Position numbers and translations under genes: made by a program | The notes under the pieces: generated by a model | Databases searched by the model: none | Seen by the model: the letters and a program-made list of their open reading frames with translations, nothing else | What the model was told of the DNA's origin: nothing | IMG/VR virus record: IMGVR_UViG_3300006116_000009 | DNA from: an uncultured virus (IMG/VR IMGVR_UViG_3300006116_000009) | Taxonomy: Duplodnaviria > Heunggongvirae > Uroviricota > Caudoviricetes | Length of the DNA stretch: 64,000 bases | Direction: 5' to 3' (one strand) | In this document: positions 1 through 64,000 of the stretch, one piece after another | How positions within the stretch are numbered: the first letter of the stretch is position 1 | Layout: every line of letters starts with the position of its first letter

Positions 1-23
1 TATCACCAGACCGTCTTAGTGAA

Positions 24-2462
24 ATGGGCAACGCACTTCACGATTTCCAAAATGACCCCACCCTTAGTTCCGGTGAAAAAGAATACGCCGACGCTATGGT
101 GGCAACCTTTGACGGGGCATTTCCCCAAACCGTAAAGAAAGACTCGTTCACCCCACCACAGAACGTCCAAGCCGCTGCTAAGAAAGCATTGAAGTGGATG
201 AAAGACGGCAAGGCAGGTGACGGTTTCACCCCAGTGGGGCGCAAACGTGCGTCAGACCTAGCCAACGGTCACCCCGTGTCTATGGACACCCTAAAGCGTA
301 TGAAGGCGTACTTTGACCGCCACCAGCCCGATAAGAAATCACCACATTGGAACGAACCTAGCCCAGGCAAAGTTGCGTGGTATGCGTGGGGTGGCGACGC
401 TGGCTATGCGTGGGCGAAGCACATGGTTGCTAGTGCTGAAAGGGTGCAGAAAAGCGACGTAGAGGGACACCCTTTTCATGGCAACCAGTGGACAGGTGGT
501 GAAGGTTCGGCAGAGGGCGCACTACTCACGGGCGACCAAGTGAAATCCGCCATTATGTCCCCGCAAGGCATTGACAAATTCAATAGCATTATGTCAAAGC
601 AAGGGTATCTAACCTACCCAGTAAATCACCCCCTTTACGGTGGATGTGGCGTGGTTATGAAGGCACTACAGAACATCTATCCCAACGGCAAGCCCGTTGC
701 TATTGGTGAACCGATTACGCCAGAAGAGGGCGAGGACTACCCACCCATCTTCGTTCAGCACTACGCACTACAAATCGGTGAAGATAAGTTTGTGGACGGC
801 GCTGGCGTTCGCTCCCTTGCTGAAATCGCAAAGGGAAACGTACTGGGCAAGTATTGGCAAGTCTTACCGGCGACACCAGACCTAATGGGCAGGTTCCAGT
901 CCATTGCTACCTGCACCGACCAAGAAGCGAAGGACTACGCCAACGTCTTGTTGGAAACGGCGAAATCAGGTATCACCAAGAAACAATCCATCTCCCAAGT
1001 CGCCAATCAACTTTGGAACACGTACGTAGTGAAATCACTGCATAAGGGCAAGAAGCCCACCGCCGAACAACTACGGGCGCAAAGTCAGGACGCTTACGAC
1101 AAAGGCGACGAAGTAGAAGGTGACCGACTGCGCTACCTTGCCATCAACGCACAGTTTGAAGAAGACCAAGCCAAAATCACCAAAGGCGACAAAACTGGAC
1201 ATACATTTCACGGAAACCAATGGACAGGTGGAATCGGTGGCGCTGAAGGCGTAAGTGAAGCACGAACGTCAAGTGCTTCGGGTGGAAAGCGCACCACTTC
1301 CGTTGCCGACCAACCGTTGCCACAAGGGTGGAAAATCCAAAGTAAAACTAGTAGCGACATTACGTTGGTTAGCGAAAAAGGCAACACCGCCTGGTTTGCC
1401 ACCCGTTCCCGTGGTTGGAAACCAGGCGAACGTATTTCCAATATGGTTCTACAGTCCATTGACAAATTTGCCACCGGAAAGATTGTGAACTTCATAGCGG
1501 AATCTGGTATCGGTGGTGGAACAGTTGCTTACGTACACCGTTTACGTCCCGACGTTATTGGTATGGGCAAGTACAGCGTTGTCAATGAATCATTGGTAAA
1601 TCGTGCGAAATTCTATGGCAATACAATTTCTACCGGCGGAGTAATACCGCACGATATAGCGGTTCAGTTGGCGTTTGAGCGACACGACGTAATGCCCCTC
1701 AACGCTGAAGAACTAGCCGCACAGCACAGTGTTTTCAGTTCGTATCGTCAAGAAACGAACTACATTGACTTTGCCATGGCGCACGAAATTGGACACAGCG
1801 AGTATTTCACTAACCAACGAAGCGTCAAAGACCTTCTTCCAATCCTTGCCGAACTTTCACCAGATAAGGGTGGAGACCCCGAAAATAACCCCCACAGCAT
1901 TGAGTATTGGAATAAGGCGTACAAGGACAACTGTATGAACGCCCAATACCAAATCCCAAGTCGCTATACGGGCATAACCGTACAAGACGGACTGAAAACA
2001 ACGGTTATTCCAAAAAGGGACTGGGGTCAATTCCTATACGACCAAGGACGCTCCCCCGACCCAGGTGCTATGCCTGCTTCAGCAAAAACACGGTTGTCGG
2101 CACTAGGTGTCACGGAATACGGACGTGAGGACTTTGCCGAAATGTACGCCGAGATGTATGCCGCTTACCAATCACCACGAACTACGGACATTCCATTGGC
2201 TCAGGCATTTGCCAAAACGTTTGGGTGGACTAGAAGTGACCTTACTAAATCTGCTATACTGGGGTTAGTGAAGTCTAACCTTATCCCACCAGCAAACAAC
2301 AGAGTCACCCCTGACGGCAAGGGTGGCTTCAACGTTGCCGAGCCTTATGTGGTTGATACGGTCAATGGTCCCGTCACCGTTATTGGTGAATACGTAATCG
2401 TCAACGGTAAGCAAATGTTGATTGAGGATTACAACAAAATGCCTGTAAACCCTGATAAGTAA
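24..2462 (+). CDS. Multi-domain (polyvalent-type) phage protein, probably head-associated, with C-terminal zincin-like metallopeptidase; likely 5'-truncated by the window edge
   Basis: Frame is open from position 3. Contains a PP..V...A..AL.W...G..VGR.RA..LA.G..S.DT.KRM..YF.RH...PSPG.VAW..WGGDAG domain of the kind seen next to phage head genes, two GH[PT]FHGNQWTGG motifs, and AHEIGH (HExxH) followed by EYG..DFAEMYAE. Confidence 0.65.
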   Translation: MGNALHDFQNDPTLSSGEKEYADAMVATFDGAFPQTVKKDSFTPPQNVQAAAKKALKWMKDGKAGDGFTPVGRKRASDLANGHPVSMDTLKRMKAYFDRHQPDKKSPHWNEPSPGKVAWYAWGGDAGYAWAKHMVASAERVQKSDVEGHPFHGNQWTGGEGSAEGALLTGDQVKSAIMSPQGIDKFNSIMSKQGYLTYPVNHPLYGGCGVVMKALQNIYPNGKPVAIGEPITPEEGEDYPPIFVQHYALQIGEDKFVDGAGVRSLAEIAKGNVLGKYWQVLPATPDLMGRFQSIATCTDQEAKDYANVLLETAKSGITKKQSISQVANQLWNTYVVKSLHKGKKPTAEQLRAQSQDAYDKGDEVEGDRLRYLAINAQFEEDQAKITKGDKTGHTFHGNQWTGGIGGAEGVSEARTSSASGGKRTTSVADQPLPQGWKIQSKTSSDITLVSEKGNTAWFATRSRGWKPGERISNMVLQSIDKFATGKIVNFIAESGIGGGTVAYVHRLRPDVIGMGKYSVVNESLVNRAKFYGNTISTGGVIPHDIAVQLAFERHDVMPLNAEELAAQHSVFSSYRQETNYIDFAMAHEIGHSEYFTNQRSVKDLLPILAELSPDKGGDPENNPHSIEYWNKAYKDNCMNAQYQIPSRYTGITVQDGLKTTVIPKRDWGQFLYDQGRSPDPGAMPASAKTRLSALGVTEYGREDFAEMYAEMYAAYQSPRTTDIPLAQAFAKTFGWTRSDLTKSAILGLVKSNLIPPANNRVTPDGKGGFNVAEPYVVDTVNGPVTVIGEYVIVNGKQMLIEDYNKMPVNPDK

Positions 2463-2480
2463 GGGTTTTAGCAAAGACAC

Positions 2481-2509
2481 TTGCCTTATCCGTCACATTC
2501 GGGTAAACT
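2481..2509 (+). promoter_or_regulatory. Putative sigma70-type promoter
   Basis: TTGCCT-N17-TAAACT in the intergenic gap before the 2615 ORF. Confidence 0.4.
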
Positions 2510-2614
2510 AGGTCAACCCCAATGGGAAACCAAAGGAGGCGTTGTGTCCAACAACCCCAATGCTGTACGCCGTGTTTTTAGCGGTGGTTCGTATTCGCCT
2601 ATCAAGGCAGGCTT

Positions 2615-3154
2615 GTGCTAGGCACAGTGCGAGGTGGCTTCCTCGCACTGACAGTCGTAGTTTCGCTAGTGGTTAGCGTGTTCACCACGCACCCCACCGT
2701 GAAGCCCCACGTCCAAAAGCCCCACGTCTTAGTGGAACCGAAGTTCATCACCATCTTGTACTACGGCAGTTATCCCAAGCCCCACGCAAAGGTGTATCAC
2801 CCCAAGTTGCCGGTTCACCATCGGGCAATTCCAAAGCCCCGAATTGAATCCGTTTCTGCCCCAATGGGTTTGTTGCCACCGTCAAGTCGGGCTGGCTTCA
2901 CCTGCATTATGTGGCACGAATCACGTTCGACCCCAAAGGTGTTCAATCCCACCGCTTACAATGCTGAACAGGGCGCTGGTGGCATCTTCCAGTTCATTCC
3001 GTACATCTGGCAGTATGGGGCAAAGGCATTAGGTATCCCAACCGCCTACGCCCAGCAAGCAAGTATCACCGACCAATTCCGTGTTGCCGCTTTCTATTAC
3101 AAGCGCAACGGTGGTTTCTACCCCGAATGGGCTGGAGACTCGGCGTGTTTCTAA
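2615..3154 (+). CDS. Membrane-anchored lysozyme-like lytic transglycosylase (Rpf/SLT-like)
   Basis: N-terminal hydrophobic helix; Pro/His/Lys linker; C-terminal CIMWHES...AYN...GAGGIFQF...W...A.QAS..DQ matching the lysozyme-like catalytic Glu and G.FQF motifs. Confidence 0.75.
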   Translation: MLGTVRGGFLALTVVVSLVVSVFTTHPTVKPHVQKPHVLVEPKFITILYYGSYPKPHAKVYHPKLPVHHRAIPKPRIESVSAPMGLLPPSSRAGFTCIMWHESRSTPKVFNPTAYNAEQGAGGIFQFIPYIWQYGAKALGIPTAYAQQASITDQFRVAAFYYKRNGGFYPEWAGDSACF

Positions 3155-3193
3155 TTTCCATCTGGGGTGACTAAACCCTGCTAAGTTAGTAGG

Positions 3194-4291
3194 GTGTCCA
3201 ACGCCAAAATACTCATAGGTAATGCCAACGTCAGGCTAAAGGAATTGCCCGACCAAAGCGTTCGTACCGTAATCACCTCACCGCCTTATTACGGGCTACG
3301 AGACTATGGAACAGGCGATTGGCAAGGTGGTGACCCTGACTGTACCCACCAGCGTGACAACAAGCGTGGCAAGTCCACCGAGACAGGTCACGCCAACGAA
3401 ATGCTTACCGTAGGCGACGCTATTTACAAAACCGTATGCCCACGTTGCGGTGCTATCCGTGAAGATGAACAAATGGGCTTGGAAGAAACACCAGAAGAAT
3501 TTGTCGAAGCCCTTGTTGTTTTATTCCGTGAAATACGCCGTGTGCTTACTGATGATGGAACAGTCTGGCTAAACATTGGTGATTCCTACGCTGGGTCGGG
3601 CAAAGGCAGAAATGGCGACGGCACGGTAAATGTTGACCCCGAAAGCAAGCAAGCCACAAGTCAGGGAACGTTGGAAGGCACGTTAGTGAAATCGGGCGTA
3701 GATTTGCCAGCCAAGAACATGATTGGTATTCCGTGGCGTTTGGCATTTGCCCTACAAGATGATGGCTGGATTTTGCGTCAGGACATTATCTGGGCAAAAC
3801 CAAATCCAATGCCCGAATCGGTTAGTGACCGTTGTACAAAATCGCACGAATACATCTTCCTGCTTTCTAAATCACCACGTTATTACTTTGACAACGAAGC
3901 AATCAAGGAACCAGCCCAAGATTGGGGAACCCGTGACCGCACCAACGGCAAGTACCACAACGAAGGTACGGGTCTAACACCACACAGCGGTCTAACCAAG
4001 TCCTACGAAACACGGAACAAGCGTGACGTATGGACTGTTTCCACCAAGCCGTACAAGGGGGCGCACTTTGCCACCTATCCCGAAGATTTGATTACCCCGT
4101 GTGTGTTGGCAGGTTCAGCAGAAGGCGATACCGTCCTTGACCCCTTTACAGGGTCTGGTACAACGGCGGTAGTTGCGCTTCGGTATGGTAGAAACTTTGT
4201 GGGGACAGAATTGAACCCCGAATACGCCAAACTTGCAGAAAGCAGGATTACTAGTGACGCACCCCTCTTCAACACAGTCGAACTTGGATAA
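3194..4291 (+). CDS. DNA amino-methyltransferase (N4-C/N6-A, beta class)
   Basis: TSPPY (motif IV) near the N-terminus, HFATYP, and VLDPFTGSGTT (motif I) near the C-terminus. Confidence 0.92.
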   Translation: MSNAKILIGNANVRLKELPDQSVRTVITSPPYYGLRDYGTGDWQGGDPDCTHQRDNKRGKSTETGHANEMLTVGDAIYKTVCPRCGAIREDEQMGLEETPEEFVEALVVLFREIRRVLTDDGTVWLNIGDSYAGSGKGRNGDGTVNVDPESKQATSQGTLEGTLVKSGVDLPAKNMIGIPWRLAFALQDDGWILRQDIIWAKPNPMPESVSDRCTKSHEYIFLLSKSPRYYFDNEAIKEPAQDWGTRDRTNGKYHNEGTGLTPHSGLTKSYETRNKRDVWTVSTKPYKGAHFATYPEDLITPCVLAGSAEGDTVLDPFTGSGTTAVVALRYGRNFVGTELNPEYAKLAESRITSDAPLFNTVELG

Positions 4292-4301
4292 GCACAAGCA
4301 G

Positions 4302-4517
4302 ATGAACTTTGCCGAATGGCTTACATACGGGCAATCCCTTGGATACGTTAGTGAAATCGTGTGTGACACGCACAATGGATACGAAATGTCGCCCACCGAA
4401 GTAGAACTTGTTGATGCTGGAAATGACATCTGTGTCCACGTCGTCCGTGTTGGTAACATTCAGGAGTGGGAAGCCGAGGCGCAATCCTATAAAGGAATGG
4501 ACGAACTGTGCGTTTAG
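4302..4517 (+). CDS. Hypothetical protein
   Basis: ATG 10 nt after the MTase stop; CDTH...CVH residues. Confidence 0.6.
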   Translation: MNFAEWLTYGQSLGYVSEIVCDTHNGYEMSPTEVELVDAGNDICVHVVRVGNIQEWEAEAQSYKGMDELCV

Positions 4518-4667
4518 TAGACATTTGGAACGGCAACGGGTATTACCTAAAGACCTATCAGGGAAATGACGGGTACTACCACACCGTCATCACCACGCCG
4601 GATTTCACTACCCAAGCCGAAGCGTCTAACTTCCAAACCAAGTTCATAGATTTCACTAAGGGTAATC

Positions 4668-4958
4668 GTGCGTAAAAGCGAAATCAAAGAACAACTCGAG
4701 TCGGCAAAAAGTAATTTGTCTACCGCCAACAGGTCGCTCGAGTTGTTAGTCAAGCAACACGACACAATGGCATCACATAACAACGAACTTCACCACACCA
4801 TTGAGGAACTGAAGAACGAACTGCGTCTTTACAACTGGGCTTTCAGCATTGCTTCGGGGCGACTAATGGCGTATTCCAAAACGGAAGATGACCCAGCAGT
4901 TTTCACCGAACGGTTGCTGGCAGAAGCACGTCAAGAACTAGGGATTACCCAACAGTAA
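4668..4958 (+). CDS. Hypothetical coiled-coil protein
   Basis: Heptad pattern of L/I residues; operon-like position. Confidence 0.6.
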   Translation: MRKSEIKEQLESAKSNLSTANRSLELLVKQHDTMASHNNELHHTIEELKNELRLYNWAFSIASGRLMAYSKTEDDPAVFTERLLAEARQELGITQQ

Positions 4959-5072
4959 GCCAAAACCCCCACCTTGCGGTAGGGGTCGGGCTGAAAGTTC
5001 TTGGCGTTGTGTCCAATCGCCCCCAAGACTGTCGGGCGAAGTCTATCATCGTTTAGTTTGGAAATCAACACC

Positions 5073-5110
5073 AAAAAAGCAAAGTCCCCCAGCCATTTGC
5101 TGAGGGACTT
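5073..5110 (-). terminator. Intrinsic terminator of the ncRNA
   Basis: Minus strand AAGTCCCTCAGC-AAATG-GCTGGGGGACTT followed by TGCTTTTTT. Confidence 0.75.
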
Positions 5111-5452
5111 CACCACTGCCGGACTACTTATCGGACTTCCCGTTTCCTAGGGCTAACCGCTTCGCTTCCAACTTCCCGACCTGCTTGACACCCCTACGAG
5201 TGTCACCGTCAAGGCTTGCTACACCACTTGCGCAGTGCAACTTTCAGTTTTATGGTGTCGCCTGTCGTGGGCGGGGCGGAAAGAACCACGAACCGAACCC
5301 AAATCCGAATTCGTGCAGTCTTGGTGATTTTTTGGGAACCACCAAGTTTCCACTCCCCCCACGACTTGCGACGTAAAGGCTTTACTACACCCCCAGCCCC
5401 CGACGACCACGTACTTGTGGGGTCTTTACATCAGGCGACTGCGGTTACTACA
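5073..5452 (-). ncRNA. Putative structured non-coding RNA (~380 nt), class unknown
   Basis: Own TTGACA-N17-TATAGT promoter, own U-tract terminator, many nested inverted repeats, no credible ORF. Confidence 0.7.
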
Positions 5453-5458
5453 TAAACA

Positions 5459-5487
5459 ACTATACAGGGGTATAGTCACATTGTCAA
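5459..5487 (-). promoter_or_regulatory. Consensus sigma70 promoter for the ncRNA
   Basis: Minus strand TTGACA (5487-5482), 17-nt spacer, TATAGT (5464-5459). Confidence 0.8.
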
Positions 5488-5539
5488 GTTATTTAGCAAA
5501 GTTTTTTAGAAATCTTTTTCCCCTTGTATTTATTAGGGT

Positions 5540-5569
5540 TTGGCACTACAAACTAAACCACGTTATACT
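5540..5569 (+). promoter_or_regulatory. Leaderless-type promoter for the LexA-like gene
   Basis: TTGGCA-N18-TATACT, ATG 8 nt downstream, no SD sequence. Confidence 0.6.
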
Positions 5570-5577
5570 ATTTACCT

Positions 5578-5952
5578 ATGCCATACGAATTACCAGATGC
5601 CGAAATGAACGCCCTAGATTTCATCAGGTGGCATTGGAAAGAACTAAATTGCGCACCGTCCTATCGGGCGATTATGCAAGCCGTAGGGTACAAATCAACG
5701 TCGTCCGTCCACGTGATGCTGATGCGCCTGAAGCAAAAAGGGCTAATCACCCTTGGACCGAAAAACAAGAATGTTCAGTTAGTGAATACCGGCGACCCAC
5801 GAACGTGTGACCACGATTGGCGTGTTACCAAAATTGCGAACCCGTTGTTAATCCAATGTTCGTTCTGCAAGCACAAAACGGAAGTCGAATACGACCCACC
5901 AGCCGATGCCCCACTTACCAAGTTGCTAAAGTACACAGGGAATGTCGGCTAA
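5578..5952 (+). CDS. LexA-type winged-HTH DNA-binding protein with C-terminal Zn-ribbon-like segment
   Basis: LDFIR...PSYRAIMQAVGYKSTSSVHVMLMRLKQKGLI matches the LexA N-domain; no S24 peptidase domain; CDH...CSFC. Confidence 0.8.
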   Translation: MPYELPDAEMNALDFIRWHWKELNCAPSYRAIMQAVGYKSTSSVHVMLMRLKQKGLITLGPKNKNVQLVNTGDPRTCDHDWRVTKIANPLLIQCSFCKHKTEVEYDPPADAPLTKLLKYTGNVG

Positions 5953-6008
5953 ACCCTAATAACTGTGGTACACTATAGACAGAATTGCCGAACAAGGAAA
6001 TGGGTACA

Positions 6009-6284
6009 ATGACGACCATCACGCTTGAGGAACTTGTGAACAAGATTCACACAGCCCTTGTACAAGACGCATACGACACCAACGACATCACCGCTTTGAT
6101 GGACACGGCACTAAACCAAAAGGCAACTATCGAACACCTTGCGTCAGAAAACGCACGTTTGACAAATGCCGTGGTTGATGCTGGCGACCACATCACCAAG
6201 TTGGAAACAAAGATTGACAGTCTGGGCGCACTACAGACCGCACACCACCTTGTTCAGTACGCAGAAGAGTCTGATGTCAATTAG
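6009..6284 (+). CDS. Hypothetical coiled-coil protein
   Basis: AAGGA SD sequence; helical heptads. Confidence 0.65.
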   Translation: MTTITLEELVNKIHTALVQDAYDTNDITALMDTALNQKATIEHLASENARLTNAVVDAGDHITKLETKIDSLGALQTAHHLVQYAEESDVN

Positions 6285-6543
6285 GCTTGATTGGTCGGAA
6301 CCTGACGATTTTGGGCAGTCCGAAGCAAAGTACGGCCCATTCACCTTTATTGCTTGGCAAGGTAAGGAATACGGCGAACTACGTATGATTCGTCGTGACA
6401 ACGTTGGTGGGATAATCGCCCCCATTAGCGACCTTTCCCTTTACGCTAGGGATATTGCCCAAGCAAAGTACTTGGCGGAAAATATGTCTATCGCCCTATT
6501 GCCCGTAGTGGAATACAATACTTTTACCCCACTTTATGAATAG
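6274..6543 (+). CDS. Hypothetical protein
   Basis: Start overlaps the 3' end of the upstream gene. Confidence 0.55.
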   Translation: MSIRLDWSEPDDFGQSEAKYGPFTFIAWQGKEYGELRMIRRDNVGGIIAPISDLSLYARDIAQAKYLAENMSIALLPVVEYNTFTPLYE

Positions 6544-6563
6544 CGTCTGCTAGGGTTGTAATC

Positions 6564-7379
6564 GTGTCGGCAACCCCCGTTTACCTTGGCGAAAAGCCAT
6601 ACGGCGTATCACCAAGTCGGGTAGGGCAAATCGAAAATTGCCCACGGCAGTATCAGTACTCCACCATCGAACGTTTGCCAGAACGAAAGAAGATGGCAAC
6701 GTATCGTGGAACTGTCTTTCACGAAATCCTCGAGGAGATGTTTCTGCGCACCGTGGAAACACCACAGGAACGCACCATTGAACTGACAATGGCAATTATG
6801 CGTGAACTGATGCCAACGCTAATGACCGCTGAAATCGTTGCCGAAATGGAATTAGACGATATTGGCGCACAGACTTTTACCGCTGACGTAGCCAAGTACA
6901 TTCGCAACTACTTCAAGATGGAAGACCCTACGACAATCACCACTGAGGGTATCGAAATCAAGTTGGATACCGATATGGGTGGCTGGTTGCTTCGTGGCAT
7001 CCTAGACCGCTTAGACCGACGTGCTGATGGCGCACTAATCATTGTGGACTACAAGACCGGCAAGGTGCCACAGGATAAGTACAAGGCTTCGGCAATCCTT
7101 CCGGCAAAAATCTACGCCTACCTTTGCGAACGGGAACTAGGCGAACGCCCTGTCGAAATCCAACTGCACTACGTTCAGTTTGGAAAGACCCTAACTATTG
7201 AAGTGACTGACGCTGACGTTATCTACGCTGAAAAGCGTGTTCGTGAAGCGTGGTCAAAGATTGAAAACTGGTACAACGCCGGATACTTTCCACCAATCGC
7301 CAACAATCTGTGCGATAAGTGGTGTTCGTTCAAAAACATTTGCCCGTTATTTACAACGGTTTCTGACGACCCTTTCTAA
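6564..7379 (+). CDS. RecB/Cas4-like PD-(D/E)XK exonuclease with Fe-S cysteines
   Basis: SPS...CPRQY, G..FH, RGILDRLD, IVDYKTG, C-terminal CDKWCSFKNIC. Confidence 0.88.
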   Translation: MSATPVYLGEKPYGVSPSRVGQIENCPRQYQYSTIERLPERKKMATYRGTVFHEILEEMFLRTVETPQERTIELTMAIMRELMPTLMTAEIVAEMELDDIGAQTFTADVAKYIRNYFKMEDPTTITTEGIEIKLDTDMGGWLLRGILDRLDRRADGALIIVDYKTGKVPQDKYKASAILPAKIYAYLCERELGERPVEIQLHYVQFGKTLTIEVTDADVIYAEKRVREAWSKIENWYNAGYFPPIANNLCDKWCSFKNICPLFTTVSDDPF

Positions 7380-7488
7380 GTCGGTTCCACCCCATCAGGT
7401 GTTTGACACTTGACATTTCCAAAACACCATTTACGCTTTCTTTGTCAAGACCATTGGGTTACCTACTGGTCAAGCAGAAAGTGAATTT

Positions 7489-8310
7489 ATGGCTCGCAAA
7501 CTAGTACGCCTTAGCATCAAGGAAACGTCGGGTGTTGACCACCCTGCGCACCTCCACGATGGTTGGGTCGTTATGAAGTCTGCAAACCCAGAAGAAGCAT
7601 CTGCCCTGCTTGACGAAATCCGTCCTACTGAAATCGTTGCCGAAGCACCCGTCGTTGAAAGCGTGGAGTTTGAGGCACCTGTGGTGGAAACCACGGAAAC
7701 GTTTGAGTTGGAAACCGCCAAGGCAGCAAACGCTGTTTTGGAAACCCTCAGTAATTTCAAGAAAGAAGAAATTATGTCACAGTTTTCTGCGATGGACACC
7801 GATGTGACCATCTACTCAGGGGCTGCGAGCGAGGCTGACATTTTGAAGGCTATGCCACAGGCTATCCGCAAGATGTTGGACGAGGCTTCGGCATCTGCCG
7901 AGGTTGCACTTCGTAAGGCTGCCGCTTCGGAAGCCGCCCTCATTGCCGAGCGTGAAGCCCGTGCTGATGAGGCTGCGGTTATCAAGGCTGCTGCTTGGTC
8001 GCACCTCAACATTGACCCCACCATTGTCGGCCCAGCGCTTCGTCGCCTTGCCGAGTCCGATGGCACCCTTGCTAACGAGGTTGTCAAGGCACTCGACAGT
8101 GCCAACGCCCTGATGGACGCTAACGCTGTCTTTACTGAAATCGGTTCAGACGCTGTTGTTCCTTCGGACGACGCTTTCTCAAAGATGGAAAACTTGGCTA
8201 AGGCCGCTGTTGCTTCTGGCACTGCCCCTTCGTTCGAGGCCGCTTTGATGTCAGTTGCGCAGTCGAACCCCGACCTGTACACGCAGTACCTCAACGAGAA
8301 GGCTCGATAG
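7489..8310 (+). CDS. Capsid scaffolding/assembly protein
   Basis: N-terminal I.ETSGVDHPAH...VVMKS segment resembling phage protease/scaffold N-termini; Ala/Glu-rich helices; F.EIGS; immediately upstream of the decoration and capsid genes. Confidence 0.7.
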   Translation: MARKLVRLSIKETSGVDHPAHLHDGWVVMKSANPEEASALLDEIRPTEIVAEAPVVESVEFEAPVVETTETFELETAKAANAVLETLSNFKKEEIMSQFSAMDTDVTIYSGAASEADILKAMPQAIRKMLDEASASAEVALRKAAASEAALIAEREARADEAAVIKAAAWSHLNIDPTIVGPALRRLAESDGTLANEVVKALDSANALMDANAVFTEIGSDAVVPSDDAFSKMENLAKAAVASGTAPSFEAALMSVAQSNPDLYTQYLNEKAR

Positions 8311-8313
8311 TCC

Positions 8314-9024
8314 ATGGCTTTTGAACAGAACCCATACGCTGTAAAGGTCACCCTTACGGCTGACAACTCGCTCAGCAGCACCATCACCAACGGCATTGTG
8401 TCTTCGTCGGCACAGTTCAAGTTCGTGAAGATTGCTGGCAAGACCGCTACCATCACCGGCAACGTTGTTTCCGGTACGACTTCCATCACCGGCGTTTCGT
8501 CGCTGGTCGGTGTAATCACTGGTGCCAACGTTTCTGGTACGGGTATCCCCTCGGGTGCCTTTATCACCAACGTGAACATCAGCGGTACGACGTACAGCAT
8601 CACGCTGTCTGCGCCTGCCACTGCTGCGCAGTCGTCTTGCACCTTGACGATTATCCCTTCGTCACAGCCTTACCAGAACGGCCCAGTCGCCACCGCAGTT
8701 TCGGCTTCGACTGACCGCCCAATCGGTATCCTTCAGAACCAGCCAATTACCAAGTTGACTTCCACCTCGAACGTGCAAAGTTTCTCAGAAGCCGAAGTCA
8801 CGATTTCTGGTGTGTCAAAGGTTATCGCTGGTGGCGTTGTTACCGCTGGTGACGCAATCACGATTGACTCGCAGGGTCGTGCTGTCACGGCGACGTTTGC
8901 CACAAGCACCACCTACGCCCCCAACTCCTACTTTGTACTCGGAACCGCTTTGACCCCCAGCACGGTTGCTGGCGACGTTATTACCGTCGCTGTTGCCGCC
9001 TCTGCTGCTGGTCGTGTGGCTTAG
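8314..9024 (+). CDS. Capsid cement/decoration protein with inserted beta module
   Basis: QFKFVK...PIGILQN.P...AEV..SG.SKV.AG..V.AGD.I..D..GRAV...G.AL.....GD.I.V pattern typical of DUF2190-like cement proteins; directly before the MCP. Confidence 0.7.
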   Translation: MAFEQNPYAVKVTLTADNSLSSTITNGIVSSSAQFKFVKIAGKTATITGNVVSGTTSITGVSSLVGVITGANVSGTGIPSGAFITNVNISGTTYSITLSAPATAAQSSCTLTIIPSSQPYQNGPVATAVSASTDRPIGILQNQPITKLTSTSNVQSFSEAEVTISGVSKVIAGGVVTAGDAITIDSQGRAVTATFATSTTYAPNSYFVLGTALTPSTVAGDVITVAVAASAAGRVA

Positions 9025-9046
9025 TCAGAAAGGCTAGTGAAATAAA

Positions 9047-10045
9047 ATGCCACAGCCATCAGTAAACAACGTTCACATTGACGCAATCTTGACCAACATC
9101 TCGGTTGCGTACTTGCAGAACACCAACAACTTTATTGCCGACAAGGTTTTCCCTGTGATTCCTGTTGACAAGAAGTCCAACCTGTACTTCAAGTACACCA
9201 AGGACGACTGGTTCCGTGACGAGGCTCAGCGTCGTGCTGACGGTACGGCTTCCGCTGGTTCAGGCTACGGTCTTACCACGGACACCTACCAAGCCGACGT
9301 GTTCGCCTTCCACAAGGACATTGGTGACCAGACCCGTGCTAACGCCGACAACCCCCTCAACCCTGACATGGAAGCGACCCAGTTCGTCACCCAGCGTCTG
9401 CTTCTGCGCCGTGAGGTTCAGTGGGCTACCGACTTTTTCCAAGCCGGTGTGTGGGGTACTGACGTAGTTGCCGGTGCCTACTCTTCGGGTGGCACCACTT
9501 ACGTCCCTGGTACGACTAGCACCATCAAGTGGTCGGACTACACCAACTCGCTTCCCATCGTGGACGTTGAGTACGCTAAGTACGCCGTGTTGCAGAACAC
9601 GGGCTACGAGCCTAACACCATGGTGTTGTCCTACCCCGTATTTCAGAAGTTGAAGGCTCACCCCACGCTGGTTGACCGCTACAAGTACACCCAAGCCGGT
9701 GCCATTGTCACCGAAGACCTGCTTGCGCAGTTGTTCGGTCTTGACCGTGTGCTGGTTGCCAAGGCAGTCGTAAACACGGCTGACGAGGGTGTCTCGAGCA
9801 ACTTCAACTTCACCGCCAACAACAACGCCCTGCTGTGCTACAGCGCACCTAACCCCGGTCTTATGACCCCCTCGGCTGGCTACACGTTCATGTGGACTGG
9901 CGTTTCGGGTGGTCTTGGTACGACTGTCGGTGTTAGCCGCTTCCGTATGGAAGAACTCAAGGCTGACCGTGTTGAAGGTGAAATTGCCTTCGACGACAAG
10001 GTTGTCGCTGCCGACCTCGGCTACTTCTGGAACAGCATTATCTAA
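9047..10045 (+). CDS. Major capsid protein
   Basis: 332 aa; HIDAILTNISVAY..FIAD.VFP..PV; PN..VL....L..HP; PSAGYTF; D.KVV..DLGY; strong codon bias; AGAAAGG SD; followed by a terminator. Confidence 0.9.
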   Translation: MPQPSVNNVHIDAILTNISVAYLQNTNNFIADKVFPVIPVDKKSNLYFKYTKDDWFRDEAQRRADGTASAGSGYGLTTDTYQADVFAFHKDIGDQTRANADNPLNPDMEATQFVTQRLLLRREVQWATDFFQAGVWGTDVVAGAYSSGGTTYVPGTTSTIKWSDYTNSLPIVDVEYAKYAVLQNTGYEPNTMVLSYPVFQKLKAHPTLVDRYKYTQAGAIVTEDLLAQLFGLDRVLVAKAVVNTADEGVSSNFNFTANNNALLCYSAPNPGLMTPSAGYTFMWTGVSGGLGTTVGVSRFRMEELKADRVEGEIAFDDKVVAADLGYFWNSII

Positions 10046-10065
10046 GTTCCAAAAGTCTCAAGTGG

Positions 10066-10100
10066 GAACCCCCTGCCTTCGGGTGGGGGGTTTCTGCTTT
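10066..10100 (+). terminator. Intrinsic terminator after the MCP
   Basis: GAACCCCCTGCC-TTCG-GGTGGGGGGTTTC-TGCTTT. Confidence 0.75.
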
Positions 10101-10122
10101 GTAGCGTGGTATAGTGAAAAGT

Positions 10123-10401
10123 ATGACTACACCCACACACCGTGTCGCAAAGTTCCTCCCTGCCGGTTCCGTCAATTACCACGTTGGCGACCTTGTAGAT
10201 GCTGGCGATTGGAATAACACGCCAATGCTTGTAAGTACCGACTACCTTATTCCCCTTAGTAAAGGTGAAATCGAGGCACTACAGGCGCAGGAACAAACGT
10301 CTGAACCAGAACCTGAACAGGACGATGCCGAAGTGATTATTGAAATCACCACGCCCCTGAAGAACAAGGCAACGGCTAAGAAGGCTACTGCTAAGAAGTA
10401 G
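10123..10401 (+). CDS. Hypothetical protein (post-MCP small protein)
   Basis: TATAGT -10 just upstream; Y.VGD.V motif; Lys/Ala tail. Confidence 0.65.
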   Translation: MTTPTHRVAKFLPAGSVNYHVGDLVDAGDWNNTPMLVSTDYLIPLSKGEIEALQAQEQTSEPEPEQDDAEVIIEITTPLKNKATAKKATAKK

Positions 10402-10436
10402 ATTTACAAATACGTCAGGTATCGTTGTATTTGACT

Positions 10437-10802
10437 ATGCGGTTATTTATTTCCGGCCCTATGAGGGGCATTCCCAACCACAACTTTCCAGCATTTGAAG
10501 AAGCACGGCTTCGTCTACGCAATAAGGGAAATGATGTGTACTGCCCTGCTGAATCAAATGTAGCGTCCGAAACGCCAGAAGAATTGTCGGCGTTGATGAA
10601 ATCACACTTGGAACAACTGCTGAAATGTGATGCCGTAATTGTTTTGCCTGGTTGGTCACGAAGCGAAGGCTCCAAAGTAGAAATCACCTGTGCCGTTGCA
10701 TCAGGTATTCCTATCTACGCCTACCATAAGCATCGCCCCGAAGTATTGGAACTGCTTACTAACGTAAAAATCATTACACGGGCAGAAATCCTAAATGTCT
10801 AA
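10437..10802 (+). CDS. Nucleoside 2-deoxyribosyltransferase-like protein (DUF4406-like)
   Basis: FISGPMRG...NFPAF...L.CDA...LPGW..S.G...E. Confidence 0.8.
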   Translation: MRLFISGPMRGIPNHNFPAFEEARLRLRNKGNDVYCPAESNVASETPEELSALMKSHLEQLLKCDAVIVLPGWSRSEGSKVEITCAVASGIPIYAYHKHRPEVLELLTNVKIITRAEILNV

Positions 10803-11289
10803 GGATATTTGGACTGACGGAACAACACCAGATTGGCACGACCCTACCAATCCGTGGAACGACCACCCATTTGTACGCACGGGTGGCGAACTAACTCGTG
10901 GTGAAAAGGCTGCGGATGCGGTACGAAACAAGATGGGTAGTTGGGGATTTGTCGGCACTTTCCTTACTTTTATGGTTATTTGGGCAGTGCTAAACGTTTA
11001 TTGGCTGAATAACAGGGGATTTGACCCCTACCCCTTCATCTTGCTCAACCTGTTTCTTTCTATGTTGGCTGGACTGCAAGGTGCAATTTTGTTGATTGCT
11101 GCCAAACGTGCTGATGCTGTATCTGCCGAACAAGCACTAGCCCACCTGAACCTATCCCGTGACAGTAGTGAAATACTGCAAAAGGTCGAACGAGAACTTG
11201 CCCGTAATACCAAACTGACGCACGATTTACACGCACTACACGCTGAATTGCGGAAGTTATTGGAAAACCCAAATAGTGTGAAAGAATAG
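10795..11289 (+). CDS. DUF1003-like membrane protein
   Basis: T.GE.AAD.V...GSW.F; FDPYPFILLNL.LS..A..Q..I. Confidence 0.85.
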   Translation: MSKDIWTDGTTPDWHDPTNPWNDHPFVRTGGELTRGEKAADAVRNKMGSWGFVGTFLTFMVIWAVLNVYWLNNRGFDPYPFILLNLFLSMLAGLQGAILLIAAKRADAVSAEQALAHLNLSRDSSEILQKVERELARNTKLTHDLHALHAELRKLLENPNSVKE

Positions 11290-11316
11290 AAACAGCACAA
11301 ACCTACAGGAGCAAAA

Positions 11317-12036
11317 GTGGCGCAGGTATTTTTCAATCAAGGGTTGACCGCCATTTTCAACCAACTTTTGATTCCTACGTCTGGTTCTACCCTTCAGGAA
11401 CCTGCGTACTACGTTGGTCTTTTCACCGGATTGAGTGGCACAACGGTTCCCGACCCCAATCAAACCCTTTACTCACTAAACTACAATGGGTACGAAATCT
11501 GGGGCAGTAGTGGCAACTTGGCATCTGGCTATTCCCGTCAGCCCGTGACGTGGAATGAAGTTACTACTGCTACGTCATACATCGTGCCAGACATTTCCAC
11601 CACTACATCTGGCAGCGCAAACATTGGCGATTGGTTCATTGGACTTTCTAGCACCGCTGGCGTGTCTGTCGGAATGACAATAGACATTGGTTTTGGAACC
11701 GGCGTGGACGATATTCGGGTCATCACCGGCATCAACGGTTCGTTAGTCACCCTTTCATCGCCAATTTCCAATTTCGCTTGGGAGAATGGCACCACTGTCT
11801 ACATTGGCGACAGTGTAAACGGTCAAAAGTCCACAGGCAATCAAGTCACTTTCACTGCTACGGGGTCATGGCCGCAAGTTAATGGCTATTTCATCACAGA
11901 CTCCGCTTCCAGCACAACAAGTGGAAACATTTACTTTGCCGCCAATTTTGCCGATGGTTCAGCAACCAACAATGGCCCAACTTTAGGTGCAAGCGACACG
12001 CTAAAGGTCACGCCCACTTGGTTGCTGAGCAACTAA
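11317..12036 (+). CDS. Putative virion structural protein
   Basis: Y.GLF...E.....GY.RQ.V.W...VTF.ATG.W..V.GYFI.D pattern seen in phage fibre-associated proteins; precedes the fibre gene. Confidence 0.6.
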   Translation: MAQVFFNQGLTAIFNQLLIPTSGSTLQEPAYYVGLFTGLSGTTVPDPNQTLYSLNYNGYEIWGSSGNLASGYSRQPVTWNEVTTATSYIVPDISTTTSGSANIGDWFIGLSSTAGVSVGMTIDIGFGTGVDDIRVITGINGSLVTLSSPISNFAWENGTTVYIGDSVNGQKSTGNQVTFTATGSWPQVNGYFITDSASSTTSGNIYFAANFADGSATNNGPTLGASDTLKVTPTWLLSN

Positions 12037-12057
12037 GGATGACCCGTCGAGGGTGAA

Positions 12058-15000
12058 ATGGCACGTACACCGTACACACTGAATAGTTATGTAGGCGAAC
12101 CATACGCCGCTGTACTAACAACGTCTATTGGGTCTGCCGACACTACTATTTCACTAACCTTCAACGAAGGTATTGGCTCGTGGACGGGATTGGGTGTTGA
12201 CGGTGGTTTCTACCTTGCCATTGACTACAACATGGTCAGCGAAGAACACATTTACGTTCCGGCAGGGTCATACGATTGGGCAAGTTCTACCGTTGTACTA
12301 AATGATGTTGTTCGTGGATACGACAATGGTGGAAATGGCGTTCCTCACGATGCAGGTGTAGCGGTTGTTCCAATTATCACCGCAACAGATACACGGGAAG
12401 CCAACTACGTGGTATCCCAAACCGTTGGTCAAATCCAAAACTACGGCGACCTTCTTATCGGGGCTAGTGAAAACACCCTCGAGGCGTTGCCAATCGGAAG
12501 CCCTAATCAAGTATTAGGTGTTAGCCCAGACGGTTCTACATTGGAATACCTGACTGTCTACGGTCAGCAGGGGCCACAGGGAAACGATGGTGCGCAAGGT
12601 AGTGCTGGAAGCCAAGGAAACGCTGGGGCGCAAGGTGCGCAAGGCGTACAAGGCATTCAAGGTTCTATCGGTGTCCAAGGAGTACAGGGTAATCAAGGGG
12701 TACAGGGAAACCAAGGAACTACCGGATTTCAAGGCGTACAAGGTGTTCAGGGTAGTGCTGGAAACAGCGGTTCGCAGGGTACACAGGGAGTACAGGGAAC
12801 GACTGGTAGCCAAGGTAATCAAGGCACTACAGGGGCGCAAGGCAATCAAGGTTCAGCAGGCAATCAGGGTAATCAAGGGACGCAAGGCTCGCAAGGTAAT
12901 CAGGGTACACAGGGTACTGCTGGAACCAACGGGTCACAGGGTGTTCAGGGTGTTCAGGGTGCCACCGGCGTACAGGGTACACAAGGTTTTCAGGGAAATC
13001 AAGGTGACCAAGGGGCGCAGGGTTACCAAGGCGTAACCGGAACAACTGGTAATCAGGGTTTTCAGGGCTTGCAGGGAAACCAAGGTTTCACCGGCGTACA
13101 AGGAAATCAAGGTTTCACTGGTGCGCAGGGGGTACAGGGTGTTCAGGGAAACACTGGTTCACAGGGTACTCAAGGAAATCAGGGTTTTCAGGGAACACAG
13201 GGTATACAAGGAACGCAAGGTGTACAGGGTGTACAAGGTGAAAAAAGTGCCGCCAACGCCCACGCAGCCGTAAGTGCCGTTTCCACCAACAACTTGCCAG
13301 CGACTTACGCAAACGGAAGCGCAGACGCAGAAAACGGAACGGGTGTTGGGGCAACCATTACCGCAAATGCCAATGGCGCACTCGGGGCTATTGACGGTGT
13401 AGCAATGTCCGTTGGTAGCCGTGTTCTTTTCACTGCACGAACCAACGCCATTGAAAATGGCATTTACACGGTAACAAGTGTTGGCTCACCAGGTACCAAG
13501 TACGTCTTTACCCGTGCCACCGACTACAACAACCACGTCACGGGTCAGGTAGAAAGTGGCGACTATGTGTTTTCTACTGGCGGAACACTTTACGCAGGAA
13601 CAACGTGGGTTCAATACAATGATGGTTCCAACCCTGACGGAACAATCCGCATTGGAACAGACCCCATCAATTTCACGCAAGCAGGCGGTGTTGGTGCGCA
13701 AGGCCCACAGGGTGCCACTGGTTCGCAGGGCGCTGGCGGTGTTATCAGCAACTACGGTTCGTTTTACTCGACGGTAACCCAGAACGCCACTACTGGTGGA
13801 GCCGCAATCCGTTTTGACACTACCAACGTCGCCAATGGCGTGACCCTTGTTAGCAATGGAACATACCTAACTCGTATTACTTTCCCCACAACGGGAACGT
13901 ACATGATTGACTTCTCTGGTCAGTTAGCGGTCACGGGTGGAGGAAACCGCACCGCCAACTTCTGGCTAGTTAAAAACGGAACTACCGCTGTGGCAACCGC
14001 CTACGACAATGTTGTTCAGAACAACTCCCCAGCACTTACCTCGTGGACGTACCAAGTAAATGCCACGGCTGGCGACTACTACGAACTGTTTTGGAACGGT
14101 GATACAACTAACCTTCAACTTCAGTTCAGCGCCGCTTCCGCCCCCGTGCCTTCCGTTCCCTCGGCGTTTGTTCGTGTCACTCAAGTCACCTATCAGGGCG
14201 CACAGGGAAATCAAGGGTATCAGGGTACACAAGGGGTTCAAGGGGTACAGGGTTATCAGGGAACCCAAGGAACTCAGGGAAATCAGGGCTATCAAGGCTA
14301 TCAAGGTATTCAGGGGCCATCAAATGGCACTGCTGGTGGCGACCTTAGCGGAAACTACCCTAACCCCACCGTTGCCAAAATACAAGGGGTTGCGGTTTCC
14401 AATGTTGCCCCCACGAGCAACCAAGTGCTTCGCTACAACTCGTCCACCAATGCGTGGACACCGGCAACGTCTACGCTTCTTATTCCAACCACCACCAAGA
14501 CGGCAAACTATTCGGCAATTCCAAATGATTATGTCGTTTGCAATCCCACGTCGGCTGGCATCACCATTTCACTACCGTCGGCTCCGGCAAACGGTTCAGT
14601 AGTTTCGGTATGCAACCTTTCTACCGCTACACAAACTGTCACAGTAACTCCAAGTGGTTCAGACGTTATTTCGGGCGGTAGTTCCACCCTTGCCTACGGG
14701 TTTTTCAACTCCCGTTCGTTTGTCTACGACGCAAATAACACCACATGGTTGCTCCAAGTAGACGAGTGGGGAACTACGGCTGGTGGCGACCTTACGGGGT
14801 CGTATCCAAATCCCACTGTTGGTGGAATACAAGGCTTCCCCGTAGCCAATACAACGCCTACAAACAATCAAGTGTTGCGCTACAGCACTACTACGAACCA
14901 ATGGTCGCCAGCAACCTCGACGCTTCTTGTTCCAACGGTCACTACCAACGTCAGTTACAATGCTTTACCAAATGACTACGTAGTATGCAACCCAACAACT

Positions 15001-17643
15001 ACGGGTATTACGATTTCACTACCCAGCGCACCGAGCAACGGGTCAGTTGTATCGGTTGCTGCCCTGTCTACGGCTACCTACCAGACAGTAATCAGCGCAT
15101 CAGGGTCAGACACCATTCAGGGTGGGTCAATTACTCTTGCTTCTGGTCTGTACAGTTCGGTGTCATTTGTCTACGACAAAAATGCCAATACGTGGCTGGT
15201 GCAATCACAAAAAGGAAATCAAGGCAATCAAGGTTTTCAGGGTTATCAGGGATACCAAGGTAATAACGGCACAAACGGTGCGCAGGGAAATCAGGGATAC
15301 CAAGGCGTACAGTCATCAGTAGCCGTAGGCACCGTTTCCACCACTACGTATGGCAACCCAGCATTAGTTACTAATACGGGTACTGCTGGTGCCGCAACTT
15401 TGAATTTCACCATTCCCCAAGGGCCACAGGGTGTTGCCGGAACAAATGGAACCAATGGTTCGCAAGGTAATCAAGGGTATCAAGGTGTGCAAGCATCGGT
15501 GGCTGTTGGTACGGTTTCTACCACATCATACGGAAACCCAGCCGTTGTCACAGATACAGGAACCGCAGGCGCAGGAGTACTAAATTTCACCTTGCCACAA
15601 GGGCCGCAGGGTGTCACTGGCACCGCCGGAACGCAAGGAAATCAGGGTTATCAGGGGGCTTCCTACGCCACCACATCTGTCACGTCGCTAACCATCGCCA
15701 CAGGTACGCAGACATTCACCGTAGGCACCAACCTTGCCTACACGGTTGGTCAGACAGTTCGCATATTCAACAGCCCCAACTACATGAGTGGCACTATCAC
15801 CGCTTACAACGCCAGCACGGGTGCTATGACGGTAAACATAACCGTCACGTCAGGTTCGGGAACGTTTGCTTCGTGGACGGTAAACCTAGACGGTTTGCAA
15901 GGCGTACAAGGGTCTACGGGTTCGCAAGGAAACCAAGGCTATCAGGGATATCAAGGCTATCAAGGTGCCGGTGTCACAGGTATTTCACCAGGCGCAATTA
16001 TCTACGGCAACGCATCGGGCAACTGGGTAGACACATCAACAGGTTCGGGCGGTGGTGCTGGTTCGGCTGGTCAGTTGCTTACATCATACGGAAACATTGC
16101 TAATGGTGGCCCCGAATGGGCTTCGTATGCAATTCACCGACCTGTCTCCGCAGTTACCACTACTAACGTTTCCGGTACGTATGTAGTTGGCGCAACGCTA
16201 ACAGTAGCCAGTGCCACCTATGCGTCAAACTCGGCTACGTATACCTACATCAATACAGGTGTCTTCGCAACTGCCGGTTCCCTTGTAACCATCACGGGTA
16301 TGTCCCCGACGCTACTAAATGGTACGTATGTAATTACTAGTGCCACCGCATCAACTTTCACCACATATTCAACCAGTGCTTCTAGTGGTAGTTCGACAAA
16401 CCCAGGTGTTGCCCAAATTGGAAACCTAACCCTTGACTATCCCCTTGCAACAGATATGTTCTTCGGGCCAGCCGGTACTTTTACTACTGATGGCTGTTCT
16501 GCTTCCCTCAACACACGATACTTGCTTACAGCACAAACTACCGCTACGCAAAATGGTATTTGGGTTGCCACACAGGTGTACACGGGTACGTCATCAACAG
16601 TCCCCGCTTCTAACGCATCGTGGTCTGCTGGAACCATTACGTTCGGCAATGCAGGAAACGTATTTGGAAACCTTGGTCTTTCTGTTGGTCAATACATTTC
16701 AGTAACTGGTGCCACGGTTACGGGATACAACGGCGTTTGGAAAATCGCCACCATATCGTCAGGAACCATAACTACCGCAGGTTTGGTGGCTAATCCTGGA
16801 ACGGCTAGTGGAACATTTGGAAACGTCAATGCGCCCGTAGTTTTCACCCGTGATAATGATGCCGACACAACAACCAAAATCTCATCTGCATTGGTTCAAT
16901 CACAACTTGGAACAACTTATGGCGGTTCTTCTTGGCAAATACCATTTTCCAGCGGTACTTTTGGAACAAGCAACATTTCGGCGTATCAAATCCTAAATAC
17001 CAACTCGTCGCTTTCTGCTACCAATAAATCATTCGGAAGTACTGGTTTTTACCTTTCTGGTAGTAGTGGAACTGTAAATGTTCTTGCAACAGGTTCTGTT
17101 GGTGGAACCCTGTACCTACCCACATTTGCTAGTGGTACAGATACCCTTGTTTCACTAGCCGTTTCCGCTACCCTTACAAACAAAACCCTTACGTCGCCTG
17201 TTCTAAACACACCTGTTGTAACAGGGCCATACGAAACCGTGGGCATTAGTGCAACAGCACTTAGTGGTTCAGTTGCGGCTTCTATTGCCATTGCCACCAA
17301 CTCGGTCTACTACTACACAGCAAACCCCACAGCAACTTGGGCATTGAACATTACAAACGCCCCTACGGTTACGGGGCAATCAGCAACGGTAGCCATCCTT
17401 GTAAACAATGGTGCAACAGCGTATCTACCAAGCAACATTACGGTCAATACCGTTCAGGCTGGTGCTTCATCTTCTGCATTGCCCGTGCAGGGAGCCACAA
17501 ACAACAACATCACGTCGTACTACCAAAATGCAACAGCGTGGTCAGCAGATGCTTCGACCCTTGATGTCTACACTATTACTGTTATCTGTACCAATGGGGC
17601 TACCCCTGCGTACACCTTACTTCTAGGATTGACCAAGTTCTAA
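12058..17643 (+). CDS. Collagen-like fibre protein (1861 aa)
   Basis: Long Gly-X-Gln triplet tracts separated by Thr/Ser-rich beta domains; R.L...T...NGIY...RATD fibre modules; duplicated AGGDL.G.YPNPTV module. Confidence 0.8.
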   Translation: MARTPYTLNSYVGEPYAAVLTTSIGSADTTISLTFNEGIGSWTGLGVDGGFYLAIDYNMVSEEHIYVPAGSYDWASSTVVLNDVVRGYDNGGNGVPHDAGVAVVPIITATDTREANYVVSQTVGQIQNYGDLLIGASENTLEALPIGSPNQVLGVSPDGSTLEYLTVYGQQGPQGNDGAQGSAGSQGNAGAQGAQGVQGIQGSIGVQGVQGNQGVQGNQGTTGFQGVQGVQGSAGNSGSQGTQGVQGTTGSQGNQGTTGAQGNQGSAGNQGNQGTQGSQGNQGTQGTAGTNGSQGVQGVQGATGVQGTQGFQGNQGDQGAQGYQGVTGTTGNQGFQGLQGNQGFTGVQGNQGFTGAQGVQGVQGNTGSQGTQGNQGFQGTQGIQGTQGVQGVQGEKSAANAHAAVSAVSTNNLPATYANGSADAENGTGVGATITANANGALGAIDGVAMSVGSRVLFTARTNAIENGIYTVTSVGSPGTKYVFTRATDYNNHVTGQVESGDYVFSTGGTLYAGTTWVQYNDGSNPDGTIRIGTDPINFTQAGGVGAQGPQGATGSQGAGGVISNYGSFYSTVTQNATTGGAAIRFDTTNVANGVTLVSNGTYLTRITFPTTGTYMIDFSGQLAVTGGGNRTANFWLVKNGTTAVATAYDNVVQNNSPALTSWTYQVNATAGDYYELFWNGDTTNLQLQFSAASAPVPSVPSAFVRVTQVTYQGAQGNQGYQGTQGVQGVQGYQGTQGTQGNQGYQGYQGIQGPSNGTAGGDLSGNYPNPTVAKIQGVAVSNVAPTSNQVLRYNSSTNAWTPATSTLLIPTTTKTANYSAIPNDYVVCNPTSAGITISLPSAPANGSVVSVCNLSTATQTVTVTPSGSDVISGGSSTLAYGFFNSRSFVYDANNTTWLLQVDEWGTTAGGDLTGSYPNPTVGGIQGFPVANTTPTNNQVLRYSTTTNQWSPATSTLLVPTVTTNVSYNALPNDYVVCNPTTTGITISLPSAPSNGSVVSVAALSTATYQTVISASGSDTIQGGSITLASGLYSSVSFVYDKNANTWLVQSQKGNQGNQGFQGYQGYQGNNGTNGAQGNQGYQGVQSSVAVGTVSTTTYGNPALVTNTGTAGAATLNFTIPQGPQGVAGTNGTNGSQGNQGYQGVQASVAVGTVSTTSYGNPAVVTDTGTAGAGVLNFTLPQGPQGVTGTAGTQGNQGYQGASYATTSVTSLTIATGTQTFTVGTNLAYTVGQTVRIFNSPNYMSGTITAYNASTGAMTVNITVTSGSGTFASWTVNLDGLQGVQGSTGSQGNQGYQGYQGYQGAGVTGISPGAIIYGNASGNWVDTSTGSGGGAGSAGQLLTSYGNIANGGPEWASYAIHRPVSAVTTTNVSGTYVVGATLTVASATYASNSATYTYINTGVFATAGSLVTITGMSPTLLNGTYVITSATASTFTTYSTSASSGSSTNPGVAQIGNLTLDYPLATDMFFGPAGTFTTDGCSASLNTRYLLTAQTTATQNGIWVATQVYTGTSSTVPASNASWSAGTITFGNAGNVFGNLGLSVGQYISVTGATVTGYNGVWKIATISSGTITTAGLVANPGTASGTFGNVNAPVVFTRDNDADTTTKISSALVQSQLGTTYGGSSWQIPFSSGTFGTSNISAYQILNTNSSLSATNKSFGSTGFYLSGSSGTVNVLATGSVGGTLYLPTFASGTDTLVSLAVSATLTNKTLTSPVLNTPVVTGPYETVGISATALSGSVAASIAIATNSVYYYTANPTATWALNITNAPTVTGQSATVAILVNNGATAYLPSNITVNTVQAGASSSALPVQGATNNNITSYYQNATAWSADASTLDVYTITVICTNGATPAYTLLLGLTKF
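12561..13239 (+). repeat. Collagen-like (Gly-X-Gln)n coding repeat
   Basis: Uninterrupted 9-nt periodic GGN-NNN-CAR-rich triplets; shorter tracts recur up to ~15970. Confidence 0.9.
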
Positions 17644-18581
17644 TGTCGCCAATTGTTTCTTCACGTGGTGGAATGTCTGCTTCTGCGTTTGGGGAATTTG
17701 CTACTGCATCAGCCCCTTCTGGTTTTGGTTCGTATCTTTTCACCACTGTTGGCTCCACATCATGGGTTTGCCCGGCTGGTGTGACATCCGTGTCAATCAT
17801 TTGTGTTGGTGGTGGTGGAGGCGGTGCGCAATCAGGAGGTTTTGGCGCTGGAACCGCTGGTGGTGTTTCTTCTTTTGCTTTCGGCGCAACTGTTTATCTA
17901 AATGCTAATGGTGGTGGCGGTGGCAGTAATAACGCTGGTTCTGGTGCTGCGGCTAGTAACTATGGTGGAACAAAACTGACTGCCGGAAACTTTGGTGGTA
18001 CTGGTGGTGGCGGTACAAGTGTGTACGCAACTGGCGGTGGAGGCGGTGCAGGTGGTTATTCGGCTGCTGGTGGTGCTGGTGGTGCTGGTAATGCTTCTGG
18101 TTCTGCGTCCACAGGTGGCGGTGGCGGTGGCGGTGGCGGTGGAGGCTCAACCGGCCCAAGTGGTGGTGGCGGTGGTGTAAGCGTATACGGCGCAGGTGCA
18201 AATGGTGCAGCAGGTGTTGGAAACTCTGCGTCGGGTAATGGCGGTGGTGGCGGTGGTTCGGGTGGTACTACTGGTTCTCTTGGTTCGCTTACAGGTAACA
18301 GCGGAGGTGCTGGCGGAACATACGGTGGTGGCGGTTCTGGTGGAAACTATGGTTCCGCCCGAGGCGGTGGGGCTGGAGGTTCGCTTGCTTACGCAAATAC
18401 CGTCGCTGTGACACCCGGTAGCACATACACAATCCTTGTCGGAAGTGGCGGCGCTGGCGGTACAAATACCGCCCAGGCTGGTAATGGTGGCAATGGTGTG
18501 GTGCGTATTGTTTACCCTGGTGATACTCGAACATTCCCATCAACCAACGTCAGTTCAACAACCAACGAAACGGTTAGGTAA
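17643..18581 (+). CDS. Glycine-rich fibre-associated protein
   Basis: W.CPAGVTSVS..CVGGGGGG...VTPG..Y.I.VG.GG...G.VRI, a glycine-rich domain typical of phage fibres. Confidence 0.75.
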   Translation: MSPIVSSRGGMSASAFGEFATASAPSGFGSYLFTTVGSTSWVCPAGVTSVSIICVGGGGGGAQSGGFGAGTAGGVSSFAFGATVYLNANGGGGGSNNAGSGAAASNYGGTKLTAGNFGGTGGGGTSVYATGGGGGAGGYSAAGGAGGAGNASGSASTGGGGGGGGGGGSTGPSGGGGGVSVYGAGANGAAGVGNSASGNGGGGGGSGGTTGSLGSLTGNSGGAGGTYGGGGSGGNYGSARGGGAGGSLAYANTVAVTPGSTYTILVGSGGAGGTNTAQAGNGGNGVVRIVYPGDTRTFPSTNVSSTTNETVR

Positions 18582-18601
18582 TAACGGTATAGTTATCGTC
18601 T

Positions 18602-19846
18602 ATGACGATTTCACTATATACCCCTAGTCATAATCCAAAATGGCTAGATAAAGTGTACAAATCCCTACAAGACCAGAAGTATCAAGAATGGGAATGGGTC
18701 GTTCTTCTGAATAACGGGGCGCAGTGGGAACCACCCCTTGATGACCGCATCAAAGTCCACCACGCCGAACCAAACGTAAAAGGCGTGGGTGCGCTAAAAA
18801 AGTATGCCGTAGAACTTTGTACTGGCGACATATTGCTGGAACTAGACCACGATGACCTTCTTATGCCAACTGCATTGGAAGAAGTGGCTACTGCGTTTAG
18901 TGAAAACCCCGACGTAGGTTTTGTGTATTCCGACTTTGCCCAAATCAACGAAGATGAAACGCCAAATCACACAGTGTTTGACCCTGCGTATGGCTGGTCG
19001 TATGAAAAAGGGTTTTTCTTAGTGGTAAATGGCAAGTCTCCACACCCCCATCACGTTGCCCACATTTGGTACGCCCCCAATCACCTACGAGCATTTCGAC
19101 GGGAAGCGTATGAAGCAGTCGGCGGATACAACCACACGTTTACCGTTCTAGATGACCAAGACCTGATGTGCCGGTTATACATGGTCACACGTTTTCACCA
19201 CATCAAGAAGAACCTGTACTTACAGCGTGTTCATTCCGGTCAAACACAAGCGCAACCAGATATCAACCCAGCAATCCAAACCGGAACGTTAGAACTATAC
19301 GAACGCCACATCTCGGAAATGATGGTGAAATGGTCTAAAGACAATGACCTGTTTGCCTTTGACTTGGGTGGGGCGCACAATCCAGCCAGCGGTTACCAGA
19401 CAGTAGATTTGCACGAACCAGCAGACCACGTTGGCGACGTGTTTGACGTGTTGGGTGCTTGCCCCGACAACAGTGTTGGTGTAATCCGTGCTTCCGACTT
19501 CTTAGAACACCTTGACCCAATGCGTAAAGTGGAGTTTTGGAACGAAGCCCACCGTGTACTCGCTAATGGTGGAATGATGCTTACCCTGACACCATCGGCT
19601 CGAGGGAACGGCGCATTTATGGACCCGACGCACATTTCGTACTACATTGAGCAAAGCCATTGGTATTGGACTGACCGTAATTATCAACGATTTGTGCCTG
19701 AAATCACCGCACGGTTCCAAGTATCACGCTTACGGACGTACTTTCCTAGCGAATGGCATCAGCGAAATGACATTAGTTATGTACAAGCAAACTTGATTGC
19801 GCTAAAAAATGATAGCGAGCGTTTCGGTGGTATCCTTTCCATCTAG
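18602..19846 (+). CDS. GT2-family glycosyltransferase fused to a SAM-methyltransferase-like domain
   Basis: YTPSHN..WL...SL..Q; ELDHDD (DxD); D.DL..RL; C-terminal DLGG...DFLEHL...E.HRVL..GG...DPTH. Confidence 0.85.
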   Translation: MTISLYTPSHNPKWLDKVYKSLQDQKYQEWEWVVLLNNGAQWEPPLDDRIKVHHAEPNVKGVGALKKYAVELCTGDILLELDHDDLLMPTALEEVATAFSENPDVGFVYSDFAQINEDETPNHTVFDPAYGWSYEKGFFLVVNGKSPHPHHVAHIWYAPNHLRAFRREAYEAVGGYNHTFTVLDDQDLMCRLYMVTRFHHIKKNLYLQRVHSGQTQAQPDINPAIQTGTLELYERHISEMMVKWSKDNDLFAFDLGGAHNPASGYQTVDLHEPADHVGDVFDVLGACPDNSVGVIRASDFLEHLDPMRKVEFWNEAHRVLANGGMMLTLTPSARGNGAFMDPTHISYYIEQSHWYWTDRNYQRFVPEITARFQVSRLRTYFPSEWHQRNDISYVQANLIALKNDSERFGGILSI

Positions 19847-19865
19847 GTAGCATTTAGGGGCGCAA

Positions 19866-20468
19866 ATGGCACGGGGAGCAAAGTACAGCCAAGCGTTCCG
19901 AAATGGCGGTCAATACTACTTTTCTGGTCGTTTCATTGTGAAATCCAGCGAAGTGGCGGAACATTCTTATGCTGAAACGGCAAACCAACACGGGTACGTC
20001 GTTGTAAGCAGAACACTTGCCGAAACCCAATCGCAAGAATTGGCAAAGTCTTATAGCAGCGTTAGAAGTTCGTCAATTGCTGAATTGGAACTGACAAATG
20101 CTCCTAAATCACGTGGTGTAAACGCAACAGGTTCCACCCCCCTTGCGGAACAATCTTCCGGCTCGAAGCAAACAAACTTTATTGTGTCCGTTTCCAATGC
20201 TTTGGTAGAAAAGTCTGTATCACTGCGAAATGTTGCCGTCAAGCGCACCAGCGCAACTGCCTTGCACGAAGCCACTAATGCAGTCAAGTATTACTTCAAG
20301 TATTCAGCACCCATCCAATTTATTTTTGGAACAAAGTACCCAACCGCATTTGAGGAAAAAACCACGCAGGGAACCTTTGAAACACCATCAGCAACGTCAT
20401 ACTCGACGGGTGTATCAACTGAGACTTTCCACGAGGACGGGGTATCATCTTATGAAGACGGACAATAG
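19866..20468 (+). CDS. Hypothetical Ser/Thr-rich protein
   Basis: ORF within the structural operon. Confidence 0.55.
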   Translation: MARGAKYSQAFRNGGQYYFSGRFIVKSSEVAEHSYAETANQHGYVVVSRTLAETQSQELAKSYSSVRSSSIAELELTNAPKSRGVNATGSTPLAEQSSGSKQTNFIVSVSNALVEKSVSLRNVAVKRTSATALHEATNAVKYYFKYSAPIQFIFGTKYPTAFEEKTTQGTFETPSATSYSTGVSTETFHEDGVSSYEDGQ

Positions 20469-20498
20469 AACCGCACCCAAAGTCGCCAAAGGAAAAAA

Positions 20499-20852
20499 AT
20501 GACTATCCATTACCCCACCCCGTCCGTAAGTCTGCCATCAGCAGCCTTCCAATGGCTTGATGCAAACGGAAATCTGTTGGATTTCAGTAGTGGGTGGACT
20601 TTCAAAATGACTATTGGACAGCCTCCTAACGCCGCAGTTATTACCAAGACCAACCAGACGTACTTTGTCACCAATTCCGTTACACCACCCCCAGTGGGCG
20701 TACCAAACCTGACCGTCAATTGGGCTATTGGTGAATTGGCTGCCCTTTCGCCTGGGCGCTGGCGTTTCCAAATCACCGCCACCGATAACACGTCGGGCGG
20801 TTCCCGTGTTATGACCGGCACCATGGTGATTGACGAAAGCACGTTGGTCTAA
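20499..20852 (+). CDS. Putative structural protein (Ig-like/BppU-N-like)
   Basis: W.D..G..LDFS..TFKM...L.PG.W.FQI..T. Confidence 0.55.
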   Translation: MTIHYPTPSVSLPSAAFQWLDANGNLLDFSSGWTFKMTIGQPPNAAVITKTNQTYFVTNSVTPPPVGVPNLTVNWAIGELAALSPGRWRFQITATDNTSGGSRVMTGTMVIDESTLV

Positions 20853-21364
20853 TGACTTGGACGTATTCGGGTAATCCCCAAAGTTCCGGCAAGGACGCAC
20901 TACGGTTCATGATTGGTGACACCGTAGAAGCAAACCCCCTTGTTCAAGACGAGGAGATTTACTTTTCACTAGGCGAAGTAAATCAAAACCTGTATCGTGC
21001 CGCTTCCAATGTTTGCTACAACTTGGCAGCCCAATTCACGGGTCTTGCCCAGTCCACCTCCAAGTCCGTCGGTGGACTTAGCCTGTCACAGTCCTATGGT
21101 GACCGTGCGCAACGCTACGAACGGTTGGCTAAGGACTTGTTGCTTCGTGGTCGTCGTGTCAATCCGCCACTTGTTTCAGCAGACCCCAATGCTTTGGGTG
21201 CGGAACTAAAGATTGGCGAGTTCGACCCTTACTACGCTGTTCCAAATACGTGGCCCAGCGGTTCTATTCTTGGCACTACCACCACTTATGGCACGGGCTA
21301 TTCGCCAGACTATGCAGGCAACTACTCCGCCGAGACTGGTGAAATCATCGAGGACTTGCCCTAA
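20852..21364 (+). CDS. Head-to-tail adaptor
   Basis: MTWTY.G.P....D.LRF.IGDT....L.DEEI...AA...LAA.F.....VG.LS. Confidence 0.75.
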   Translation: MTWTYSGNPQSSGKDALRFMIGDTVEANPLVQDEEIYFSLGEVNQNLYRAASNVCYNLAAQFTGLAQSTSKSVGGLSLSQSYGDRAQRYERLAKDLLLRGRRVNPPLVSADPNALGAELKIGEFDPYYAVPNTWPSGSILGTTTTYGTGYSPDYAGNYSAETGEIIEDLP

Positions 21365-21834
21365 TGACGATTTACTACGGGTATGAAGGACAGAACAATC
21401 CAAATGGCATAGCAACCTTTGGTATTGACCCTGAACTAAAAGCCTTGATGACGCAAACCATTTTGGTGGAAAACGTTATTGCCAATCCAAATTACGCTGA
21501 ACACCCCACCACCGCAACCCTTGATGGGTATGGTCGCCACTTTGTTGGGGGTGATGGTACAAGCGACAGTACGGTGCAATACGGCCCACCCCAGAAGCAT
21601 TTGTGCCGATTGGAATACCAGACAAAGGTTCTAGCAACCATTGACGGACGTGACCGTGTTAGTTCAGGTCGTGCATACTTAGACGGTTTCTATCAGGGCA
21701 TCAGCACCGAAAGCCGTGTGACTATTCCAAACCAGACGCAACCTTCCCAGAAGCACCCCGTCATTATGTACGTCGAGAATAACTACGACGAAAGTGGGTT
21801 AGTTGGCTACAACACGACCCTGCACTTTGAGTAG
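21364..21834 (+). CDS. Head closure/stopper protein
   Basis: Position after the adaptor; DGYG...CR.E......DG...VS. Confidence 0.6.
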   Translation: MTIYYGYEGQNNPNGIATFGIDPELKALMTQTILVENVIANPNYAEHPTTATLDGYGRHFVGGDGTSDSTVQYGPPQKHLCRLEYQTKVLATIDGRDRVSSGRAYLDGFYQGISTESRVTIPNQTQPSQKHPVIMYVENNYDESGLVGYNTTLHFE

Positions 21835-21842
21835 GTAGTGAA

Positions 21843-22253
21843 ATGCCAAAGTGGTTTTCATTGAAGTTGGACAAAAAGACGTTGCCTAAGCCGAAGAAGA
21901 TTATGGAATCAGTGAACACCACCGTCGCCAATTCAGTAAACGAAATTATGCAAGAAGTATTTGAGCAAAGTCAGGGTCTTGTTCCCGTAAAGACAGGTGC
22001 GCTAAAGGCATCAGGCGTTCTTACCCCAGCGACCAATAGCACGATTGACGCACCAATCCAAGCGACAATCAAGTATGGAAGCCCTACGGTAAATTACGCA
22101 TTGGAAGTACACGAGGACTTGTCAGCATTTCACAACCCACCCACCCAAGCCAAGTATTTGGAAACCCCAATGGCGCAAAATGAAGAACGACTGCGTGAAG
22201 CAACCAAAGAAGCATTGGTAAAGGGTGCCAAGGAAGGTATGAAGCGTAGATAA
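21843..22253 (+). CDS. HK97-gp10-like neck protein
   Basis: VPVKTGALKAS...YA..VHE...AKYLE.P. Confidence 0.75.
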   Translation: MPKWFSLKLDKKTLPKPKKIMESVNTTVANSVNEIMQEVFEQSQGLVPVKTGALKASGVLTPATNSTIDAPIQATIKYGSPTVNYALEVHEDLSAFHNPPTQAKYLETPMAQNEERLREATKEALVKGAKEGMKRR

Positions 22254-22255
22254 CC

Positions 22256-22708
22256 ATGACAATCATTGAAAGCATTGCATTGTTCCTTTCAGACAAATTG
22301 AACGAAACGGACTACCCCACCCAATACCTAAAGACGGGCATCAACCTGTTTCTTGGTCGCACCCCAGCCGAGGCTGGCAACGCAGTGGTCACCATCTACG
22401 AATACGAGGGTAAGCCACCGACGTTCACTATGGGGTCGGGCATTTCAGCATTGGAACACCCACGTATCCAAATCTCGGTGCGTGGCGAACCGGAAGATTA
22501 TCCTGGTGTCAAGGCGTGGTGTGTGCTAATCCGCAACACCCTGTGTGGCTACGTTGTTCCTGATGAAACGTACTTTCCGTATGTTATCCGCATCGAGCCA
22601 CAAGGTATTCCAAACCCCACGGGCTACGACAACGTGAACCGTCCAAAGTTCACCATGAACTTTACTTTCCACACGAACGCAGATAGTAGTAACCTACCTG
22701 TCCTATGA
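22256..22708 (+). CDS. Tail terminator/completion protein
   Basis: G.NLF.G..P......YE..G......P.IQI.VRG...D..NRP.F..NF. Confidence 0.7.
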   Translation: MTIIESIALFLSDKLNETDYPTQYLKTGINLFLGRTPAEAGNAVVTIYEYEGKPPTFTMGSGISALEHPRIQISVRGEPEDYPGVKAWCVLIRNTLCGYVVPDETYFPYVIRIEPQGIPNPTGYDNVNRPKFTMNFTFHTNADSSNLPVL

Positions 22709-22962
22709 CAGATGAACTTTCCCCAATCATCGTTAGCCTTCGTGCTGCACGGGCGGCAAACGAAGCGTCTATCCACGCCCTTATTGCTGTTGAGCAAATG
22801 CTGGGATATGGCGACACCACACCTGAGCCGGAAAATCCCGACAATGGCGAACAGCAGTTGGAACTTTCCCTCGAGGGGTGCGCCCACGAAAAAGGAATAA
22901 AGGTGTCCACCATGACAGGTGAGTACTTGCTTTGTGATTGCGGCGAACAAATCCCGATTTGA
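22705..22962 (+). CDS. Hypothetical protein
   Basis: ATGA overlap with upstream gene; CAH...CDC. Confidence 0.55.
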   Translation: MTDELSPIIVSLRAARAANEASIHALIAVEQMLGYGDTTPEPENPDNGEQQLELSLEGCAHEKGIKVSTMTGEYLLCDCGEQIPI

Positions 22963-23029
22963 CTTTGCCATCGGCGCATGATAAAATAAACGTGTTGTAG
23001 TTTAGATACTGATTATTTAGGAGATGTGA

Positions 23030-23308
23030 ATGGCAAGACGTAGTACGACAGAAACCATTACCCCTGCTTACACCCCACAGTGGGTGGCGGTGGAGGAATG
23101 GAACGGTTTGGTCGCTGGCGACACCATCAAGGTTTCGGGTGAGCGTGGCGACTTTCGATTCATCTCAGCACACGTCATTGACGGTGACGCAATCAGCATC
23201 ATCGCCCACGGCGGTGTCTACGGACACACAACAATGCGAGCCTTCTACCCCAATCGGGTGACCAAGGTTCGTGCCAAGCGTCGCAAGGCAGACGAAGAAG
23301 CCGCCTAA
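23030..23308 (+). CDS. Hypothetical protein with its own promoter and terminator
   Basis: TTGACT-N17-TAAAAT (22959-22987); AGGAG SD; downstream 16-bp inverted repeat. Confidence 0.7.
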   Translation: MARRSTTETITPAYTPQWVAVEEWNGLVAGDTIKVSGERGDFRFISAHVIDGDAISIIAHGGVYGHTTMRAFYPNRVTKVRAKRRKADEEAA

Positions 23309-23320
23309 GCGACCACAGTT

Positions 23321-23363
23321 TCCCCCACTAGTACCGTTCACCCCTGTCGGTACTAGTGGGGGA
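23321..23363. terminator. Perfect 16-bp inverted repeat, probable terminator
   Basis: TCCCCCACTAGTACCG-N11-CGGTACTAGTGGGGGA. Confidence 0.65.
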
Positions 23364-23418
23364 TTTCCCCTTTCTGGTGGTACGATTTCCGTTAGGAACG
23401 TATCTAAAAGGGCGCAAA

Positions 23419-23754
23419 ATGGCTAAGGCATCTACACAGTGGTATCAGGTCACCGATAAGTCAGACCTTTCGTACAACGGTAAGACCGTAGGCAAAGGTT
23501 CAGTGGTTAGCGACATTCCTGGTGAGTCCATTAGTTGGTTGTTGTCGAACGGAAACATCACACCCGTAATCACACCATCAGATGGTAGCCCCACTGTCGC
23601 CCCCACCGCTATTGCCGCCTTGCAAACAAGGCTTTCCGAAGCCCGTGCTGCGAAGTTGGCGCAATCACCTACAGACCCAGCCCCTGCAACGCCCCCTACG
23701 AATGACGCACCAGCCGATACGCCCACTGACACCACGACCACCGAGGGTAAGTAA
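23419..23754 (+). CDS. Hypothetical protein preceding the tail tube genes
   Basis: G.VV.DIP..SI.WLL..G.I; Pro/Thr-rich tail; TAATG overlap with the next gene. Confidence 0.65.
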   Translation: MAKASTQWYQVTDKSDLSYNGKTVGKGSVVSDIPGESISWLLSNGNITPVITPSDGSPTVAPTAIAALQTRLSEARAAKLAQSPTDPAPATPPTNDAPADTPTDTTTTEGK

Positions 23755-25910
23755 TGCCTATTTTCAATCACGGTAAAAATACACGGGTACTTTATTCCAA
23801 TCCAAGTTGGCAAGGTACAAACATTCTTGCAACGTGGAATTCAACATCGCAGACAATCACCATTGTTTCCGCCAACGCCCCGATTTACGAAGGTATGATA
23901 ATCGTTTCGGAGGCGTTTGAGTCATACATTACGTCAGTGTCGTATTCACTTGCCGGTGCCACCGTCACCATTGCCGACAACATTAGCAACACAGTGACCA
24001 CGCCCCAAAGTGTTTTTATCGCTGGCTATGGATACAGCAGTTACTATATGTCAAATTACAATGGCTACACCGCCGACCTGTCAAAGTACTTCAACAACGT
24101 TGACGTAAGCCGTGCAGTCGAGGCTACTGAAACCACCACTTTCCGCACAGGTGGAACTAAGTCGTACATTACGGGTCTTGCAGAAGGAACGATTGCCCTT
24201 TCGGGTATGTACGAAGGTACGGTACAGGGTACGGACGCTTTCTTTAGCGCCGTCCTTGCCAACCAAAACACCAGCCCCGCTGCGTACCAGTACCAATTGC
24301 CTGCCGTTGTAGTTTTCCCCGGTGGGGAGCAGACTGCCTATTCAGGTGAAATCCCATCTAACTTGGGTAAGGACTACCGTTGCCACCTCGCTAGCGGTGT
24401 CAATACCAAGTACGACCTGAAATCCCCCGTCGCTGGCGTAGTTACTGCCGACATGGAGGTTCAGGCAAGCGGTGGCGTTTGGAACGGCATTGGTCAGTAT
24501 TTCAGTCTTTCTACCTCTGGGTACGTTTCCTACACGGCATCTACTACCGGATACGACAATAAAACACCTAGCGATAAGGGTGGCTTGTTGGTAATGGGTA
24601 TAACGGCAAACAGCAGTGCGCCCGTGACTACGTACACCTCCACGTTCCAAGGAACTTCTCACCCGTCGCTTCCACTGGTTATTCAGGATGACAAAACATC
24701 ATTTATAGCAAGTGATGCACCGTCACTTCCGCTAACAATTGTCCCCGACGAATCTACGTTCCAAGCAAGTTCGTTGCCATCGCTTCCGCTAACCATTACC
24801 ACCAACGTAAATGATGTTTTTCAGTACGCCCGTGGTGGCGGGGGGAACACCTTTCTTATTTCCGCCGGTACGTACTCAACGGTAAATGATGTTATTGACG
24901 GTATTGCAAATGCCGTAAATACTGATACTGGTCAAAATTTTGGTACATACCTGACTGACACTTTTAGTGCGCACACTATCGGCAACGACCTTACGGGTAT
25001 TTACATCACGGTAAGCGGCGATGCAACGGGTGACTACATTGACGGCGATGGCGTTATCGCTTGTGGATTTACCAACCCCACTTACCCACAGTTCAGTAGT
25101 GGCAATAGTGTTTTTGGGTTTTTTCACAGCGGTACGCTAACTTCTTTTGTTATTGCACCCGGTGTTTATGGAACCATAAGTGATGTTGCTTCGGCTTTTA
25201 CAAATGCGGAAAACACCGACCAAAGTGGTCAAATTTTTGCCGGATACTTGAATTCAACTTTTGGTTCATACGAAATCTTTAGCCCCAATGGTGGTGTTAT
25301 TTCCTTCGATGTACCCGGTAATTTTTCTAGCGATTATGTAGATGGCGGTGGCATTGTCTCCTGTGGATTTGACAACCCCACCTACGGCAGTTTTACTGCG
25401 GCTAACAACATTTTCCAATACACCCACAGCGGTTCGGCACATAATTTCACCATCGCCTCCGGTACGTATTCCACAACTTCTAGTGTTCTTGCCGCTATTG
25501 CCGGTGCAAGTAGCGGTAGTCAAAATTTTGGTACATATCTAAACACCACTTTTGATTCCAACACCATTGGGAACAACAGTGGGGGAATTTTTGTTTCAGT
25601 ATCCGGCGACTTTCCTAGCGACACAATAAGTGGCAATGGTGCAGTGGCGTGTGGATTTACTGACCCCACTTACCCATCAGTTTCTTCTTCCACCCCACAA
25701 TACCCTTTTTACGTTCTACAATTTGCAGATTCAGCAGACGGAACAACGTGGATTTACCGAAACGAATACATTTATTCAGATGGTCAATCCGCCAATACCA
25801 CTGGCGTATTTGAAATAACGGGGCCAATTCAGCGATACACGCAAATGCAAGTTATTACGCAGGGAACCAATACCAACTTTCAGGGCTACTACGGTTTCGC
25901 ACGGTACTAG
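23754..25910 (+). CDS. Tail tube protein paralogue with repeated C-terminal domains
   Basis: Shares MPIF.HGKN, VEA.ETT.F...G.KSYI.GL and TKYDLKS.V.GV.T.D.E with the 26014 ORF; three ~95-aa repeats. Confidence 0.7.
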   Translation: MPIFNHGKNTRVLYSNPSWQGTNILATWNSTSQTITIVSANAPIYEGMIIVSEAFESYITSVSYSLAGATVTIADNISNTVTTPQSVFIAGYGYSSYYMSNYNGYTADLSKYFNNVDVSRAVEATETTTFRTGGTKSYITGLAEGTIALSGMYEGTVQGTDAFFSAVLANQNTSPAAYQYQLPAVVVFPGGEQTAYSGEIPSNLGKDYRCHLASGVNTKYDLKSPVAGVVTADMEVQASGGVWNGIGQYFSLSTSGYVSYTASTTGYDNKTPSDKGGLLVMGITANSSAPVTTYTSTFQGTSHPSLPLVIQDDKTSFIASDAPSLPLTIVPDESTFQASSLPSLPLTITTNVNDVFQYARGGGGNTFLISAGTYSTVNDVIDGIANAVNTDTGQNFGTYLTDTFSAHTIGNDLTGIYITVSGDATGDYIDGDGVIACGFTNPTYPQFSSGNSVFGFFHSGTLTSFVIAPGVYGTISDVASAFTNAENTDQSGQIFAGYLNSTFGSYEIFSPNGGVISFDVPGNFSSDYVDGGGIVSCGFDNPTYGSFTAANNIFQYTHSGSAHNFTIASGTYSTTSSVLAAIAGASSGSQNFGTYLNTTFDSNTIGNNSGGIFVSVSGDFPSDTISGNGAVACGFTDPTYPSVSSSTPQYPFYVLQFADSADGTTWIYRNEYIYSDGQSANTTGVFEITGPIQRYTQMQVITQGTNTNFQGYYGFARY

Positions 25911-26013
25911 ATTTCACTAGCCCCCTACGGATAGCGATTTTCCAATTCTGGGGTACTATTTACCTAGATGCATGGGCGATAAACCTATGCTAATTCGCTA
26001 CTAAGGAGTCACA

Positions 26014-26790
26014 ATGCCAATTTTCCAGCACGGTAAGAATGCGTTTCTTGCACTTGGGTTTGAAAACACTGCTACGCAAAACACCAACACTTTCACTGCA
26101 CTTAATTCTACCTCGGCTACGTTTTCTGTTGATGCTGGTTCTTTGCTTGCTTTTGACAGTGCTTTGGCGGTTGTGAATGGAACTGCGTACTACGGTGCGT
26201 TTGTTCTTCCTAGTGGAAACCAAAACATGGTTCCTATGCCATCCCTTTCGTACCCCGTTGTTTTCCAAAGCGCTTCTACTACGGGATATTTTGCTGCTGG
26301 AACAGCCAACTACGAGTGGAACAACACCATTGACTCGTCTATTTCGTCTACGTCGGGTACGGGCTACGTCTTGCCAATGCTGAATTTGTCACCGTACATC
26401 AACGACATTTCCCTGCCGACTGCGGTTGAGGCTGCTGAAACTACGTCTTTCAACGCCACTGGTGTCAAGTCGTACATTGTTGGTCTGAAGGACTACAGCC
26501 TTACGTTTAGCGGTCACTACGACGGTTCCAGCACCATTTTTTCGGAAACGAATGGTGGACTTGACTTCATCTTCCAACAAATGTTTCAGTACCAAAACGT
26601 ACCCGGTTCGTTTATTTCGTTCGTGTACGGCCCTGCTGACCCTGGTGGTTTTGTTGGTGGAAACCCCTCGCCTAAGTATTTCGGTCAGGGTGTCCTTACC
26701 AAGTACGATTTGAAGTCGTCAGTCAATGGCGTAATTACGTTTGATGCTGAACTGATGGTCACGGGTTCAGTCTCCCGTGCTTTGATTTAG
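26014..26790 (+). CDS. Major tail (tube) protein
   Basis: ETT.F....KSYI.GLKD....SG.YD...FVYGP...KY.G...LT.Y..S....V.TF.AEL.VTG.V.R; AAGGAG SD; upstream of the chaperone and tape measure genes. Confidence 0.82.
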   Translation: MPIFQHGKNAFLALGFENTATQNTNTFTALNSTSATFSVDAGSLLAFDSALAVVNGTAYYGAFVLPSGNQNMVPMPSLSYPVVFQSASTTGYFAAGTANYEWNNTIDSSISSTSGTGYVLPMLNLSPYINDISLPTAVEAAETTSFNATGVKSYIVGLKDYSLTFSGHYDGSSTIFSETNGGLDFIFQQMFQYQNVPGSFISFVYGPADPGGFVGGNPSPKYFGQGVLTKYDLKSSVNGVITFDAELMVTGSVSRALI

Positions 26791-26828
26791 TACGCTACAC
26801 TACTAGGTAAACCCTAGTAGGAGATTTT

Positions 26829-27230
26829 ATGTCCACGCTTTCAGCACAGATTTTTGCCACGGATGACATTGAAAGTGAAACGCTTTTTGTTCCCCAGTGG
26901 AACGTCACTGTTATGGTGAAATCCATGACCGCAAAGGCACGTTCACAGATGATTGCCAACGCCGTCGAAAACGGTGGTCAGTTCAACGTTCAGGAACTGT
27001 TGCCCGACATGGTGATTATGTGTACCTACGACCCCACCACGGGCGAGCGTGTGTTCTTTGAGTCTGACCGTGAGGCTTTGATGGCAAAGTCATCAGCACC
27101 TATCGAACTTATTGCTAACACCGCCATGCGCCTTAGTGGAATGGTGGACAATGCAGACGGTACTTCGGCGGTGGACGAAGCGGGAAAAGACTTCTCGCCA
27201 ACCCTTACCGACGATTCCTCTACGAACTAG
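26829..27230 (+). CDS. Tail assembly chaperone (G)
   Basis: Between tail tube and tape measure; VP.W...V.VKSM...DP.TGERVF. Confidence 0.85.
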   Translation: MSTLSAQIFATDDIESETLFVPQWNVTVMVKSMTAKARSQMIANAVENGGQFNVQELLPDMVIMCTYDPTTGERVFFESDREALMAKSSAPIELIANTAMRLSGMVDNADGTSAVDEAGKDFSPTLTDDSSTN

Positions 27231-27382
27231 CGGAAAAACTTGGTAGGACTGTTGGCGAGTTGCTAGACGGTTCACCAGCGCACAAACCCATTTCATCTGC
27301 CGAAGTCATTGAATGGCAAGCGGTATGGAAACTTCGTGCCTTTGAGCAGGAACAAGCAATGAAGCAAGCAAGAAACGGCTAA
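26829..27382 (+). CDS. Tail assembly chaperone, -1 frameshifted form (GT)
   Basis: Slippery G-GGA-AAA at 27182-27188; the -1 frame reads RLLANPYRRFLYELAEKLGRTVGELL...ISSAEVIEWQAVW to TAA at 27380-27382. Confidence 0.85.
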
Positions 27383-27441
27383 ACCCCTAGTACGATTTCA
27401 CTAGGTGTTTAGCCGTTTTATTTTTTGGAAGGGGGTGGCGT

Positions 27442-30400
27442 ATGAGTATGATGAGTTCCGGTTCCGAGATTAGGGCAATCCTAAACCTTGACCCAGCACC
27501 AGCACACAAAGCCCTTGACCAGATGGTGGACTATACCGTAGCCGCTACGGGAAAGATGGGACTTCTTTTCCGTGACCTTGGTGGAGTTCTTACCAAGTCT
27601 TTTGTAATTGGCGGAATTGCAGACATTCTCAGTAAGGGAATGGAACTTGCTTCGGCGCAAGAAAGTATGCAGGCGGTACAAGCCAACCTAATCAAAAACC
27701 AGAATTTGGCTAATTCTGCTTTTGTTGGCAAACTTACTACTGTCGCCGGTTCGGTTAGTGCGCTAAAGCCATTGGGCGAACAGTATTCAGCACTACTTGA
27801 CCAACAGGCAACGACCCTTTCGTTGCAAACGGGTTATCAAAAGAACAGCATTGTCCAAGCGCAAAACTTGTTGCTTCCAAACCAAGACCTTGCCAACTTG
27901 TTCAAGAAGCACACGGAGGCTTTTCAGAAAACGCTAAGCGTCGCTTCCGACATTGCGGCAACAATGGGTACTAACGGAAGTGGTATTGCTGGGTCGGCAA
28001 AAATGCTATCTCGTATCTTGGTTGACCCCGTAAAGCACTTGAGTTCAATGTCCCGTATGGGTATCCAACTGTCTAGGGACGAAAAATTGCGCCTTGGTCG
28101 AACGTTTGCCATGAATGGTCTTATGGCGGCGCAGTTGCAGTTGCTTACGTTGATTGACAAGCACACTAAGGGTACTGCTGAAGCCGCTATGTCCCCTGTG
28201 GAACGTATGCAGAACGACCTCAAACTGCTGATGCAGACATTGGGTACGGGTCTGCTTCCAATTCTTGACCAAATGGCTTCCATTTTGACGGTAACTCTTC
28301 AGCCGTTGCTGAACGTCATTACTGCCGCTGCGCAAGCATTTACGCCAATTTCTACCGCCATTGGTAAAGACATTGGTAACTTGTTGGTCGCTTTCCAACC
28401 GCTAATCAACCTTATGGTCAATGGCGTTATCCCAGCCATTATGAAAGTCTTTCAGCCAATCTTTGGTTTTATTACGACCATTGCCACCGACCTGAATTCG
28501 CTTTTCAGCAACAAAGCAATGAAGTCACTTATCAACGACTTCAGTATCCTTGCCGACACCATTGTCAAGGCTTTGATGCCAGGTCTAAATGCGTTGATGG
28601 ATGTATTCAAAAAGATGGAAAAGGACGGAACGCTAAACGCCCTGATGCAAGCCTTCTTGGTGGCGTTGCAAGCCATTATGCCGGTATTGCCAGCAATGGC
28701 AACAGCGTTTGCCAACATTCTTGTTGCCATAGCCCCACTTGTTGAAGTTGGGGCGCAGTTTTTCACTAAGTTTTTGTTGGGATTTGCCAAAATTGAGGGT
28801 ACTTTGGCAACGGTGGTTGATGCCGTTGTAAAATTCTCAACCCACTTCAATGGAATAATCAAAGCGGCTGGATTTGTATTGCTGGCTTTCTTTGGTGCCA
28901 AATTTGCCATCAACACCATTCTTATGCCTTTTAAGGCTATTGGTCAAGGTGCTGAATTGGCTATGAAGGCATTGACTCGCCTTACAGTTGTACAGAAAAA
29001 GGCTTTTGGAAACATCAGTGGTGCAAATCCCCTGAAATACCTAGGTCAGTATCGCCGTGGTGTTGGTAAGGGGCAAGAAGAACTTGCCTATCGCAAAATC
29101 AACGAAATGGTAGCCCTTGGCGAACTACCAGCACGGGTGGCAGAACGCTACCGCACAGCGGTTGAAAAGCAAGGTCCATCTGAAAAGGCTGCGTTCAAGC
29201 AAGAACGGCGTGGTGAATTGTATGCCGCTATGCGCCAAAAAAGCCCCGACCTACTAAAGAATTATTTGTTGGGCAAATTGACCCCCGAAGACATCAAGCG
29301 TATGAATACCAACGCTTTGGTGGAAATTGGGGAGCATTCACTTGACGAATTGGAAAAAATCCGTGAAGCAATTACCAAAGACGCTTCCGAAAACCGTCGT
29401 CGTCGGGCTGAAGGTACAACTGCTAAAAATGTTGCTACAGCAATAAAAGAAACGCCCGGTATTTCTGCCGCCAAAAATGCAGAATCGCAAGCCCTTATTG
29501 CCAAATCCGTCGCTAAACAAACTATTGCTAGTGAAACAATTGCCAAATCTATGCGTGGCAATCGTATCAGTGGTGCATTTGGCGGTATGGGTCGCATGGG
29601 TGGCGGTCTTATGGGCGCTGGAATGGGCGCTGGAATGGCTGCGATGGGATTTATGGGTGGAAACCCATTTGCCAATCTTTCGTCGTTTGGCACCCTTGGC
29701 AACATAGGCACAAAGAAATCAGTTGATTTCCAAACTATGGCTAATTCCGCTATGCAACTATCTATGGTTCTTAGTGGAATTGCCCCAATGTTTACTGGTA
29801 TCAAGGACATGGTTAGTGGTTTGGGCAACGTCTTTAGTTCGGTATTCGCCCGAGCAGCCGGTGATGCCGTTGCTTCTACTTCCGAAATGGCTGGGGCGGT
29901 AACTGCTGAAACAACTACCGCTACTGCCGAAACCACTGCGAAATACGCAACTATGACAATGGAAGCCAATGCCGCTTATGGTGAAATAACCGCCGTCGCT
30001 ACGGCATCGAACGCCACTATTGCTGCGGAACAGGCTGGTTTGATGGTAGAAGGTGCTGGCTTCTTTGCCGAAATGATTGCTGGCTGGACTGCTACTGCTG
30101 TCGCCGTCTGGGCTGCGATGGCACCGCTTCTTCCTTTTGCCCTTGCGATTGCTGCGGTGGTCGCCGTCACCTACTTACTTATTACCCACTGGAACACCGT
30201 AAAGAAGTTTGTTGTGGATGTTTGGCACTCCATTGTTGATGCTGCTAAGTGGGCTGGTAGTGAAATCATGAAGGGTCTTGACGCAATTGGCGGTTGGTTT
30301 ACCAGCCTGTGGAACACTATTACCAAACTTGGCAAATCCATTTGGGACGGTATGTATAACGGGTTTGTTGGTACAGTGAACTTGATTATCAAAGCGTGGA

Positions 30401-30693
30401 ATGCCCTAACGGGGTGGATACCGTGGCTTGGTGGGGCAGTTCACATCAACCCCCTAAAAACTATTGGTGGCGCAGATAACACGGCTAAAACATTGGCTCA
30501 TAGCGCAAATGCTGTTGCTAATGGTCATACTGCTGGAATGAACAATGGTGGAAACATGACCGTTGCGCCGGGTGCCGTCCAAATCAACGTACATGGGGTA
30601 ACTGACCCTGTGGCAGTTGGAAACATTGTCAATCACCACGTCACTGAACATTTGCACAAATTGCGTTATACCTTACGTACAACGGGGCGATAA
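27442..30693 (+). CDS. Tape measure protein
   Basis: 1083 aa, helical and Ala/Leu-rich; Trp-spaced repeats near the C-terminus (HWNTVK.F...W); follows the chaperones. Confidence 0.9.
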   Translation: MSMMSSGSEIRAILNLDPAPAHKALDQMVDYTVAATGKMGLLFRDLGGVLTKSFVIGGIADILSKGMELASAQESMQAVQANLIKNQNLANSAFVGKLTTVAGSVSALKPLGEQYSALLDQQATTLSLQTGYQKNSIVQAQNLLLPNQDLANLFKKHTEAFQKTLSVASDIAATMGTNGSGIAGSAKMLSRILVDPVKHLSSMSRMGIQLSRDEKLRLGRTFAMNGLMAAQLQLLTLIDKHTKGTAEAAMSPVERMQNDLKLLMQTLGTGLLPILDQMASILTVTLQPLLNVITAAAQAFTPISTAIGKDIGNLLVAFQPLINLMVNGVIPAIMKVFQPIFGFITTIATDLNSLFSNKAMKSLINDFSILADTIVKALMPGLNALMDVFKKMEKDGTLNALMQAFLVALQAIMPVLPAMATAFANILVAIAPLVEVGAQFFTKFLLGFAKIEGTLATVVDAVVKFSTHFNGIIKAAGFVLLAFFGAKFAINTILMPFKAIGQGAELAMKALTRLTVVQKKAFGNISGANPLKYLGQYRRGVGKGQEELAYRKINEMVALGELPARVAERYRTAVEKQGPSEKAAFKQERRGELYAAMRQKSPDLLKNYLLGKLTPEDIKRMNTNALVEIGEHSLDELEKIREAITKDASENRRRRAEGTTAKNVATAIKETPGISAAKNAESQALIAKSVAKQTIASETIAKSMRGNRISGAFGGMGRMGGGLMGAGMGAGMAAMGFMGGNPFANLSSFGTLGNIGTKKSVDFQTMANSAMQLSMVLSGIAPMFTGIKDMVSGLGNVFSSVFARAAGDAVASTSEMAGAVTAETTTATAETTAKYATMTMEANAAYGEITAVATASNATIAAEQAGLMVEGAGFFAEMIAGWTATAVAVWAAMAPLLPFALAIAAVVAVTYLLITHWNTVKKFVVDVWHSIVDAAKWAGSEIMKGLDAIGGWFTSLWNTITKLGKSIWDGMYNGFVGTVNLIIKAWNALTGWIPWLGGAVHINPLKTIGGADNTAKTLAHSANAVANGHTAGMNNGGNMTVAPGAVQINVHGVTDPVAVGNIVNHHVTEHLHKLRYTLRTTGR

Positions 30694-30724
30694 TCGAAAT
30701 AGCGTAGTAAAGTAAGGGTTATCT

Positions 30725-33700
30725 ATGAAGCCCATTGTTGCTAAGCCCACCACGACCATAGAAACAAACGGAACTATAACCGTCAATGGTGGTTCCGACG
30801 TTGCTTCGGCGCTCAACGATGTCACGTACTTTTCCACCGCTACGGTTGCCGACTCGCAAGGGAACGTGTATTACGGAAATGCCGAACACGTAGACCAGTT
30901 TTTCACCAACTTTACGCAAAGTACACAGCCAAACGTAGGTACACGAAGCCTCCATACCACCGTAGGCAACCCCAACGATGGTTCTAGCGGTTCTTTCGCT
31001 GCTACGGGTGGTGACACCTTTGTTTACGTTCAGTCGGTTGAAAAGACCACTGAGGGGCAAATGGTGGCAATTTTGGAAGGGCAACTGCCTAACCAATCCA
31101 TCTTTTCACCACAGGCAACTTCGCCGGACACGCCATTTAGTGAATGGCTCGAGGTAGGTGCGACGGGTCTTGTACCGGCAACTTCTAACAAGCAAACTAT
31201 TGCCCCCCAAGACTTCCCCCTTTCAGCACTTATGTTGCCACAGGGAACCGGCAACATTTCGTCGGTCATGTCACCGAACCTGTCCTTCTACAACCCACCG
31301 GCAAATAAGGCTGTAGGACAGTTCTTTTCCACCAACATCAGTGGCTCGTACATTGAAGGAAACGCACCGCTTCCGTCCACTATTGGAAACGGCACCGTTG
31401 CGCCAATGTACGTGTCGGTTTCAGCAGACCAGCAATCCCTTGCGAATTTGCGTTCAATTTTGCCCGATGCAACTGCTTCGGTTTTTGTCCCCCAGCGCAT
31501 CAACACCATTGTTGTAGGCAACACGCAAACACAAGTTTCTGTTTCACAAACTATTGGTTTTTCAGTGGGGCAAACATTGACCGTTTCGTTTGAATTGGTC
31601 ACTGCCGACAAGCCAGTGCCATCTGGTTGGAATTGCGGAAAAATAACCTCAATTGACACCGTAAACAATGTCATTTATACCGACCTAAACATTTTGTCTG
31701 CCTACAATGCCGAATACATTACGGGCGTAGACGAACGCAACTTTATTCTTCCCAAAAACAATGTTGGTTTTAGCGCACAAACATCAAACAACACGACATA
31801 CTGCCTAGTCCCCTATCCCACCACGGGCTTGATTCCTGGTATGACGGTTGCTGACATTACCAACCCGTCAAAACTTTCGCCCACTACTTTTGTAGAATCA
31901 GTGGGAGGCAGTTTTTTCTACCTTTCATCGCCAACAATAGGTTCAATTAATCACGATGAATTAGTCGCCACTGGTACTTCTATTTCAGCAAACCTTTCGT
32001 GGTCAAGTGGCACTACTGACCTTGTAGGTACGGTGCCTTACGGTACTCCCTATGTGGGAATGTACGTTATTGGAAACGGAATTCCAGCAGGCTCGACCAT
32101 TACTTCTATTTCTGGTTCCGGCACACTTACCATTGTCATTAGCAATACAACTACCGATGCCGGTTATGGTGGTGAAATTAGTAGTTGTGTGTACGATTTA
32201 ACACCCAGCGGTGGCTATTACGGCACCTTTGCTACTACTGCACTTATTTCTAACGGTTCTGTACTTATGTCGCCCGTTTCACAAGTGCAGGGAAGCCTCC
32301 TTTCTGGTATGAACGTCGGTCACGATTTTGACGTAGTGCCACTTCCATATGGCACCCACATCAACAACCCACACGGCGTTGAGGATGCTTTTGTAAGCGG
32401 TCAGTCCGTCACCTTTGCAGGTACATTTGCCAGCGGTACAACCGTTATCAACGTCAGTTCCACCACCCTTAGCAATGGATACAGTTCTTCGGGTATGTAT
32501 GGATTGTCCATTGGTCAAGTGCTGAAATCAAATTCTTATTTCCCTCACGGAACTTCCATTATTGGAATGGACACCACTGCCGGAACAATTACAGTTAGCC
32601 ACCAGTGGACGGGTGCAAGTAGCGGAACTGCCAATTTCACCACTGAACCAATGTATGCGCAAACATTTTCATTGGTTGGAACTACCACGTCGGGAAGTTC
32701 CGTTGTTTCCATTGCTGACACCAACCCGTCCCAATCTTCTGCTTTCTATGGGCTGATGCTTGGAACGGTTATTTCTACAGGGCAACTAAAGAACGCCAAG
32801 TACACCGTTGTGGGAATTAACACCACAAACGGAACGATTACCCTTTCTAAAACTTGGTCAGACACGGCTGGCAAACAAACGTTATATGGATACAACGGCT
32901 ACGTGTATCTTTCATCACCTGCGACAAACAGTGGCAAATATGTATTTACGGTGAACTACCAAATTAGTACTGCGTATGCTTTTGGCGCAACCATTGAAGG
33001 TGTCACCACCCGTCTAAACATGGACGGTGGCGTTTCTTACGACTGTAAGTTCTTTTCAGCACCCTATGTAAGCATTGACTCGTACAACAATCCAAACTAC
33101 GGACAAATGTTGATTTTGCCCGTGAAGCCAATAAGCGTTTCATCCTCGCCCATTGCAAACGCCATCGACGTAGCAACTATTGGAACAAACAACAATTTTG
33201 TTTCGGGTTCTGAAAAGTACGCCAACGTGTTCCAATCGTCTACTTTTGTAGCAACTTTTACTAGCGGAAGCACGTCGGTCACCGGCGTAACGTCAGTAAA
33301 GGGAACTATCCGTGAAGGAAGCCAACTGTTTGTCAAGGGCGGTTCTACCGGAAACTTGGTCAAGGCTGGTACGCAAACAGGAATTCTTACCGTTGCTTCG
33401 GTTTCTTCTGACGGAACTGCCCTTACCCTTGCTGAAAACTACGAACAGGCTGGTGGCGGAAGTTCCACACTTCAGATAGTTGCGACACCCCCCATTCAAG
33501 TTGCCGACCTAAAGGGAATTTCTATCGGTCAGGCATACGCTAGCGATTCCACCACCATTGCGGTTAGCGGAACATACTACGCCCCAGCCGTCGCTGGTGT
33601 TGAATTTGCGGTTGGAAGCGACTTTTACGAAACATACCAAGTTGTTGATTACCCTGTGTATTTCACGGGGGACACGTCATTCAATTCGGCGGTTATCACC

Positions 33701-36700
33701 AACATACCTAGTACGCAAGGTTTGTTGGTTGGCATGGTAGTTACGGGTGCAAACCTGCCAAATGGTACGGTAATCCAATCCATCGACACGGCAAATCAAA
33801 TTACCTTGTCGGCTTTGGCAACGTCGTCAAGTACCCTTACGACATTCAGCACAAATTACTACAACGTCTACCTTGGCGAATACGTCGCCGGAACGACTGA
33901 TGTATTCAACGGCTACCAAATCTCCCAACCAGACTCGTACAACACTCGTGTTGTGCTTGGCGAAGCGGTGGTGGGTGGTTCTTTTTACGGAACGTCGGCA
34001 ATCTACACAATGTCGGTTGATTCCACCACCAATTTGTCGGTTGCGCCACAAAAAAATTGGTATGGTGCCATTTTCACTAACCAAAATGGCATTGTCAATG
34101 TAAGCGAAAGTGCCATTTCGGACATCAAGATTGGTGATGCAGTTGTTTTGCCTTATTCGGTTGTTGGCAATAACCCCGAAAGCCTGAACGGATACACCAA
34201 CGCTTTTGTTTCGTCAATTGTTTCCGGTGGCATTGTCAATGGTGAAAACGTCTACACGGTTTTTCTTGAGGACAATAACGGTCAGCCTTTTCCCATTAGT
34301 TATGCCCCTGCTGACGGCACAATCTATGGGTCAATCAACGGCATTTTTAGCAACTATACGCCACAATACTTATACAACCAAAGTCGCCTTGTTTGTTTGG
34401 AAATCAACTCCATAACCAACAAGGCTTTGATGTGGGCTGTGGATAAGCCTTTGCCTGTTGGTGGAAAGTTTGTGAATACCACAACGTATTCCAACGGAAA
34501 CAACCAAAACGCCATCTACCCAATCGTGGATACCGTCCCAATTGCATCTGCTTTCACTACGCCTACTTTAGATAAGTTCGGCGCAGGCGTAATCGCCTTG
34601 CGTGGCAACATCAACGGCAACCACAGCACTGGAACAGCAGTGGCTTCTTACGACGAAGGCAATCGTTATTTTGGTTCCACCACCGTAGGAGACTTGGAAG
34701 TCCTTTCCCCCACCAACATTGGTTCGCTTTTTGGTACGACCCTGTACAACGCAGTTTCCAAGGGTTCCACCACCGCTACCCTTGCGCCGCTTAGCAACAC
34801 CGTCAATGGCACGTACACCAACCTTGACCAATACGGCAATCTTGCCACACAAGGGTTCCCTATCACCACGGGTACGTCGCTAAAGAATTGCACCGTCTAT
34901 TCGGGTAACACGTACATTACCGTCACGTGGAACAGCGACCCCACCCTTGGAAGTCGCCCCTCCGTCGGTTGGCTTGTGACGGGCGCAGGAATTCCAAAGA
35001 ACACGTTTGTCACGTATGTTCGTGGTACTGAAATCGGTATTTCTAACGCTGCCCTCAATACGGCGGTGGACACAGCAACGTTCACGTTTGTTCCCGAAGT
35101 ATTTGGTGTAATGGTTGTTGGAACCGGCGACAACCAAGAAAGCGTTGTCTTTAGCCTGAACTACGCCTTCACCTCCGGTCAGTCTGTTGGCAACACAACG
35201 TCGCCAGCCGTTTTCCAATTGGCAAGCGGTCAATCGTTTGTTTATCCACACGCTGCTGGGGAACCTGTATTTGTTCCAAACATCAAGACCAACGGATTTG
35301 CTAACTTCCACGCTAAGGAAGCCCCAATCTTGGGCGGTGCTGATAACGCCGACGGCACCGAAGGTCTAAGCCATGTCGTTGCCGACAACACGAACGGTCA
35401 AGTAGCCACCACGTCTACTTTCACCATTGGGCTTACCCCCGTGATGATTCCCGTGGGCAATAACAACAACCCAACAACTTCAGCAACATTGGCACAAGGA
35501 CACAGTGCTGGGGAAACGTCAATTGTTATCACCACCCCCACGGGTTTCCCCGACGCTTACAAAAACCCCTACCCCACGACCAACTTCTTGCCACCGGAAC
35601 TTGGTCGCCTTGCCGGATACACGTCCACGGGAACCACAGTTATTTCAGTAGTCGTCACCGACGGTCCAATTCCAAACAGTTCATTTGCTATCCGCATCGG
35701 TACGGACAACTACTACGTGCAGTCCGCCACGCCTTCGGTTCTTGTTGATTCACTAAACGCCTACGACTTTACGCTTCTCAGCCCAACCACGTTTTTTTAC
35801 TACGACGGCACGCCTGTTCACCTTGTGTACCTCGACACGAACTCGACGTACAACAAACTGTACGTTCCAAAGTTTTACCTAAATCGCAGTTTCACGGGTG
35901 TTCTTACGGCAGGTAGCGCCGTCATTACAAGTGTGGTAGGAAGCCAACCCACAACTGGTATTGGTGCCGTTTATACCACCACGGGCGGTACGGGGGGAAC
36001 CAATACCCTTACGTCTTTCTCCTCGCCACCCCAAGTTGGTATGAAGATTTACGGCGATGCTGCCGTTCAGGAAAACACCGTCATTTTGTCGTATGACAAT
36101 GGCACCGATACTGCTGTTCTTTCCAAACCGTTTACCCAAAACACCGCCTCGGGCAGTTTGTGGGCCGCTTATGAGGTGCAGGGCGAGGGCATCCCTGCCG
36201 GTGCGTTTATTTATGAGGCACCTGGCGACGGAACCATCACCCTAAAGTATTTCACTACTTCATACGGAAGCAGCGCACAGTTGGCTCCGGCGGCAATTAG
36301 CGGAACGTACACGGTGAACCTCAACGTCGGTATGCCCGTATCGGTTGGCAACACGCCCCCAAGTGGCTTCACCACGCTGTACACAACGCCAATTATGGCA
36401 ACTATTTTCAGCGGAACGGTTATCTCATTGTCGTCGCCAAGTGGCACGGACTACGTGACCGTTTCAGCAGATGCAACCGTAGGGTCTACCAGTATTTCTA
36501 TACATCCCTACACGCCCACTTATGCCCACGATTGCGCCTCGGTATCGAATGGAATTTTGACGTATTTCACCACTGGCGTTCTGGGCGCAGGAACTATTTG
36601 TTCGTATGGACTTTCCGCCGAATTAGTCAAGGGTGACCCCATTGTTCTGAACAACGGAAACGGAACAACCATAGCCCTTTCGGTTGCGCAAACCCCAAGT

Positions 36701-39700
36701 GCCAACTCCACAGGTATCTTGGTGGAACCTTTTGCTCCAAACTACGCTTACGACAGCAACCCCATTGGCTACACCTTTAGCGGTACGGTTGTTAGCGGTT
36801 CCAATGTTCTGACTACCACTAGTGGCCCGTTGCAAATTGGTCAGCAAGTTTTTGATGGGTCAGGAAACAACGTATTCAATGGCGTTTCGGCGTTTGTACA
36901 GTCAGTTTCCACCACTACCGTGACAATGGGCGGTGGCACTACGTACTACGGTGGATTGGAAAACATGGTTGTCGGTGGCGACGGAAACCTTTATGGCTTC
37001 TCAAACACGGGCAGCGTGGGTATCTTCAAGATTTCACCAACCGGAGTTGTTGAGAACTTCTTTCCGTCAGGCACCTACTACTTTTCTAACGTTTACCAAT
37101 CTGCTTGCGCAGGAAGCGACGGGGCAATTTGGTACTACAGCGAATATGGAACATTGCTTGTTCGTATGTCCTATTCGGGTGATTTCACTACGTATAGTAC
37201 GCCGTGGCCCACTTATCAAAATGGTTCTTTGTGCTTAGGTCCCGATGGAAACTTGTGGACAAGTGGTGCCGGTGGTGCCGGTTACACATCACCGACCGTG
37301 TACAAGGTATCTACGTCTGGAACGTTTACTGCAGTTCCCCTCATTGGCGACAGCATTACCTCGGTCGGCAACAACATTGTTTCTGATGGTACATATTTGT
37401 ATGTTGCTGATAACAATGGAACGCAACGCCTATTGCGTTGGGATACTGGTGGAAACGCATCCGCCCATGGGGTAATTTCCGGCAGTGTGGCCCTGTTGGG
37501 CAACATTGCGTATGACGGGACGCATATTTGGATGCTGGGAGCAACAGGAGGGCAACTAACAGTTGCGTCTGTAGATTCCAGCGGAACGGTCACGTACTAT
37601 TACGATACCACCCTTACCACGGGGGTTTCTAGTGGCGCTATGCAATGGTTTTACGGTTTCTTGGTATTCAACATTAATAACAACATTTATATTGCGAACA
37701 TTGCCTCGTTCACGTCGGGGTCTTTCACATCAGAATTTTTGGCACCAGTAAGTGGGGAGTTAAATTTCTATTGCGACAACACCAATAACATTTTTTGGTC
37801 GTGGACCGGAAATTCTCCTACGTGCGAATTGGTTGGTCAGCCCGCAAGCGGTGCAACCATTACTATTTCACCATTTTTTTACAACACCGAGTCCATTACT
37901 GAGTGGCTACTAAACCTTTCCACTTCTTCGGTATCAGACCAATCGGACATTTCGTTCTACACCAACGGCACGTCAATCATTGCGCCTCCCGTGTACAACC
38001 TAAACGATGGTGACCAAACCGAACAAATTATTCCATCGTCATTGCCAACTGTTCTGAACCCCGACCCCACGTTCACTTTGACGTTGGCAAAACCACTTGT
38101 TCGTTCGCACAACCGTAATTCGTCTATATCTTTTTACCAAAAGCCTGTAGCACAGCCTGGTGACACAGTGTATTCGCCAGATACTAAAGCCCTTGAAATG
38201 TTTACAGGTTCTTCGTGGATTTCTTCTGAAATCAGTTCGGTTCAAATTCGCCACGCCGTACAAGGTTCATTGAATGGCAACGATAAAGTCACCACAGAAC
38301 TTTTGGATACTGCCACCCAAGAACGTGCGCCCCTTGACGTATTTGGTCAAATCTCCAACACAAAAAGTTCGACCAAACACACCGTTCGTAGTAGCGGTAA
38401 GCGTTCGGCAAAGCCAAATGGTAAAAAGTGGAACGTTGAGGACTTGTTCAACCTTGGTATTGTTGTCGCCAGCACGACCCCTGCCGGTCACAAAACCAAG
38501 CACCGTTCAGTACACGGTGTTGTTGTCACACGACCAAAGGCACGAATTACCTCGTTGTACCTTGCCCCATCTAACAATGTCATCTTTGTGCAAGACAGTG
38601 GTGGGAACTACTCCACGGCATCACACAACGGATACACCATCAACTGGATTTACTATGACGGCATCAAGACCACAGCACCCGTGGGCTACGAAGTAAAGAT
38701 TTACGATTCCCAAACCGCCTCACAAACGGGCTTTTCACCAAACAATTCCACGCCTAAGCCGATTGTAGACAGCGTAAGTAAGAACCCCGGAACGTCGTTT
38801 GCTATCAACTACCAAGACGGGTATGTCAATGGTGGAACATACATTGCGTATGTCCGTGCCATCAAGCAACAAGAAGCAAAGACTAGTTACACCGATTGGG
38901 TATCCACTGCTTTCACCGTAACTTTCGTACAACCGCTACCACCAATCGTGGCGGTTTGGAATGACACCAGCACGGCTACCAATGTCCTTTCTATCCAAGC
39001 ATCGGACAACTTGTTTTCAGCAGACAATGGCGCATTTGCCGGAACTATTGGCGGTTGGGCAATTACGCAACAAGACCAAGTTGATTCGACGGTAGAACTT
39101 GGCATTGTTGGTAGCGTCCTTGGTGAAGATGTTGTTGCTGGAAAAACGTACACCAGCATTGCCGTTGGTTCACACGGAAACGTCACCGCCCGAGGTGCGC
39201 TTGCAGGAACGGGAACGGGCGTGTTCTCCCTAACAGGTAGTTCAGTTGCCGGTACGGTTTCAGCCCTTTCGTTCACGGGAAACTTTACGGCTGGTTCCAA
39301 TGTTGTCACGGGTATCCAAGTACCTAGTGGTACTGAAATCCCTACGACGTGGTGTGTCGTGACTCCCGAATTCCCAGCACAAACCCAGTTGATTAGCGTC
39401 ACGCAGTCAAGCACTACTTACGTATCTGCCACTAGCGTCACATACTCGTTCACCTTCAACAAGCCAGCCGAAACTTCCGGTACGCAAACGTTCCTTATCA
39501 ACGCCCCCATCGCCACGGACGCAGTTGGTTTCCCACTGCCTGGTCAAACGTATTGGGTGACAATTGGTAGTGAAGATTTGTTGGTGGAAACCTTGCCCGA
39601 CGGCAACGGTCAAAGCAACACCATCAAGATTCACCAACGTGGCTACAACGGCACTACGCCCACTCCACACGCTAAGGGTGCGACTGTGGTGTATGGCTTG

Positions 39701-42700
39701 CAGGAAGATATTTACGCCGGATACGCCGGAAACATTGTATTCAACTACCAAGCAACGCAAGTACTGAAAAATGTAGCCGGTCTTGTTCTTGTGGGTGATG
39801 TACCAGCCGTTCTACCATCGACGACTACCGCCAAGGATGTCACTTCCAAAATTGCCGACTTGCCTATCTACGTCCCAAGCAAGCAAGCCGACACCACACT
39901 AAACCTTGACAACAACGACAACATTATCTATGTTGTTGCGCAACAGCACGGCGTACAAGTTGGTGACGCAGTTGTTCTTTCGGTTAGCGACCCACTTATG
40001 CTTTCATCTACGGGTAATTTGGTTCCCAATCCAAACCCCAAGCCCCGTAAGTTTCCAGCAAACCCATCAGGTACATTCACGGTCACGGCGGTAAAGCCTG
40101 CCGTCGCCCACTTGCAAATCGGTTCGTCTACCGACTCAACTGTAAAAAGTGGGTATGTCACCCACAGTGGTACTGGTGGTGCATATAACAGTTATCCAAC
40201 CCTTGCCACCGTGCCACACCGTTTTCCAGCAAAAAATGCGGTGTATAACCCTGAATCTAAGACCGTACACTTCCAAACCCTTGCCAACGGCTCCACCTTC
40301 AACACGGTAAAACAACAGAACTACAAAGATGTCCTTGGCAAGCAAGCCCCCGTTACGCCAAAGGCTGGCGACCAAATTACCATCATTTCACCGTCGTGGG
40401 ATGCTAGTTATGCCGTTGATGCACTAAAGCACGGGGCAACTTTTGGTCACGCCTACAACTACCCAACGTGGATTTACACCTTCCTAAAGGGAGTTGGTGT
40501 GACTAACCGAAGCCTTGAAACATTGGAAAGTTTGGCTCGTATGTCACACGCCGAAGGTGTGTACTTGGGTGGTGAAGCCGCTTCATACAACTGGCTCAAC
40601 TGTTCAGTTTCTTCTAGCCAATGGTCGCCATCGGGCGCACCAAACGCAGGAACATTCAAGCCTGTGACTATTGGAACATGGAGCGGTAAAGCCAGCATTA
40701 TTTCAGGCACCACCCCAGCCAGCGTAAACATTCCTGCCTTCCAGTCAGCCACCGACGGCGCAAATGCAAATGCCGCTTTTATGCTTGTAGACCAAACTTT
40801 CGGATACAAGTACATTATTCAGGCGTTGCAAAACCCCACGGGTTTTTCACTACCTGGTATGCCTGTTTCTTCCAATCCTTATGCGGTAGTTTCGTCGGCG
40901 TTTGCGTGGCACCCTGGGTCGTGGGGAACAGGAACGGGCATTTGCAAAATTACCGCTGTTTCCGGCAACTCCATTACCTACCAAGGAGTTAATGGTTTTG
41001 TAGGTGGTGTAATTTCTGACGCTCAGTATGTCGCTGGTTATGACTTCGATTTCAGTGGAAGAATTGTGGGCGCATCAACCGGACACTTTACTTTTGACCA
41101 CGTAGTCGGCACCCTCGAGGTTGGTAAGTACATCCTTGTTGGAAATGATTTTTACAACACGGTACACCCAACAAGCAGTATTGCGCTGACTTCTACGCAA
41201 AATGGATTTACCCCCGACACATCTACCACTCCCCCATACGTCAAGCAAAACGTTCAGGCTACTTTCACCCTTGCCCAAGATTGGAACCCCTATACCAACA
41301 GCAAAGACCCAGTTACAGGGCAACCACTTTCCACCATTGTTCTAAACACGCCTAACGGCTACGCATCATTTGGTGAATTTGCTTTTGCGGTTCAGGATAA
41401 CGGTGTGGTTCAACAACACGTGTATATTCCTGGTGGAAATACACAAATCAAGTGGACACCTTCTATTGACGTAAAAGACCCACAGTACCCGTATTCGCAA
41501 ATCCTTGAAGTGACCCTTTCGGCTGGCGTTTCAGCAGTTATTCCAAAAGACCAAGTTCTTCACGAAAACGACAAGGCTACGTTCTACAACACCACACCTG
41601 GGAAAGTTGTAAATAACCCTGGTACGCCGGATAAACCTGCGCACCGTGTTGCTGGAAACGAAGTAATCCCCCCAGCCAAATACACTTTTTCCGAGCCGTT
41701 CAAGGTTGGCTTCAACGAAACACCATCTACCGTAAATGCGCAAGTCGGTTGGTGGGATGGTTCATCATTTGAGCAAATTCACACCAATGGAACGTATAAC
41801 GGTGCCGGTACTTCGTATTTCTACAACGCCCTTTTCACCATTCCGCACATTGACGTTGATTCGGTTGTTTATTCGGCAGGGCTTGACGTTGGCACAACCG
41901 TCACCAACTCGTATTCATCGGGTAGTGGATATGTTATGTACTTTGGCGGTACGACGGGCTATGCCACAATCACCGATACAGGTACAACGTATGTGACTGC
42001 GCAAACTATTTCAGTACTTGCGCCTAACGCATTTATTATTCCAAAGGGGCGTACCAGTGTTCCCGTTGTTCCGTTCCAACCACGTCGTTCATTTGACCGT
42101 CGCATTGCGGTGACGTTCCAAATCCCCACACCTTTTGGCGCAAACGCCTTGAAGGTAACGTCCAATGGTTCGGGAATTAGTGACCTGTCTATTCACAGTT
42201 CCACCAGCCTAAACAACCAGAATTCTATTCCCGTAAATACTGGTCAGACGTATGGTTTTGCCGGATTTGGTTCACCCGTCAATATTTCACTAAACGACAA
42301 TATTGACCCAGCGTTCAAACTTCTTATTGACTGGTACGACGAAGCCAATAACTACCTTCGTACCTCAGACGGAACCGAAAGTATTGTGACGGGCAATAGT
42401 CAGTCATTCAACACAAATGTGACCTTGCCGTCATCTAACTTTTCCGGACTGAATTGGAAGCCTAACGCTATTGCAGCCAAAGCCCCTGTGGTTGCGGTAA
42501 TGGCTGACGCTGTTTACACCCCACTAGACCCTCACCACCCGTCAAAGGAAGGGTATTTCACCAGTGTCATCCCTGCATTCCTCTCCCTTTCGCAAGGTAC
42601 AGCAATCACCGTTGATGGCGTTGCTAATGGCGTAACTTCTAAGGCTTCGGATGTTGGCGACACCATTTACATAAAATTCCCCAACAACAATGGGCCAAAG

Positions 42701-43972
42701 CACAGTGGTGGTTCGTACACCCTGAACGCTCGAGCCACTCGTGCTTGCCCACGTATCCAAACCAGCAACCTAAAGTCGGGCGACATTGTTTCCTTCTCGG
42801 GGCTTATGTTCCAAGCACTTACTCCGTACTTGCCCAACAGTTCATACCTTCCGCTGAACACAATGTTGCCTGTCCTTACCCAAACGGCAAATCCACTTGG
42901 TGGTGGTGCGTCTAGTTTTGCTATTCCCCAAACAACGCCTACGTTCGGTGGCGACACCATTTACTTGTTTGACCCCACTGACGACAACGCTTCTCGTGAA
43001 ATACACCGTGGCACCAATCCAAAGGGTGTGTCTTTCACCACAACAACGTTTGCCCTTGCCGGTGACAAAAACATTGTTTTGAACAATGTAAAGGGGCTGG
43101 CTGCCGGTAGTGAACTAAATATTGGTTCCGGCAACACCCAAGAACCAAACTTTGTAGATGAATCGTGGGACGGCTCAACAACTGTTGTTTTGCAAGAACC
43201 TTTGCAATTTATTCACCAGATTGGCGAATCTGTCACGGCAAACCTAACAATGATTACAGGCGGTTTTGCCAAGCGTCAAGGTATCGGAACCCCTGTAGCG
43301 GTATTCAACTGGAACAACGACGGGTACATCAACACCCCTAACACTACGTACAACTATTTGGTTCAGCGAAGTGATAATGGTGGAATCAACTACACGACGT
43401 TATACAACGCCAATAACGCCCTTGCCGATAATACGGGTGTGCTTATCCAAAACGACGTTGAGGTTGTTCCAAATGCAGTGACGTACTACCGTGTGGTTCC
43501 TTCCTTTACGGACACCCACAACAATACGGTTTCCGGTCAAAGCATCACTGGCTTGCCAGCACCCAAACTGCAAACCAATTCGTGGTGGTTGGGAAGTACA
43601 TCAGACCCTGCGTTGCGCTTCCCTGTGTTGGTGCAAAACAAGGTGTCCGAAACGCAAAAGCACCCTGTCGGCGTGTTCTACCCACTTGGCTCGTCACGCC
43701 CCATTGTCACGGCAGGCGTGGTGCAAGGTCGGGACGCAACTATCACCATTATTTGGACAGACGATGCCCATTGGCAAGACTTTATTTCACTACTCAACCT
43801 TGGTGAAACGCTGGTTCTTACCGACCCCGTTGAAGGCGAACGACGCTACATCTTTATCAACGATGATGTCAAGGTCACGCACAATTCCGGTGGTTCACCA
43901 TACCGTGAAGTATCCATTACTTACGTTGAAGCCCCACCACCCAACGGTTTTGGCTACACTTACGGTTCGTAA
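30725..43972 (+). CDS. Giant tail-tip/adhesin-like virion protein (4415 aa), C-terminus probably Dit-like
   Basis: Directly after the TMP; Thr/Ser/Gly-rich; repeated VGM.V.G.GIP.GT.I.SI modules; G.DG[NA][LI][WY] propeller repeats; C-terminal ..PLG..RP.V...VQGR....L.L.DP....Y...R.V...YVE. Confidence 0.75.
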   Translation: MKPIVAKPTTTIETNGTITVNGGSDVASALNDVTYFSTATVADSQGNVYYGNAEHVDQFFTNFTQSTQPNVGTRSLHTTVGNPNDGSSGSFAATGGDTFVYVQSVEKTTEGQMVAILEGQLPNQSIFSPQATSPDTPFSEWLEVGATGLVPATSNKQTIAPQDFPLSALMLPQGTGNISSVMSPNLSFYNPPANKAVGQFFSTNISGSYIEGNAPLPSTIGNGTVAPMYVSVSADQQSLANLRSILPDATASVFVPQRINTIVVGNTQTQVSVSQTIGFSVGQTLTVSFELVTADKPVPSGWNCGKITSIDTVNNVIYTDLNILSAYNAEYITGVDERNFILPKNNVGFSAQTSNNTTYCLVPYPTTGLIPGMTVADITNPSKLSPTTFVESVGGSFFYLSSPTIGSINHDELVATGTSISANLSWSSGTTDLVGTVPYGTPYVGMYVIGNGIPAGSTITSISGSGTLTIVISNTTTDAGYGGEISSCVYDLTPSGGYYGTFATTALISNGSVLMSPVSQVQGSLLSGMNVGHDFDVVPLPYGTHINNPHGVEDAFVSGQSVTFAGTFASGTTVINVSSTTLSNGYSSSGMYGLSIGQVLKSNSYFPHGTSIIGMDTTAGTITVSHQWTGASSGTANFTTEPMYAQTFSLVGTTTSGSSVVSIADTNPSQSSAFYGLMLGTVISTGQLKNAKYTVVGINTTNGTITLSKTWSDTAGKQTLYGYNGYVYLSSPATNSGKYVFTVNYQISTAYAFGATIEGVTTRLNMDGGVSYDCKFFSAPYVSIDSYNNPNYGQMLILPVKPISVSSSPIANAIDVATIGTNNNFVSGSEKYANVFQSSTFVATFTSGSTSVTGVTSVKGTIREGSQLFVKGGSTGNLVKAGTQTGILTVASVSSDGTALTLAENYEQAGGGSSTLQIVATPPIQVADLKGISIGQAYASDSTTIAVSGTYYAPAVAGVEFAVGSDFYETYQVVDYPVYFTGDTSFNSAVITNIPSTQGLLVGMVVTGANLPNGTVIQSIDTANQITLSALATSSSTLTTFSTNYYNVYLGEYVAGTTDVFNGYQISQPDSYNTRVVLGEAVVGGSFYGTSAIYTMSVDSTTNLSVAPQKNWYGAIFTNQNGIVNVSESAISDIKIGDAVVLPYSVVGNNPESLNGYTNAFVSSIVSGGIVNGENVYTVFLEDNNGQPFPISYAPADGTIYGSINGIFSNYTPQYLYNQSRLVCLEINSITNKALMWAVDKPLPVGGKFVNTTTYSNGNNQNAIYPIVDTVPIASAFTTPTLDKFGAGVIALRGNINGNHSTGTAVASYDEGNRYFGSTTVGDLEVLSPTNIGSLFGTTLYNAVSKGSTTATLAPLSNTVNGTYTNLDQYGNLATQGFPITTGTSLKNCTVYSGNTYITVTWNSDPTLGSRPSVGWLVTGAGIPKNTFVTYVRGTEIGISNAALNTAVDTATFTFVPEVFGVMVVGTGDNQESVVFSLNYAFTSGQSVGNTTSPAVFQLASGQSFVYPHAAGEPVFVPNIKTNGFANFHAKEAPILGGADNADGTEGLSHVVADNTNGQVATTSTFTIGLTPVMIPVGNNNNPTTSATLAQGHSAGETSIVITTPTGFPDAYKNPYPTTNFLPPELGRLAGYTSTGTTVISVVVTDGPIPNSSFAIRIGTDNYYVQSATPSVLVDSLNAYDFTLLSPTTFFYYDGTPVHLVYLDTNSTYNKLYVPKFYLNRSFTGVLTAGSAVITSVVGSQPTTGIGAVYTTTGGTGGTNTLTSFSSPPQVGMKIYGDAAVQENTVILSYDNGTDTAVLSKPFTQNTASGSLWAAYEVQGEGIPAGAFIYEAPGDGTITLKYFTTSYGSSAQLAPAAISGTYTVNLNVGMPVSVGNTPPSGFTTLYTTPIMATIFSGTVISLSSPSGTDYVTVSADATVGSTSISIHPYTPTYAHDCASVSNGILTYFTTGVLGAGTICSYGLSAELVKGDPIVLNNGNGTTIALSVAQTPSANSTGILVEPFAPNYAYDSNPIGYTFSGTVVSGSNVLTTTSGPLQIGQQVFDGSGNNVFNGVSAFVQSVSTTTVTMGGGTTYYGGLENMVVGGDGNLYGFSNTGSVGIFKISPTGVVENFFPSGTYYFSNVYQSACAGSDGAIWYYSEYGTLLVRMSYSGDFTTYSTPWPTYQNGSLCLGPDGNLWTSGAGGAGYTSPTVYKVSTSGTFTAVPLIGDSITSVGNNIVSDGTYLYVADNNGTQRLLRWDTGGNASAHGVISGSVALLGNIAYDGTHIWMLGATGGQLTVASVDSSGTVTYYYDTTLTTGVSSGAMQWFYGFLVFNINNNIYIANIASFTSGSFTSEFLAPVSGELNFYCDNTNNIFWSWTGNSPTCELVGQPASGATITISPFFYNTESITEWLLNLSTSSVSDQSDISFYTNGTSIIAPPVYNLNDGDQTEQIIPSSLPTVLNPDPTFTLTLAKPLVRSHNRNSSISFYQKPVAQPGDTVYSPDTKALEMFTGSSWISSEISSVQIRHAVQGSLNGNDKVTTELLDTATQERAPLDVFGQISNTKSSTKHTVRSSGKRSAKPNGKKWNVEDLFNLGIVVASTTPAGHKTKHRSVHGVVVTRPKARITSLYLAPSNNVIFVQDSGGNYSTASHNGYTINWIYYDGIKTTAPVGYEVKIYDSQTASQTGFSPNNSTPKPIVDSVSKNPGTSFAINYQDGYVNGGTYIAYVRAIKQQEAKTSYTDWVSTAFTVTFVQPLPPIVAVWNDTSTATNVLSIQASDNLFSADNGAFAGTIGGWAITQQDQVDSTVELGIVGSVLGEDVVAGKTYTSIAVGSHGNVTARGALAGTGTGVFSLTGSSVAGTVSALSFTGNFTAGSNVVTGIQVPSGTEIPTTWCVVTPEFPAQTQLISVTQSSTTYVSATSVTYSFTFNKPAETSGTQTFLINAPIATDAVGFPLPGQTYWVTIGSEDLLVETLPDGNGQSNTIKIHQRGYNGTTPTPHAKGATVVYGLQEDIYAGYAGNIVFNYQATQVLKNVAGLVLVGDVPAVLPSTTTAKDVTSKIADLPIYVPSKQADTTLNLDNNDNIIYVVAQQHGVQVGDAVVLSVSDPLMLSSTGNLVPNPNPKPRKFPANPSGTFTVTAVKPAVAHLQIGSSTDSTVKSGYVTHSGTGGAYNSYPTLATVPHRFPAKNAVYNPESKTVHFQTLANGSTFNTVKQQNYKDVLGKQAPVTPKAGDQITIISPSWDASYAVDALKHGATFGHAYNYPTWIYTFLKGVGVTNRSLETLESLARMSHAEGVYLGGEAASYNWLNCSVSSSQWSPSGAPNAGTFKPVTIGTWSGKASIISGTTPASVNIPAFQSATDGANANAAFMLVDQTFGYKYIIQALQNPTGFSLPGMPVSSNPYAVVSSAFAWHPGSWGTGTGICKITAVSGNSITYQGVNGFVGGVISDAQYVAGYDFDFSGRIVGASTGHFTFDHVVGTLEVGKYILVGNDFYNTVHPTSSIALTSTQNGFTPDTSTTPPYVKQNVQATFTLAQDWNPYTNSKDPVTGQPLSTIVLNTPNGYASFGEFAFAVQDNGVVQQHVYIPGGNTQIKWTPSIDVKDPQYPYSQILEVTLSAGVSAVIPKDQVLHENDKATFYNTTPGKVVNNPGTPDKPAHRVAGNEVIPPAKYTFSEPFKVGFNETPSTVNAQVGWWDGSSFEQIHTNGTYNGAGTSYFYNALFTIPHIDVDSVVYSAGLDVGTTVTNSYSSGSGYVMYFGGTTGYATITDTGTTYVTAQTISVLAPNAFIIPKGRTSVPVVPFQPRRSFDRRIAVTFQIPTPFGANALKVTSNGSGISDLSIHSSTSLNNQNSIPVNTGQTYGFAGFGSPVNISLNDNIDPAFKLLIDWYDEANNYLRTSDGTESIVTGNSQSFNTNVTLPSSNFSGLNWKPNAIAAKAPVVAVMADAVYTPLDPHHPSKEGYFTSVIPAFLSLSQGTAITVDGVANGVTSKASDVGDTIYIKFPNNNGPKHSGGSYTLNARATRACPRIQTSNLKSGDIVSFSGLMFQALTPYLPNSSYLPLNTMLPVLTQTANPLGGGASSFAIPQTTPTFGGDTIYLFDPTDDNASREIHRGTNPKGVSFTTTTFALAGDKNIVLNNVKGLAAGSELNIGSGNTQEPNFVDESWDGSTTVVLQEPLQFIHQIGESVTANLTMITGGFAKRQGIGTPVAVFNWNNDGYINTPNTTYNYLVQRSDNGGINYTTLYNANNALADNTGVLIQNDVEVVPNAVTYYRVVPSFTDTHNNTVSGQSITGLPAPKLQTNSWWLGSTSDPALRFPVLVQNKVSETQKHPVGVFYPLGSSRPIVTAGVVQGRDATITIIWTDDAHWQDFISLLNLGETLVLTDPVEGERRYIFINDDVKVTHNSGGSPYREVSITYVEAPPPNGFGYTYGS

Positions 43973-43974
43973 CT

Positions 43975-45717
43975 ATGTATACCAAATCCACACAAAAATT
44001 TCGTGACAGCCTAAAGACAACTCACCGACCAATGGTGATTGTCAAAGTTGTAAGTGTCAATGGCGTGGTGACTAACATTCCAGTTGTTGGCGGAACCGTC
44101 ACGGCTGACCGCACTTCGCAAGACTTCCGACGTACTTGTGAAATCACTATAAACAGCCTGTACGTTAAGCAACCAGATGGCACTATTGCCAACATGGTGC
44201 CAATGAATGACTACGACCCCTTAAACATTTACGGAAATCACCTATACGTCTATCGTGGCATTGTTTGGAATATTGACCATGTAGAAGAAACGGGTTTGTA
44301 TAAAGCCAAAGCCCCGTTGTCCGACGAATACTTGCGACCAGCCAATGGAGCATACGAACTTGTGCCTCTGGGCGTATTTCGCATTAACACGGTAAAACTT
44401 AGTGAAAGCACCGATGGCAACGCCCAAATAACAGTTAGTGGAACAGACGTTAGTAATAACATTGCAAAAAACCACTGGACTGAACCTGTTACCATTTGGA
44501 AGGTTGGCTATACGCCACCCGTCGTAGCGCCATCATCGTCAGACGTAGGTAATTCAGCAGCACAGGCGTACTATCCACAACAACAGACATACACCTTGCC
44601 TAATAAGTACGGCAATTTTACATTTGCTTCTGCGGGAATTCAAGAAGCCATCAAGTTGTTGATTTATGACCGTTGGCCCAATAATCCGGCATTATGGCCC
44701 CTTTCGGAAGATTCATTTGATTTCAGTGGTGTCCAAGACGTACCATTACAAACTCCCATAATTATGGGTTCCCACACTGTTTCCAATTCAGGGTCGAACA
44801 GCCCGTGGACAGACATTTCTAGTTTGGCAGCGGCTATTGGTGGTGGAATCGGTGAACTATTTGTGGACGTTGAGGGAAAATTCAAACTTACAGCAGTTGC
44901 TGACCCCAATGCAGTTCCGCCCGTATGGGATTTCCTTGATGGCGATAACCACCAACAAGGTGGGCTTCTTACAAATATCAGCCGTACAATTACGGACTCC
45001 AAAGCCGTGAACTTTGTTATTGCCACTGGTGAAAGCATTACCCTAAACCAACCGTTCAAAGCAGTCGCAGCCGACACTGACCCAACATCACCAACGTATG
45101 TAAATGGTCCGTTTGGACGTGTTGTTGGATACGAACCAGGTCGCAAACTTCTCACCACATTGGCGCAAGTGAAATCCGCTGCCGAAACATTTTTGGGTTG
45201 GTTTGCCGGTGGTGACGACCAATTGGTTATCCACGGTGTTGTCAATCCGCTTCTTGACGTTCAGGATGTGGTGCGTGTTCGCCGTAAGCGATTGGGTGTC
45301 TATAACCCTTATGAAGTAGTTGCCGAGGTGAAAACACGTCTAGACAGCAAAACGTCATACACAATGATTCCCGTCCTTCCGCTTCTAAATGACATTCCAG
45401 CAAACAAAACACTTATTATCAAAACAGGCTGGGTTAGCCAACAAGTTATTACCACCCAAATTGCCAAAGTTGGCGACCAATTATTGTACGTACAACCATT
45501 TACTCCTCAATCAACGTTCGTGGTGAACACAAACATTTTTGACCCCACCGTTGTTAGTAATGACGGGGCGGTCAATTTTTACATTGACAAAATTGTTATC
45601 CCCCTTGACGTAACTACTGATAGTGAAATAACTATGCGTGAGCGCCGAGTTGGTACACGCAAGGACGCTATTCGTATTGCCGAATACTCGCAGGTGGACC
45701 CCAATGCAGGTATCTAA
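43975..45717 (+). CDS. Minor tail protein (hub/Tal-like)
   Basis: S.KF...L...H...IPV.GG.VT.DR....RR.C; VPLGVFRI; N.VIA.GE...A.D.DP.SPTY..GPFG; NP.L...DVV, as in actinophage minor tail proteins. Confidence 0.78.
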   Translation: MYTKSTQKFRDSLKTTHRPMVIVKVVSVNGVVTNIPVVGGTVTADRTSQDFRRTCEITINSLYVKQPDGTIANMVPMNDYDPLNIYGNHLYVYRGIVWNIDHVEETGLYKAKAPLSDEYLRPANGAYELVPLGVFRINTVKLSESTDGNAQITVSGTDVSNNIAKNHWTEPVTIWKVGYTPPVVAPSSSDVGNSAAQAYYPQQQTYTLPNKYGNFTFASAGIQEAIKLLIYDRWPNNPALWPLSEDSFDFSGVQDVPLQTPIIMGSHTVSNSGSNSPWTDISSLAAAIGGGIGELFVDVEGKFKLTAVADPNAVPPVWDFLDGDNHQQGGLLTNISRTITDSKAVNFVIATGESITLNQPFKAVAADTDPTSPTYVNGPFGRVVGYEPGRKLLTTLAQVKSAAETFLGWFAGGDDQLVIHGVVNPLLDVQDVVRVRRKRLGVYNPYEVVAEVKTRLDSKTSYTMIPVLPLLNDIPANKTLIIKTGWVSQQVITTQIAKVGDQLLYVQPFTPQSTFVVNTNIFDPTVVSNDGAVNFYIDKIVIPLDVTTDSEITMRERRVGTRKDAIRIAEYSQVDPNAGI

Positions 45718-46696
45718 CTACAACCAACAGCCAGACCCAGGTGCGCCGCCACCGTTTGATTACCGTGACCTTGTAAATGCAATGGTCAATAACGGGCAAA
45801 TGGTTTTACCACCACAGGCAGTTGAGCGTCTTGGCATTATCGCCGGATATGACCCTACGTTCAATTTAGGAAAAACTGACCAAAACGGAACCGCACAATC
45901 CCCTTCATATTCTTTCACCTCAGCGGAAAATAACAACAACGCTTCCCTTGATTCCATTCCTTACCCAGCGGTAAGCGTGTTTCTTTCTGGTGATAGTTAC
46001 GCTATCCACGGGTGCCGATACGACAAATCGTATAAACCCCACATGGGTGAAGCGGTACGTTGCTTGGTGTACGGCACCGAAGTGTTTGTGGTTGGTGCCG
46101 CTGCTGGAAATGTGACTAATACCGTCACGGGTACAAAAGTAAATCCCGACGGTTCCACTAGCCCCATTACAACTGCCGTACCTATCGGCGGTGTTGTTTC
46201 CAATGAAGGTAAAAACGTTGGCAACGTCAATTTTGTATTTAATTCATCCCGTTTGCAATCGTCACCCAGCACCACAATTTTGCCAGCATCGCTTATTACA
46301 CAAATGCTTCCAAACCGTCATTACAGTATTTCAGTAAACGTTGTGTATTCCATTACTTGGCTACCAGTAGGGACAATTTCCACCTATGTGTACTTTGCAC
46401 TTATTGGCCCAAAGGGTGACATTCCCTTGAACAAAAATACATACACCACAATGCCAAATAGCACATACCCCGAAGTATTTAATGCCACGGTCAGCACATG
46501 GGACTCACCTAAAGGTGTTTTGAAAACTACAGAATGGGAATCTAAGTATCCCCATAATCAGTTTACGTGGCAGGTAAAAATGGTAGCGCATTGCGATGGT
46601 CTTTACGGCCCACTTGGCCCACCAGAAATTACTTTCACGGCAGGCAGTAGCCCTAATTTCACTATAAACATCACGGACAACGGCAACGTTTCATAA
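45704..46696 (+). CDS. Minor tail protein
   Basis: Y..SY.P..G..V..L..G....V.G OB-fold spike-like N-region; follows the hub gene. Confidence 0.55.
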   Translation: MQVSNYNQQPDPGAPPPFDYRDLVNAMVNNGQMVLPPQAVERLGIIAGYDPTFNLGKTDQNGTAQSPSYSFTSAENNNNASLDSIPYPAVSVFLSGDSYAIHGCRYDKSYKPHMGEAVRCLVYGTEVFVVGAAAGNVTNTVTGTKVNPDGSTSPITTAVPIGGVVSNEGKNVGNVNFVFNSSRLQSSPSTTILPASLITQMLPNRHYSISVNVVYSITWLPVGTISTYVYFALIGPKGDIPLNKNTYTTMPNSTYPEVFNATVSTWDSPKGVLKTTEWESKYPHNQFTWQVKMVAHCDGLYGPLGPPEITFTAGSSPNFTINITDNGNVS

Positions 46697-46731
46697 AAGT
46701 AGTTTTGGAAAACTTGACCTAAGATTAGGGC

Positions 46732-47073
46732 ATGGCATCGTCCAACCCTTATGTTCTAGCAGCACTTATCAGTGCAATTCCGGCGACCCTTGGTGCGTGT
46801 GCTGCTTGGTATTCAGCACATAAGGGACGTATCGAGGGACACAGCGATACAGACAAAATCAGCCATCAAGTAGACCAAGTAAATGAAAAACTGAACCAAG
46901 TAGAAACCCGTTTTGAAAGAATTGACACACATTTTGCCCGTTTAGACCTACGGCTGGACTCAATTGAGGATAAGGTAGAAAGGCATCTCGGTTGGCATCG
47001 TGCCGAAGCCGAAGTGCATCTACCACAAATGTTCTCAAAGGAGATTACGAATGGCAGACCAGACGGTCAATAA
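46732..47073 (+). CDS. Membrane protein with coiled coil (holin-like/lysis module)
   Basis: N-terminal TM helix, heptad coiled coil, ends H...H. Confidence 0.55.
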   Translation: MASSNPYVLAALISAIPATLGACAAWYSAHKGRIEGHSDTDKISHQVDQVNEKLNQVETRFERIDTHFARLDLRLDSIEDKVERHLGWHRAEAEVHLPQMFSKEITNGRPDGQ

Positions 47074-47359
47074 CAGCAGTACCCCTGTGACCACCCACAA
47101 CCCTGTAGACGAGTTCGGTCTTGAGGTTGTTCGCTACGTCACCCCAATCCTTGTTGGTTGGTTCATCACCCTTGGTGCTAAGGCTGGCTTCCACCTGACC
47201 ACCGCCGAGGCATACCAGCGTGTGTTCCCTTTTGTTTCATCGGGCTACTTCGTTATCGTGCGCTACTTGGAATCAAAGGTTCCCGAGTTTGGTCGCTTGC
47301 TTGGTATCAAGGCTACGAAGCCTGTCGTATCTACGGGTGTCACCAGCACCACTAAGTAG
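47051..47359 (+). CDS. Putative holin
   Basis: AAGGAG SD; VR...P..VG...TM...Y...VR.LE...P..G.LLG....P, an actinophage holin-like pattern. Confidence 0.65.
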   Translation: MADQTVNNSSTPVTTHNPVDEFGLEVVRYVTPILVGWFITLGAKAGFHLTTAEAYQRVFPFVSSGYFVIVRYLESKVPEFGRLLGIKATKPVVSTGVTSTTK

Positions 47360-47415
47360 TGCTACCGTTGGGGCTGAACCCCGACAAGAGTTCATGCCCA
47401 CCTAGGTAGGCGTAA

Positions 47416-47458
47416 CAAAACCCCTAGCCTTTCCAAAACGGATTGGCTAGGGGTTTTG
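47416..47458. terminator. Bidirectional intrinsic terminator between convergent late and early genes
   Basis: CAAAACCCCTAGCC...GGCTAGGGGTTTTG. Confidence 0.8.
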
Positions 47459-47578
47459 CTTTATCCAATCACCAACCGTTCCTCACGATTAGTCGGGGAT
47501 TGGAATGACGGCACAGTGGGCAAGGGGGCGGATAACAACCGAATGGTTAGTTTCCCTTACCCACCGTGACGAACTTGG

Positions 47579-48157
47579 TTAGTCGTTCACCTTGACGGTG
47601 GTAGACACGCCACCCTCGACGAACGACAGCCCCTCAATTACTTCGCCGGTGGCTGGGTCAACAACACCAGCGTCGCTAAGGTCTACGACCTTTTTGATGG
47701 TGGCGATGTCAGCCTCACGCTTGACACGAACCCACTCGGCGTGACCGTTAGCGTCAGCCCAAGCAAGGAACGCCTCGAGGTCTTCGACAGCAACCTTTGG
47801 CTGGGTGGCACGGCTTGACACCGTACCGTCAGGGAAGTCCAACGACTTACGACCATCAGCCTCGTTCTCACGAACGGTCATCAGGTAGTCGCCAAGGATA
47901 CGGTCAAAGTAATCAACCGTTGCCTTGTTGTCAGTGGTGTTGGCTTCGACCCAAGCGTTGATACGGTCAATCTCGACCTGTGCCTGTGCCTTTACTGCGT
48001 CAATGCGACGCTGAGCCTGAGCCAAACGACGCATAGCCCACAAAGCCTCGTCGTCGTTCGTAATGCTGAACGCACCATCGGCTTCTACAAACCCTTGGGG
48101 CTGACCGGCTTGCGCCAGAAAATCCTCAAGGCTTACATCAACAATGTCCTGCGACAT
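47579..48157 (-). CDS. gam: Mu Gam-like host-nuclease inhibitor
   Basis: F.IT.D.EA.WAMR.L..., coiled coil, RKS...P.G.V..R...P...VRVK.E.D...IKK...DP.TGEVI.G. Confidence 0.75.
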   Translation of the reverse strand: MSQDIVDVSLEDFLAQAGQPQGFVEADGAFSITNDDEALWAMRRLAQAQRRIDAVKAQAQVEIDRINAWVEANTTDNKATVDYFDRILGDYLMTVRENEADGRKSLDFPDGTVSSRATQPKVAVEDLEAFLAWADANGHAEWVRVKREADIATIKKVVDLSDAGVVDPATGEVIEGLSFVEGGVSTTVKVND

Positions 48158-48237
48158 TTTGTATTCCTTTCATCAGTTGGTTAGGTACTACTGTACTACG
48201 GTATGTATCTTACTACGCCGGTGCGACACAATGCAAA

Positions 48238-48783
48238 TCAAACATTGGTCAAAACTTTGTCGGCGCACTTGGTTAGTGCGTCAATCAACTTTGAAGCCTT
48301 AGCCTTAGATGCCTTAGCCTCGTCTACCTGCGCTAGCAGTTCGGGTGACACATCCTTCTTCTTTAGCAACGAGGACATGAAACCAATCTGCTTGGCGCTG
48401 GCAGGCTCGACGTTAGCAACCGATGCGGTCACCTTCGGCTCGACCTCACGGCTCGCCTTCGCTTCAGCAAAGGACTTGAACAGTGCGTCCAAACTTTCCT
48501 TCAGGTCAGCGATGGCGTAGGAGACGGTAGCGATGTTGTAGGGAACGCTGTGACGGCTCCTGCCACCGTCCTTGGCGAGGGAAGCCTCGTGGCGCTCAGC
48601 CTGCTCCTTCAACTGTGGGAACTTCTTGGCACGCTCGATGAGCGACTTGGCGTAAGCAATGGACTTGGCGCTGGCACGGTGACCAAACTCGAAGTCCGCC
48701 TGCTCGTCCTCGTGGCGGAGTTCGTACTCCAATTCACGGTGCTTCTCAAAACTAAAACCACGTCCACTACGGTCAAACGACAT
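48238..48783 (-). CDS. Hypothetical early protein with two AS.K.I...L modules
   Basis: AGGAG SD; RASAKSIAYAKSL...SYAIADL and PASAKQIGFMSSL...SKLIDAL. Confidence 0.7.
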   Translation of the reverse strand: MSFDRSGRGFSFEKHRELEYELRHEDEQADFEFGHRASAKSIAYAKSLIERAKKFPQLKEQAERHEASLAKDGGRSRHSVPYNIATVSYAIADLKESLDALFKSFAEAKASREVEPKVTASVANVEPASAKQIGFMSSLLKKKDVSPELLAQVDEAKASKAKASKLIDALTKCADKVLTNV

Positions 48784-48867
48784 TCTGTTCTCCTAGTCAG
48801 TTGCTAAATCACTACACTTGCATTGTGCCACACCGTTGTGACACAATGCAAGTTTTTCTTGATAGAA

Positions 48868-49236
48868 CTACATGAATTCCAAAGTGGCTTTGTCTTCACA
48901 CGCTTCTTCAAGGGCGACAATGAAGTCCTTGGTAGCGTCCAACCACTCGCTTTCGGCAAGGTCATCAAGCAAGCCACGCAAGCGACGTGCAAGTCGCCCA
49001 GCATTGTCGGGCAAGATGAATCCGTCGCAGTCGCTGTGTTGCAAGACAAACGCAAGTGGGTCAGCCGGTTGCACAGCCCAGATGCCCATAACCTCATCGT
49101 CAGTCGGGTTGGCAGTTGTACGCCAGTCGCCCACACCGGCGGCCTTAGCAATGGCATCACGCCAATTGCCAAAGCCACTGTAGGACGATGACCAGACGAA
49201 CTGGTCGCTAAAGGTGTTGAAGATTGACAGACCCAT
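48868..49236 (-). CDS. Hypothetical early protein
   Basis: MGL...SYSGF..WR..IA...HSDCDG; TAATG overlap with the upstream gene. Confidence 0.7.
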   Translation of the reverse strand: MGLSIFNTFSDQFVWSSSYSGFGNWRDAIAKAAGVGDWRTTANPTDDEVMGIWAVQPADPLAFVLQHSDCDGFILPDNAGRLARRLRGLLDDLAESEWLDATKDFIVALEEACEDKATLEFM

Positions 49237-49601
49237 TAGAGCCACCCTGCCTTTTCCAAGTAGTAGTTTTCGATGTCAGCGTCAAGGGCTTGCTGTTCAG
49301 CCATCAGTGCTTCCATCTCGGCATCACTGAAGTCCTCGGGCTTAGGAAGCACGTAGGACTTGCTGGCGAACAAAGACAGCATTGACACTGCAAGGTCGAA
49401 CTGCGTGTCATCATCAGCGATGACCCCGAAAGCCGACTGCGTGACACGGATAGCGTTCACCGCCAATTCCTTGTCGGGGAACGTAATGCTTGCCGTTGCA
49501 CCGTTGATGGATACAGACACGGAGACAATCCCGTTCTCAACGACACCGGACAACACTGGCGTATCAACACCAGCGTATGCGTTCAAAATTCCAAACTCCA
49601 T
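49236..49601 (-). CDS. Hypothetical early protein
   Basis: AGAAAGG SD and conserved leader. Confidence 0.65.
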   Translation of the reverse strand: MEFGILNAYAGVDTPVLSGVVENGIVSVSVSINGATASITFPDKELAVNAIRVTQSAFGVIADDDTQFDLAVSMLSLFASKSYVLPKPEDFSDAEMEALMAEQQALDADIENYYLEKAGWL

Positions 49602-49780
49602 TTTTGACTACCTTTCTAATCAGTTGCTAAATCACTACGAAATGACCTTACCATAGTTTAGTTCCGTTGCGCAAATTATTTCTAGAAATCTTTTTCTAAC
49701 CATTAGTGGACAGGGGTGTAGCCCGTATGGTAAGATACGTGTCTTGTAATTGTTATTGTTATAGAAAGTGATGGAACTAG

Positions 49781-50698
49781 ATGAGTTCATTATTTACCAA
49801 AGCGACCAAGGCGCAAGCCAAGGCTCGCATCGCAGTCACCGGACCTTCGGGGTCGGGTAAGACTTACAGCGCATTGGCGTGGGCGACAGTCCTAGCCGAT
49901 GGTGGCAAGATTGCCGTGATTGACACTGAACGTGATTCGGCAAAGTTGTACGCAGACCGTTTTGAGTTCGACACCCTTTCAATGGGTGCGCCGTACCACC
50001 CAGACCGTTTGGTCGAAGTGCTAAAGGTAGCCGAGCAAGAAGGCTACGCCGTTGTTGTCATTGACAGCCTTACCCACTTTTACAACGGGTCAGGTGGCTT
50101 GCTCGAGTTGGTGGACTTAGCCGCTACCAAATCTGGTGGCAATGGTTTCGCCGGTTGGAAAACAGGTACGCCAATCCAACAGCGAATGGTGGACACCATT
50201 TTGAACTTCAATGGTCACATCATTAGCACTATGCGTTCTAAGACCGAGTACACCTTGGAAAAGGACGAACGTACCGGACGTACCGCCCCCAAGAAAGTCG
50301 GTCTTGCCCCTCAACAGCGTGACGGTATCGAATACGAATTCACGTTGGTAGTCGAGATGGACACTGACCACCGCACCATTATCGGCAAGACACGTTGCGA
50401 AGCACTTGCCGACAAGGTGTTCCCCTCAAGCAAGGGCGAAGAAGCGGCGCAGATTTTCGACACGTGGCTGAAGTCGGGCGACCCACTTGTTAGCGACACC
50501 GAACGTGACGCATTGGACGGACGTATCCGTTCACTGACCCCAGCCCAGCGTCGTGTCCTTGCCTCTAAGTGGGGCGAAGCAAATCTGCCCAAGGTGGCTT
50601 CTTTGACCCAGAACCGCCTTGCGGAAGCAGAATCGTTGGTTGCCAGTTGCGCCAACGTGGAAAGCGAAACGCCAACCGACGAGGTTGTACCGGAGTAG
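49781..50698 (+). CDS. Sak4-like AAA/RecA-fold recombinase ATPase
   Basis: GPSGSGKT Walker A; IDTE; VVIDSLTH Walker B; QRDG.EYEF. Confidence 0.85.
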   Translation: MSSLFTKATKAQAKARIAVTGPSGSGKTYSALAWATVLADGGKIAVIDTERDSAKLYADRFEFDTLSMGAPYHPDRLVEVLKVAEQEGYAVVVIDSLTHFYNGSGGLLELVDLAATKSGGNGFAGWKTGTPIQQRMVDTILNFNGHIISTMRSKTEYTLEKDERTGRTAPKKVGLAPQQRDGIEYEFTLVVEMDTDHRTIIGKTRCEALADKVFPSSKGEEAAQIFDTWLKSGDPLVSDTERDALDGRIRSLTPAQRRVLASKWGEANLPKVASLTQNRLAEAESLVASCANVESETPTDEVVPE

Positions 50699-50737
50699 TT
50701 TCCCACCAGAAACGCCACGTACCCCTGTGTGGCTACC

Positions 50738-50779
50738 AAACCCCCCGACCTATGCCCCAACGTAGGTTCGGGGGGTTTT
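50738..50779 (+). terminator. Intrinsic terminator
   Basis: AAACCCCCCGACCTA...TAGGTTCGGGGGGTTTT. Confidence 0.75.
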
Positions 50780-50839
50780 GGACGTTCTAGGGCGTTTTAG
50801 CGTTAGCACTACCACCACACACCGCAGTATCACGTCACG

Positions 50840-50887
50840 CTACAAGATGTAGTGTCACCTTCGAAGCATCACCACTAGATGTTGTGC
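50840..50887. promoter_or_regulatory. Tandem NrdR-box-like operators
   Basis: ACAAGATGTAGTG (50842) and ACTAGATGTTGTG (50874), 32 bp apart; both fit ACWAnATnTWGTG. Confidence 0.6.
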
Positions 50888-50997
50888 AGTTTTGGAATTT
50901 TATGGGCAAGGCATGGGGCGCATAGTGAAATTCCGTCCACCCGTACACCACTGAAGTGATGTATTGTCACTAATCCGTTTCGCTCTACAGGGGGGTA

Positions 50998-51867
50998 TTG
51001 CCCGTGATACGTCGCAGTCCATCAGTCACACGACAGTCGTTCACCATTATGCCAAACATAACGCTTACCGATACACGTCTTTCGTGGGAAGCAAAAGGTA
51101 TGTTGGCGTACTTGATTAGCAAGCCGGACAATTGGGTCATCATGGTGAACCACTTGGTCAAGGAAAGTCCAAAGGCTGGGCGACAAAAAGTTTTGCGCAT
51201 CCTTGACGAACTAGAAGCCCTTGGGTACATCACCAACAACGGACAGTACATTGACAGCGAAAATGGTCACTTTTCGCACACCGAAAGGGTGGTACATGAG
51301 GTCGCAATTGGTACTGAAATACACATAATCCCTGATGGCACCGTGGACGGGTTTACCGTCAACGGTGGAACCGTCAACGGGTTTACCGTCAACGGTAAAC
51401 CTGCTCACCTAGTAAGTACTGAAGTTAAACAAGTACTGAATATAGAAAATACTGAAAATAGTTCTTTTGCATCACCCGAAAAATCGGGCGATGGACACAC
51501 TTCCGGCGAGGGGGTAGTGAAAAAGGCTCCAAAGGAAAAGCCGTACCAAGCGGAATTTGCCCAAGTGTGGAATTTGTACCCACGGAAAATCGGCAAGGGA
51601 AAGGCGCACGATAACTTCATTGCCAGAATTCGGGCTGGTGAAACTTTGGAACGGCTTTTGGAGGCGACACGAAATTATGCCGCCACCAGAATTGGACAAC
51701 CGGAAACCTACACACTTCACGGCGCAACGTTTTTTGGTTCGTCGCTTCGCTATCAAGATTTTCTTGCCACGGGTGCCGGAATGAGTGAAACTACTGCCCC
51801 CACCACACAGCGACCATCGGAAACCATGACTGCCATTGACAATTTCCTAAAACGACGGGGGCAGTAA
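50998..51867 (+). CDS. Replication initiator protein (wHTH N-domain)
   Basis: FT..PN....D.RLSW.AKG.L.YL.S.PD.W...L.ELE..GYI; C-terminal F...W..YPRK.GK..A...H.ATF; internal iterons. Confidence 0.85.
   Translation: MPVIRRSPSVTRQSFTIMPNITLTDTRLSWEAKGMLAYLISKPDNWVIMVNHLVKESPKAGRQKVLRILDELEALGYITNNGQYIDSENGHFSHTERVVHEVAIGTEIHIIPDGTVDGFTVNGGTVNGFTVNGKPAHLVSTEVKQVLNIENTENSSFASPEKSGDGHTSGEGVVKKAPKEKPYQAEFAQVWNLYPRKIGKGKAHDNFIARIRAGETLERLLEATRNYAATRIGQPETYTLHGATFFGSSLRYQDFLATGAGMSETTAPTTQRPSETMTAIDNFLKRRGQ
51340..51462. repeat. Putative replication origin: four 15-bp iterons plus AT-rich tract
   Basis: ACCGTGGACGGGTTT, ACCGTCAACGGTGGA, ACCGTCAACGGGTTT, ACCGTCAACGGTAAA (51340-51399), then an AT-rich region with three TACTGAA. 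Confidence 0.75.
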
Positions 51868-52406
51868 TGCAACCAGCGGAAACAGCAAACGTATGCTTCT
51901 TATTGGGAAGCGCATTTCCAGCGTGGCGTGTCAAGGACGAAACCATCGAGATGTGGCACATGATGTTGCAAGACCTTGATGGTGAAATAGTTACCGAAGT
52001 CGCCATGAATTGGATTGCCACCGAAGAACGCAACCCCACCATCGCCGGTATTCGACGTAAGTGCGCCGAGGTCACTAGCAATCTTTCACCAACCGCATTT
52101 GAAGCGTGGCGTGAAGTGAACGAAGGTCTTACCGAACACGGGCGTGAGTTTTACCGCAATGGAAATCGTTGGTCGCACCCCATCATAGAAAAAACCGTTA
52201 AGGCAGTTGGTTTTATGGCGTTGTGTTTTAGTGAAACCGCTGGGGTCGAACGGGCGCACTTTCTAAAGGCGTACAACGAACTAAAGACTGCACACGACAA
52301 TGAAATAATTAGCAGTGTTGCATTTGAACCGATGCGTGGTAATGTTGCATTATCTAACTCAACTGTGGTACAGTTAGAACAACCCTTTATTCAACTAGGT
52401 GCGTAG
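51867..52406 (+). CDS. Helicase loader/inhibitor (G39P-like)
   Basis: L..AFP.......W..ML.DL.......W.......PTIA.IR...AW.EV...RAHF.K.Y; coupled to the initiator gene. Confidence 0.75.
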   Translation: MQPAETANVCFLLGSAFPAWRVKDETIEMWHMMLQDLDGEIVTEVAMNWIATEERNPTIAGIRRKCAEVTSNLSPTAFEAWREVNEGLTEHGREFYRNGNRWSHPIIEKTVKAVGFMALCFSETAGVERAHFLKAYNELKTAHDNEIISSVAFEPMRGNVALSNSTVVQLEQPFIQLGA

Positions 52407-52417
52407 GAAAGAAAGAA

Positions 52418-52900
52418 ATGAATAAACGAACAATCGAAATCCTTACGGGTCTTTCTTTATTGGTGGCAGTGATTCTTGTAGTCCTGTTGTTCACCGTAAG
52501 TGGAAACAACAAGCCGACCCCAACGACCACCACTACCAACCTGAACGCACAGTGGGCTACGTGGCGTGGCAACGTGCTTCCTGTTATGAACCAAGCACAG
52601 GCTGACTACACACAAACCTTTAGTGCCTTGAGCAACAACGACACCGCTTCGGCAATTAAGTATTTTGCCAATCTGTCATCAGATGCGGCAAATCTAAGCA
52701 AGGTTGGCGATTCGCCAGACCCTGTGGTGAACGCTGACGTACAGACCCTTGCCAGCGCAATCCAAACCCTTGCGTCAGACGGACTGAACACTTTGAATGG
52801 CAACACCAGCCTTACGACCTTTCAGGCTGACGTAGAAGCGTACAGCAAGGCGTGTACGGCATTGGCAAATCAAATCACCGCAGACACGGTTAAGTACTAA
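52418..52900 (+). CDS. Membrane-anchored exported protein
   Basis: N-terminal TM helix, PTPTTTTT linker, helical ectodomain. Confidence 0.7.
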   Translation: MNKRTIEILTGLSLLVAVILVVLLFTVSGNNKPTPTTTTTNLNAQWATWRGNVLPVMNQAQADYTQTFSALSNNDTASAIKYFANLSSDAANLSKVGDSPDPVVNADVQTLASAIQTLASDGLNTLNGNTSLTTFQADVEAYSKACTALANQITADTVKY

Positions 52901-53091
52901 TGGCTATCTTTCGTGGCATTTGCGCAATAGTGTCGTTGATAGCAGTTGTAGCGTTCTGGGTTTTCTTGACCCTTTCAATTTTTCTACCAAGTTTGTATTG
53001 CGCCAAGTGGAGTTTTGCCACCCTTGTTTTTTGGCTAATCACATCAACCATTGCCGACCCCACCCCACGTGGACGTAAAAAAGTGCGGTAG
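52900..53091 (+). CDS. Small membrane protein
   Basis: Two hydrophobic segments; TAATG overlap. Confidence 0.5.
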   Translation: MAIFRGICAIVSLIAVVAFWVFLTLSIFLPSLYCAKWSFATLVFWLITSTIADPTPRGRKKVR

Positions 53092-53578
53092 TTGCCGTGA
53101 AATAAAGTCAGTAGATGACTTTGTAGCACGGCGTGATGGTTCAGGAAAGCACTTACCACGGTGCAAAGCGTGTCGTGACGCTGAAACGCAAACCAAGCGT
53201 CAAGAAGCACAAGAACGACAGCGTGAACGTCAGAAAAATAAGCAAGTGGAGCGCAAACCCACAAATCTGGCAAGAACACCCCTAAAACCAATGAGCGATA
53301 AGCGTAAATTGGTCAATAAACAGCGAAAAGAAGCGATGCTCGCCCATTTTGGCAAAAGGGAACTTTGGAAGTGCCAGATGCGTGACTTGATTGGTACGCC
53401 TTGTTTTGGTGAAATAAACGGACACGAAATCCTTAGCCGTGCAAGGTCGGGGCAAAGCGACGCAAACCTGTTGGATATGTCCGGCATTATCCTTGCCTGC
53501 AATCACCATAACGAGTGGTGCGAATCAAATCCCAAAGAAGCCCACGCACTAGGACTAACTAAGCATTTTTGGGAATAG
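53051..53578 (+). CDS. Zn-binding HNH-like protein
   Basis: CGSC...CKAC N-terminal finger; C...C...HE...R.R.G.......C..H..W....P..A..LGL. Confidence 0.65.
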   Translation: MPTPPHVDVKKCGSCREIKSVDDFVARRDGSGKHLPRCKACRDAETQTKRQEAQERQRERQKNKQVERKPTNLARTPLKPMSDKRKLVNKQRKEAMLAHFGKRELWKCQMRDLIGTPCFGEINGHEILSRARSGQSDANLLDMSGIILACNHHNEWCESNPKEAHALGLTKHFWE

Positions 53579-53595
53579 GGTCTAATCTATGGGGT

Positions 53596-54069
53596 ATGGC
53601 GAATCCTTTTGACACCAAAGAACTACTGAAATACGCATCGGAAGAACGAATTGCTAAGGCAATTGTTATGAATTCCGACGCAGGACGGGCTATGGGTGTG
53701 CCTGACCGCCCAGCCACCAAAAGCGAATTAAAGGAAATGCACCGCCAAGACAGTGAGGCTGTTGACACCCACGCCCGAGCGCAAGCAAAGCACCAAGCAA
53801 AAGCCGATGCGGCTAGGGCAAGCGGTGGAATTGCAAGTAAGGCACTTGCCGCATTTCACGACCACGAAGCGAAGAAGCATGGTGAAAAACTTGCCGACGC
53901 ACAATCACGTCTTGGCGAAGTGAAGCAAGAACTGTCAAACCGTTTTGGTGTTTCTATGGAAAGAACCGAACGTCGGGAGGGGGCTGGCATTACCCCTCCA
54001 TCAAGCGGAAGCGGTAGGGGAGCAAAGTTAGGTCACCCATTCTACGGAAATCAACACCAAGACGGTTAG
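53596..54069 (+). CDS. His/Ala-rich protein of the GHPFxGNQ family
   Basis: MANPFDTKELL leader, IAKA, His-spaced helices, C-terminal GHPFYGNQ. Confidence 0.75.
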   Translation: MANPFDTKELLKYASEERIAKAIVMNSDAGRAMGVPDRPATKSELKEMHRQDSEAVDTHARAQAKHQAKADAARASGGIASKALAAFHDHEAKKHGEKLADAQSRLGEVKQELSNRFGVSMERTERREGAGITPPSSGSGRGAKLGHPFYGNQHQDG

Positions 54070-54071
54070 TT

Positions 54072-54614
54072 ATGACCAAACAAAAAACGTACTGCGCCGT
54101 AAACCTCCACGTTAGTGAAATCAAGCGAGGCATGACGGGTTTCGCCAAGACCGACGGAACAATGGGTGCGCTTATTCGCTTTGGTGAAAAGTTGCGTTGG
54201 AAAGTTGGAAAGTACAACCACTGCTTCACCGTTGTCACCGAAGGGTCAAACTATGACGAAATAATTATTGTCCAAGCGACAATGAAGGGCGTAATTACCT
54301 CCACTTTGGAAAGCCTTATCGCTTCGTCAGAAATCGTGTCTATGTACGACATTACCGACCTTGGTGGCGACCTCGAAAAAGCGGCGTGGTTTGCCGAGCA
54401 ACAAATTGGCGACCCCTATGGGCTTTTGTCCGACATTTGCATCGGTGTGGACATTATTTCACCACAGTGGTTTTTGGAAACTCGCCGTGCAGGTACGTGG
54501 ATTTGTTCAGCACTAGCCCACGAAGCAATGCGTTACGCCGGTGTGTACTACGACGTGCCTGACGTGTACATGGTTTCACCAACCAACTTGCAAATTTTGA
54601 TGAACGTTGCTTGA
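54072..54614 (+). CDS. Permuted papain-like (NlpC/P60 YiiX/YaeF-type) amidase
   Basis: IR...YNHC...A...GV...A..QIG.PY...ICSAL, with His before Cys. Confidence 0.75.
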   Translation: MTKQKTYCAVNLHVSEIKRGMTGFAKTDGTMGALIRFGEKLRWKVGKYNHCFTVVTEGSNYDEIIIVQATMKGVITSTLESLIASSEIVSMYDITDLGGDLEKAAWFAEQQIGDPYGLLSDICIGVDIISPQWFLETRRAGTWICSALAHEAMRYAGVYYDVPDVYMVSPTNLQILMNVA

Positions 54615-54680
54615 CGTTTGCCACTCAACTGTGGTACGGTAGAATTACCGAACGAAGCGCACCATCACAAAGGATTACTT

Positions 54681-55049
54681 ATGCGAGAATCTTTGCTAAC
54701 GCAAATTGAAAAACAGCGTAATTACGACAAATGGAACAAAATCAACGCTAAAGACCCGTGGGTTGTTCAGCCCAGCATTTGGGAAAAGAAGCACGAATTT
54801 AGGGCTAACAAGTGGCACGAGCAAACGGTTGCCGTAGAACCTGAACGCCCAAGTGGTGAAATCATCTACACCCCCCACGATTGCCAGCGCCCCGGCGCAA
54901 CGACGTTGCCTATTGGAACAATCTGGGAGTGCCGTACCTACACCAAGAAAAACCCCGAAGGTATGTCATCAGTCTGCCGTGACCAATGGATTATTGAGGT
55001 AAGCGCCAACGGCGTAGCACTGTGGACGCTGTACAAGCGGTACTTTTAG
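54681..55049 (+). CDS. Hypothetical protein
   Basis: AAGGA SD; HDC.RP......GTIWEC. Confidence 0.6.
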   Translation: MRESLLTQIEKQRNYDKWNKINAKDPWVVQPSIWEKKHEFRANKWHEQTVAVEPERPSGEIIYTPHDCQRPGATTLPIGTIWECRTYTKKNPEGMSSVCRDQWIIEVSANGVALWTLYKRYF

Positions 55050-55249
55050 TGCCACGCCCAAAGAAAACGGCGGTTGCGGAAACACCTGAACCATCAGGTC
55101 ACGATGTAAGCATTGACCCATACAAGTCAGTGATGCTAAACACCACATTGTACGAAACGTATTGCACGTGTGGCTGGTGGCCCCCACGTTGGGTAAGCAA
55201 AGTACAAGCCGAATTGGAAGCAAAGAAGCACGTACTAAATCAAGGGTAG
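55049..55249 (+). CDS. Small hypothetical protein (CTCGW)
   Basis: TAGTG overlap; H...CTCGW...A..H. Confidence 0.5.
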   Translation: MPRPKKTAVAETPEPSGHDVSIDPYKSVMLNTTLYETYCTCGWWPPRWVSKVQAELEAKKHVLNQG

Positions 55250-55329
55250 CGTTATGGCTAACAACCCCACTCCAATCCCAAGCGTTCCTCGAATTAAGTA
55301 TTAGTGAAATCTACTAGTAGCCTTATAGG

Positions 55330-55812
55330 GTGACCTGTATAGCCGCTTGGAAAGACCGTAAGCAAGTGTGGATGGCTGGGGACGGTGGCGCATTTGACGA
55401 CACCACGGTCATTATTTCGGCAGAACCAAAGGTTTGGAAATCCGATACAAGTTTGGTTGGCGTAGCCGGTTCGTTCCGAATAATGGACATTCTTCGGAAA
55501 AGCAATATTGGCGACCCGTACAAAATCCGTGATTTTCTTATTAGCAAGTCTAACGAAGCAATTTTCCCTACTGACTGGTCAGTGTTGGTAGCCAATAAAA
55601 CGGGCATTTACGAAATAGGTTCCGATTTTGGCGTAGTGAAATCCGCCGAGAACTATGGGGCTACGGGGGCTAGCGCACAGTCAGCACTAAGCGCATTGTT
55701 TGTATTGGAACGTAAAGACGTGACACCACAGCAACGTATGGAATTAGTGATGAAAGCAACGGGCTACCACACCACAAACTCACGCCCACCTTTTACAGTT
55801 ATTTCGCTATGA
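55330..55812 (+). CDS. Ntn-hydrolase, HslV/proteasome-beta-like peptidase
   Basis: N-terminal MTCIA, MAGD, PKV, GVAGS, Y.ATG. Confidence 0.7.
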   Translation: MTCIAAWKDRKQVWMAGDGGAFDDTTVIISAEPKVWKSDTSLVGVAGSFRIMDILRKSNIGDPYKIRDFLISKSNEAIFPTDWSVLVANKTGIYEIGSDFGVVKSAENYGATGASAQSALSALFVLERKDVTPQQRMELVMKATGYHTTNSRPPFTVISL

Positions 55813-56510
55813 AAGGCGTTTCTAACAACCCTGCTGGACGACCCGTTACGTTGCCAAAAATCCCTTGCAAAAACTGCGGGCAAATATTTCAGCAAAAACA
55901 ACACGACAGATTTTATTGTTCGTCTGCCTGTGGCAATGGCGGTAAATGGAGCCGATACCCCCACCCAAAAGGAATGACGGGGCATAAGCACACTGAAGAA
56001 AACAAAAAACTGTATGCCGAACACTCACGGCAAAGAATGGCAAATGACAAAAAATTCAGGGAAAAGTCCATTACCGCAATGCGGAAAGGACGTGAGGAAC
56101 AACTACGACTGGGCGGAAGTCCGACTAAGCATTTTACTAGGGGCAAGGGGGGGAAACGAGCCGACTTGAATAACCAATACTTTAGGTCATCTTGGGAAGC
56201 AAACTACGCAAGATGGTTAAATTATTTGATTGGTACGGGGGAAATAGAAAGTTGGCAATACGAACCAAAAACCTTTGAGTTTCCGACAGACGCAGGTGCA
56301 AAGTTTTACACGCCGGATTTCTTGGTGAAAAAAACAAACGAATATGAGTGGCACGAAGTCAAAGGGTGGCTTACGGAACAAGGCAAGGAAAAGTTAAAAA
56401 GATTTGCATTGTTCTACCCAAACGAAAAACTAATATTAATTGACCAACAGGCGTATAGTGAAATAAAACTGCAAGCCAAAGAAACGCTGGAAAATTGGGA
56501 AAAAAAATGA
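55809..56510 (+). CDS. PD-(D/E)XK endonuclease with Zn finger and NUMOD3-like motif (homing-endonuclease-like)
   Basis: CKNC...YCSSAC; GHKHTEE; FRSSWEANYAR...YEP...YTPDF...EVKGW; locally AT-rich. Confidence 0.75.
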   Translation: MKGVSNNPAGRPVTLPKIPCKNCGQIFQQKQHDRFYCSSACGNGGKWSRYPHPKGMTGHKHTEENKKLYAEHSRQRMANDKKFREKSITAMRKGREEQLRLGGSPTKHFTRGKGGKRADLNNQYFRSSWEANYARWLNYLIGTGEIESWQYEPKTFEFPTDAGAKFYTPDFLVKKTNEYEWHEVKGWLTEQGKEKLKRFALFYPNEKLILIDQQAYSEIKLQAKETLENWEKK

Positions 56511-56875
56511 AGTCTTACACGGTTACGTATGAATCCCGTCCTAACTTTGGAATAAACAAAGAAAGAACCGTACACCACATGGTTAGGGCAAAAATAACAA
56601 AAGAATGGCGAAAGGCGTTTTGCGAATTAGCACAAGCGGCGATGATTCCGCACATGGAGCAGGTCGAAATTATTATTCAGCCTTACGTTCTAAATGCAAG
56701 GTATCGGCAAGACGTTGCATTTGGGTGCGCACCTTTAGCAAAAGCGGCTATTGACGGATTGGTAGATGCTGGGATACTTATTGACGACCACGCCCAAATC
56801 GTGGTAAAATTGACTTTCCTTGCGCCGAAGTACGGCAAAGACGGTTTATCGCTAACCATTGTTCAAGTCAAGTAG
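56507..56875 (+). CDS. rusA: RusA-like Holliday junction resolvase
   Basis: N.....H....K...WR...D......KAAIDGLVDAG.L.DD. Confidence 0.7.
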   Translation: MKSYTVTYESRPNFGINKERTVHHMVRAKITKEWRKAFCELAQAAMIPHMEQVEIIIQPYVLNARYRQDVAFGCAPLAKAAIDGLVDAGILIDDHAQIVVKLTFLAPKYGKDGLSLTIVQVK

Positions 56876-56947
56876 CACAAGGGTGTGACATAACACCACC
56901 CGACTTTGGAAACCCTACTATACTAAATCGGTACAAGGAGAAACACT

Positions 56948-57220
56948 ATGACCCCCAACGACGATTTCACTACCCCCCTCGACGCTCGCAAGGAAGTCGA
57001 AGCCGACTTTTCACCAGAAGTAGCATCGCTTCTTTCGCACATTCGTGACATCTGCCGTGAAATGCGCAAGCACGAACAGCAAGTCATTGAATTGGGTCGT
57101 GAACGTCGCCAGACCGTCACCCGACTTCGTGAAAAGGGTGTCACGTGGCGCAAGATTGCGGAGTGGGCTGAAACCACCGACCAAGCCTTGTACAAGCACC
57201 ACAACCGAGATACTAAGTAG
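56948..57220 (+). CDS. Small HTH DNA-binding protein
   Basis: LREKGVTWRKIAEWAETTDQALYK; AAGGAG SD. Confidence 0.75.
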   Translation: MTPNDDFTTPLDARKEVEADFSPEVASLLSHIRDICREMRKHEQQVIELGRERRQTVTRLREKGVTWRKIAEWAETTDQALYKHHNRDTK

Positions 57221-57286
57221 TTTTGCCGGTTATAGCAATTTCGCTATACTTGACCTAGCAACTAAACTAGGGTATAATAGTGATGT

Positions 57287-60200
57287 ATGCCTAGTTACCC
57301 GTTACTTGCAAATGCCGTTCGTGCTTTAGCCAATCAAGATGATGGCGCAGTTCGACGTGACGGTGTTGGCTTCAACGGTGGGGATACCAAGTTTGGCAAT
57401 CGCCTAGCCCAAGTACCAGACGAAGCGTGGTCGCCAGAAATGGCACTAGAAGCGTGGCAGATGCTGGGTAAGTACCGTGAGCAACTGCAACGGATAGGCA
57501 TTGACTTTAGCAAAGTCCCTGAACCAATCGTGTCCGAAAAATCAAAGGCTATTGCACGTGGTGTTAAGGCAGTAGACATTAGAAACAATCACGTGGTGGT
57601 GTTTATCCCCTACGGTGAGCCACTGTACCCTAAAGTCCCCCTGACCGCAGTATGGAACCGTGACATCAAAGGCTGGGTCGTAGCAAAGGAAAAGTACGGC
57701 GCAGTATTGGGCTGGGCTGAAAAGAACAAAGTGCCGGTATCTGACCGTGCCAAAGAATTTCTAGGCAAAGTACCGCCAATAGAAAATGCCAAATGGAATG
57801 GTGAAGTAGTTTTAGAAAAAGGGCAACTTGTAATCAGGTTTGACTACAACGTAGAAATCCTTGATTCCGTCCGTAGCCTAAGCCAACGTCATTACAACGC
57901 CGAAGACAAAACGTGGTCTACCCCAAAAGAAAACGTAATGGCAGTCAAGGAATTGGCAGCGAAGCACCAACTTTTCCTGACCGAAGATGTCAAGCGATTG
58001 CACGGCGAAGAAATCAAACCTTGCCCCAAGATTGGCGTGTTGCATGACAAATTTGCCATCACCTTCAACTACCAATCAAACATGGTCAGCGAAATTAGGC
58101 AGATGCCTGGGTCTGTGTGGTCACCAGACGAACGTGTTTGGGTTATCCCTGTAGAAAGTGTCCAAGAAGTAAGGGATTTCGTCACCAAGCACGAAGTTGA
58201 AATTTCCAAAGATGCGGAACTGTTGTTTATCGAAGCAGACACGGTGGCAGAAATTATCGAGTCATCACAGGCGCACGATGCCGACATTGACATCAAGGGG
58301 TTTGGTGACGAGCAGTACAAATTGTTCCCGTTCCAACGTGCCGGTGTTGCTTACGCTATGCAAGCAATGGGATACGAACACCACGAAGGCGAATGGAAGC
58401 AAAACACGCCAACCACTGGTGGCGTACTTGTAGGCGACGAAATGGGATTAGGTAAGGCGCAGGTTCACGGAACAAAAGTTCTTACGCCTAAGGGCTGGAC
58501 AAACATTGAGAACTTATCGGTTGGCGATGAGGTGATTGGGTCTAACGGACACGCCACAAAAGTCACGGGAGTATTCCCTCGTGGCGAAATGGATGTGTTC
58601 ACCGTTGGCTTCAATGACGGTTCAACCTTAGACGTATCGGGCGACCACCTATGGGCAGTTCAGAGTGTCCAAAACGGATACCGTAAGCCCGACGAATGGC
58701 AAGTTAGAGATACTAACTACCTCGCAGAAAATCTCATAGACGGCGCTGGCAACTCAAAATGGAAAATCCCATTAGTTCAGCCTGTTTACTTTGAGGGCAA
58801 CGAACCGCTACCAATTGACCCTTACCTTTTAGGAGTGCTGTTGGGTGACGGTTGTTTAGGCGGTGCGAGCATAAGTGTCACATCAGCAGATGAATTTATT
58901 ATTGAGGAAGTCAAAAAGCGTATACCTGAGGGTATGGGTATGACTAAGCACGGCGAATACGACTATCGCCTTGTATCACCAAGGGCAGGTCTGCCAAATG
59001 AACTAGGGCGCACGCTAAGTAAGTTGGGGCTTCGCCTAGGGTCTGGCGAAAAGTTTATTCCCGAAATGTACTTACGCTCAACGCCCGAAAACCGCCTTGC
59101 CCTGTTGCGTGGTCTAATGGACACTGACGGATTTGCCGGTAAAGACGGAACGAACGAGTTTGTAAGCATTAGTAAAGACCTTGCTGATGGGGTGACGGAG
59201 TTGGTTCAAAGTCTCGGCGGTGTAGTGCGCCGTAGCACTAAGCAACCTACAAAAAACGGTGCTGATTACGGTCAGTTGGCGTATCGGGTAAATATAAAGT
59301 TGATGGACTGTCCATTCTTTATGCCACGCAAAGCAAATGATTGGGTCAAGCCAACCAAGTATCCACCTAACCGAAACATAAAGTCAATTACGCCCAATGG
59401 TCGTGGGCAGGTGACTTGTATTGCCGTGGAAGCACAAGACCACTTATACGTCACAGAGCATTACCTAGTGACGCACAACACACCGCAGGGTCTAGCCATT
59501 GTCAAAGCGGCTAATGCTTTTCCAGCAGTCATAGTCGTCCCAGCCAGCCTGAAACTGAACTGGGAACGGGAAGCCAAGCGTTGGATAAAGGGCGTGAAGG
59601 TAGCCGTTCTAGGTGGCACTACGGGCGAAGTACCCGAAGCCGAAATCTACGTCATCAACTACGACGTACTTACCCATTGGGTGGATAAATTTCCACATAT
59701 CAAGGCATTGGTCTTGGACGAAAGCCACTACATCAAGAACGGGTCAGCACAGCGTTCCAAAGCGTGTGTACGCCTGTCGGACAAGGTGGTCGAGGGTGGC
59801 ATACGTGTCTGCCTATCAGGGACACCTATCGTCAATCAGCCCACGGAAATCATCACCCAACTACGGGTTATCAACCGTCTAGATGAATTCGGTGGTGCGA
59901 CTAAGTTTCGCAACACCTATGGTAGTGCTAGTGGTCGAAGCCTTGCCGCCCTGAACCGCAAACTACGTTCCACCTGTTACGTTCGTCGCCGGAAAGCCGA
60001 CGTGCTAACTGAACTGCCCCCAAAGCGTTGGTCGCAAGTGTTCGTCGAAGGCAACGCCAAGGTGATGAAGGAATACCGTGAAGCGGAAGCAGACATTGTA
60101 AATTACCTAGCCGACCTAGCACGGGAAATTGCATTGGAATCGGGCGCAACGGATAAAGAAGCACAAAACGAAGCGTGGCGCAAAGCACTAAAGGCTCGAG

Positions 60201-60772
60201 CCGCCGAACAGTTGGTTGCTATTTCCACCTTGAAGCAGTTAGCCGCCAAAGCCAAAATGGAAGCCGCCCGTGAATGGATTGACAACTTTGTAGATGGCGA
60301 TAAGAAGTTGGTGGTGTTTGGTTGGCACCGTTCAGTCGTAAATGAAATTGCCGACAACTTTAGCAACGGCGTGAAAATTCAAGGTGGGCTAACCCCCGAA
60401 AAGCGTCAAGAAGCCGTGGACGCATTCCAAAACGACGACAAACAAAAAGTGATTGCTTGCAATATCAAAGCCGCTGGGGTTGGACTTACGCTAACTGCCG
60501 CTAGTGATGTGTTGTTCCTCGAGCAAGGGTGGACACCAAGTGACATGGAACAAGCAGTAGACCGTTGCCACCGTATCGGTCAGCAAGACAGCGTGACTGG
60601 TTGGCTTATGTTGTGCGCTAACACCATTGACGAAGACATTGCCGTACTGATTGACAACAAGCGTTCTATCGTAGACCGTGCCATTGACGGGTCAAATGAT
60701 GACGAAGAAGAAGCACGTTCTATTGTGGGCGACTTGTTGGTAAGTCTGGCAGAACGTGGACTAAATCGGTAA
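57287..60772 (+). CDS. SNF2/SMARCAL1(HARP)-like helicase/ATPase containing an intein
   Basis: Repeated F.Y.....IR......W.....W HARP-like domains; DEMGLGK/T; DESH; LSGTP; GVGLTLT; QAVDRCHRIGQ. Confidence 0.9.
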   Translation: MPSYPLLANAVRALANQDDGAVRRDGVGFNGGDTKFGNRLAQVPDEAWSPEMALEAWQMLGKYREQLQRIGIDFSKVPEPIVSEKSKAIARGVKAVDIRNNHVVVFIPYGEPLYPKVPLTAVWNRDIKGWVVAKEKYGAVLGWAEKNKVPVSDRAKEFLGKVPPIENAKWNGEVVLEKGQLVIRFDYNVEILDSVRSLSQRHYNAEDKTWSTPKENVMAVKELAAKHQLFLTEDVKRLHGEEIKPCPKIGVLHDKFAITFNYQSNMVSEIRQMPGSVWSPDERVWVIPVESVQEVRDFVTKHEVEISKDAELLFIEADTVAEIIESSQAHDADIDIKGFGDEQYKLFPFQRAGVAYAMQAMGYEHHEGEWKQNTPTTGGVLVGDEMGLGKAQVHGTKVLTPKGWTNIENLSVGDEVIGSNGHATKVTGVFPRGEMDVFTVGFNDGSTLDVSGDHLWAVQSVQNGYRKPDEWQVRDTNYLAENLIDGAGNSKWKIPLVQPVYFEGNEPLPIDPYLLGVLLGDGCLGGASISVTSADEFIIEEVKKRIPEGMGMTKHGEYDYRLVSPRAGLPNELGRTLSKLGLRLGSGEKFIPEMYLRSTPENRLALLRGLMDTDGFAGKDGTNEFVSISKDLADGVTELVQSLGGVVRRSTKQPTKNGADYGQLAYRVNIKLMDCPFFMPRKANDWVKPTKYPPNRNIKSITPNGRGQVTCIAVEAQDHLYVTEHYLVTHNTPQGLAIVKAANAFPAVIVVPASLKLNWEREAKRWIKGVKVAVLGGTTGEVPEAEIYVINYDVLTHWVDKFPHIKALVLDESHYIKNGSAQRSKACVRLSDKVVEGGIRVCLSGTPIVNQPTEIITQLRVINRLDEFGGATKFRNTYGSASGRSLAALNRKLRSTCYVRRRKADVLTELPPKRWSQVFVEGNAKVMKEYREAEADIVNYLADLAREIALESGATDKEAQNEAWRKALKARAAEQLVAISTLKQLAAKAKMEAAREWIDNFVDGDKKLVVFGWHRSVVNEIADNFSNGVKIQGGLTPEKRQEAVDAFQNDDKQKVIACNIKAAGVGLTLTAASDVLFLEQGWTPSDMEQAVDRCHRIGQQDSVTGWLMLCANTIDEDIAVLIDNKRSIVDRAIDGSNDDEEEARSIVGDLLVSLAERGLNR
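58457..59479 (+). mobile_element. Class 3 intein with LAGLIDADG homing endonuclease (341 aa)
   Basis: Inserted in Walker A (GLGK|AQVHGT...VTHN|T); starts with Ala; W (HLW), C (VTCIAV), T (VTHN) signature; LLGVLLGDG and LLRGLMDTDG motifs. Confidence 0.9.
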
Positions 60773-60997
60773 TTACTTACCGGAAATGCTTAGGGCGTAA
60801 GTCGTAGCCTGTTGCGCCCTAGCCTTTAGCAACGGGGCATCAGGACTACCATTCGCCTGTGACACGGCAAGTCGTTTCCAAAGTTCGCTGGCATCAGCAA
60901 GGGCTTTAGCAATACGGGCGTACTGCGAAGAAGCGTATTCTTCACCCTCAAAACGGTCAGTCAGCAGGGCGCTGGTAGTGAAATCAGGCGTTGGCAA
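60773..60997 (-). CDS. Small protein with F[ST]TxxL leader
   Basis: AGGAGG SD before TTG; MPTPDFTTSALL...IAKA. Confidence 0.65.
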   Translation of the reverse strand: MPTPDFTTSALLTDRFEGEEYASSQYARIAKALADASELWKRLAVSQANGSPDAPLLKARAQQATTYALSISGK

Positions 60998-61400
60998 CGG
61001 AGCCTCCTGTGGTCACACCCGTCACGGGGGTCGAGTCGTTCATCACCATAGCATTTGCCGATTGCGAAGCGTCAGCAGCAGCCTGAGTTGCCCCTCGAGC
61101 GTTCAGCCCGTCAGTTTTGGAATTCTCGGTTGCTGCGTGTTCGTGCAAGTCAGCAGCGTGGTTATTCATTTCGGCATACTTGGGGTTGGTCTTGGCAAAT
61201 GCTTGCGCCACCTTACGGTGTTCCTCCGCCAATCGCAAGTGCGTTTCTTTCCTAGCCTTCATGTCTTGTTTGCTAGAAATGTTGTGGGCATCAGTAGCCA
61301 ACAACGCCAACTTTTGCCCTTCAGCAGTGTGGCGTGGCAAGGCGTGGTTCTTTGGATACCGAGACTTACCCTTGAGTAATGCTTCGGTAGTGAAATCCAT
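60984..61400 (-). CDS. His/Ala-rich helical protein with leader
   Basis: MDFTTEALLKG; H..LA.EH...HAA.LH..AA. Confidence 0.75.
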   Translation of the reverse strand: MDFTTEALLKGKSRYPKNHALPRHTAEGQKLALLATDAHNISSKQDMKARKETHLRLAEEHRKVAQAFAKTNPKYAEMNNHAADLHEHAATENSKTDGLNARGATQAAADASQSANAMVMNDSTPVTGVTTGGSVANA

Positions 61401-61954
61401 TAGTACCCAGTGGCAAATAAGGCTTCGTTGTACCCTTGACGTGACATAACAAACGCACGGTGGCTAGCAAGCCAAGCGTCCTTGATAGGGCTGTCCCAAT
61501 CGGGAATACGAATGTTGTCACGGTCAGAATTGGAATTCTGGTGGCGATTGTCAGTACTGAAATCCACAGCCTGTGGACTACCAGCGACGTTCTGCATACA
61601 AACCTTTGACGCTTGCAAGTGTGCGCCGTAAGCATCACCATGTGCCGAAACAGCCTTGACGTTGCTAGCAGGGTTGGCGTTCTTCATGTCTTGCGCAAGT
61701 TGGTAGTGGGCTTGCGCCAAGGCATTGTGTAGTTGCGCCATGCTGGTGTAGTCATCAGCACTAAGGGGGGCAGACTGACCAAAATGTGCCGATTCTTGTT
61801 GGTCGGAAATCAACCCAGCCTGACGGTACAAATCAGCGGAACGAAGGGCAAAAGGGTTGTTAGTAGCCATACCAGCAGGGGTAAACGAAGGTAGATAGTT
61901 GAAGTCACTGGAACCCTTTGTAATGTTTTCTGGTGAAAAACGGTTATTGTTCAC
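61400..61954 (-). CDS. His/Ala-rich helical protein with leader
   Basis: GGAAGG SD; MNNNRFSPENITKG; HNALAQAH...AHGDAYGAH. Confidence 0.75.
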   Translation of the reverse strand: MNNNRFSPENITKGSSDFNYLPSFTPAGMATNNPFALRSADLYRQAGLISDQQESAHFGQSAPLSADDYTSMAQLHNALAQAHYQLAQDMKNANPASNVKAVSAHGDAYGAHLQASKVCMQNVAGSPQAVDFSTDNRHQNSNSDRDNIRIPDWDSPIKDAWLASHRAFVMSRQGYNEALFATGY

Positions 61955-62003
61955 GGATTTCCTTCCCTGCGTATCGCTACAAATCTACACCCACATTTAG
62001 AAA

Positions 62004-62846
62004 TTAGTCAGTTCGCACTTGCTTTAGGGCTTCGTTCTTTGCCTTATCAGCCTGCTGTGACATTTCCAATGCGTTTTGTGATGCTTTTTTGTTATTTCCA
62101 TACGTAACGTCAGCCTGTGGTTTCCAACCACCCTCGACTTTGGAAGTGGAATAAGCGTTCTGGTCTGCGGCGTTCCCTGCGGTGAAATGGGCTTGTGCCG
62201 CTTGACGGTTGATAACGGCAGCGTTAGTTAGGGTGCGTGATAAATCATTTTCACCACCGCCATTATTGGCACGGGCAATAGACGCTTGTAGTTCTAGCCC
62301 TTCGGCAACACCACGATGTTCGTGTGCCAAAGTCCAATGGACACCAGCAATAGCCTTTAGGTTGGGGTGTGGATTGGTCACGGGGGTGTCGTAGTACCCA
62401 AGTACCTGTTCGGCATCAGGGGCAAGGTCAGGGTCAATAAATTGCCCCTTGTTGATTACTGCTTGGTTGGCGGCATTCGTAAAATTGGCAGCCCGTGACG
62501 AATACTGTTGGGCTTTTTGCGAAGTTAGGGCATTGGAAGCAATTGAATTACCCGTGACGGGGCGAATGGCGTTTATTTCACTAGCCGCATCGTCGTGGGC
62601 TTGCGCTGCTTCCAAATGTGCTTGTTTAGCCTTACCAGACGGTAACTTGCTAGCAATAGCCCTATGTTCACTAGCAATCTTGCGGTGTGTTTTCACCGTG
62701 TTGGGCAAATCATCTTCCAGCGTTTCCCGAAGCCCATTGGCTTGACCAGAAAGGGCTGCTGACTGTTGGTTTATCCCAACGCCTAGTTTGGAAACGGGAT
62801 ACCGTGACAGCGACTTTAGAAGTTCTGAGGTAGAAAACCCAGACAT
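62004..62846 (-). CDS. His/Ala-rich helical protein with leader and two internal repeats
   Basis: MSGFSTSELLKS; H..[IL]A.EHR..A...AAQAH twice, separated by INKG. Confidence 0.8.
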   Translation of the reverse strand: MSGFSTSELLKSLSRYPVSKLGVGINQQSAALSGQANGLRETLEDDLPNTVKTHRKIASEHRAIASKLPSGKAKQAHLEAAQAHDDAASEINAIRPVTGNSIASNALTSQKAQQYSSRAANFTNAANQAVINKGQFIDPDLAPDAEQVLGYYDTPVTNPHPNLKAIAGVHWTLAHEHRGVAEGLELQASIARANNGGGENDLSRTLTNAAVINRQAAQAHFTAGNAADQNAYSTSKVEGGWKPQADVTYGNNKKASQNALEMSQQADKAKNEALKQVRTD

Positions 62847-63295
62847 TAGTACTTCTTACTGCGATACGCCCCTACGCCACCAGCGCCAGCGTCAGGAATA
62901 CCGTTTTCGTGGTCGTACTTTTCTGCTTCCCACGTTGCCTTAGCAGCCTTACGTGGCGTAAAGTGGGTCACTTTTTCAGCAGGGGTAGTCTTTCGCTCCC
63001 CAGCACCACCAGATGAAATAAAGTGTTCGAGAAATGCCTTGCGATGCAGTGCTTCACCAACTTTGTCGCCACGAACACGGGCTGCGACTTCGGCGGATTT
63101 GTGATGTGACAGCATGATGTCATGCTGACGTTCAAATTCGCCAGCCTGCTTAGCGTTAAAGTTCGGCATTGAGTCTTTGTCATCAGAAATACTTTGCGCC
63201 TTGTCAGTCCACTGATTTCCCTCAAATGGGTGACCGACCACAGCCCCCTTTGTCAAGGGATATAAAAGACCGTTGGTAGAAAAGTCATGCGTCAT
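62846..63295 (-). CDS. GHPFxGNQ-family protein
   Basis: MTHDFSTNGLLYPLTKG-AVVGHPFEGNQWT. Confidence 0.8.
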   Translation of the reverse strand: MTHDFSTNGLLYPLTKGAVVGHPFEGNQWTDKAQSISDDKDSMPNFNAKQAGEFERQHDIMLSHHKSAEVAARVRGDKVGEALHRKAFLEHFISSGGAGERKTTPAEKVTHFTPRKAAKATWEAEKYDHENGIPDAGAGGVGAYRSKKY

Positions 63296-63350
63296 AAAAC
63301 AAGGATACCAACGAATACCAAAATCCTAAATGTGGTTTATTATGGGCGGT

Positions 63351-63884
63351 ATGACTAGCAACCCTTTCTCCACCGAAAACCTTGTTCCTACTTGGGCGGT
63401 CGCTAGTGAAATCTTGAAAGGCGACACACAAGGACACCCATTTCGAGGCAATCAGTTCACCCACGCCGATGCCATTGACATGGAAAAGGACGCTCAGCAG
63501 TCGCTTGACGAGGGACACAAGAACTACGTAAGCGCCGACGATTACGAGGGTGAAGATGACACCACAGTCCCCTACGGCGACACGTATGTTTCTCTCGGCG
63601 GAGGCGGCGCATGGGAGGGTCACAACGACGATGTAGCCGAAAACGCTAGAAAATTTGAGGACGCCGCCGGTGGTTTTAGGGACGCTGCTGAAATTCACTT
63701 GGGGTTGGCTTCTCGAGCGACGAACGCCAATGACGCTATTTTCCACACCAACGAAGCGCACCGCCTAAATCGAGCCGCTGATAGTGCGGAAGAATACATG
63801 GACGACCAAAATGACCAAAAAGTTTCTGACCCAGATGAACCTACTTTTGACCCACCAGATTACGACTACGACCCCTACTACTAA
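63351..63884 (+). CDS. GHPFxGNQ-family acidic protein
   Basis: MTSNPFSTENLVPTW...ILKG-DTQGHPFRGNQFT. Confidence 0.8.
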   Translation: MTSNPFSTENLVPTWAVASEILKGDTQGHPFRGNQFTHADAIDMEKDAQQSLDEGHKNYVSADDYEGEDDTTVPYGDTYVSLGGGGAWEGHNDDVAENARKFEDAAGGFRDAAEIHLGLASRATNANDAIFHTNEAHRLNRAADSAEEYMDDQNDQKVSDPDEPTFDPPDYDYDPYY

Positions 63885-63899
63885 GTAGTGAAATAACTA

Positions 63900-64000
63900 A
63901 TGACAAATCCATTTGACACAAACAATCTTGTTCCTACGTGGTCTAATACTGGAAAAATCTTGAAGGGCGACTTTAACGGACACCCTTTCCATGGAAACCA
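63900..64000 (+). CDS. GHPFxGNQ-family protein, truncated by the window end
   Basis: Manual translation MTNPFDTNNLVPTWSNTGKILKGDFNGHPFHGN(Q); not in the ORF track. Confidence 0.8.
   Translation, partial: MTNPFDTNNLVPTWSNTGKILKGDFNGHPFHGN

Follow-up and report, generated by a model that had tools for sequence, protein, structure and literature searches.

Several systems are known in which a short DNA word is repeated over a genome. DNA uptake sequences (the DUS of Neisseriaceae, with their 'dialects', and the USS of Pasteurellaceae) are asymmetric words of 9–12 bp, and their excess is thought to be due to many small advantages or to a drive. Chi sites, which act with RecBCD or AddAB, measure 5–8 nt, are over-represented in the host chromosome and show a skew that follows replication. 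The stoperators of the temperate Cluster A mycobacteriophages are 13–14 bp long, mostly intergenic, oriented with transcription and linked to a repressor. The known nick sites of T5-like phages and of some Pseudomonas phages are few in number and confined to a single strand.

The word described here, TAGTGAAAT, belongs to the family YRSTGAAAT and is its TAG form. Like uptake sequences, it is short and asymmetric, tens to hundreds of times over-represented and equal on both strands, read in several frames, denser between genes, and found in lineage dialects around a constant core. In its over-representation, both-strand equality and dialects it matches the DUS/USS pattern. In contrast to these, its excess is in phage genomes and not in the sampled bacterial genomes, no terminator-forming inverted pairs (within 30 bp) occur in seven TAG-form contigs, and no uptake machinery is implicated. 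With Chi it shares the short asymmetric sequence, variable between bacterial taxa for Chi and between phages for TAGTGAAAT, and possibly a protection of linear DNA by many copies, with a benefit per copy; it differs by the lack of host enrichment in the genomes searched and of intrinsic strand preference. An asymmetric word that is present dozens of times across the genome of an actinobacterial phage and varies between related phages recalls stoperators, but TAGTGAAAT measures 9–10 bp, is mostly intragenic and direction-free, and saturates the permitted codon positions. In the case of the T5-like nick sites, too, a short consensus is scattered over a large siphovirus genome that has terminal repeats; TAGTGAAAT differs from them by its presence on both strands.

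Over-representation of the word

The stretch of DNA analysed (64,000 nt, the window) covers only about half of the genome of its source phage, a freshwater siphovirus of ~121 kb with terminal repeats, whose hosts are probably Actinomycetota. It contains 34 exact copies of TAGTGAAAT, 18 on the plus and 16 on the minus strand (Table 1), i.e. 0.53 per kb. A sequence-only reading had listed 32 of them, all with correct coordinates, and had missed those at 30258 (plus) and 56964 (minus). The chance expectation, from 100 dinucleotide-preserving shuffles, is 0.32 copies, and no shuffle gave more than 3. Shuffles within genes (200 of each kind, with the 10 non-coding or boundary copies held fixed) gave 12.15 ± 1.3 total copies for synonymous codons and 10.5 for permutation of whole codons, i.e. 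~2 and ~0.5 coding copies, respectively, versus 24 observed. Markov expectations are 0.97 from the window's own 4-mers and 2.1 from its 5-mers, and with the 34 sites masked, tables of 5-, 6- and 7-mers predict 1.0, 2.7 and 4.0 copies. The excess is independent of codon usage and of short-word bias. The sequence-only reading had set similar counts in codon-preserving shuffles beforehand as refutation; since such counts were not obtained, the over-representation stands. Its view of a DNA-level signal agrees with the shuffles, the Markov and masked tables, and the saturation described below.

The 'many variants' that it had also mentioned exist and are specific. Four of them are frequent in the window, namely TGGTGAAAT (17 copies), TACTGAAAT (12), TAGTGAAAA (8) and TGCTGAAAT (7), and most remaining single-base variants have 0–3 copies each; one-base neighbours are not depleted. 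The family as a whole counts 75 copies versus 4.5 expected, or 1.17 per kb. Further word families, TGGTGGAAA and xTTTGGAA, occur beside it in one genome. Short-word biases of the window are strong, with a five-fold excess of TTGGAA and several absent 4-mers. Such biases could suggest that TAGTGAAAT simply reflects codon usage, amino-acid composition or the avoidance of restriction sites, a kind of 'safe vocabulary'. This explanation is refuted by the shuffles, the Markov expectations and the masked tables, and we give it a negligible probability: restriction-site avoidance in particular fails to account for the excess (1.0–2.7 copies expected from the masked 5- and 6-mer tables), only 260 of the 1,649 Ser codons are AGT, and both strands are affected.

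Such a density is absent from the bacterial genomes searched. None of ~1,150 sampled actinobacterial genomes has a phage-like density of the word. Across ~750 bacterial genomes the exact word reaches at most ~0.035 per kb, compared with 0.53 in the window (maxima of 60 copies in 1.8 Mb among 401 genomes, 31 in 2.4 Mb among 201 and 46 in 1.3 Mb among 151), and among 401 genomes of Actinomycetes the family pattern reaches at most ~0.2 per kb versus 1.17 in the window; these are genome samples, and the true host may fall outside them. A host-recognised signal that the host genome would also carry thus found no counterpart in the genomes searched.

Table 1. Copies of TAGTGAAAT and genes of candidate proteins in the window
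Feature	Position	Strand	Remarks
TAGTGAAAT	17..25	+	final two bases are AT of ATG, gene 24-2462
TAGTGAAAT	1027..1035	+	sense frame 1 (VVKS), gene 24-2462; kept in G002
TAGTGAAAT	1804..1812	-	antisense (YFTN), gene 24-2462
TAGTGAAAT	3684..3692	+	sense (LVKS), within N6/N4 methyltransferase gene; kept in G002
TAGTGAAAT	4349..4357	+	sense frame 2 (VSEI); kept in G002
TAGTGAAAT	4602..4610	-	antisense (DFTT); kept in G002
TAGTGAAAT	4650..4658	-	antisense (DFTK); TGGTGAAAT in G002
TAGTGAAAT	9035..9043	+	intergenic, ATG of major capsid gene 3 bases downstream; kept in G002
TAGTGAAAT	11166..11174	+	sense (SSEI), DUF1003 gene; orthologous site TAGTGAAAT in G004/G007/G016, TGCTGAAAT in G009
TAGTGAAAT	12148..12156	-	antisense (ISL), 1861-aa tail fibre gene; kept in G002
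TAGTGAAAT	14566..14574	-	antisense (ISL), tail fibre gene; kept in G002
TAGTGAAAT	15013..15021	-	antisense (ISL), tail fibre gene; kept in G002
TAGTGAAAT	18608..18616	-	antisense (ISL), codons 3-5 of gene 18602-19846; TACTGAAAT in G002, CACTGAAAT in G013
TAGTGAAAT	21836..21844	+	between genes, overlaps ATG at 21843; junction is TAGTGAAATG in G003, CAGTGAAATG in G007
TAGTGAAAT	25911..25919	-	intergenic, immediately past stop of gene 23754-25910; kept in G002
TAGTGAAAT	27395..27403	-	intergenic, hairpin loop then T run, upstream of tape measure gene; kept in G002
TAGTGAAAT	30258..30266	+	sense (GSEI), tape measure gene; TACTGAAAT in G002
TAGTGAAAT	36249..36257	-	antisense (YFTT), 4415-aa ORF
TAGTGAAAT	37182..37190	-	antisense (DFTT), 4415-aa ORF
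TAGTGAAAT	42284..42292	-	antisense (ISL), 4415-aa ORF
TAGTGAAAT	43784..43792	-	antisense (ISL), 4415-aa ORF
TAGTGAAAT	45621..45629	+	sense (DSEI), close to end of gene 43975-45717
TAGTGAAAT	46656..46664	-	antisense (NFTI), close to end of gene terminating at 46696
TAGTGAAAT	50923..50931	+	intergenic, upstream of replication initiator gene 50998-51867; kept in G002
TAGTGAAAT	54113..54121	+	sense (VSEI); orthologous site TGGTGAAAT in G009/G012/G013, CAGTGAAAT in G007/G016, CAACGAAAT in motif-free G014
TAGTGAAAT	55302..55310	+	intergenic; kept in G002
TAGTGAAAT	55634..55642	+	sense (VVKS); TGGTGAAAT in G012, TAGTGAAAT in G007/G016
TAGTGAAAT	56456..56464	+	sense (YSEI), close to end of gene 55809-56510
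TAGTGAAAT	56964..56972	-	antisense (DDFTT) in 90-aa ORF 56948-57220, if this ORF is a gene; kept in G002
TAGTGAAAT	60976..60984	+	between genes (60772 / 60984)
TAGTGAAAT	61388..61396	+	antisense (DFTT), minus-strand gene 60984-61400
TAGTGAAAT	62575..62583	-	sense (ASEI), minus-strand gene 62004-62846; CAGTGAAAT in G012
TAGTGAAAT	63404..63412	+	ambiguous gene call: minus ORF 63285-63761 or plus ORF 63330-63884
TAGTGAAAT	63886..63894	+	intergenic, just past stop of plus ORF 63330-63884, ATG 5 bases on
N6/N4 DNA methyltransferase gene	3194..4291	+	Pfam PF01555, E = 1e-52; candidate reader
LexA_DNA_bind (winged helix) protein gene	5578..5952	+	Pfam PF01726, E = 1.7e-11; candidate proposed earlier
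90-aa ORF	56948..57220	+	ORF and translation; second candidate proposed earlier

Placement, saturation and spacing

Most copies (24 of 34) are intragenic, 10 in sense and 14 in antisense orientation. The frames reported earlier are correct, sense copies reading VVKS/LVKS or xSEI and antisense copies ISL or xFTx; frame 0 in sense is excluded, since it would read TAG TGA. The other 10 copies lie outside coding sequence or straddle a gene boundary, in a window of which only 5.8% is non-coding (p = 5e-5); per base, TAGTGAAAT is roughly five-fold more frequent in non-coding DNA. The copy at 18608, listed earlier among those at gene boundaries, is not intergenic; one of the ten, at 56964, lies within a previously uncalled 90-aa ORF.

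TAGTGAAAT occupies 24 of the 44 positions that the proteins of the window permit, 10/20 in sense and 14/24 in antisense. Preferred forms fill comparable shares in related phages: 8/17 and 12/16 (sense and antisense) in G002, 14/25 and 13/26 in G004, 26/40 and 17/35 in G003 and, for the CAG form, 20/33 and 18/38 in G007 and 13/24 and 11/19 in G009. Non-preferred forms are near zero (CAG 0/31 in the window, TAG 3/40 in G009 and 0/15 in G010), and in G014, a relative without the motif, each of the four forms fills 0–1 of ~25 permitted positions. Saturation is equal on both strands, and permissive peptides are themselves in excess: the window has 44 versus 17.1 ± 4.5 in residue shuffles (2.5-fold), G003 has 75 versus 27.5 and G007 71 versus 31.8; the motif-free G014 has 23 versus 18.7.

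Site spacing is random (CV 0.92 over 218 gaps), with a single pair within 30 bp, in direct orientation. A scan of a viral collection for convergent pairs found 0 of 59 loci enriched, none in the TAGTGAAAT phage family. Family sites show a regional strand polarity (57/75, P = 0.001) that vanishes relative to permitted positions (region B, 10/18 in sense versus 24/46 in antisense), and for the 34 exact copies alone P = 0.096. Once permitted positions are counted the word has no intrinsic strand preference. This disappearance of polarity distinguishes the family from KOPS/SRS-like words, whose strong strand polarity switches at the origin or terminus.

Lineage forms in related phages

As the sequence-only reading had suggested looking for, the word recurs among relatives, which carry their own forms of YRSTGAAAT beginning with TAG, CAG, TGC or TGG. 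Orthologous sites, both coding and intergenic, carry each lineage's local form, so that forms are switched in place. Of the 23 sites that could be aligned with G002, 14 are identical to those of the window versus a background of 32.6% (p = 0.005), and 3 more are other preferred forms; conservation is thus above background. Several forms coexist within one phage genome, and G003 and G004 have two strong word families each. The window lacks the 4-base palindromes AGCT, CGCG and GATC, and relatives miss other sets. The form of the word tracks this restriction-avoidance profile, a proxy for the host, and not phage phylogeny; this fits a host-encoded reader no worse than one encoded by the phage.

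Candidate readers and alternative explanations

Among the proteins of the window region and of G003, none shows greater similarity within the TAG-form phages than within the others, and the motif-free G014 retains nearly all conserved proteins of the region. The methyltransferase is 99.7% identical in G002, and G003 and G004 each carry it twice in tandem. Full-length homologues were not found in G005, G008, G009, G012, G013, G014 and G015, with only weak partial matches in G005 and G015. The LexA-domain protein has a homologue in the contigs of all 14 relatives compared, G014 included, and its similarity follows phage phylogeny and not motif form. The phage also carries a Mu Gam-like gene and a gene for a RecB/Cas4-like nuclease.

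A stoperator-type network, in which a phage repressor docked on the word would block transcription genome-wide, had been proposed with the LexA-like or an HTH protein as repressor. The asymmetric word, its many copies per genome, the actinobacterial phage, the winged-helix protein and several copies abutting gene starts are in line with it. However, the LexA-like protein is also present in motif-free G014, sense and antisense use are equal, spacing is random, most copies are intragenic, 9 bp is short for a stoperator, and no integrase was found among the proteins scanned, with about half of the genome in the window. A network of the Cluster A type is not supported, neither orientation with transcription nor a mainly intergenic location being found, and we regard stoperator-like repression as very improbable. 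It is improbable, to a lesser degree, that the word marks positions modified or nicked in the virion as the target of the phage methyltransferase, of another modifying enzyme or of a nickase. The methyltransferase gene itself, its two tandem copies in the two phages with two strong word families, and the resemblance of a ~121-kb genome with terminal repeats to T5-like phages, whose DNA is nicked, would support such a role. On the other hand, motif-bearing G008 (91% complete), G009, G012, G013 and G015 have no full-length homologue of this enzyme, enrichment of the targets of a modification enzyme has no obvious reason, and known nick sites are confined to one strand.

A Chi-like attenuator is somewhat more plausible, though still unlikely. 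The word would be recognised by a nuclease-helicase of the RecBCD/AddAB/AdnAB type with which the host processes DNA ends. Once a restriction enzyme has cut the DNA, the closest copy in the right orientation would halt degradation and promote recombinational rescue; dense copies in both orientations would therefore pay off. The extreme restriction pressure, the equal saturation in both orientations, the random spacing (the benefit would be additive), the link of form to avoidance profile and the end-related phage genes (Mu Gam-like and RecB/Cas4-like) are consistent with this. Against it, no sampled genome is enriched, for the exact word or the family pattern, although the true host may be unsampled; the word is longer than the known Chi sites, and several forms occur in one phage. 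Less doubtful, but still on the unlikely side, is a molecular drive without function, similar to very-short-patch repair or to the drive proposed for uptake sequences. Phage or host repair or conversion would resolve near-cognate mismatches towards the word during recombination and spread it to every tolerated position regardless of benefit. Filling of about half of the permitted positions in both orientations, proteins bent towards permissive positions, higher density outside coding constraint, random spacing, the absence from one close relative, several word families in one genome and the lack of a phage regulator that tracks the form would all be expected. However, a Pfam scan of 48 proteins of the window found no Vsr-type or mismatch-specific nuclease family, one-base neighbours are not depleted, the conservation above background fits selection equally well, and we know of no phage precedent for such a drive.

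Proposed function of the word

The presence of the word on either strand at about half of the allowed places, in relatives too, points to a reader of phage DNA. We therefore tentatively favour, at a confidence short of even, that TAGTGAAAT is a direction-free recognition word on duplex DNA of a putative reader, kept by selection. It would be the local form of a 9–10-bp double-stranded recognition word with the consensus YRS-TGAAAT-(C/A), maintained at near-saturating density by a set of freshwater siphoviruses of ~120 kb whose hosts are probably Actinomycetota. A putative sequence-specific protein would read it on duplex DNA in either direction, and every copy would give a small independent benefit by marking or protecting the genome of phages that face intense restriction. 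Selection would place the word at all sites that the proteins can accommodate and would even bend protein sequences to create such sites, and the preference of the reader for the first three bases would have shifted between lineages, with the sites following. We infer this protein, the individual benefit of the copies and the nature of this benefit. Against recognition by such a reader, no protein of the window region or of G003 was found to track the TAG form, with the conserved proteins of the region nearly all kept in motif-free G014; a purely mechanistic drive would produce the saturation, the random spacing and the excess in non-coding DNA with no benefit to the phage; and only about half of the phage genome is in hand. 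Several forms and word families per genome are awkward for a single reader.

It is possible, though rather doubtful at present, that these phages present an undescribed self-marking of DNA by a 9–10-bp word tunable between lineages, or the first sequence-specific conversion drive in phage genomes. If self-marking is true, the word would fill about half of its permissible positions on both strands and reshape proteins. The reader would then be either a host system that spares word-bearing DNA or a phage system that spares self, and the first three bases may have been re-tuned in an arms race alongside the extreme purging of restriction sites.

Abundance of the word in the window

The 9-mer TAGTGAAAT, hereafter the word, is present in 34 exact copies in the window (plus strand 18, minus strand 16) and is the top-ranked 9-mer of an unbiased k-mer survey. 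Dinucleotide-preserving shuffles of the window gave an expectation of 0.32 copies, with 3 as the largest value. An exact recount found all 32 positions listed in the sequence-only reading to be correct, and added copies at 30258 (plus strand) and 56964 (minus strand) that were absent from that list. The flanks add little: G is weakly preferred at -1 and -2, and on the 3' side the word is mostly followed by C (18 copies) or A (11). Frequent single-base variants are TGGTGAAAT (17 copies), TACTGAAAT (12), TAGTGAAAA (8) and TGCTGAAAT (7), the remaining ones having mostly 0–3 copies each in the window. The word belongs to the family YRSTGAAAT, whose forms are named here after the three bases preceding the constant TGAAAT (TAG for the word itself; CAG, TGC and TGG for others). 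This family counts 75 copies in the window versus 4.5 expected, 70 of them starting with T, which corresponds to 1.17 per kb, the exact word being at 0.53 per kb. The spacing of copies is near random (mean gap of 2,096 bp, CV 0.92, for 218 gaps in seven contigs).

The excess of the word is not a by-product of codon usage or short-word bias. When synonymous codons were shuffled per gene, about 2 coding copies were obtained versus 24 observed (12.15 +/- 1.3 copies in total), in line with the DNA-level signal proposed in the sequence-only reading. Permutation of whole codons gave 10.5 copies in total versus 34 observed. In both procedures the 10 copies outside genes or at gene boundaries stayed fixed and are included in the totals. 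Markov expectations were 0.97 copies from the 4-mers and 2.1 from the 5-mers of the window; with the 34 sites masked, the 5-, 6- and 7-mer tables predicted 1.0, 2.7 and 4.0 copies. These Markov and masked k-mer expectations rule out that the word is part of a "safe vocabulary" left by restriction avoidance. Coding copies occur in four reading frames (sense xVKx, sense xSEI, antisense ISL and antisense xFTx), and AGT, the Ser codon in the xSEI frame, is ordinary in the window (260 of 1,649 Ser codons).

Saturation of permitted positions

Permitted positions, i.e. places where the encoded peptide can be written with a given word, were counted in all frames of both strands. The word fills 24 of its 44 permitted positions in the window (10/20 sense, 14/24 antisense); CAGTGAAAT, one base away from it, fills none of 31. 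The peptides that permit the word are themselves in excess, 44 versus 17.1 +/- 4.5 when residues are shuffled within each protein. Protein sequences, and not codon choice alone, have therefore been altered by this pressure. Non-coding DNA, which makes up 5.8% of the window, carries 10 of the 34 copies, one of these being located in a small ORF outside the gene calls.

Dialects of the word among related phages

The signal proposed from the window recurs in related phages: at least five exact copies were found at 15 of 80 loci around the capsid gene, and none at 41. On the whole contigs of five relatives the word is present 27 (G002), 54 (G003), 35 (G004), 22 (G005) and 18 times (G006), the reversed word being absent from each. 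Other contigs use another dialect. The preferred form is CAGTGAAAT(C) in G007 and G016, CAG and TGG in G009, G012 and G013, and TGCTGAAAT in G010 and G015, and both TAG and TGC are preferred in G003 and G006. In each motif-bearing genome the preferred form fills 36–80% of the permitted positions and non-preferred forms 0–10%; antisense TGC in G015 is the one preferred form with a fill below 40%. Permissive peptides, too, are in excess for preferred forms only. The related contig G014 (67.6 kb), with a capsid protein 85% identical to that of the window, has a single match to the whole family (control: 2); each of the four forms fills 0–1 of about 25 permitted positions there, with no excess of permissive peptides.

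Individual sites can be followed across dialects. At the junction preceding the gene at 21843, TAGTGAAATG is found in the window as well as in G003, and G007 has CAGTGAAATG. At coding position 54113, the window has the TAG form, G009, G012 and G013 the TGG form, G007 and G016 the CAG form, and G014 has CAACGAAAT. The window and G002 share 82.6% identity over 45.6 kb. Of their 23 aligned sites, 14 are unchanged, versus a background of 32.6% (p = 0.005), and 3 further ones are shifted in G002 to TGG or TAC forms.

Palindrome purging and the motif form

Four-base palindromes are purged to an extreme degree in these phages, and the purged set differs among them: AGCT, CGCG and GATC in the window, G002, G004 and G005; AGCT, CATG and GATC in G007 and G016; AATT, AGCT, ATAT, CCGG, CGCG, GATC, TATA and TTAA in G009 and G012; and the latter set minus CCGG in G013. 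A common purged set goes with a common motif form, even among distantly related phages. The window and G004 share both, most of their proteins being just 30–80% identical, and both differ in G009, G012 and G013, the nearest relatives of the window after G002. Among the proteins compared, we found none that tracks the form: no protein of the window region or of G003 shows greater similarity within the TAG-form phages than within the other relatives compared, the winged-helix LexA-domain protein is present in all relatives compared, G014 included, and several motif-bearing contigs are without a full-length homologue of the N6/N4 methyltransferase. The form thus tracks a host-linked factor, or an unseen determinant located, for example, in the genome half outside the window. 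Candidate readers of the word are the methyltransferase or methyltransferases, the winged-helix protein (5578-5952), the product of ORF 56948-57220, ParB-like proteins encoded in the other half of the genome, and host proteins.

AGCT, CGCG and GATC have zero occurrences in the 64 kb of the window, GAG/CTC reaches 0.27 and AGAG 0.05 of the expected count, and up to eight palindromes are missing in G009, G012 and G014. The methyltransferases of the window and G002 share 99.7% identity, and the neighbouring genes 84–93%, which suggests recent exchange or strong constraint. Two tandem paralogues of the methyltransferase are encoded by G003 (38502-40563) and G004 (320-2588), the two contigs with two equally strong word families.

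Phage genes and probable hosts

The window corresponds to a siphovirus by gene content. The counterparts of its 4,415-aa ORF in relatives are shorter and align poorly. The LAGLIDADG insert of the SNF2-type helicase is probably an intein; the homologue in G007 has 983 aa.

Features of the window, by position where assigned
Feature	Coordinates	Basis or remark
N6/N4 DNA methyltransferase	3194-4291	family searches
Major capsid gene	9047-10045	family searches
Hairpin followed by a T run	27360-27420	upstream of tape measure gene; word in loop; stem built on TAGT/ACTA part of word
4,415-aa ORF	30725-43972	directly after tape measure gene; without PHROG match
SNF2-type helicase, 1161 aa	57287-60772	LAGLIDADG-bearing insert; weak sub-threshold HARP match
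Tail tube proteins, chaperone, tape measure		family searches
Replication initiator, helicase loader		family searches
Sak4-like ATPase, RecB/Cas4-like nuclease, Mu Gam-like protein		family searches
RusA		family searches

IMG/VR contains many relatives of this phage. A megablast search of isolated phages with 25 kb of the window gave no match, and the identity of the capsid protein to Arthrobacter and Microbacterium phage capsids does not exceed 51.5%; a capsid scan of bacterial genome contigs found nothing. G007 (121,340 bp, with terminal repeats) has a rating of complete, and a relative of 62 kb one of 50% completeness; the window therefore covers roughly half of the genome of its phage. Among public freshwater runs, 24 contain this phage, 13 of them with half or more of the sampled words. 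Two WhiB-like proteins are encoded by G007, Acidimicrobiia MAGs provide the best bacterial matches to the SSB of the phage family (48% identity), and an Atlas neighbour cluster of one window glycosyltransferase is mostly from Actinomycetota. These protein similarities point to Actinomycetota as the likely hosts.

We scanned bacterial genomes for the word. The highest counts of exact copies were 60 in 1.8 Mb among 401 genomes of the class of the best SSB match (reversed-word control 17), 31 in 2.4 Mb among 201 genomes of a second family (control 10), and 46 in 1.3 Mb among 151 genomes of a family of about 1.3-Mb genomes (control 19). The maximum is thus at most about 0.035 per kb, versus 0.53 per kb for the window. 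Among 401 genomes of the class Actinomycetes, the family pattern reached a maximum of about 0.2 per kb. Phage-like density was not found in these genome samples, whose scans overlap in part, nor in the five genomes behind the SSB matches. This negative result rests partly on eleven unpublished genomes, ten in the family-pattern scan (G682, G792, G426, G455, G449, G462, G451, G443, G434 and G723) and one in the 201-genome scan (G887).

Other associations and other words

Several possible associations of the word were rejected. Regional strand polarity, which seemed to switch close to the replication genes, was not significant for the 34 exact copies (26/34, P = 0.096) and was significant for the 75 family sites (57/75, P = 0.001). 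Replication-linked polarity is gone when measured against permitted positions (10/18 sense versus 24/46 antisense at 12–47 kb), the polarity of family sites being due to where antisense-compatible peptides lie. The wrap-around idea was dropped, the window being about half of a linear genome of about 121 kb. A hairpin (TAGT...ACTA) is found at 4 of the 34 copies versus 1.2 expected in the window; eight other genome/word sets are at expectation, and the association is not general. A ribosome-binding role was dismissed, as ordinary purine-rich sites were found in the upstream regions. Convergent pairs were ruled out as a general feature by the gap analysis and a scan of viral contigs, in which none of 59 loci had at least six copies. 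In the literature excerpts retrieved with the word strings or related terms nothing relevant appeared, and the string matches look like chance sequences, e.g. primers.

Further word families accompany the TGAAAT family, namely TGGTGGAAA and xTTTGGAA. TGGTGGAAA, with 19 copies in the window and 47 in G007 (38 of them on the strand of the genes), favours the sense strand, and TTTGGAA words are enriched between genes too. GTTTTGGAA is present 47 times in G003 and AGTTTGGAA 30 times in G010. A longer repeat with AACCAGGCCCGCCC inside occurs about 15 times in G008 (loci L137-L142), always on a single strand. CAAGGTAATCA-type words occur 10–11 times in L007 and G010, nearly all on one strand, and GGCAACCAAGGC and AATCAAGGC words in L012-L014; the CAAGGTAATCA-, GGCAACCAAGGC- and AATCAAGGC-type words may constitute a different, oriented motif system.

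Discussion

The footprint described here is what a direction-free reader of duplex DNA would leave, with many small benefits, or conversion bias, having possibly written the word wherever it was tolerated. Our preference, a tentative one, goes to a selected recognition word read by such a putative reader, because sites are conserved above background, because they switch in place along with the dialect, and because very strong anti-restriction selection accompanies the phenomenon. Conversion drive devoid of function accounts for saturation as well as selection does; we consider it unlikely, if still a serious candidate. Somewhat less probable again is that the word attenuates a host nuclease in a Chi-like manner. 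This would fit both the restriction pressure and the tie to the host proxy, but the expected host enrichment is absent in the genomes searched. That the copies are candidate modification or nick sites appears improbable. The stoperator-like repression put forward in the sequence-only reading is not supported: the sites are neither oriented with transcription nor mainly between genes, and the LexA-domain protein is also found in the motif-poor G014. Such a network is the least credible of these explanations.

Words in hundred-fold excess have each led to machinery before: Chi to the control of RecBCD, uptake sequences to ComP, KOPS to FtsK, and stoperators to their repressor. A footprint of this type is described here for uncultivated phages, which turned up repeatedly, in 13 or more freshwater metagenome runs. 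This word is unusual in being direction-free, in saturating permitted codon positions to the point of distorting protein sequences, and in having first three bases that vary among close relatives with the restriction-avoidance profile. It is a concrete, testable handle on a putative DNA reader, be it from host or phage, and the motif form may serve as a sequence-only marker sorting these phages by host. The phages that carry the word constitute a natural system to tell selection from biased conversion.

Follow-up and report, generated by a model that had tools for sequence, protein, structure and literature searches.

A recurrent header peptide in front of the modules of head-associated polyvalent proteins in uncultured phages

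Polyvalent proteins are giant chains that combine ART, InPase, LPD, PBECR, ParB, MuF and zincin modules; according to the available part of their description, they are encoded with head genes and are thought to be packaged and injected, with peptidase modules within the chains proposed as the processors (Iyer, Burroughs, Anand, de Souza and Aravind 2017, PMC5512222). The MuF-fused polymorphic toxins of temperate phages likewise consist, in the accessible text, of a MuF head protein with exchangeable C-terminal toxin modules (Jamet et al. 2017, PMC5576092). Other head-bound proteins carry short N-terminal signals: the T4 internal proteins IPI-III and Alt have a capsid targeting sequence, an N-terminal leader removed by gp21 at a short motif, and the first 30 residues of P1 DarB direct a reporter to the capsid (both from the available portion of PMC9024508).

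Here we describe a header peptide that recurs in a 64,000-nt stretch of an uncultured virus (IMG/VR IMGVR_UViG_3300006116_000009; the whole stretch is referred to below as the window). Its carriers resemble polyvalent proteins in being giant multi-module chains with head genes, and MuF toxins in including MuF proteins with swappable modules, as far as the available texts describe these. The header was absent from a collection of 72,556 plasmids, so that it is specific to the phage branch of polyvalent proteins; the MuF-toxin phages differ in being, in the accessible text, prophages of cultured bacteria, where the header is nearly absent. The available text of PMC5512222 has none of the terms “linker”, “GHP” and “short motif”, that of PMC5576092 none of “conserved motif”, “junction”, “cleav” and “boundary”, and the header motif was not found in published papers by full-text literature search.

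The likeness to T4 lies in a short N-terminal leader on otherwise unrelated head-bound, injected proteins, and that to P1 DarB in an N-terminal peptide that, in P1, is sufficient for loading a giant anti-restriction protein (available portion of PMC9024508). For P1 this is a likeness of role, with no sequence likeness claimed, and no repeats of the P1 signal, or sharing of it among lineages, are known. In Xanthomonas phage Rb1, a header-bearing “internal head protein” stands beside a DarA-N-like gene and a gene for a 2,238-aa ATPase. The T4 site (L/I-x-E) has three residues, is known only from T4-like phages and is also present in capsid and scaffold proteins, whereas the header has 13–21 residues, is near-invariant across unrelated lineages, is repeated in polyproteins and does not occur in the capsid or scaffold protein of the window. 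Encapsulin cargo-loading peptides resemble the header in being short conserved sequences on flexible linkers, and bring unrelated enzymes into an HK97-fold shell. They mostly occupy the C-terminus, however, with the shell protein as their binding partner, and the shells of header carriers belong to different families.

Header copies in the window

A six-frame scan of the window for GH.F.GN returned starts at 465, 1197, 54031, 63432 and 63978 on the + strand and a sixth copy at 63212-63235 on the − strand, against 0.03 copies per window expected from residue frequencies; 300 mononucleotide shuffles of the window yielded four matches altogether. Copies 1 and 2 share one ORF and the other four lie in four further genes, i.e., five genes:

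3..2462, + strand: ORF A, 5'-open; C-terminal 819 aa of a head-associated polyvalent chain of ~2,242 aa, in which two of the seven headers fall inside the window
135..452, + strand: DUF5872 / phrog_2859-like basic domain (phrog_2859, E 3.6e-35, residues 45-150), preceding header 1
444..506, + strand: header copy 1, V-Q-K-S-D-V-E-GHPFHGNQWTGGEG (scan and translation)
1176..1238, + strand: header copy 2, I-T-K-G-D-K-T-GHTFHGNQWTGGIG (scan and translation)
1317..2234, + strand: zincin-like module after header 2, with HEIGH at 1782-1796
7489..10045, + strand: headerless context, i.e., phrog_13547 protein, scaffold (phrog_673) and major capsid protein (phrog_1005)
53596..54069, + strand: ORF B; N-terminus of the NPFDT type and, four residues from the stop, a degenerate header core (GHPFYGNQH, 54031-54057)
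62846..63295, − strand: ORF C; leader of 16 residues, MTHDFSTNGLLYPLTK, followed by the header (63194-63256) and a module of 121 aa
63351..63884, + strand: ORF D; leader MTSNPFSTENLVPTWAVASEILK, followed by the header (63411-63473) and an acidic module of 142 aa
63900..64000, + strand: ORF E, 3'-open; leader MTNPFDTNNLVPTWSNTGKILK, header truncated where the window stops

These are the six places and peptides, in five genes, reported by the first-pass annotation, which was made from the letters alone. Its view that codons differ among copies and that conservation is at the protein level is also borne out, since the 27-nt motif cores are 59–91% identical in pairs and differ mostly by synonymous changes. 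The downstream domains, called unrelated there, gave no match better than E = 0.026 over 58 aa when the six flanking modules were compared all-against-all by BLASTP, with two qualifications: an N-terminal leader M-x-NPF-[DS]-T... is common to ORFs D and E and to the start of ORF B, and a Gly-rich tail is common to copies 1 and 2. A Lys precedes the Gly of GH by exactly five positions in five of the six copies (K-[GS]-[DA]-x-x-GH); the one at 54031 is without K-G-D.

ORF A is found complete in metagenome contig L185, where residues 1433-2251 of one ORF are identical (100%) to all 819 window residues. The complete protein has 2,242-2,251 aa, with GH.F.GN at residues 243, 542, 858, 1037, 1233, 1587 and 1831, and L185 also places a MuF gene directly upstream of it in the window's own genome. 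Pfam detected PI3/PI4-kinase-like, DUF3626 and GNAT domains in the complete ORF, and the chain as a whole combines several unrelated domains in the manner of polyvalent proteins (kinase-like, DUF3626, GNAT, DUF5872-like and two zincin-like modules). DUF5872 matches were found in relatives, and the DUF5872 / phrog_2859-like domain is followed by a header in L049, L061 and L078 as well. DNA homology to relative L187 (81.6% over window 1-495) ends at header 1, and the module after this header is a separate gene behind a different leader in L117 (86% identity). For the zincin-type module of header 2, alignments to L061 and to a paralogue in the same chain begin 7–9 residues before the header. H215, E216 and H219 (numbered along the folded segment starting at ORF A residue 380) are invariant in a seven-sequence alignment of this zincin-like module, as are a downstream A-E pair and Y-G; AF2 core pLDDT is 60–90, and the module matched no Pfam family and no PDB fold at E ≤ 0.001.

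Among the other genes, ORF B matched no Pfam or PHROG family, and ORF C matches to L120, L108 and L107 are limited to leader and header. ORF D matches nine other loci by BLASTP over residues 1 to 36-65 only, and has just three full-length relatives among 5.8 billion proteins; the continuation of ORF E is seen in L083. No motif match was obtained by the six-frame scan in the frames of the phrog_13547, scaffold and capsid proteins. The window phage also encodes a Sak4-like annealase and Gam-like proteins.

Anatomy and spread of the header

Seen across homologues, the motif forms the centre of a linear header of ~21 residues, hydrophobic(-7)-x-[K/L/A/F](-5)-G-[D/E]-x-x-G-H-x-F-[R/H]-G-N-Q-[W/Y/H]-T-x-G-x-G, and a Gly/Ser-rich tether comes after it. 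All 584 instances (100%) have the H, F, N, Q and both Gly of the core; G occupies -4 in 99% of them, and D or E occupies -3 in 96%. Position -5 is Lys in 62%, L in 19%, A in 9% and F in 5%. Of the fixed Lys spacing noted at first, the spacing holds in homologues, the Lys itself less so. Pair identity at position -5 is 0.74 within one protein vs 0.32 pooled between proteins; being uniform within proteins and variable between them, this residue is lineage-specific. Conservation reaches background beyond -8 and +14 (193 contexts), where residues are helix-formers upstream and G/S-rich downstream. The motif is thus not part of a larger domain shared by its carriers, one of the two outcomes that the first-pass annotation had named as fatal to its reading.

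AF2 modeling gave a pLDDT of 24–37 for the header beside its module and, for the header alone (148 sequences), no secondary structure and a pTM of 0.14; the header is predicted to be without an independent fold. Its charge is roughly neutral and its neighbours are acidic, a combination that does not favour DNA binding. Overall, in combining a brief conserved sequence and a flexible linker in front of unrelated cargo, the header has the anatomy of a capsid-loading peptide.

The header stands in front of modules and travels with the downstream module. The first header lies ≤45 aa from the start in 53 of 107 ORFs and the last one ≤45 aa from the stop in 1 of 74; among the best 150 proteins, ~70 begin with a header and two end within 10 aa of one. 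Successive headers are spaced by a median of 211 aa, and homology between relatives breaks at the header. Three ORFs begin directly with M-G-D-x-x-G-H behind plausible ribosome-binding sites; apart from the start Met, their N-terminus resembles the one that a cut after position -5 would expose.

A 36-column profile of the header retrieved 2,456 clusters of proteins at E ≤ 1e-3, of which 490 remained at ≤ 1e-10 and 105 at ≤ 1e-30, with unrelated modules following the header. Copy number reaches nine headers per protein and 25 per phage genome, and all 28 of the 28 long viral records searched hold 1–25 copies. The header is almost confined to uncultured viral contigs: at least 165 header stretches were found in IMG/VR vs 10 in prokaryote genomes (596 Gb), all 10 in MAGs, where simple arithmetic predicts ~4. 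Phage Rb1 is the sole cultured carrier found, i.e., 1 of 50,697 records at the sensitivity used.

Cargo modules, head genes and candidate readers

A Pfam domain search of 46 long carrier ORFs identified ART-PolyVal, ADPrib_exo_Tox, Zeta toxin, topoisomerase IB, DUF3626, pentapeptide repeats and Acb1-like domains as cargo modules; the header-bearing frames also hold portals of three families (Phage_portal, Phage_portal_3 and Portal_Mu), Phage_Mu_F and the XkdF protease. Other header-bearing relatives include InPase, NUDIX, ParB_N, DRAT, LPD3 and PBECR2. Signature domains of polyvalent proteins are therefore found in relatives (ART-PolyVal, InPase, LPD3, PBECR2 and Phage_Mu_F), and the window itself contributes only the HExxH module, which has no Pfam match. 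Association with head morphogenesis is seen in the MuF gene upstream in L185, in portal/MuF fusions and in the gene order of the complete relative G009 (portal, MuF-header, XkdF, two header proteins, scaffold, capsid protein, header protein); L002 and L034 encode XkdF-DUF6496-header fusions. With polyvalent chains fused to or beside portal, MuF and head-protease genes, the earlier suggestion that carriers are of the virion-delivered effector type is strengthened, and the header probably labels proteins travelling in the capsid.

No protease, capsid or other protein was common to all carriers, no shared phage-encoded partner was found in eight genomes, and the carrier lineages have no head protein in common at the BLASTP level. 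No head-maturation protease family was detected among 59 window ORFs compared to PHROGs (34 also to Pfam), with ~10 kb of the genome lying outside the window, and the near-complete carriers G016, G019 and G023 had no Pfam-detectable S78, S78_2, ClpP or S49 protease. XkdF-type proteases, with invariant His and Ser, are present in 11 of 29 records, and a weak S78-like match lies inside a header polyprotein of G008. The window's zincin module, a type proposed as processor in the available text of PMC5512222, is present in 3 of 29 only. The phrog_1005 capsid family occurs in 13 of 28 carrier records, and carriers of other lineages are without it; none of three cultured phages with this capsid family had the header, with a query that matched 28 of 28 carriers.

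What the header may do

We propose, with a probability of about 0.5, that the header is a combined packaging and processing signal for capsid-carried, host-injected modules of polyvalent head proteins. It would mark the start of each cargo module, and in the window phage it heads the modules of the 2,242-residue chain and at least three small proteins with short helical leaders. Specifically, we infer that during head assembly a partner would read the header as a packaging and processing signal, and cleavage of the chain would fall immediately before G(-4), at residues that differ by lineage. Release in the capsid would leave each module with the invariant G-D...G-N-Q-W peptide as its N-terminal end, and the module would then reach the host together with the DNA. 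Counting against this reading, Rb1 is the only cultured carrier found, the window, G016, G019 and G023 are without a detectable head protease, and the XkdF and zincin counts are 11 and 3 of 29. The capsid protein and scaffold of the window are headerless, the ORF B copy is C-terminal with nothing behind it, and eight near-invariant residues across lineages without common head proteins are unlike a lineage-specific protease site. Giant head proteins can also be packaged uncut, e.g., P1 DarB. More tentatively, the header may possibly be a lineage-independent portable cargo code, i.e., a module behind it may be loaded, freed and injected by phages with unrelated heads, through a common reader or self-processing; modules and headers would then move freely among lineages without other common genes.

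That the header is a head-protease cutting site only, as in T4 or phiKZ-like phages, with leaders removed, modules separated and the peptide idle afterwards, seems unlikely. XkdF-type proteases next to or within header proteins, the S78-like match in G008 and the lineage-specific position -5 would suit it, as would the short N-terminal leaders typical of protease-processed head proteins (T4 and P1; available portion of PMC9024508). However, conservation extends to at least 13 residues, of which eight are ~100% invariant, in lineages that differ in their portals and have no common head proteins; the capsid and scaffold proteins of the window have no such site, the window, G016, G019 and G023 yield no detectable protease, and the leaderless M-G-D...G-H proteins retain the motif with nothing upstream to remove. 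We also consider it rather unlikely that chains stay whole and that each header is an uncut docking or tether peptide binding the capsid wall, the portal/tail channel or DNA to load, order and eject cargo. Carriers of other lineages have neither the phrog_1005 capsid family nor a common head protein (BLASTP), three cultured phages with this capsid family lack the header, the near-neutral charge with acidic neighbours is poor for DNA binding, and a portal or MuF fusion needs no docking tag, even though a linear motif with a flexible Gly-rich tether, placed N-terminally (leaderless copies included), internally and occasionally C-terminally, and the frequency of phrog_1005 all fit docking.

Self-processing, e.g., an Asn-dependent break at G-N|Q helped by the invariant His, or reading by a conserved host enzyme after injection, is distinctly improbable. 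Asparagine-lyase cuts occur in virus capsid maturation, and either route would account for the invariance of H, N, Q and two Gly across unrelated phages (100%, n=584); the lack of a common phage-encoded partner in eight genomes and the several complete carriers without a detectable protease point the same way. The Asn is indeed 100% invariant, yet the header is without a predicted fold, alone or beside its module, and a foldless 13-residue peptide is an unlikely catalyst; a cut also gains nothing for copies at the extreme N- or C-terminus. Were the reader a universal host enzyme, cultured phages would be expected to carry the header too, yet 1 of 50,697 records does at the sensitivity used. 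Finally, the header could be a passive joint or hinge, kept mainly as a safe recombination site for module swapping and having no specific reader. Homology between the window and its relatives stops at the header, modules are reshuffled among lineages with little else in common, and the phage encodes annealase and Gam-like proteins; nevertheless, a passive joint would not hold eight residues invariant in the protein while codons drift to 59–91% core identity, and leaves the strong N-terminal bias and the restriction to head-associated proteins unaccounted for, which makes it very improbable.

The near-invariance across phages without common head proteins sets the header apart from another protease site. 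If it marks capsid-carried proteins, the single 36-column profile would flag thousands of candidate injected effectors in metagenomes, i.e., anti-defence enzymes, toxins and DNA mimics, most of the modules being without a known family. The header would then offer a testable handle on how phages load and release internal proteins, and possibly a tag for packaging foreign proteins into phage heads.

Header copies in the window genome

A six-frame scan returned the six GH-x-F-x-GN copies reported by the first-pass annotation, with the same coordinates and peptides, and placed them in the same five genes (ORFs A to E, listed below). The pattern arose four times in total across 300 shuffles of the window, and residue frequencies predict 0.03 occurrences per window. 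The annotation had further proposed conservation at the protein level, a fixed Lys spacing and unrelated downstream domains, and each of these held: the 27-nt cores are 59–91% identical with mainly synonymous differences, a Lys lies five residues before the Gly of GH in 5/6 copies, and BLASTP among the six flanking modules gave nothing better than E = 0.026. The sixth copy (54031) is degenerate, with a stop four residues downstream.

3–2462 (+): ORF A, 5'-open polyprotein end with headers 1 and 2 and a zincin-like module behind header 2
12058–17643 (+): tail-fibre-like protein, 1,861 aa, rich in collagen triple-helix repeats and containing a StcE-type beta-sandwich
30725–43972 (+): headerless ORF of 4,415 aa, immediately following the tape-measure gene
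53596–54069 (+): ORF B
54072–54614 (+): peptidase-like gene after ORF B, with a weak C92 papain-like amidase match and a crotonase-like PHROG match
55330–55812 (+): HslV-family peptidase gene after ORF B
57287–60772 (+): SNF2-type helicase, 1,161 aa, with an intein-like insert
62846–63295 (-): ORF C
63351–63884 (+): ORF D
63900–>64000 (+): ORF E

Pfam and PHROGs matches identify the window genome as that of a siphovirus-like phage, including genes for a scaffold (phrog_673), a major capsid protein (phrog_1005), connectors, tail tube and tape measure, as well as replication and recombination genes. No close DNA relative was found among 50,697 phage records, and the identity of the capsid protein to its counterparts in Arthrobacter phages does not exceed 51.5%. 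ORF A continues beyond the 5' end of the window: all 819 residues recur with 100% identity on the metagenome contig L185, where the ORF is 2,242–2,251 aa long, has seven headers, and is preceded by a gene of 380 aa with two headers, a MuF gene, and a gene combining DUF5872 with a header. Given these extra copies, the window phage has at least 14; ~10 kb of its genome lies outside the window. A fold search of the modeled zincin-like module against PDB gave no match at E ≤ 0.001, the weak metalloprotease hits not being meaningful, and for ORF D the ESM Atlas returned nothing usable.

Several neighboring features stand apart from the headers. The SNF2 insert, at about residues 390–670 between the SNF2 N-domain and Helicase_C, matches Hint and LAGLIDADG homing-endonuclease families. 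Both peptidase-like genes behind ORF B are kept in the carrier genomes G015 and G020 and matched in no other carrier (BLASTP, eight genomes). A frameshift fusing ORF B to the next gene (54072–54614) was considered and set aside: an open -1 frame spans the motif, but no slippery site is evident. ORF B opens (53596–53670, +) with MANPFDT, a start similar to those of ORFs D and E, and has its own motif 145 residues away, at the C-terminus. A leader-like N-terminus without an adjacent header (60984–61400, -), MDFTTEALLKGKSRYP..., resembles the ORF C leader DF[ST]T..LL..YP. The leader, i.e., the short N-terminal stretch before a header, may be a signal separate from the header.

Anatomy and spread of the header

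We described the header from 193 distinct contexts on viral contigs and from 584 profile-detected instances in 153 proteins. In its upstream part, counted from the Gly of GH, position -7 is hydrophobic, -5 is K (62%), L (19%), A (9%) or F (5%), -4 is G (99%) and -3 is D/E (96%). The core reads, in percentages, G99-H100-[P46/E28]-F100-[H53/R42]-G100-N100-Q100-[W49/Y39/H9]-T63-x-G65-x-G57, an invariance that partly reflects ascertainment: the searches demanded or favored the core, but did not demand positions -7, -5, -4, -3, +9, +11 and +13. Outside the header positions, conservation falls to background in both sets; the header is thus not part of a larger shared domain, the arrangement that the first-pass annotation had held to be incompatible with its proposal. 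The flanks are rich in helix-formers (A, L, E, R, K) upstream and in G/S downstream. AlphaFold gave the header a pLDDT of 24–37 when modeled with the zincin-like module, and no secondary structure (pTM 0.14) when modeled alone from 148 aligned sequences; in these predictions it behaves like a short linear motif.

Copies within a protein are more uniform than copies between proteins, both at position -5 (0.74 vs 0.32) and at the R/H position (0.82 vs 0.47), a pattern compatible either with a lineage-specific reader of the upstream part or with concerted evolution. Positions +2 and +4 co-vary across 560+ instances (P0004–P0153), P occurring with R in 194 instances and E with H in 124. The E/H pair spells H-E-x-x-H, but we rejected a metal site as a general feature since the commonest form, H-P-F-R (194), lacks this spelling; a Lys-Asn isopeptide was likewise set aside, the Lys being conserved in 62% only. 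Some copies (loci L005, L014, L058 and L111; proteins P0079 and P0115) have the upstream form K-G-G-x-G-S-G-A-[QE]-x-GH.F.GNQ instead of K-G-D-x-x.

Across IMG/VR, at least 165 stretches match the back-translated header pattern. The same pattern matched 10 stretches in prokaryote species genomes (596 Gb), all in MAGs and with ~4 expected by chance from our own arithmetic; the full header context is present in 5 of these 10. A profile of 148 headers, searched against 1.84 billion representatives, retrieved 2,456 protein clusters at E ≤ 1e-3, 490 at ≤ 1e-10 and 105 at ≤ 1e-30, with up to nine copies per protein. All 28 long viral records searched carry the header, in 1 to 25 copies each. A protein search by word index, queried with leader plus header, returned three proteins only, the method being too insensitive for short motifs. 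Among cultured phages (50,697 records, short-peptide tblastn), the sole match was Xanthomonas phage Rb1, in a 1,221-aa “internal head protein” whose neighbors are DarA-N-like, metallopeptidase and 2,238-aa ATPase genes; its header, with G-D-F-S-G-H, stands near residue 740. No match was found in 72,556 plasmids. Arthrobacter phages Ottawa and Waltz and Vibrio phage 1.112.O, which share the capsid family, are headerless by the same query that matched 28/28 carriers.

The record with 25 copies is G008, a 69-kb viral contig of 69% G+C, where the headers fall within ~26 kb of giant ORFs at 21–48 kb (L171–L174), more than a third of the record. Kofleriaceae MAG contigs of 39–207 kb (L177, L178, L179 and L183) encode proteins of 280–410 aa, stop to stop, that open with M-P-R...Q-G-N-Q-x-GHPFYGNQW followed by Arg/Asp-rich low complexity, with neither the K-G-D context nor any Pfam family; these copies may represent a cellular use of the core motif.

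The header travels with cargo modules of head-associated proteins

The domain catalog proposed by the first-pass annotation separated two classes of domain, head anchors and exchangeable modules. The Pfam scan covered 46 long ORFs from carriers, the 19 top polyproteins, 12 ORFs of the close relative L187, and the L185 and MAG ORFs. The anchors are Phage_portal, Phage_portal_3, Portal_Mu, Phage_Mu_F, and the head protease XkdF with DUF6496. The modules comprise ADP-ribosyltransferases (ART-PolyVal, ADPrib_exo_Tox, DRAT), Zeta toxin and HipA/PI3K-like kinases, DNA- or nucleotide-related domains (topoisomerase IB, ParB_N, NUDIX, InPase, pentapeptide repeats), GNAT and Acb1-like phosphoesterase enzymes, and polyvalent-protein or unknown-function domains (LPD3, PBECR2, DUF3626, DUF7178, DUF6321, DUF5872). 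This is the repertoire of the phage-type polyvalent proteins described by Iyer et al. 2017 (PMC5512222). In Akkermansia and Luteolibacter MAGs, Portal_Mu is followed by a header and then PBECR2. The complete relative G009 has the order portal, MuF-header, XkdF protease, two header proteins, phrog_13547, scaffold, capsid protein, and leader-type header protein. A Dps/ferritin-like gene (L187:15495–15938, -) lies among header-tagged small genes upstream of the polyprotein.

Headers tend to open proteins rather than close them. In 53/107 ORFs, no more than 45 aa separate the first header from the earliest possible start, whereas the last header comes this close to the stop in 1/74, namely ORF B; one more ORF, at L091, terminates right behind G-N-Q. 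Among the 150 best proteins, ~70 open with a 6–40-residue leader plus header, and in two a header comes within 10 aa of the end. Between relatives, homology is interrupted at headers, so that each header is inherited with the module behind it. Window nt 1–495 match L187 at 81.6% and diverge beyond, with header 1 at 465–494; the module behind header 1 is a free-standing gene with another leader in L117 (86% identity); alignments of homologous zincin-type modules begin 7–9 residues upstream of the header; and the match of ORF D to nine other loci is limited to leader plus header. Overall, the header is a phage-restricted linear element that precedes the cargo modules of head-associated polyvalent proteins and travels with them.

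Candidate readers and the role of the header

Co-occurrence in carrier records revealed no universal partner. XkdF, with invariant His and Ser, was found in 11/29 records, the window-type zincin module in 3/29, the capsid family phrog_1005 in 13/28 and phrog_13547 in 9/28. Across five further carrier genomes, S78 was found in two, one of them below cut-off, and neither ClpP (0/5) nor S49 (0/5) was detected; the S77 count (0/5) carries no information, its control having matched nowhere. When the ORFs of eight carrier genomes were compared with one another by BLASTP, headers being masked, each had matches in at most four of the other seven; G008, G016 and G019 had only a few cargo modules in common with the remaining carriers. 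Complex prediction for the G009 XkdF protease and the header segment of a neighboring gene scored 0.01 and speaks neither for nor against XkdF as the reader. The phrog_13547 protein was rejected as a hidden protease: it has no PDB sequence relative and looks helical and scaffold-like.

We infer that the header is a packaging and processing signal. Against this, a head protease was not detected in several carriers, the window included, and protease sites do not usually stay invariant in lineages that are unrelated. The latter point also bears on the header as a protease site and nothing else, which, for all the XkdF genes among carriers, we consider unlikely; next in order, and also doubtful, is a docking tether that is never cut, a reading that agrees with three leaderless ORFs that open directly with M-G-D-x-x-G-H, closely preceded by in-frame stops and with plausible ribosome-binding sites. 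An improbable reading, an element that processes itself or is read by the host, would accommodate the missing universal partner. Least probable is a passive recombination joint: homology does break at headers, but the peptide is kept while its codons vary.

None of six spellings of the motif appears in the searchable CC-licensed literature, and term look-ups in the polyvalent-protein (PMC5512222) and MuF-toxin (PMC5576092) papers returned no mention of a junction motif. The closest precedents are the capsid targeting sequence of T4 and the N-terminal signal of P1 DarB (PMC9024508). Were the header to act in packaging and processing, cutting immediately before G(-4) would release the modules, each of which would then start with the invariant peptide, flexibly tethered; the leaderless ORFs directly encode, after the start Met, the N-terminus expected from such a cut.

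What the first reader, a model, noticed from the sequence alone, without database searches (positions are those of the whole stretch)
5073..5487. Stand-alone ~380-nt highly structured RNA gene of unknown class
Seen: a near-perfect promoter (TTGACA-N17-TATAGT) fires leftward into a region with no credible ORF that ends in a U-tract terminator. Nested complementary pairs (plus-strand coordinates): TAACCGC 5154-5160/5441-5447 closing the domain; GTCGCCTG 5257-5264/5432-5439; GTAAAG 5373-5378/5424-5429; TCGTGGG 5265-5271/5358-5364 extended by GGAAA 5278-5282/5347-5351; CACGAA 5287-5292/5310-5315; CTTGGTG 5320-5326/5340-5346; TGACAC 5186-5191/5200-5205. ACTTCCCG is also directly repeated (5135, 5171). 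I do not see tRNA, tmRNA, RNase P or SRP hallmarks. It is divergent from the LexA-like gene, so the two may be co-regulated.
Basis: partly seen in the sequence, partly recalled or inferred. Interest (0 to 1): 0.8.

Follow-up and report, generated by a model that had tools for sequence, protein, structure and literature searches.

The report
New modular structured RNA in lake phages
This stretch is a real, self-contained gene for a roughly 380-base folded RNA that codes for no protein; it belongs to a small, uncatalogued RNA family carried by freshwater phages, and its function is still unknown.

Summary
On the minus strand, 5487-5073 is a transcription unit. It has a TTGACA-N17-TATAGT promoter (11 of 12 consensus bases), about 380 nt with no conserved ORF, and a 16-bp intrinsic terminator. 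The RNA folds far better than shuffles (z -6.5). It matches none of the 4227 Rfam families and is not a tRNA or tmRNA.

I found 10 distinct relatives on 8 viral and 6 metagenome contigs, and none with two motif patterns over 185,579 prokaryote species genomes. All 10 keep a promoter and a terminator.

The family is modular. A universal 3' module of about 130 nt (window 5247-5116) has covarying helices around invariant junction bases: 93% of cells paired against 27-48% in slid controls, and 10 pairs changed on both sides. The 5' and central domains are swapped, from about 20 to 350 nt. Window 5382-5249 is one such variable insert.

The cassette sits at different intergenic sites in related phages and is missing from the window's site in others, like a moron.

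Function is unknown. My best guess is a trans-acting recognition or assembly platform, analogous to GOLLD and ROOL but not a member of either.

The parts
5459..5520 (-). Promoter: -35 TTGACA 5487-5482, 17-nt spacer, -10 TATAGT 5464-5459, preceded by an A/T-rich, UP-like stretch (5488-5520)
   Evidence: 11 of 12 consensus bases. A TTGAC(A/T), 17-18 nt, TAnnnT-type promoter stands at the same place in all 10 distinct relatives (sequences). That the A/T-rich stretch acts as an UP element is inference.
5383..5455 (-). 5' domain (subtype A): predicted start near 5453-5451, then a hairpin CUGAUG/CGUCGG enclosing the asymmetric loop UAAAGACC and the CCAC-hexaloop-GUGG tip
   Evidence: It is 90-95% conserved in L005, L012 and L018. 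In L027 the stem reads GCUUG/CGAGC with the loop and tip kept (read directly). The start site is inferred from its spacing to the -10 box and has not been measured.
5249..5382 (-). Variable central domain (swappable module), locally well paired in the MFE
   Evidence: It is replaced by about 350 nt in L005 and by about 20 nt in L012, L011 and L013. A contig of run X13 joins 5248 to 5382 with 23 other letters between. Runs X10 and X15 have loose ends at the same two places, and X15's letters are different again.
5116..5247 (-). Universal 3' module. H2 5241-5218 (GNRA-capped hairpin). P_out 5214-5208 with 5180-5175. H3 5205-5198 with 5193-5186. Pa 5172-5167 with 5123-5118. Mini-hairpin Pb 5165-5159. 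Pc 5158-5133. Invariant junction strand GAUAAGUAG 5132-5124.
   Evidence: Alignment A4 of 9 distinct sequences. Pair counts: 93.1% of cells paired against 26.9-48.1% when partners are slid; 10 of 37 pairs change on both sides against 2-3 when slid. Model R1 finds this module once in the window (106 bits) and in every relative. Pb and Pc never vary, so they are inferred from the sequence alone.
5073..5114 (-). Intrinsic terminator: 16-pair stem, 5-nt loop, UUUUUU
   Evidence: Every relative has a terminator hairpin here with a different stem sequence. The only weak Rfam match, rnk_pseudo at E 1.9, draws most of its score from this terminator-type hairpin and U-tract.
4956..5072 (.). Adjacent conserved non-coding flank, not part of the RNA cassette. 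It contains a second minus-strand terminator-like hairpin at about 4990-4960.
   Evidence: It is 92.5% identical in L005. Part of it follows the homologue of the 96-aa gene in L033, where no RNA gene was found.

Best explanation
Window 5487-5073 (minus strand) is an autonomous gene for a structured non-coding RNA of about 380 nt. It is transcribed by the host sigma-70-type polymerase from a near-consensus promoter and ended by an intrinsic terminator.

It belongs to a previously uncatalogued, modular RNA family carried as a moron-like cassette by a group of uncultivated freshwater phages. Their capsid proteins are closest to those of actinobacterial phages.

The functional core is the universal 3' module of about 130 nt. 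It comprises a GNRA-capped hairpin, a helix enclosing a variable hairpin, and a three-way junction whose unpaired bases are invariant. The 5' and central domains are exchangeable peripheral modules.

Inferred, not shown: the RNA acts in trans. The invariant junction would serve as a specific recognition surface for a host or phage partner, or for copies of itself, as GOLLD and ROOL do. The peripheral domains would tune stability or assembly.

My odds: real ncRNA gene 0.9; new family 0.85; accessory mobile cassette 0.7; trans-acting recognition or assembly platform 0.4.
For: - Transcription signals: promoter and terminator are. Both are kept in 10 of 10 distinct relatives although the terminator stems differ in sequence.
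- Structure: z -6.47 for the window RNA, -3.65 for the minimal form and -17.3 for the long form (only 20 shuffles).
- Covariation in the 3' module: 93.1% of 332 cells are paired. None of 500 shuffles reaches the observed pairing or covariation score. Ten pairs change on both sides, against 2-3 in slid controls.
- Read directly, P_out is CCU(U)GAC/GUCGGG, CCCAAG/CUUGGG, CCUAGA/UCUAGG or CCUGAA/UUCAGG in different members. The H2 loop is GCAA, GUAA or GAAA.
- Strand: G-U is the commonest pair at 8 of 37 pairs, so the fold exists only on this strand.
- Subtype B alone gives 115 predicted pairs, 13 of them with compensatory change.
- Modularity.
- Mobility: there are at least four different gene contexts, and the RNA is antisense to both neighbours in three of them. 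L036 and L007 have an empty site at the window's position.
- No known family.
- Not coding.
- Capsid relatives are Arthrobacter and Microbacterium phages at about 50% identity.
Against: - No transcript has been seen. None of the 24 listed runs is RNA, so expression, ends and abundance are inferred from sequence signals only.
- The family is small: 10 distinct sequences in about 5 lineages, 3 of them nearly identical. I derived the structure from these same sequences, which by itself favours it over the slid controls (caveat stated).
- Pb, Pc and the junction never vary, so their pairing is unproven.
- RNAalifold on subtype B prefers a strand-swapped alternative to Pa.
- Nothing identifies a partner. 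No protein gene is consistently adjacent, and no target complementarity above chance was found in the window (best 13 nt, E 0.29).
- Absence from related phages is uncertain because those records are 9-74% complete.
- The Fremin et al. 2023 catalogue of 10,006 candidate viral RNAs might already contain this family. Its alignment archives could not be read.
Confidence: 0.55

Rival explanations
1. It is a ligand- or signal-sensing RNA. The invariant three-way junction would be an aptamer that controls the terminator 3 nt downstream, so that read-through sends antisense transcription into the neighbouring phage genes. This would resemble riboswitch-controlled antisense RNAs.
For: - The pattern of invariant junction bases with covarying helices is what aptamers show.
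- The module abuts the terminator directly (Pa ends at 5118, the terminator stem begins at 5114).
- The cassette is antisense to both neighbours in 3 contexts.
- Several relatives have weak, interrupted U-tracts.
- A second minus-strand terminator-like hairpin follows in the window.
Against: - I saw no conserved alternative (anti-terminator) pairing. The terminator stems differ freely between variants while the module stays the same.
- The GAAGUCC repeat shared by Pc and the terminator arm in the window is lost in L012.
- A structured 5' part of 75-400 nt upstream of an aptamer is unusual.
- In L016 the next gene on the same strand has its own promoter.
- No Rfam riboswitch matched.
Confidence: 0.12
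2. It is a diverged or miniature member of an already described RNA class (GOLLD, ROOL, RNase P RNA, tmRNA, 6S, SRP, Y RNA or pRNA) that the models fail to recognise.
For: - Like GOLLD, it is phage-borne, lake-derived, and has a universal 3' region with a variable 5' region (passages of 10.1101/2024.12.08.627333 read).
- CCGAUAAGUAGU resembles the 5S rRNA loop-E strand. That comparison is from memory and was not tested.
Against: - cmscan of all 4227 Rfam 15 families found nothing at gathering score in the 64-kb window.
- In the permissive E-value mode, nothing relevant appeared at E up to 10 in 4900-5650 or in 4 related loci, nor at E up to 5 in 3 further loci.
- The ROOL model found 0 matches in 4 records, but its control rang nowhere either.
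- ARAGORN found no tRNA or tmRNA.
- The size, 270-600 nt, is below GOLLD's (over 800 nt).
Confidence: 0.07
3. The conserved structure acts at the DNA level or in cis, for example as a replication origin, a single-strand initiation site, a packaging site, or merely a transcriptional insulator between gene blocks. It would not be a functional free RNA.
For: - It lies in the early, DNA-metabolism part of the genome, near methylase, nuclease and DNA-binding genes.
- It is intergenic and strongly hairpinned.
Against: - G-U is the commonest pair at 8 of 37 pairs, which would be A-C on the other strand.
- A consensus promoter and a terminator bracket exactly the conserved part in 10 of 10 members.
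- The cassette changes place and neighbours between related phages and is missing from the window's site in L036 and L007. That is unlike an origin or a pac site.
Confidence: 0.05
4. It encodes one or more small proteins, and the RNA structure is incidental.
For: - ORFs of 79, 63 and 63 aa overlap the region.
- A 49-aa plus-strand ORF (5001-5150) is also open in L005.
- The predicted 5' end reads AUG-UAG.
Against: - All 3 sense frames have stops inside the universal module in 9 of 9 sequences.
- The central module is exchanged by lengths that are not multiples of three (133 nt against 23 nt).
- The 49-aa ORF differs at 7 of 49 residues between the window and L005, within DNA that is 92.5% identical over 4956-5075 (my count), which does not suggest purifying selection. 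It is absent in the L012 context.
- tblastx finds no protein-level similarity between the window and L027 in the 5' domain.
Confidence: 0.03

Closest known systems
[quoted passage not shown]
   Same: Both are large structured non-coding RNAs of unknown function, encoded by phages and prophages and found in lake metagenomes. [quoted passage not shown] No partner protein is known for them.
   Different: There is no match to any Rfam family, and ROOL was also tested directly. The size is 270-600 nt rather than about 580 to over 800 nt. It is not next to tRNA islands: ARAGORN found tRNAs in 0 of 9 loci, and Rfam found one cut tRNA at the edge of L016. Cage formation is untested.
Phage morons (independent promoter-gene-terminator units inserted between conserved phage genes)
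   Same: It has its own sigma-70-type promoter and terminator. It is inserted between genes that are adjacent in relatives (L036, L007), at different sites in related phages, and often in the opposite orientation to the flanking genes.
   Different: The cargo is a structured RNA, not a protein gene. A lysogenic context is not shown: no integrase was seen among the window proteins scanned.
phi29-type packaging RNA (pRNA)
   Same: It is a phage-encoded, independently transcribed structured RNA made of an essential domain plus a dispensable one (pRNA domain structure recalled from memory). In the window and in L027 it lies within a few kb of head genes.
   Different: No Rfam pRNA match. The distribution among related phages is sporadic and the position varies, which argues against an essential packaging part. 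The phage type is also different.

Membership tests
GOLLD RNA (Rfam) | Scores against the Rfam covariance model | tested here: not met
   cmscan of all 4227 families: 0 matches at gathering score in the window. No GOLLD match at E up to 10 in 4900-5650 or in 4 related loci, nor at E up to 5 in 3 further loci. A direct search under an accession I recalled wrongly hit an unrelated snoRNA model and says nothing.
GOLLD RNA (Rfam) | Universally conserved 3' region with a variable 5' region | tested here: met
   The 3' module is shared by all 10 members, and the 5' and central parts differ by subtype. This is a resemblance in layout, not homology.
GOLLD / ROOL | Located near tRNA islands in phages or prophages | tested here: not met
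   0 tRNAs in the 64-kb window. ARAGORN found tRNAs in 0 of 9 related loci. Rfam found one cut tRNA at the edge of L016.
GOLLD / ROOL | Self-assembly into a symmetric RNA-only cage | not testable with these tools
   This needs native gels, SEC-MALS or cryo-EM.
ROOL RNA (RF03087) | Scores against the Rfam covariance model | tested here: not met
   0 of 4 RNA-bearing records match at E up to 10. The control genomes also gave nothing, so the all-family cmscan results carry the weight.
tRNA / tmRNA / RNase P / SRP / 6S | Recognised by ARAGORN or by the Rfam models | tested here: not met
Riboswitch or cis-regulatory leader | Lies in the 5' untranslated region of the gene it controls, on the same strand | tested here: not met
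   In the window, L012 and L027 the next genes are on the other strand. In L016 the downstream gene on the same strand has its own promoter.
Phage moron | Own promoter and terminator; present or absent between otherwise adjacent conserved genes | tested here: met
   Expression from a prophage was not tested.
Guide or template RNAs of retroelements and RNA-guided nucleases (retron, DGR, TnpB/IscB omega RNA) | Adjacent reverse transcriptase or nuclease gene | tested here: not met
   No reverse transcriptase, TnpB or IscB family was found among 58 window proteins scanned with Pfam. Neighbours differ between loci.

The most novel reading that the evidence does not exclude
The invariant three-way-junction module is the core of a new functional RNA class. 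It could be a small self-assembling phage RNA that builds a GOLLD/ROOL-like multimer at a third of their size, or a new ribozyme or aptamer. The plug-in peripheral domains are exchanged rapidly within lake phage populations, possibly in an arms race with the host.
Probability: 0.18. Interest if true: 0.85.

Novelty: new variant of a known kind. Interest (0 to 1): 0.55.

Why it matters
Large, elaborately folded RNAs with no protein partner are rare. The phage-borne ones (GOLLD, ROOL) have recently been shown to build RNA-only cages, yet their function remains unknown.

A third, unrelated and much smaller phage family with the same layout, a fixed 3' core and exchangeable outer domains, would be a compact and tractable model. 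The minimal natural form is about 270 nt, and nature has already made the domain-deletion series: inserts of about 20, 130 and 350 nt.

It would also add to the evidence that phages trade RNA genes as morons. Other notes of this scan report similar orphan phage RNA genes, so the kind of thing is not a surprise. The particular family and its modularity are what is new.

Tried and rejected
- Expression: the look-up of sequencing runs listed 24 runs holding the stretch, and no RNA holder was listed. No expression evidence could be obtained either way.
- DNA contigs of 4 runs were laid on the region. They show only that variant forms co-occur.
- blastn ('distant' mode) of the intergenic region against 50,697 phage records found no match.
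- Model R1 on three cultured actinophage genomes, the nearest capsid relatives, found nothing significant (best E 0.5, 11.8 bits).
- Model R1 found no new match in the 12 related-phage loci around the PD-(D/E)XK nuclease gene that were not already known to carry the RNA, nor in L007. The only match among that set, L030, is the already known L005 contig.
- Model R1 found no match in the full records G002, G003, G005, G006 and G009, which are 9-74% complete.
- Two motif patterns over genome contigs (185,579 species) gave 0 matches.
- The last viral pattern scan found no new member.
- One metagenome hit, L017, was a chance match inside a coding region and was dropped.
- L019 contains Ns and is nearly identical to L012, so it was left out of alignment A4.
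- Antisense-target idea: the best complementarity or identity of the RNA to the rest of the window was 13 nt at E 0.29, which is chance level.
- CsrA-type sponge idea: the GGA in the Pc loop is lost (AGA) in L012 and L016.
- Association with the LexA-like gene, with tRNAs, or with a reverse transcriptase was rejected.
- Literature: three full-text searches. Four motif strings of the family occur in 0 papers.
- Fremin et al. 2023 (PMC10690425): I saw the abstract and outline. The contig numbers were not found in the readable supplement tables. The alignment archives (mmc4, mmc5) and other large files could not be read, so prior listing there is not excluded.
- The search of earlier findings by place and by sequence returned nothing.
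- One search used a wrongly recalled Rfam accession and is void.

Full report
**What is in the sequence.** The window is a phage genome segment. Nearly all long ORFs from 24 to 47359 are on the plus strand, and they include head scaffold and major head protein genes. Between the stop of a 96-aa gene (4958) and the start of a LexA-DNA-binding-domain gene (5578) lie 620 non-coding bases.

On the minus strand there is a promoter, TTGACA (5487-5482), 17 nt, TATAGT (5464-5459), matching 11 of 12 consensus bases. There is also an intrinsic terminator at 5114-5078 with a 16-pair stem followed by six T. The region 4000-7000 holds no more promoter-like or terminator-like sites than shuffles do (3 against 3.1 +/- 1.8; 4 against 3.3 +/- 1.7). 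The case therefore rests on the quality, placement and conservation of this pair, not on counts.

The 383-nt RNA between them folds to -167.7 kcal/mol against -128.8 +/- 6.0 for 100 shuffles (z -6.47, none as low). ARAGORN finds no tRNA or tmRNA in the window. Rfam 15 (4227 families) gives no match at gathering score over the 64 kb. In the permissive mode it gives only a terminator-driven rnk_pseudo match (18.4 bits against a cut-off of 55, E 1.9).

**Relatives.**
- No phage record in GenBank matches at the DNA level.
- Exact-pattern scans and one protein-anchored scan of IMG/VR found the RNA on 8 viral contigs.
- The single metagenome scan found it on 6 contigs plus one chance hit, L017, inside a coding region, which I dropped.
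- A covariance model of the 3' module (R1) found one further, more diverged copy in a 108-kb related phage record (L043, 72.5 bits).
- Two patterns over one genome for each of 185,579 prokaryote species found nothing.
- In all there are 10 distinct sequences: the window, L005, L012, L018, L019 and L027 (subtype A); L015, L043 and L047 (subtype B); L016 (subtype C).
- Every one has a TTGAC(A/T), 17-18 nt, TAnnnT promoter preceded by A/T-rich DNA. Every one also has a terminator hairpin whose stem sequence differs between lineages (read).
- None of the 7 related loci searched matches a relevant Rfam family, at E up to 10 for four of them and E up to 5 for three.

**Modular build.** The window and L005 are about 94% identical over the first 75 nt and the last 200 nt of the RNA. 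The part between, window 5382-5249 (about 130 nt), is replaced in L005 by about 350 nt and in L011, L012 and L013 by about 20 nt.

Contigs of public freshwater runs show the same breakpoints. One contig joins 5248 to 5382 with 23 other letters between. Two other runs have loose ends at exactly these places, one of them with yet other letters.

Pieces of L005's long insert recur in the 5' parts of subtypes B and C (read). Only the 3' module of about 130 nt is common to all.

The minimal form still folds better than shuffles (z -3.65), and so does the long form (z -17.3 with 20 shuffles).

**Structure of the universal module (window 5247-5116).** From the alignment of 9 distinct sequences (A4; L019 left out) I read the following parts:
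- H2: a hairpin always capped by a GNRA loop (GCAA, GUAA or GAAA).
- P_out: a helix enclosing H3, which carries an extra domain in L015 and L016.
- Pa: a helix closing a three-way junction. The junction contains a GC-closed mini-hairpin (loop GAA, GAGA or GAAG) and an irregular hairpin Pc.
- The invariant strands GCGGUUAGCC and GGGAA(G/A)UCCGAUAAGUAG.

On this structure 93.1% of 332 cells form standard pairs, against 26.9-48.1% when the 3' partners are slid by 1-3 columns. Ten of 37 pairs change on both sides (24 cells), against 2-3 pairs in slid controls. None of 500 shuffles reaches the observed pairing or covariation score.

P_out is the clearest case: CCU(U)GAC/GUCGGG, CCCAAG/CUUGGG, CCUAGA/UCUAGG and CCUGAA/UUCAGG. 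Pa switches A-U to G-C in 4 of 9 sequences.

G-U is the commonest pair at 8 of 37 positions, so the fold exists only on the minus strand of the window.

Caveats:
- The sample is small and related.
- I derived the structure from the same sequences.
- Pb, Pc and the junction never vary.
- RNAalifold on subtype B alone (115 pairs, 13 with compensatory change) prefers a strand-swapped pairing of the 5' hairpin with Pa.

- TGACAC 5186-5191/5200-5205 is H3 and stands.
- The four local helices inside 5265-5364 are in the MFE but lie in the exchangeable module, so comparison cannot test them.
- GTCGCCTG and GTAAAG pair the 5' domain with that module, so they cannot exist in the minimal form. There the 5' domain folds on itself as CUGAUG/CGUCGG around a conserved UAAAGACC loop and a CCAC/GUGG tip. 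In L027 this stem reads GCUUG/CGAGC.
- The 'closing' TAACCGC/GCGGTTA pair occurs in 5 of 10 members, all of the window's clade and never varied. It is absent from the other 5, and it competes with invariant module parts.

**Not coding, not a cis element.**
- All three sense frames carry stops inside the universal module in 9 of 9 sequences.
- Module exchanges are not multiples of three.
- The plus-strand 49-aa ORF shared with L005 differs at 7 of 49 residues (my count).
- tblastx shows no protein-level conservation between the window and L027 in the 5' domain.
- The next genes are on the other strand in the window, L012 and L027, so it is not a leader.
- No complementarity to the rest of the window exceeds chance.

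**A mobile cassette.**
- In the window and L005 the RNA lies between the 96-aa gene and the LexA-like gene.
- In the L012 type it lies two genes downstream of the LexA-like gene.
- In L027 it lies between homologues of the window's 812-aa gene and its 179-aa gene.
- In the 108-kb record it is about 58 kb from the nuclease gene.
- L036 and L007 have the window's flanking genes nearly abutting, with no RNA.
- The only R1 match among the nuclease-anchored loci, L030, is the already known L005 contig. The other 12 such loci and L007 gave none, and neither did five further, incomplete records.
- This is the behaviour of a moron. Co-regulation with the LexA-like gene is therefore not a family trait.
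- No reverse transcriptase, RNA-guided nuclease or integrase family appears among 58 window proteins scanned.
- No protein gene is a constant neighbour.

**Host.** The major head protein is about 50% identical to those of Arthrobacter and Microbacterium phages. The runs that hold the DNA are labelled freshwater metagenomes. A freshwater actinobacterial host is an inference. Three cultured relatives lack the RNA.

**How it most likely works.** Shown: it is an independent, strongly signalled transcription unit for a folded RNA with a conserved core and exchangeable periphery.

Inferred: it acts in trans. Its invariant junction, stiffened by a GNRA hairpin that probably docks elsewhere in the molecule, would be a specific recognition surface for a protein, a small molecule or further copies of itself.

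The nearest analogues are GOLLD and ROOL. They are phage-borne and of unknown function, GOLLD has a universal 3' and a variable 5' region, and both form RNA-only cages (passages read). Membership in either is rejected by the model searches, by size and by the lack of tRNA neighbours.

A riboswitch-like control of the abutting terminator, gating antisense read-through, is the most interesting rival. I saw no conserved anti-terminator.

**Novelty.** No Rfam family matches, and 0 papers in the held library contain four motif strings of the family. The large viral candidate-RNA catalogue of Fremin et al. 2023 could only be partly checked. Notes of this scan list other orphan phage RNA genes of the same general kind but no look-alike of this one. 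I rate it as a new family of a known kind of thing.

Noticed in passing
window 5453-5448 (minus strand); same place in L005, L012, L018, L019, L015, L047, L027: The predicted first bases of the RNA read AUG-UAG, 5 nt after the -10 box. AUG-UAG or AUG-UAA stands there in 8 of 10 distinct members, but not in L043 or L016. In L047 against L015 the change UAG to UAA keeps a stop while breaking a hairpin pair. It may be a leaderless start-stop, or just a constraint on the initially transcribed sequence.
   Followed up: partly
window 4956-5072: A conserved non-coding flank of about 100 nt lies downstream of the 96-aa gene, with a second minus-strand terminator-like hairpin (GNRA loop, then UUUU) at about 4990-4960. 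Part of it also follows the gene's homologue in L033, which has no RNA gene there. A contig at depth 902 in run X8 matches 4956-5055 with 14 differences, so a similar element sits in a very abundant entity of that lake.
   Followed up: partly
window 57287-60772 (+): The SNF2-family helicase ORF (1161 aa) has a LAGLIDADG_3 match at residues 603-656, inside a SNF2 domain match stretched over residues 377-942. This is probably an intein with a homing-endonuclease domain.
   Followed up: no
window 30725-43972 (+) and 12058-17643 (+): A 4415-aa ORF with only a weak beta-propeller-type Pfam match, and an 1861-aa ORF with five collagen triple-helix repeat stretches plus a StcE-type beta-sandwich. Both are presumably giant virion or fibre proteins.
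   Followed up: no
window, both strands: The pattern CTTGAC, 17-19 nt, TAnnnT occurs 7 times against 1.24 +/- 1.21 expected. Examples are upstream of the SNF2 gene (57249-57278) and at 7409-7437. This suggests a set of host-type promoters of which the RNA's is the best.
   Followed up: partly
L047 500-800 and 1280-1350; L015 700-860: The DNA flanking the subtype-B RNA gene is also ORF-poor and hairpin-rich, for example GCCCUCCC...GGGAGGGC just after the terminator. It is identical in layout in two contigs and may hold further non-coding elements.
   Followed up: no
window 5578-5952 (+): The 'LexA-like' protein has only the LexA DNA-binding winged helix (residues 7-61), followed by a Cys/His-rich tail (CDHDW...CSFCKHK). 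It has no peptidase S24 domain, so it is not a self-cleaving LexA/CI-type repressor.
   Followed up: no
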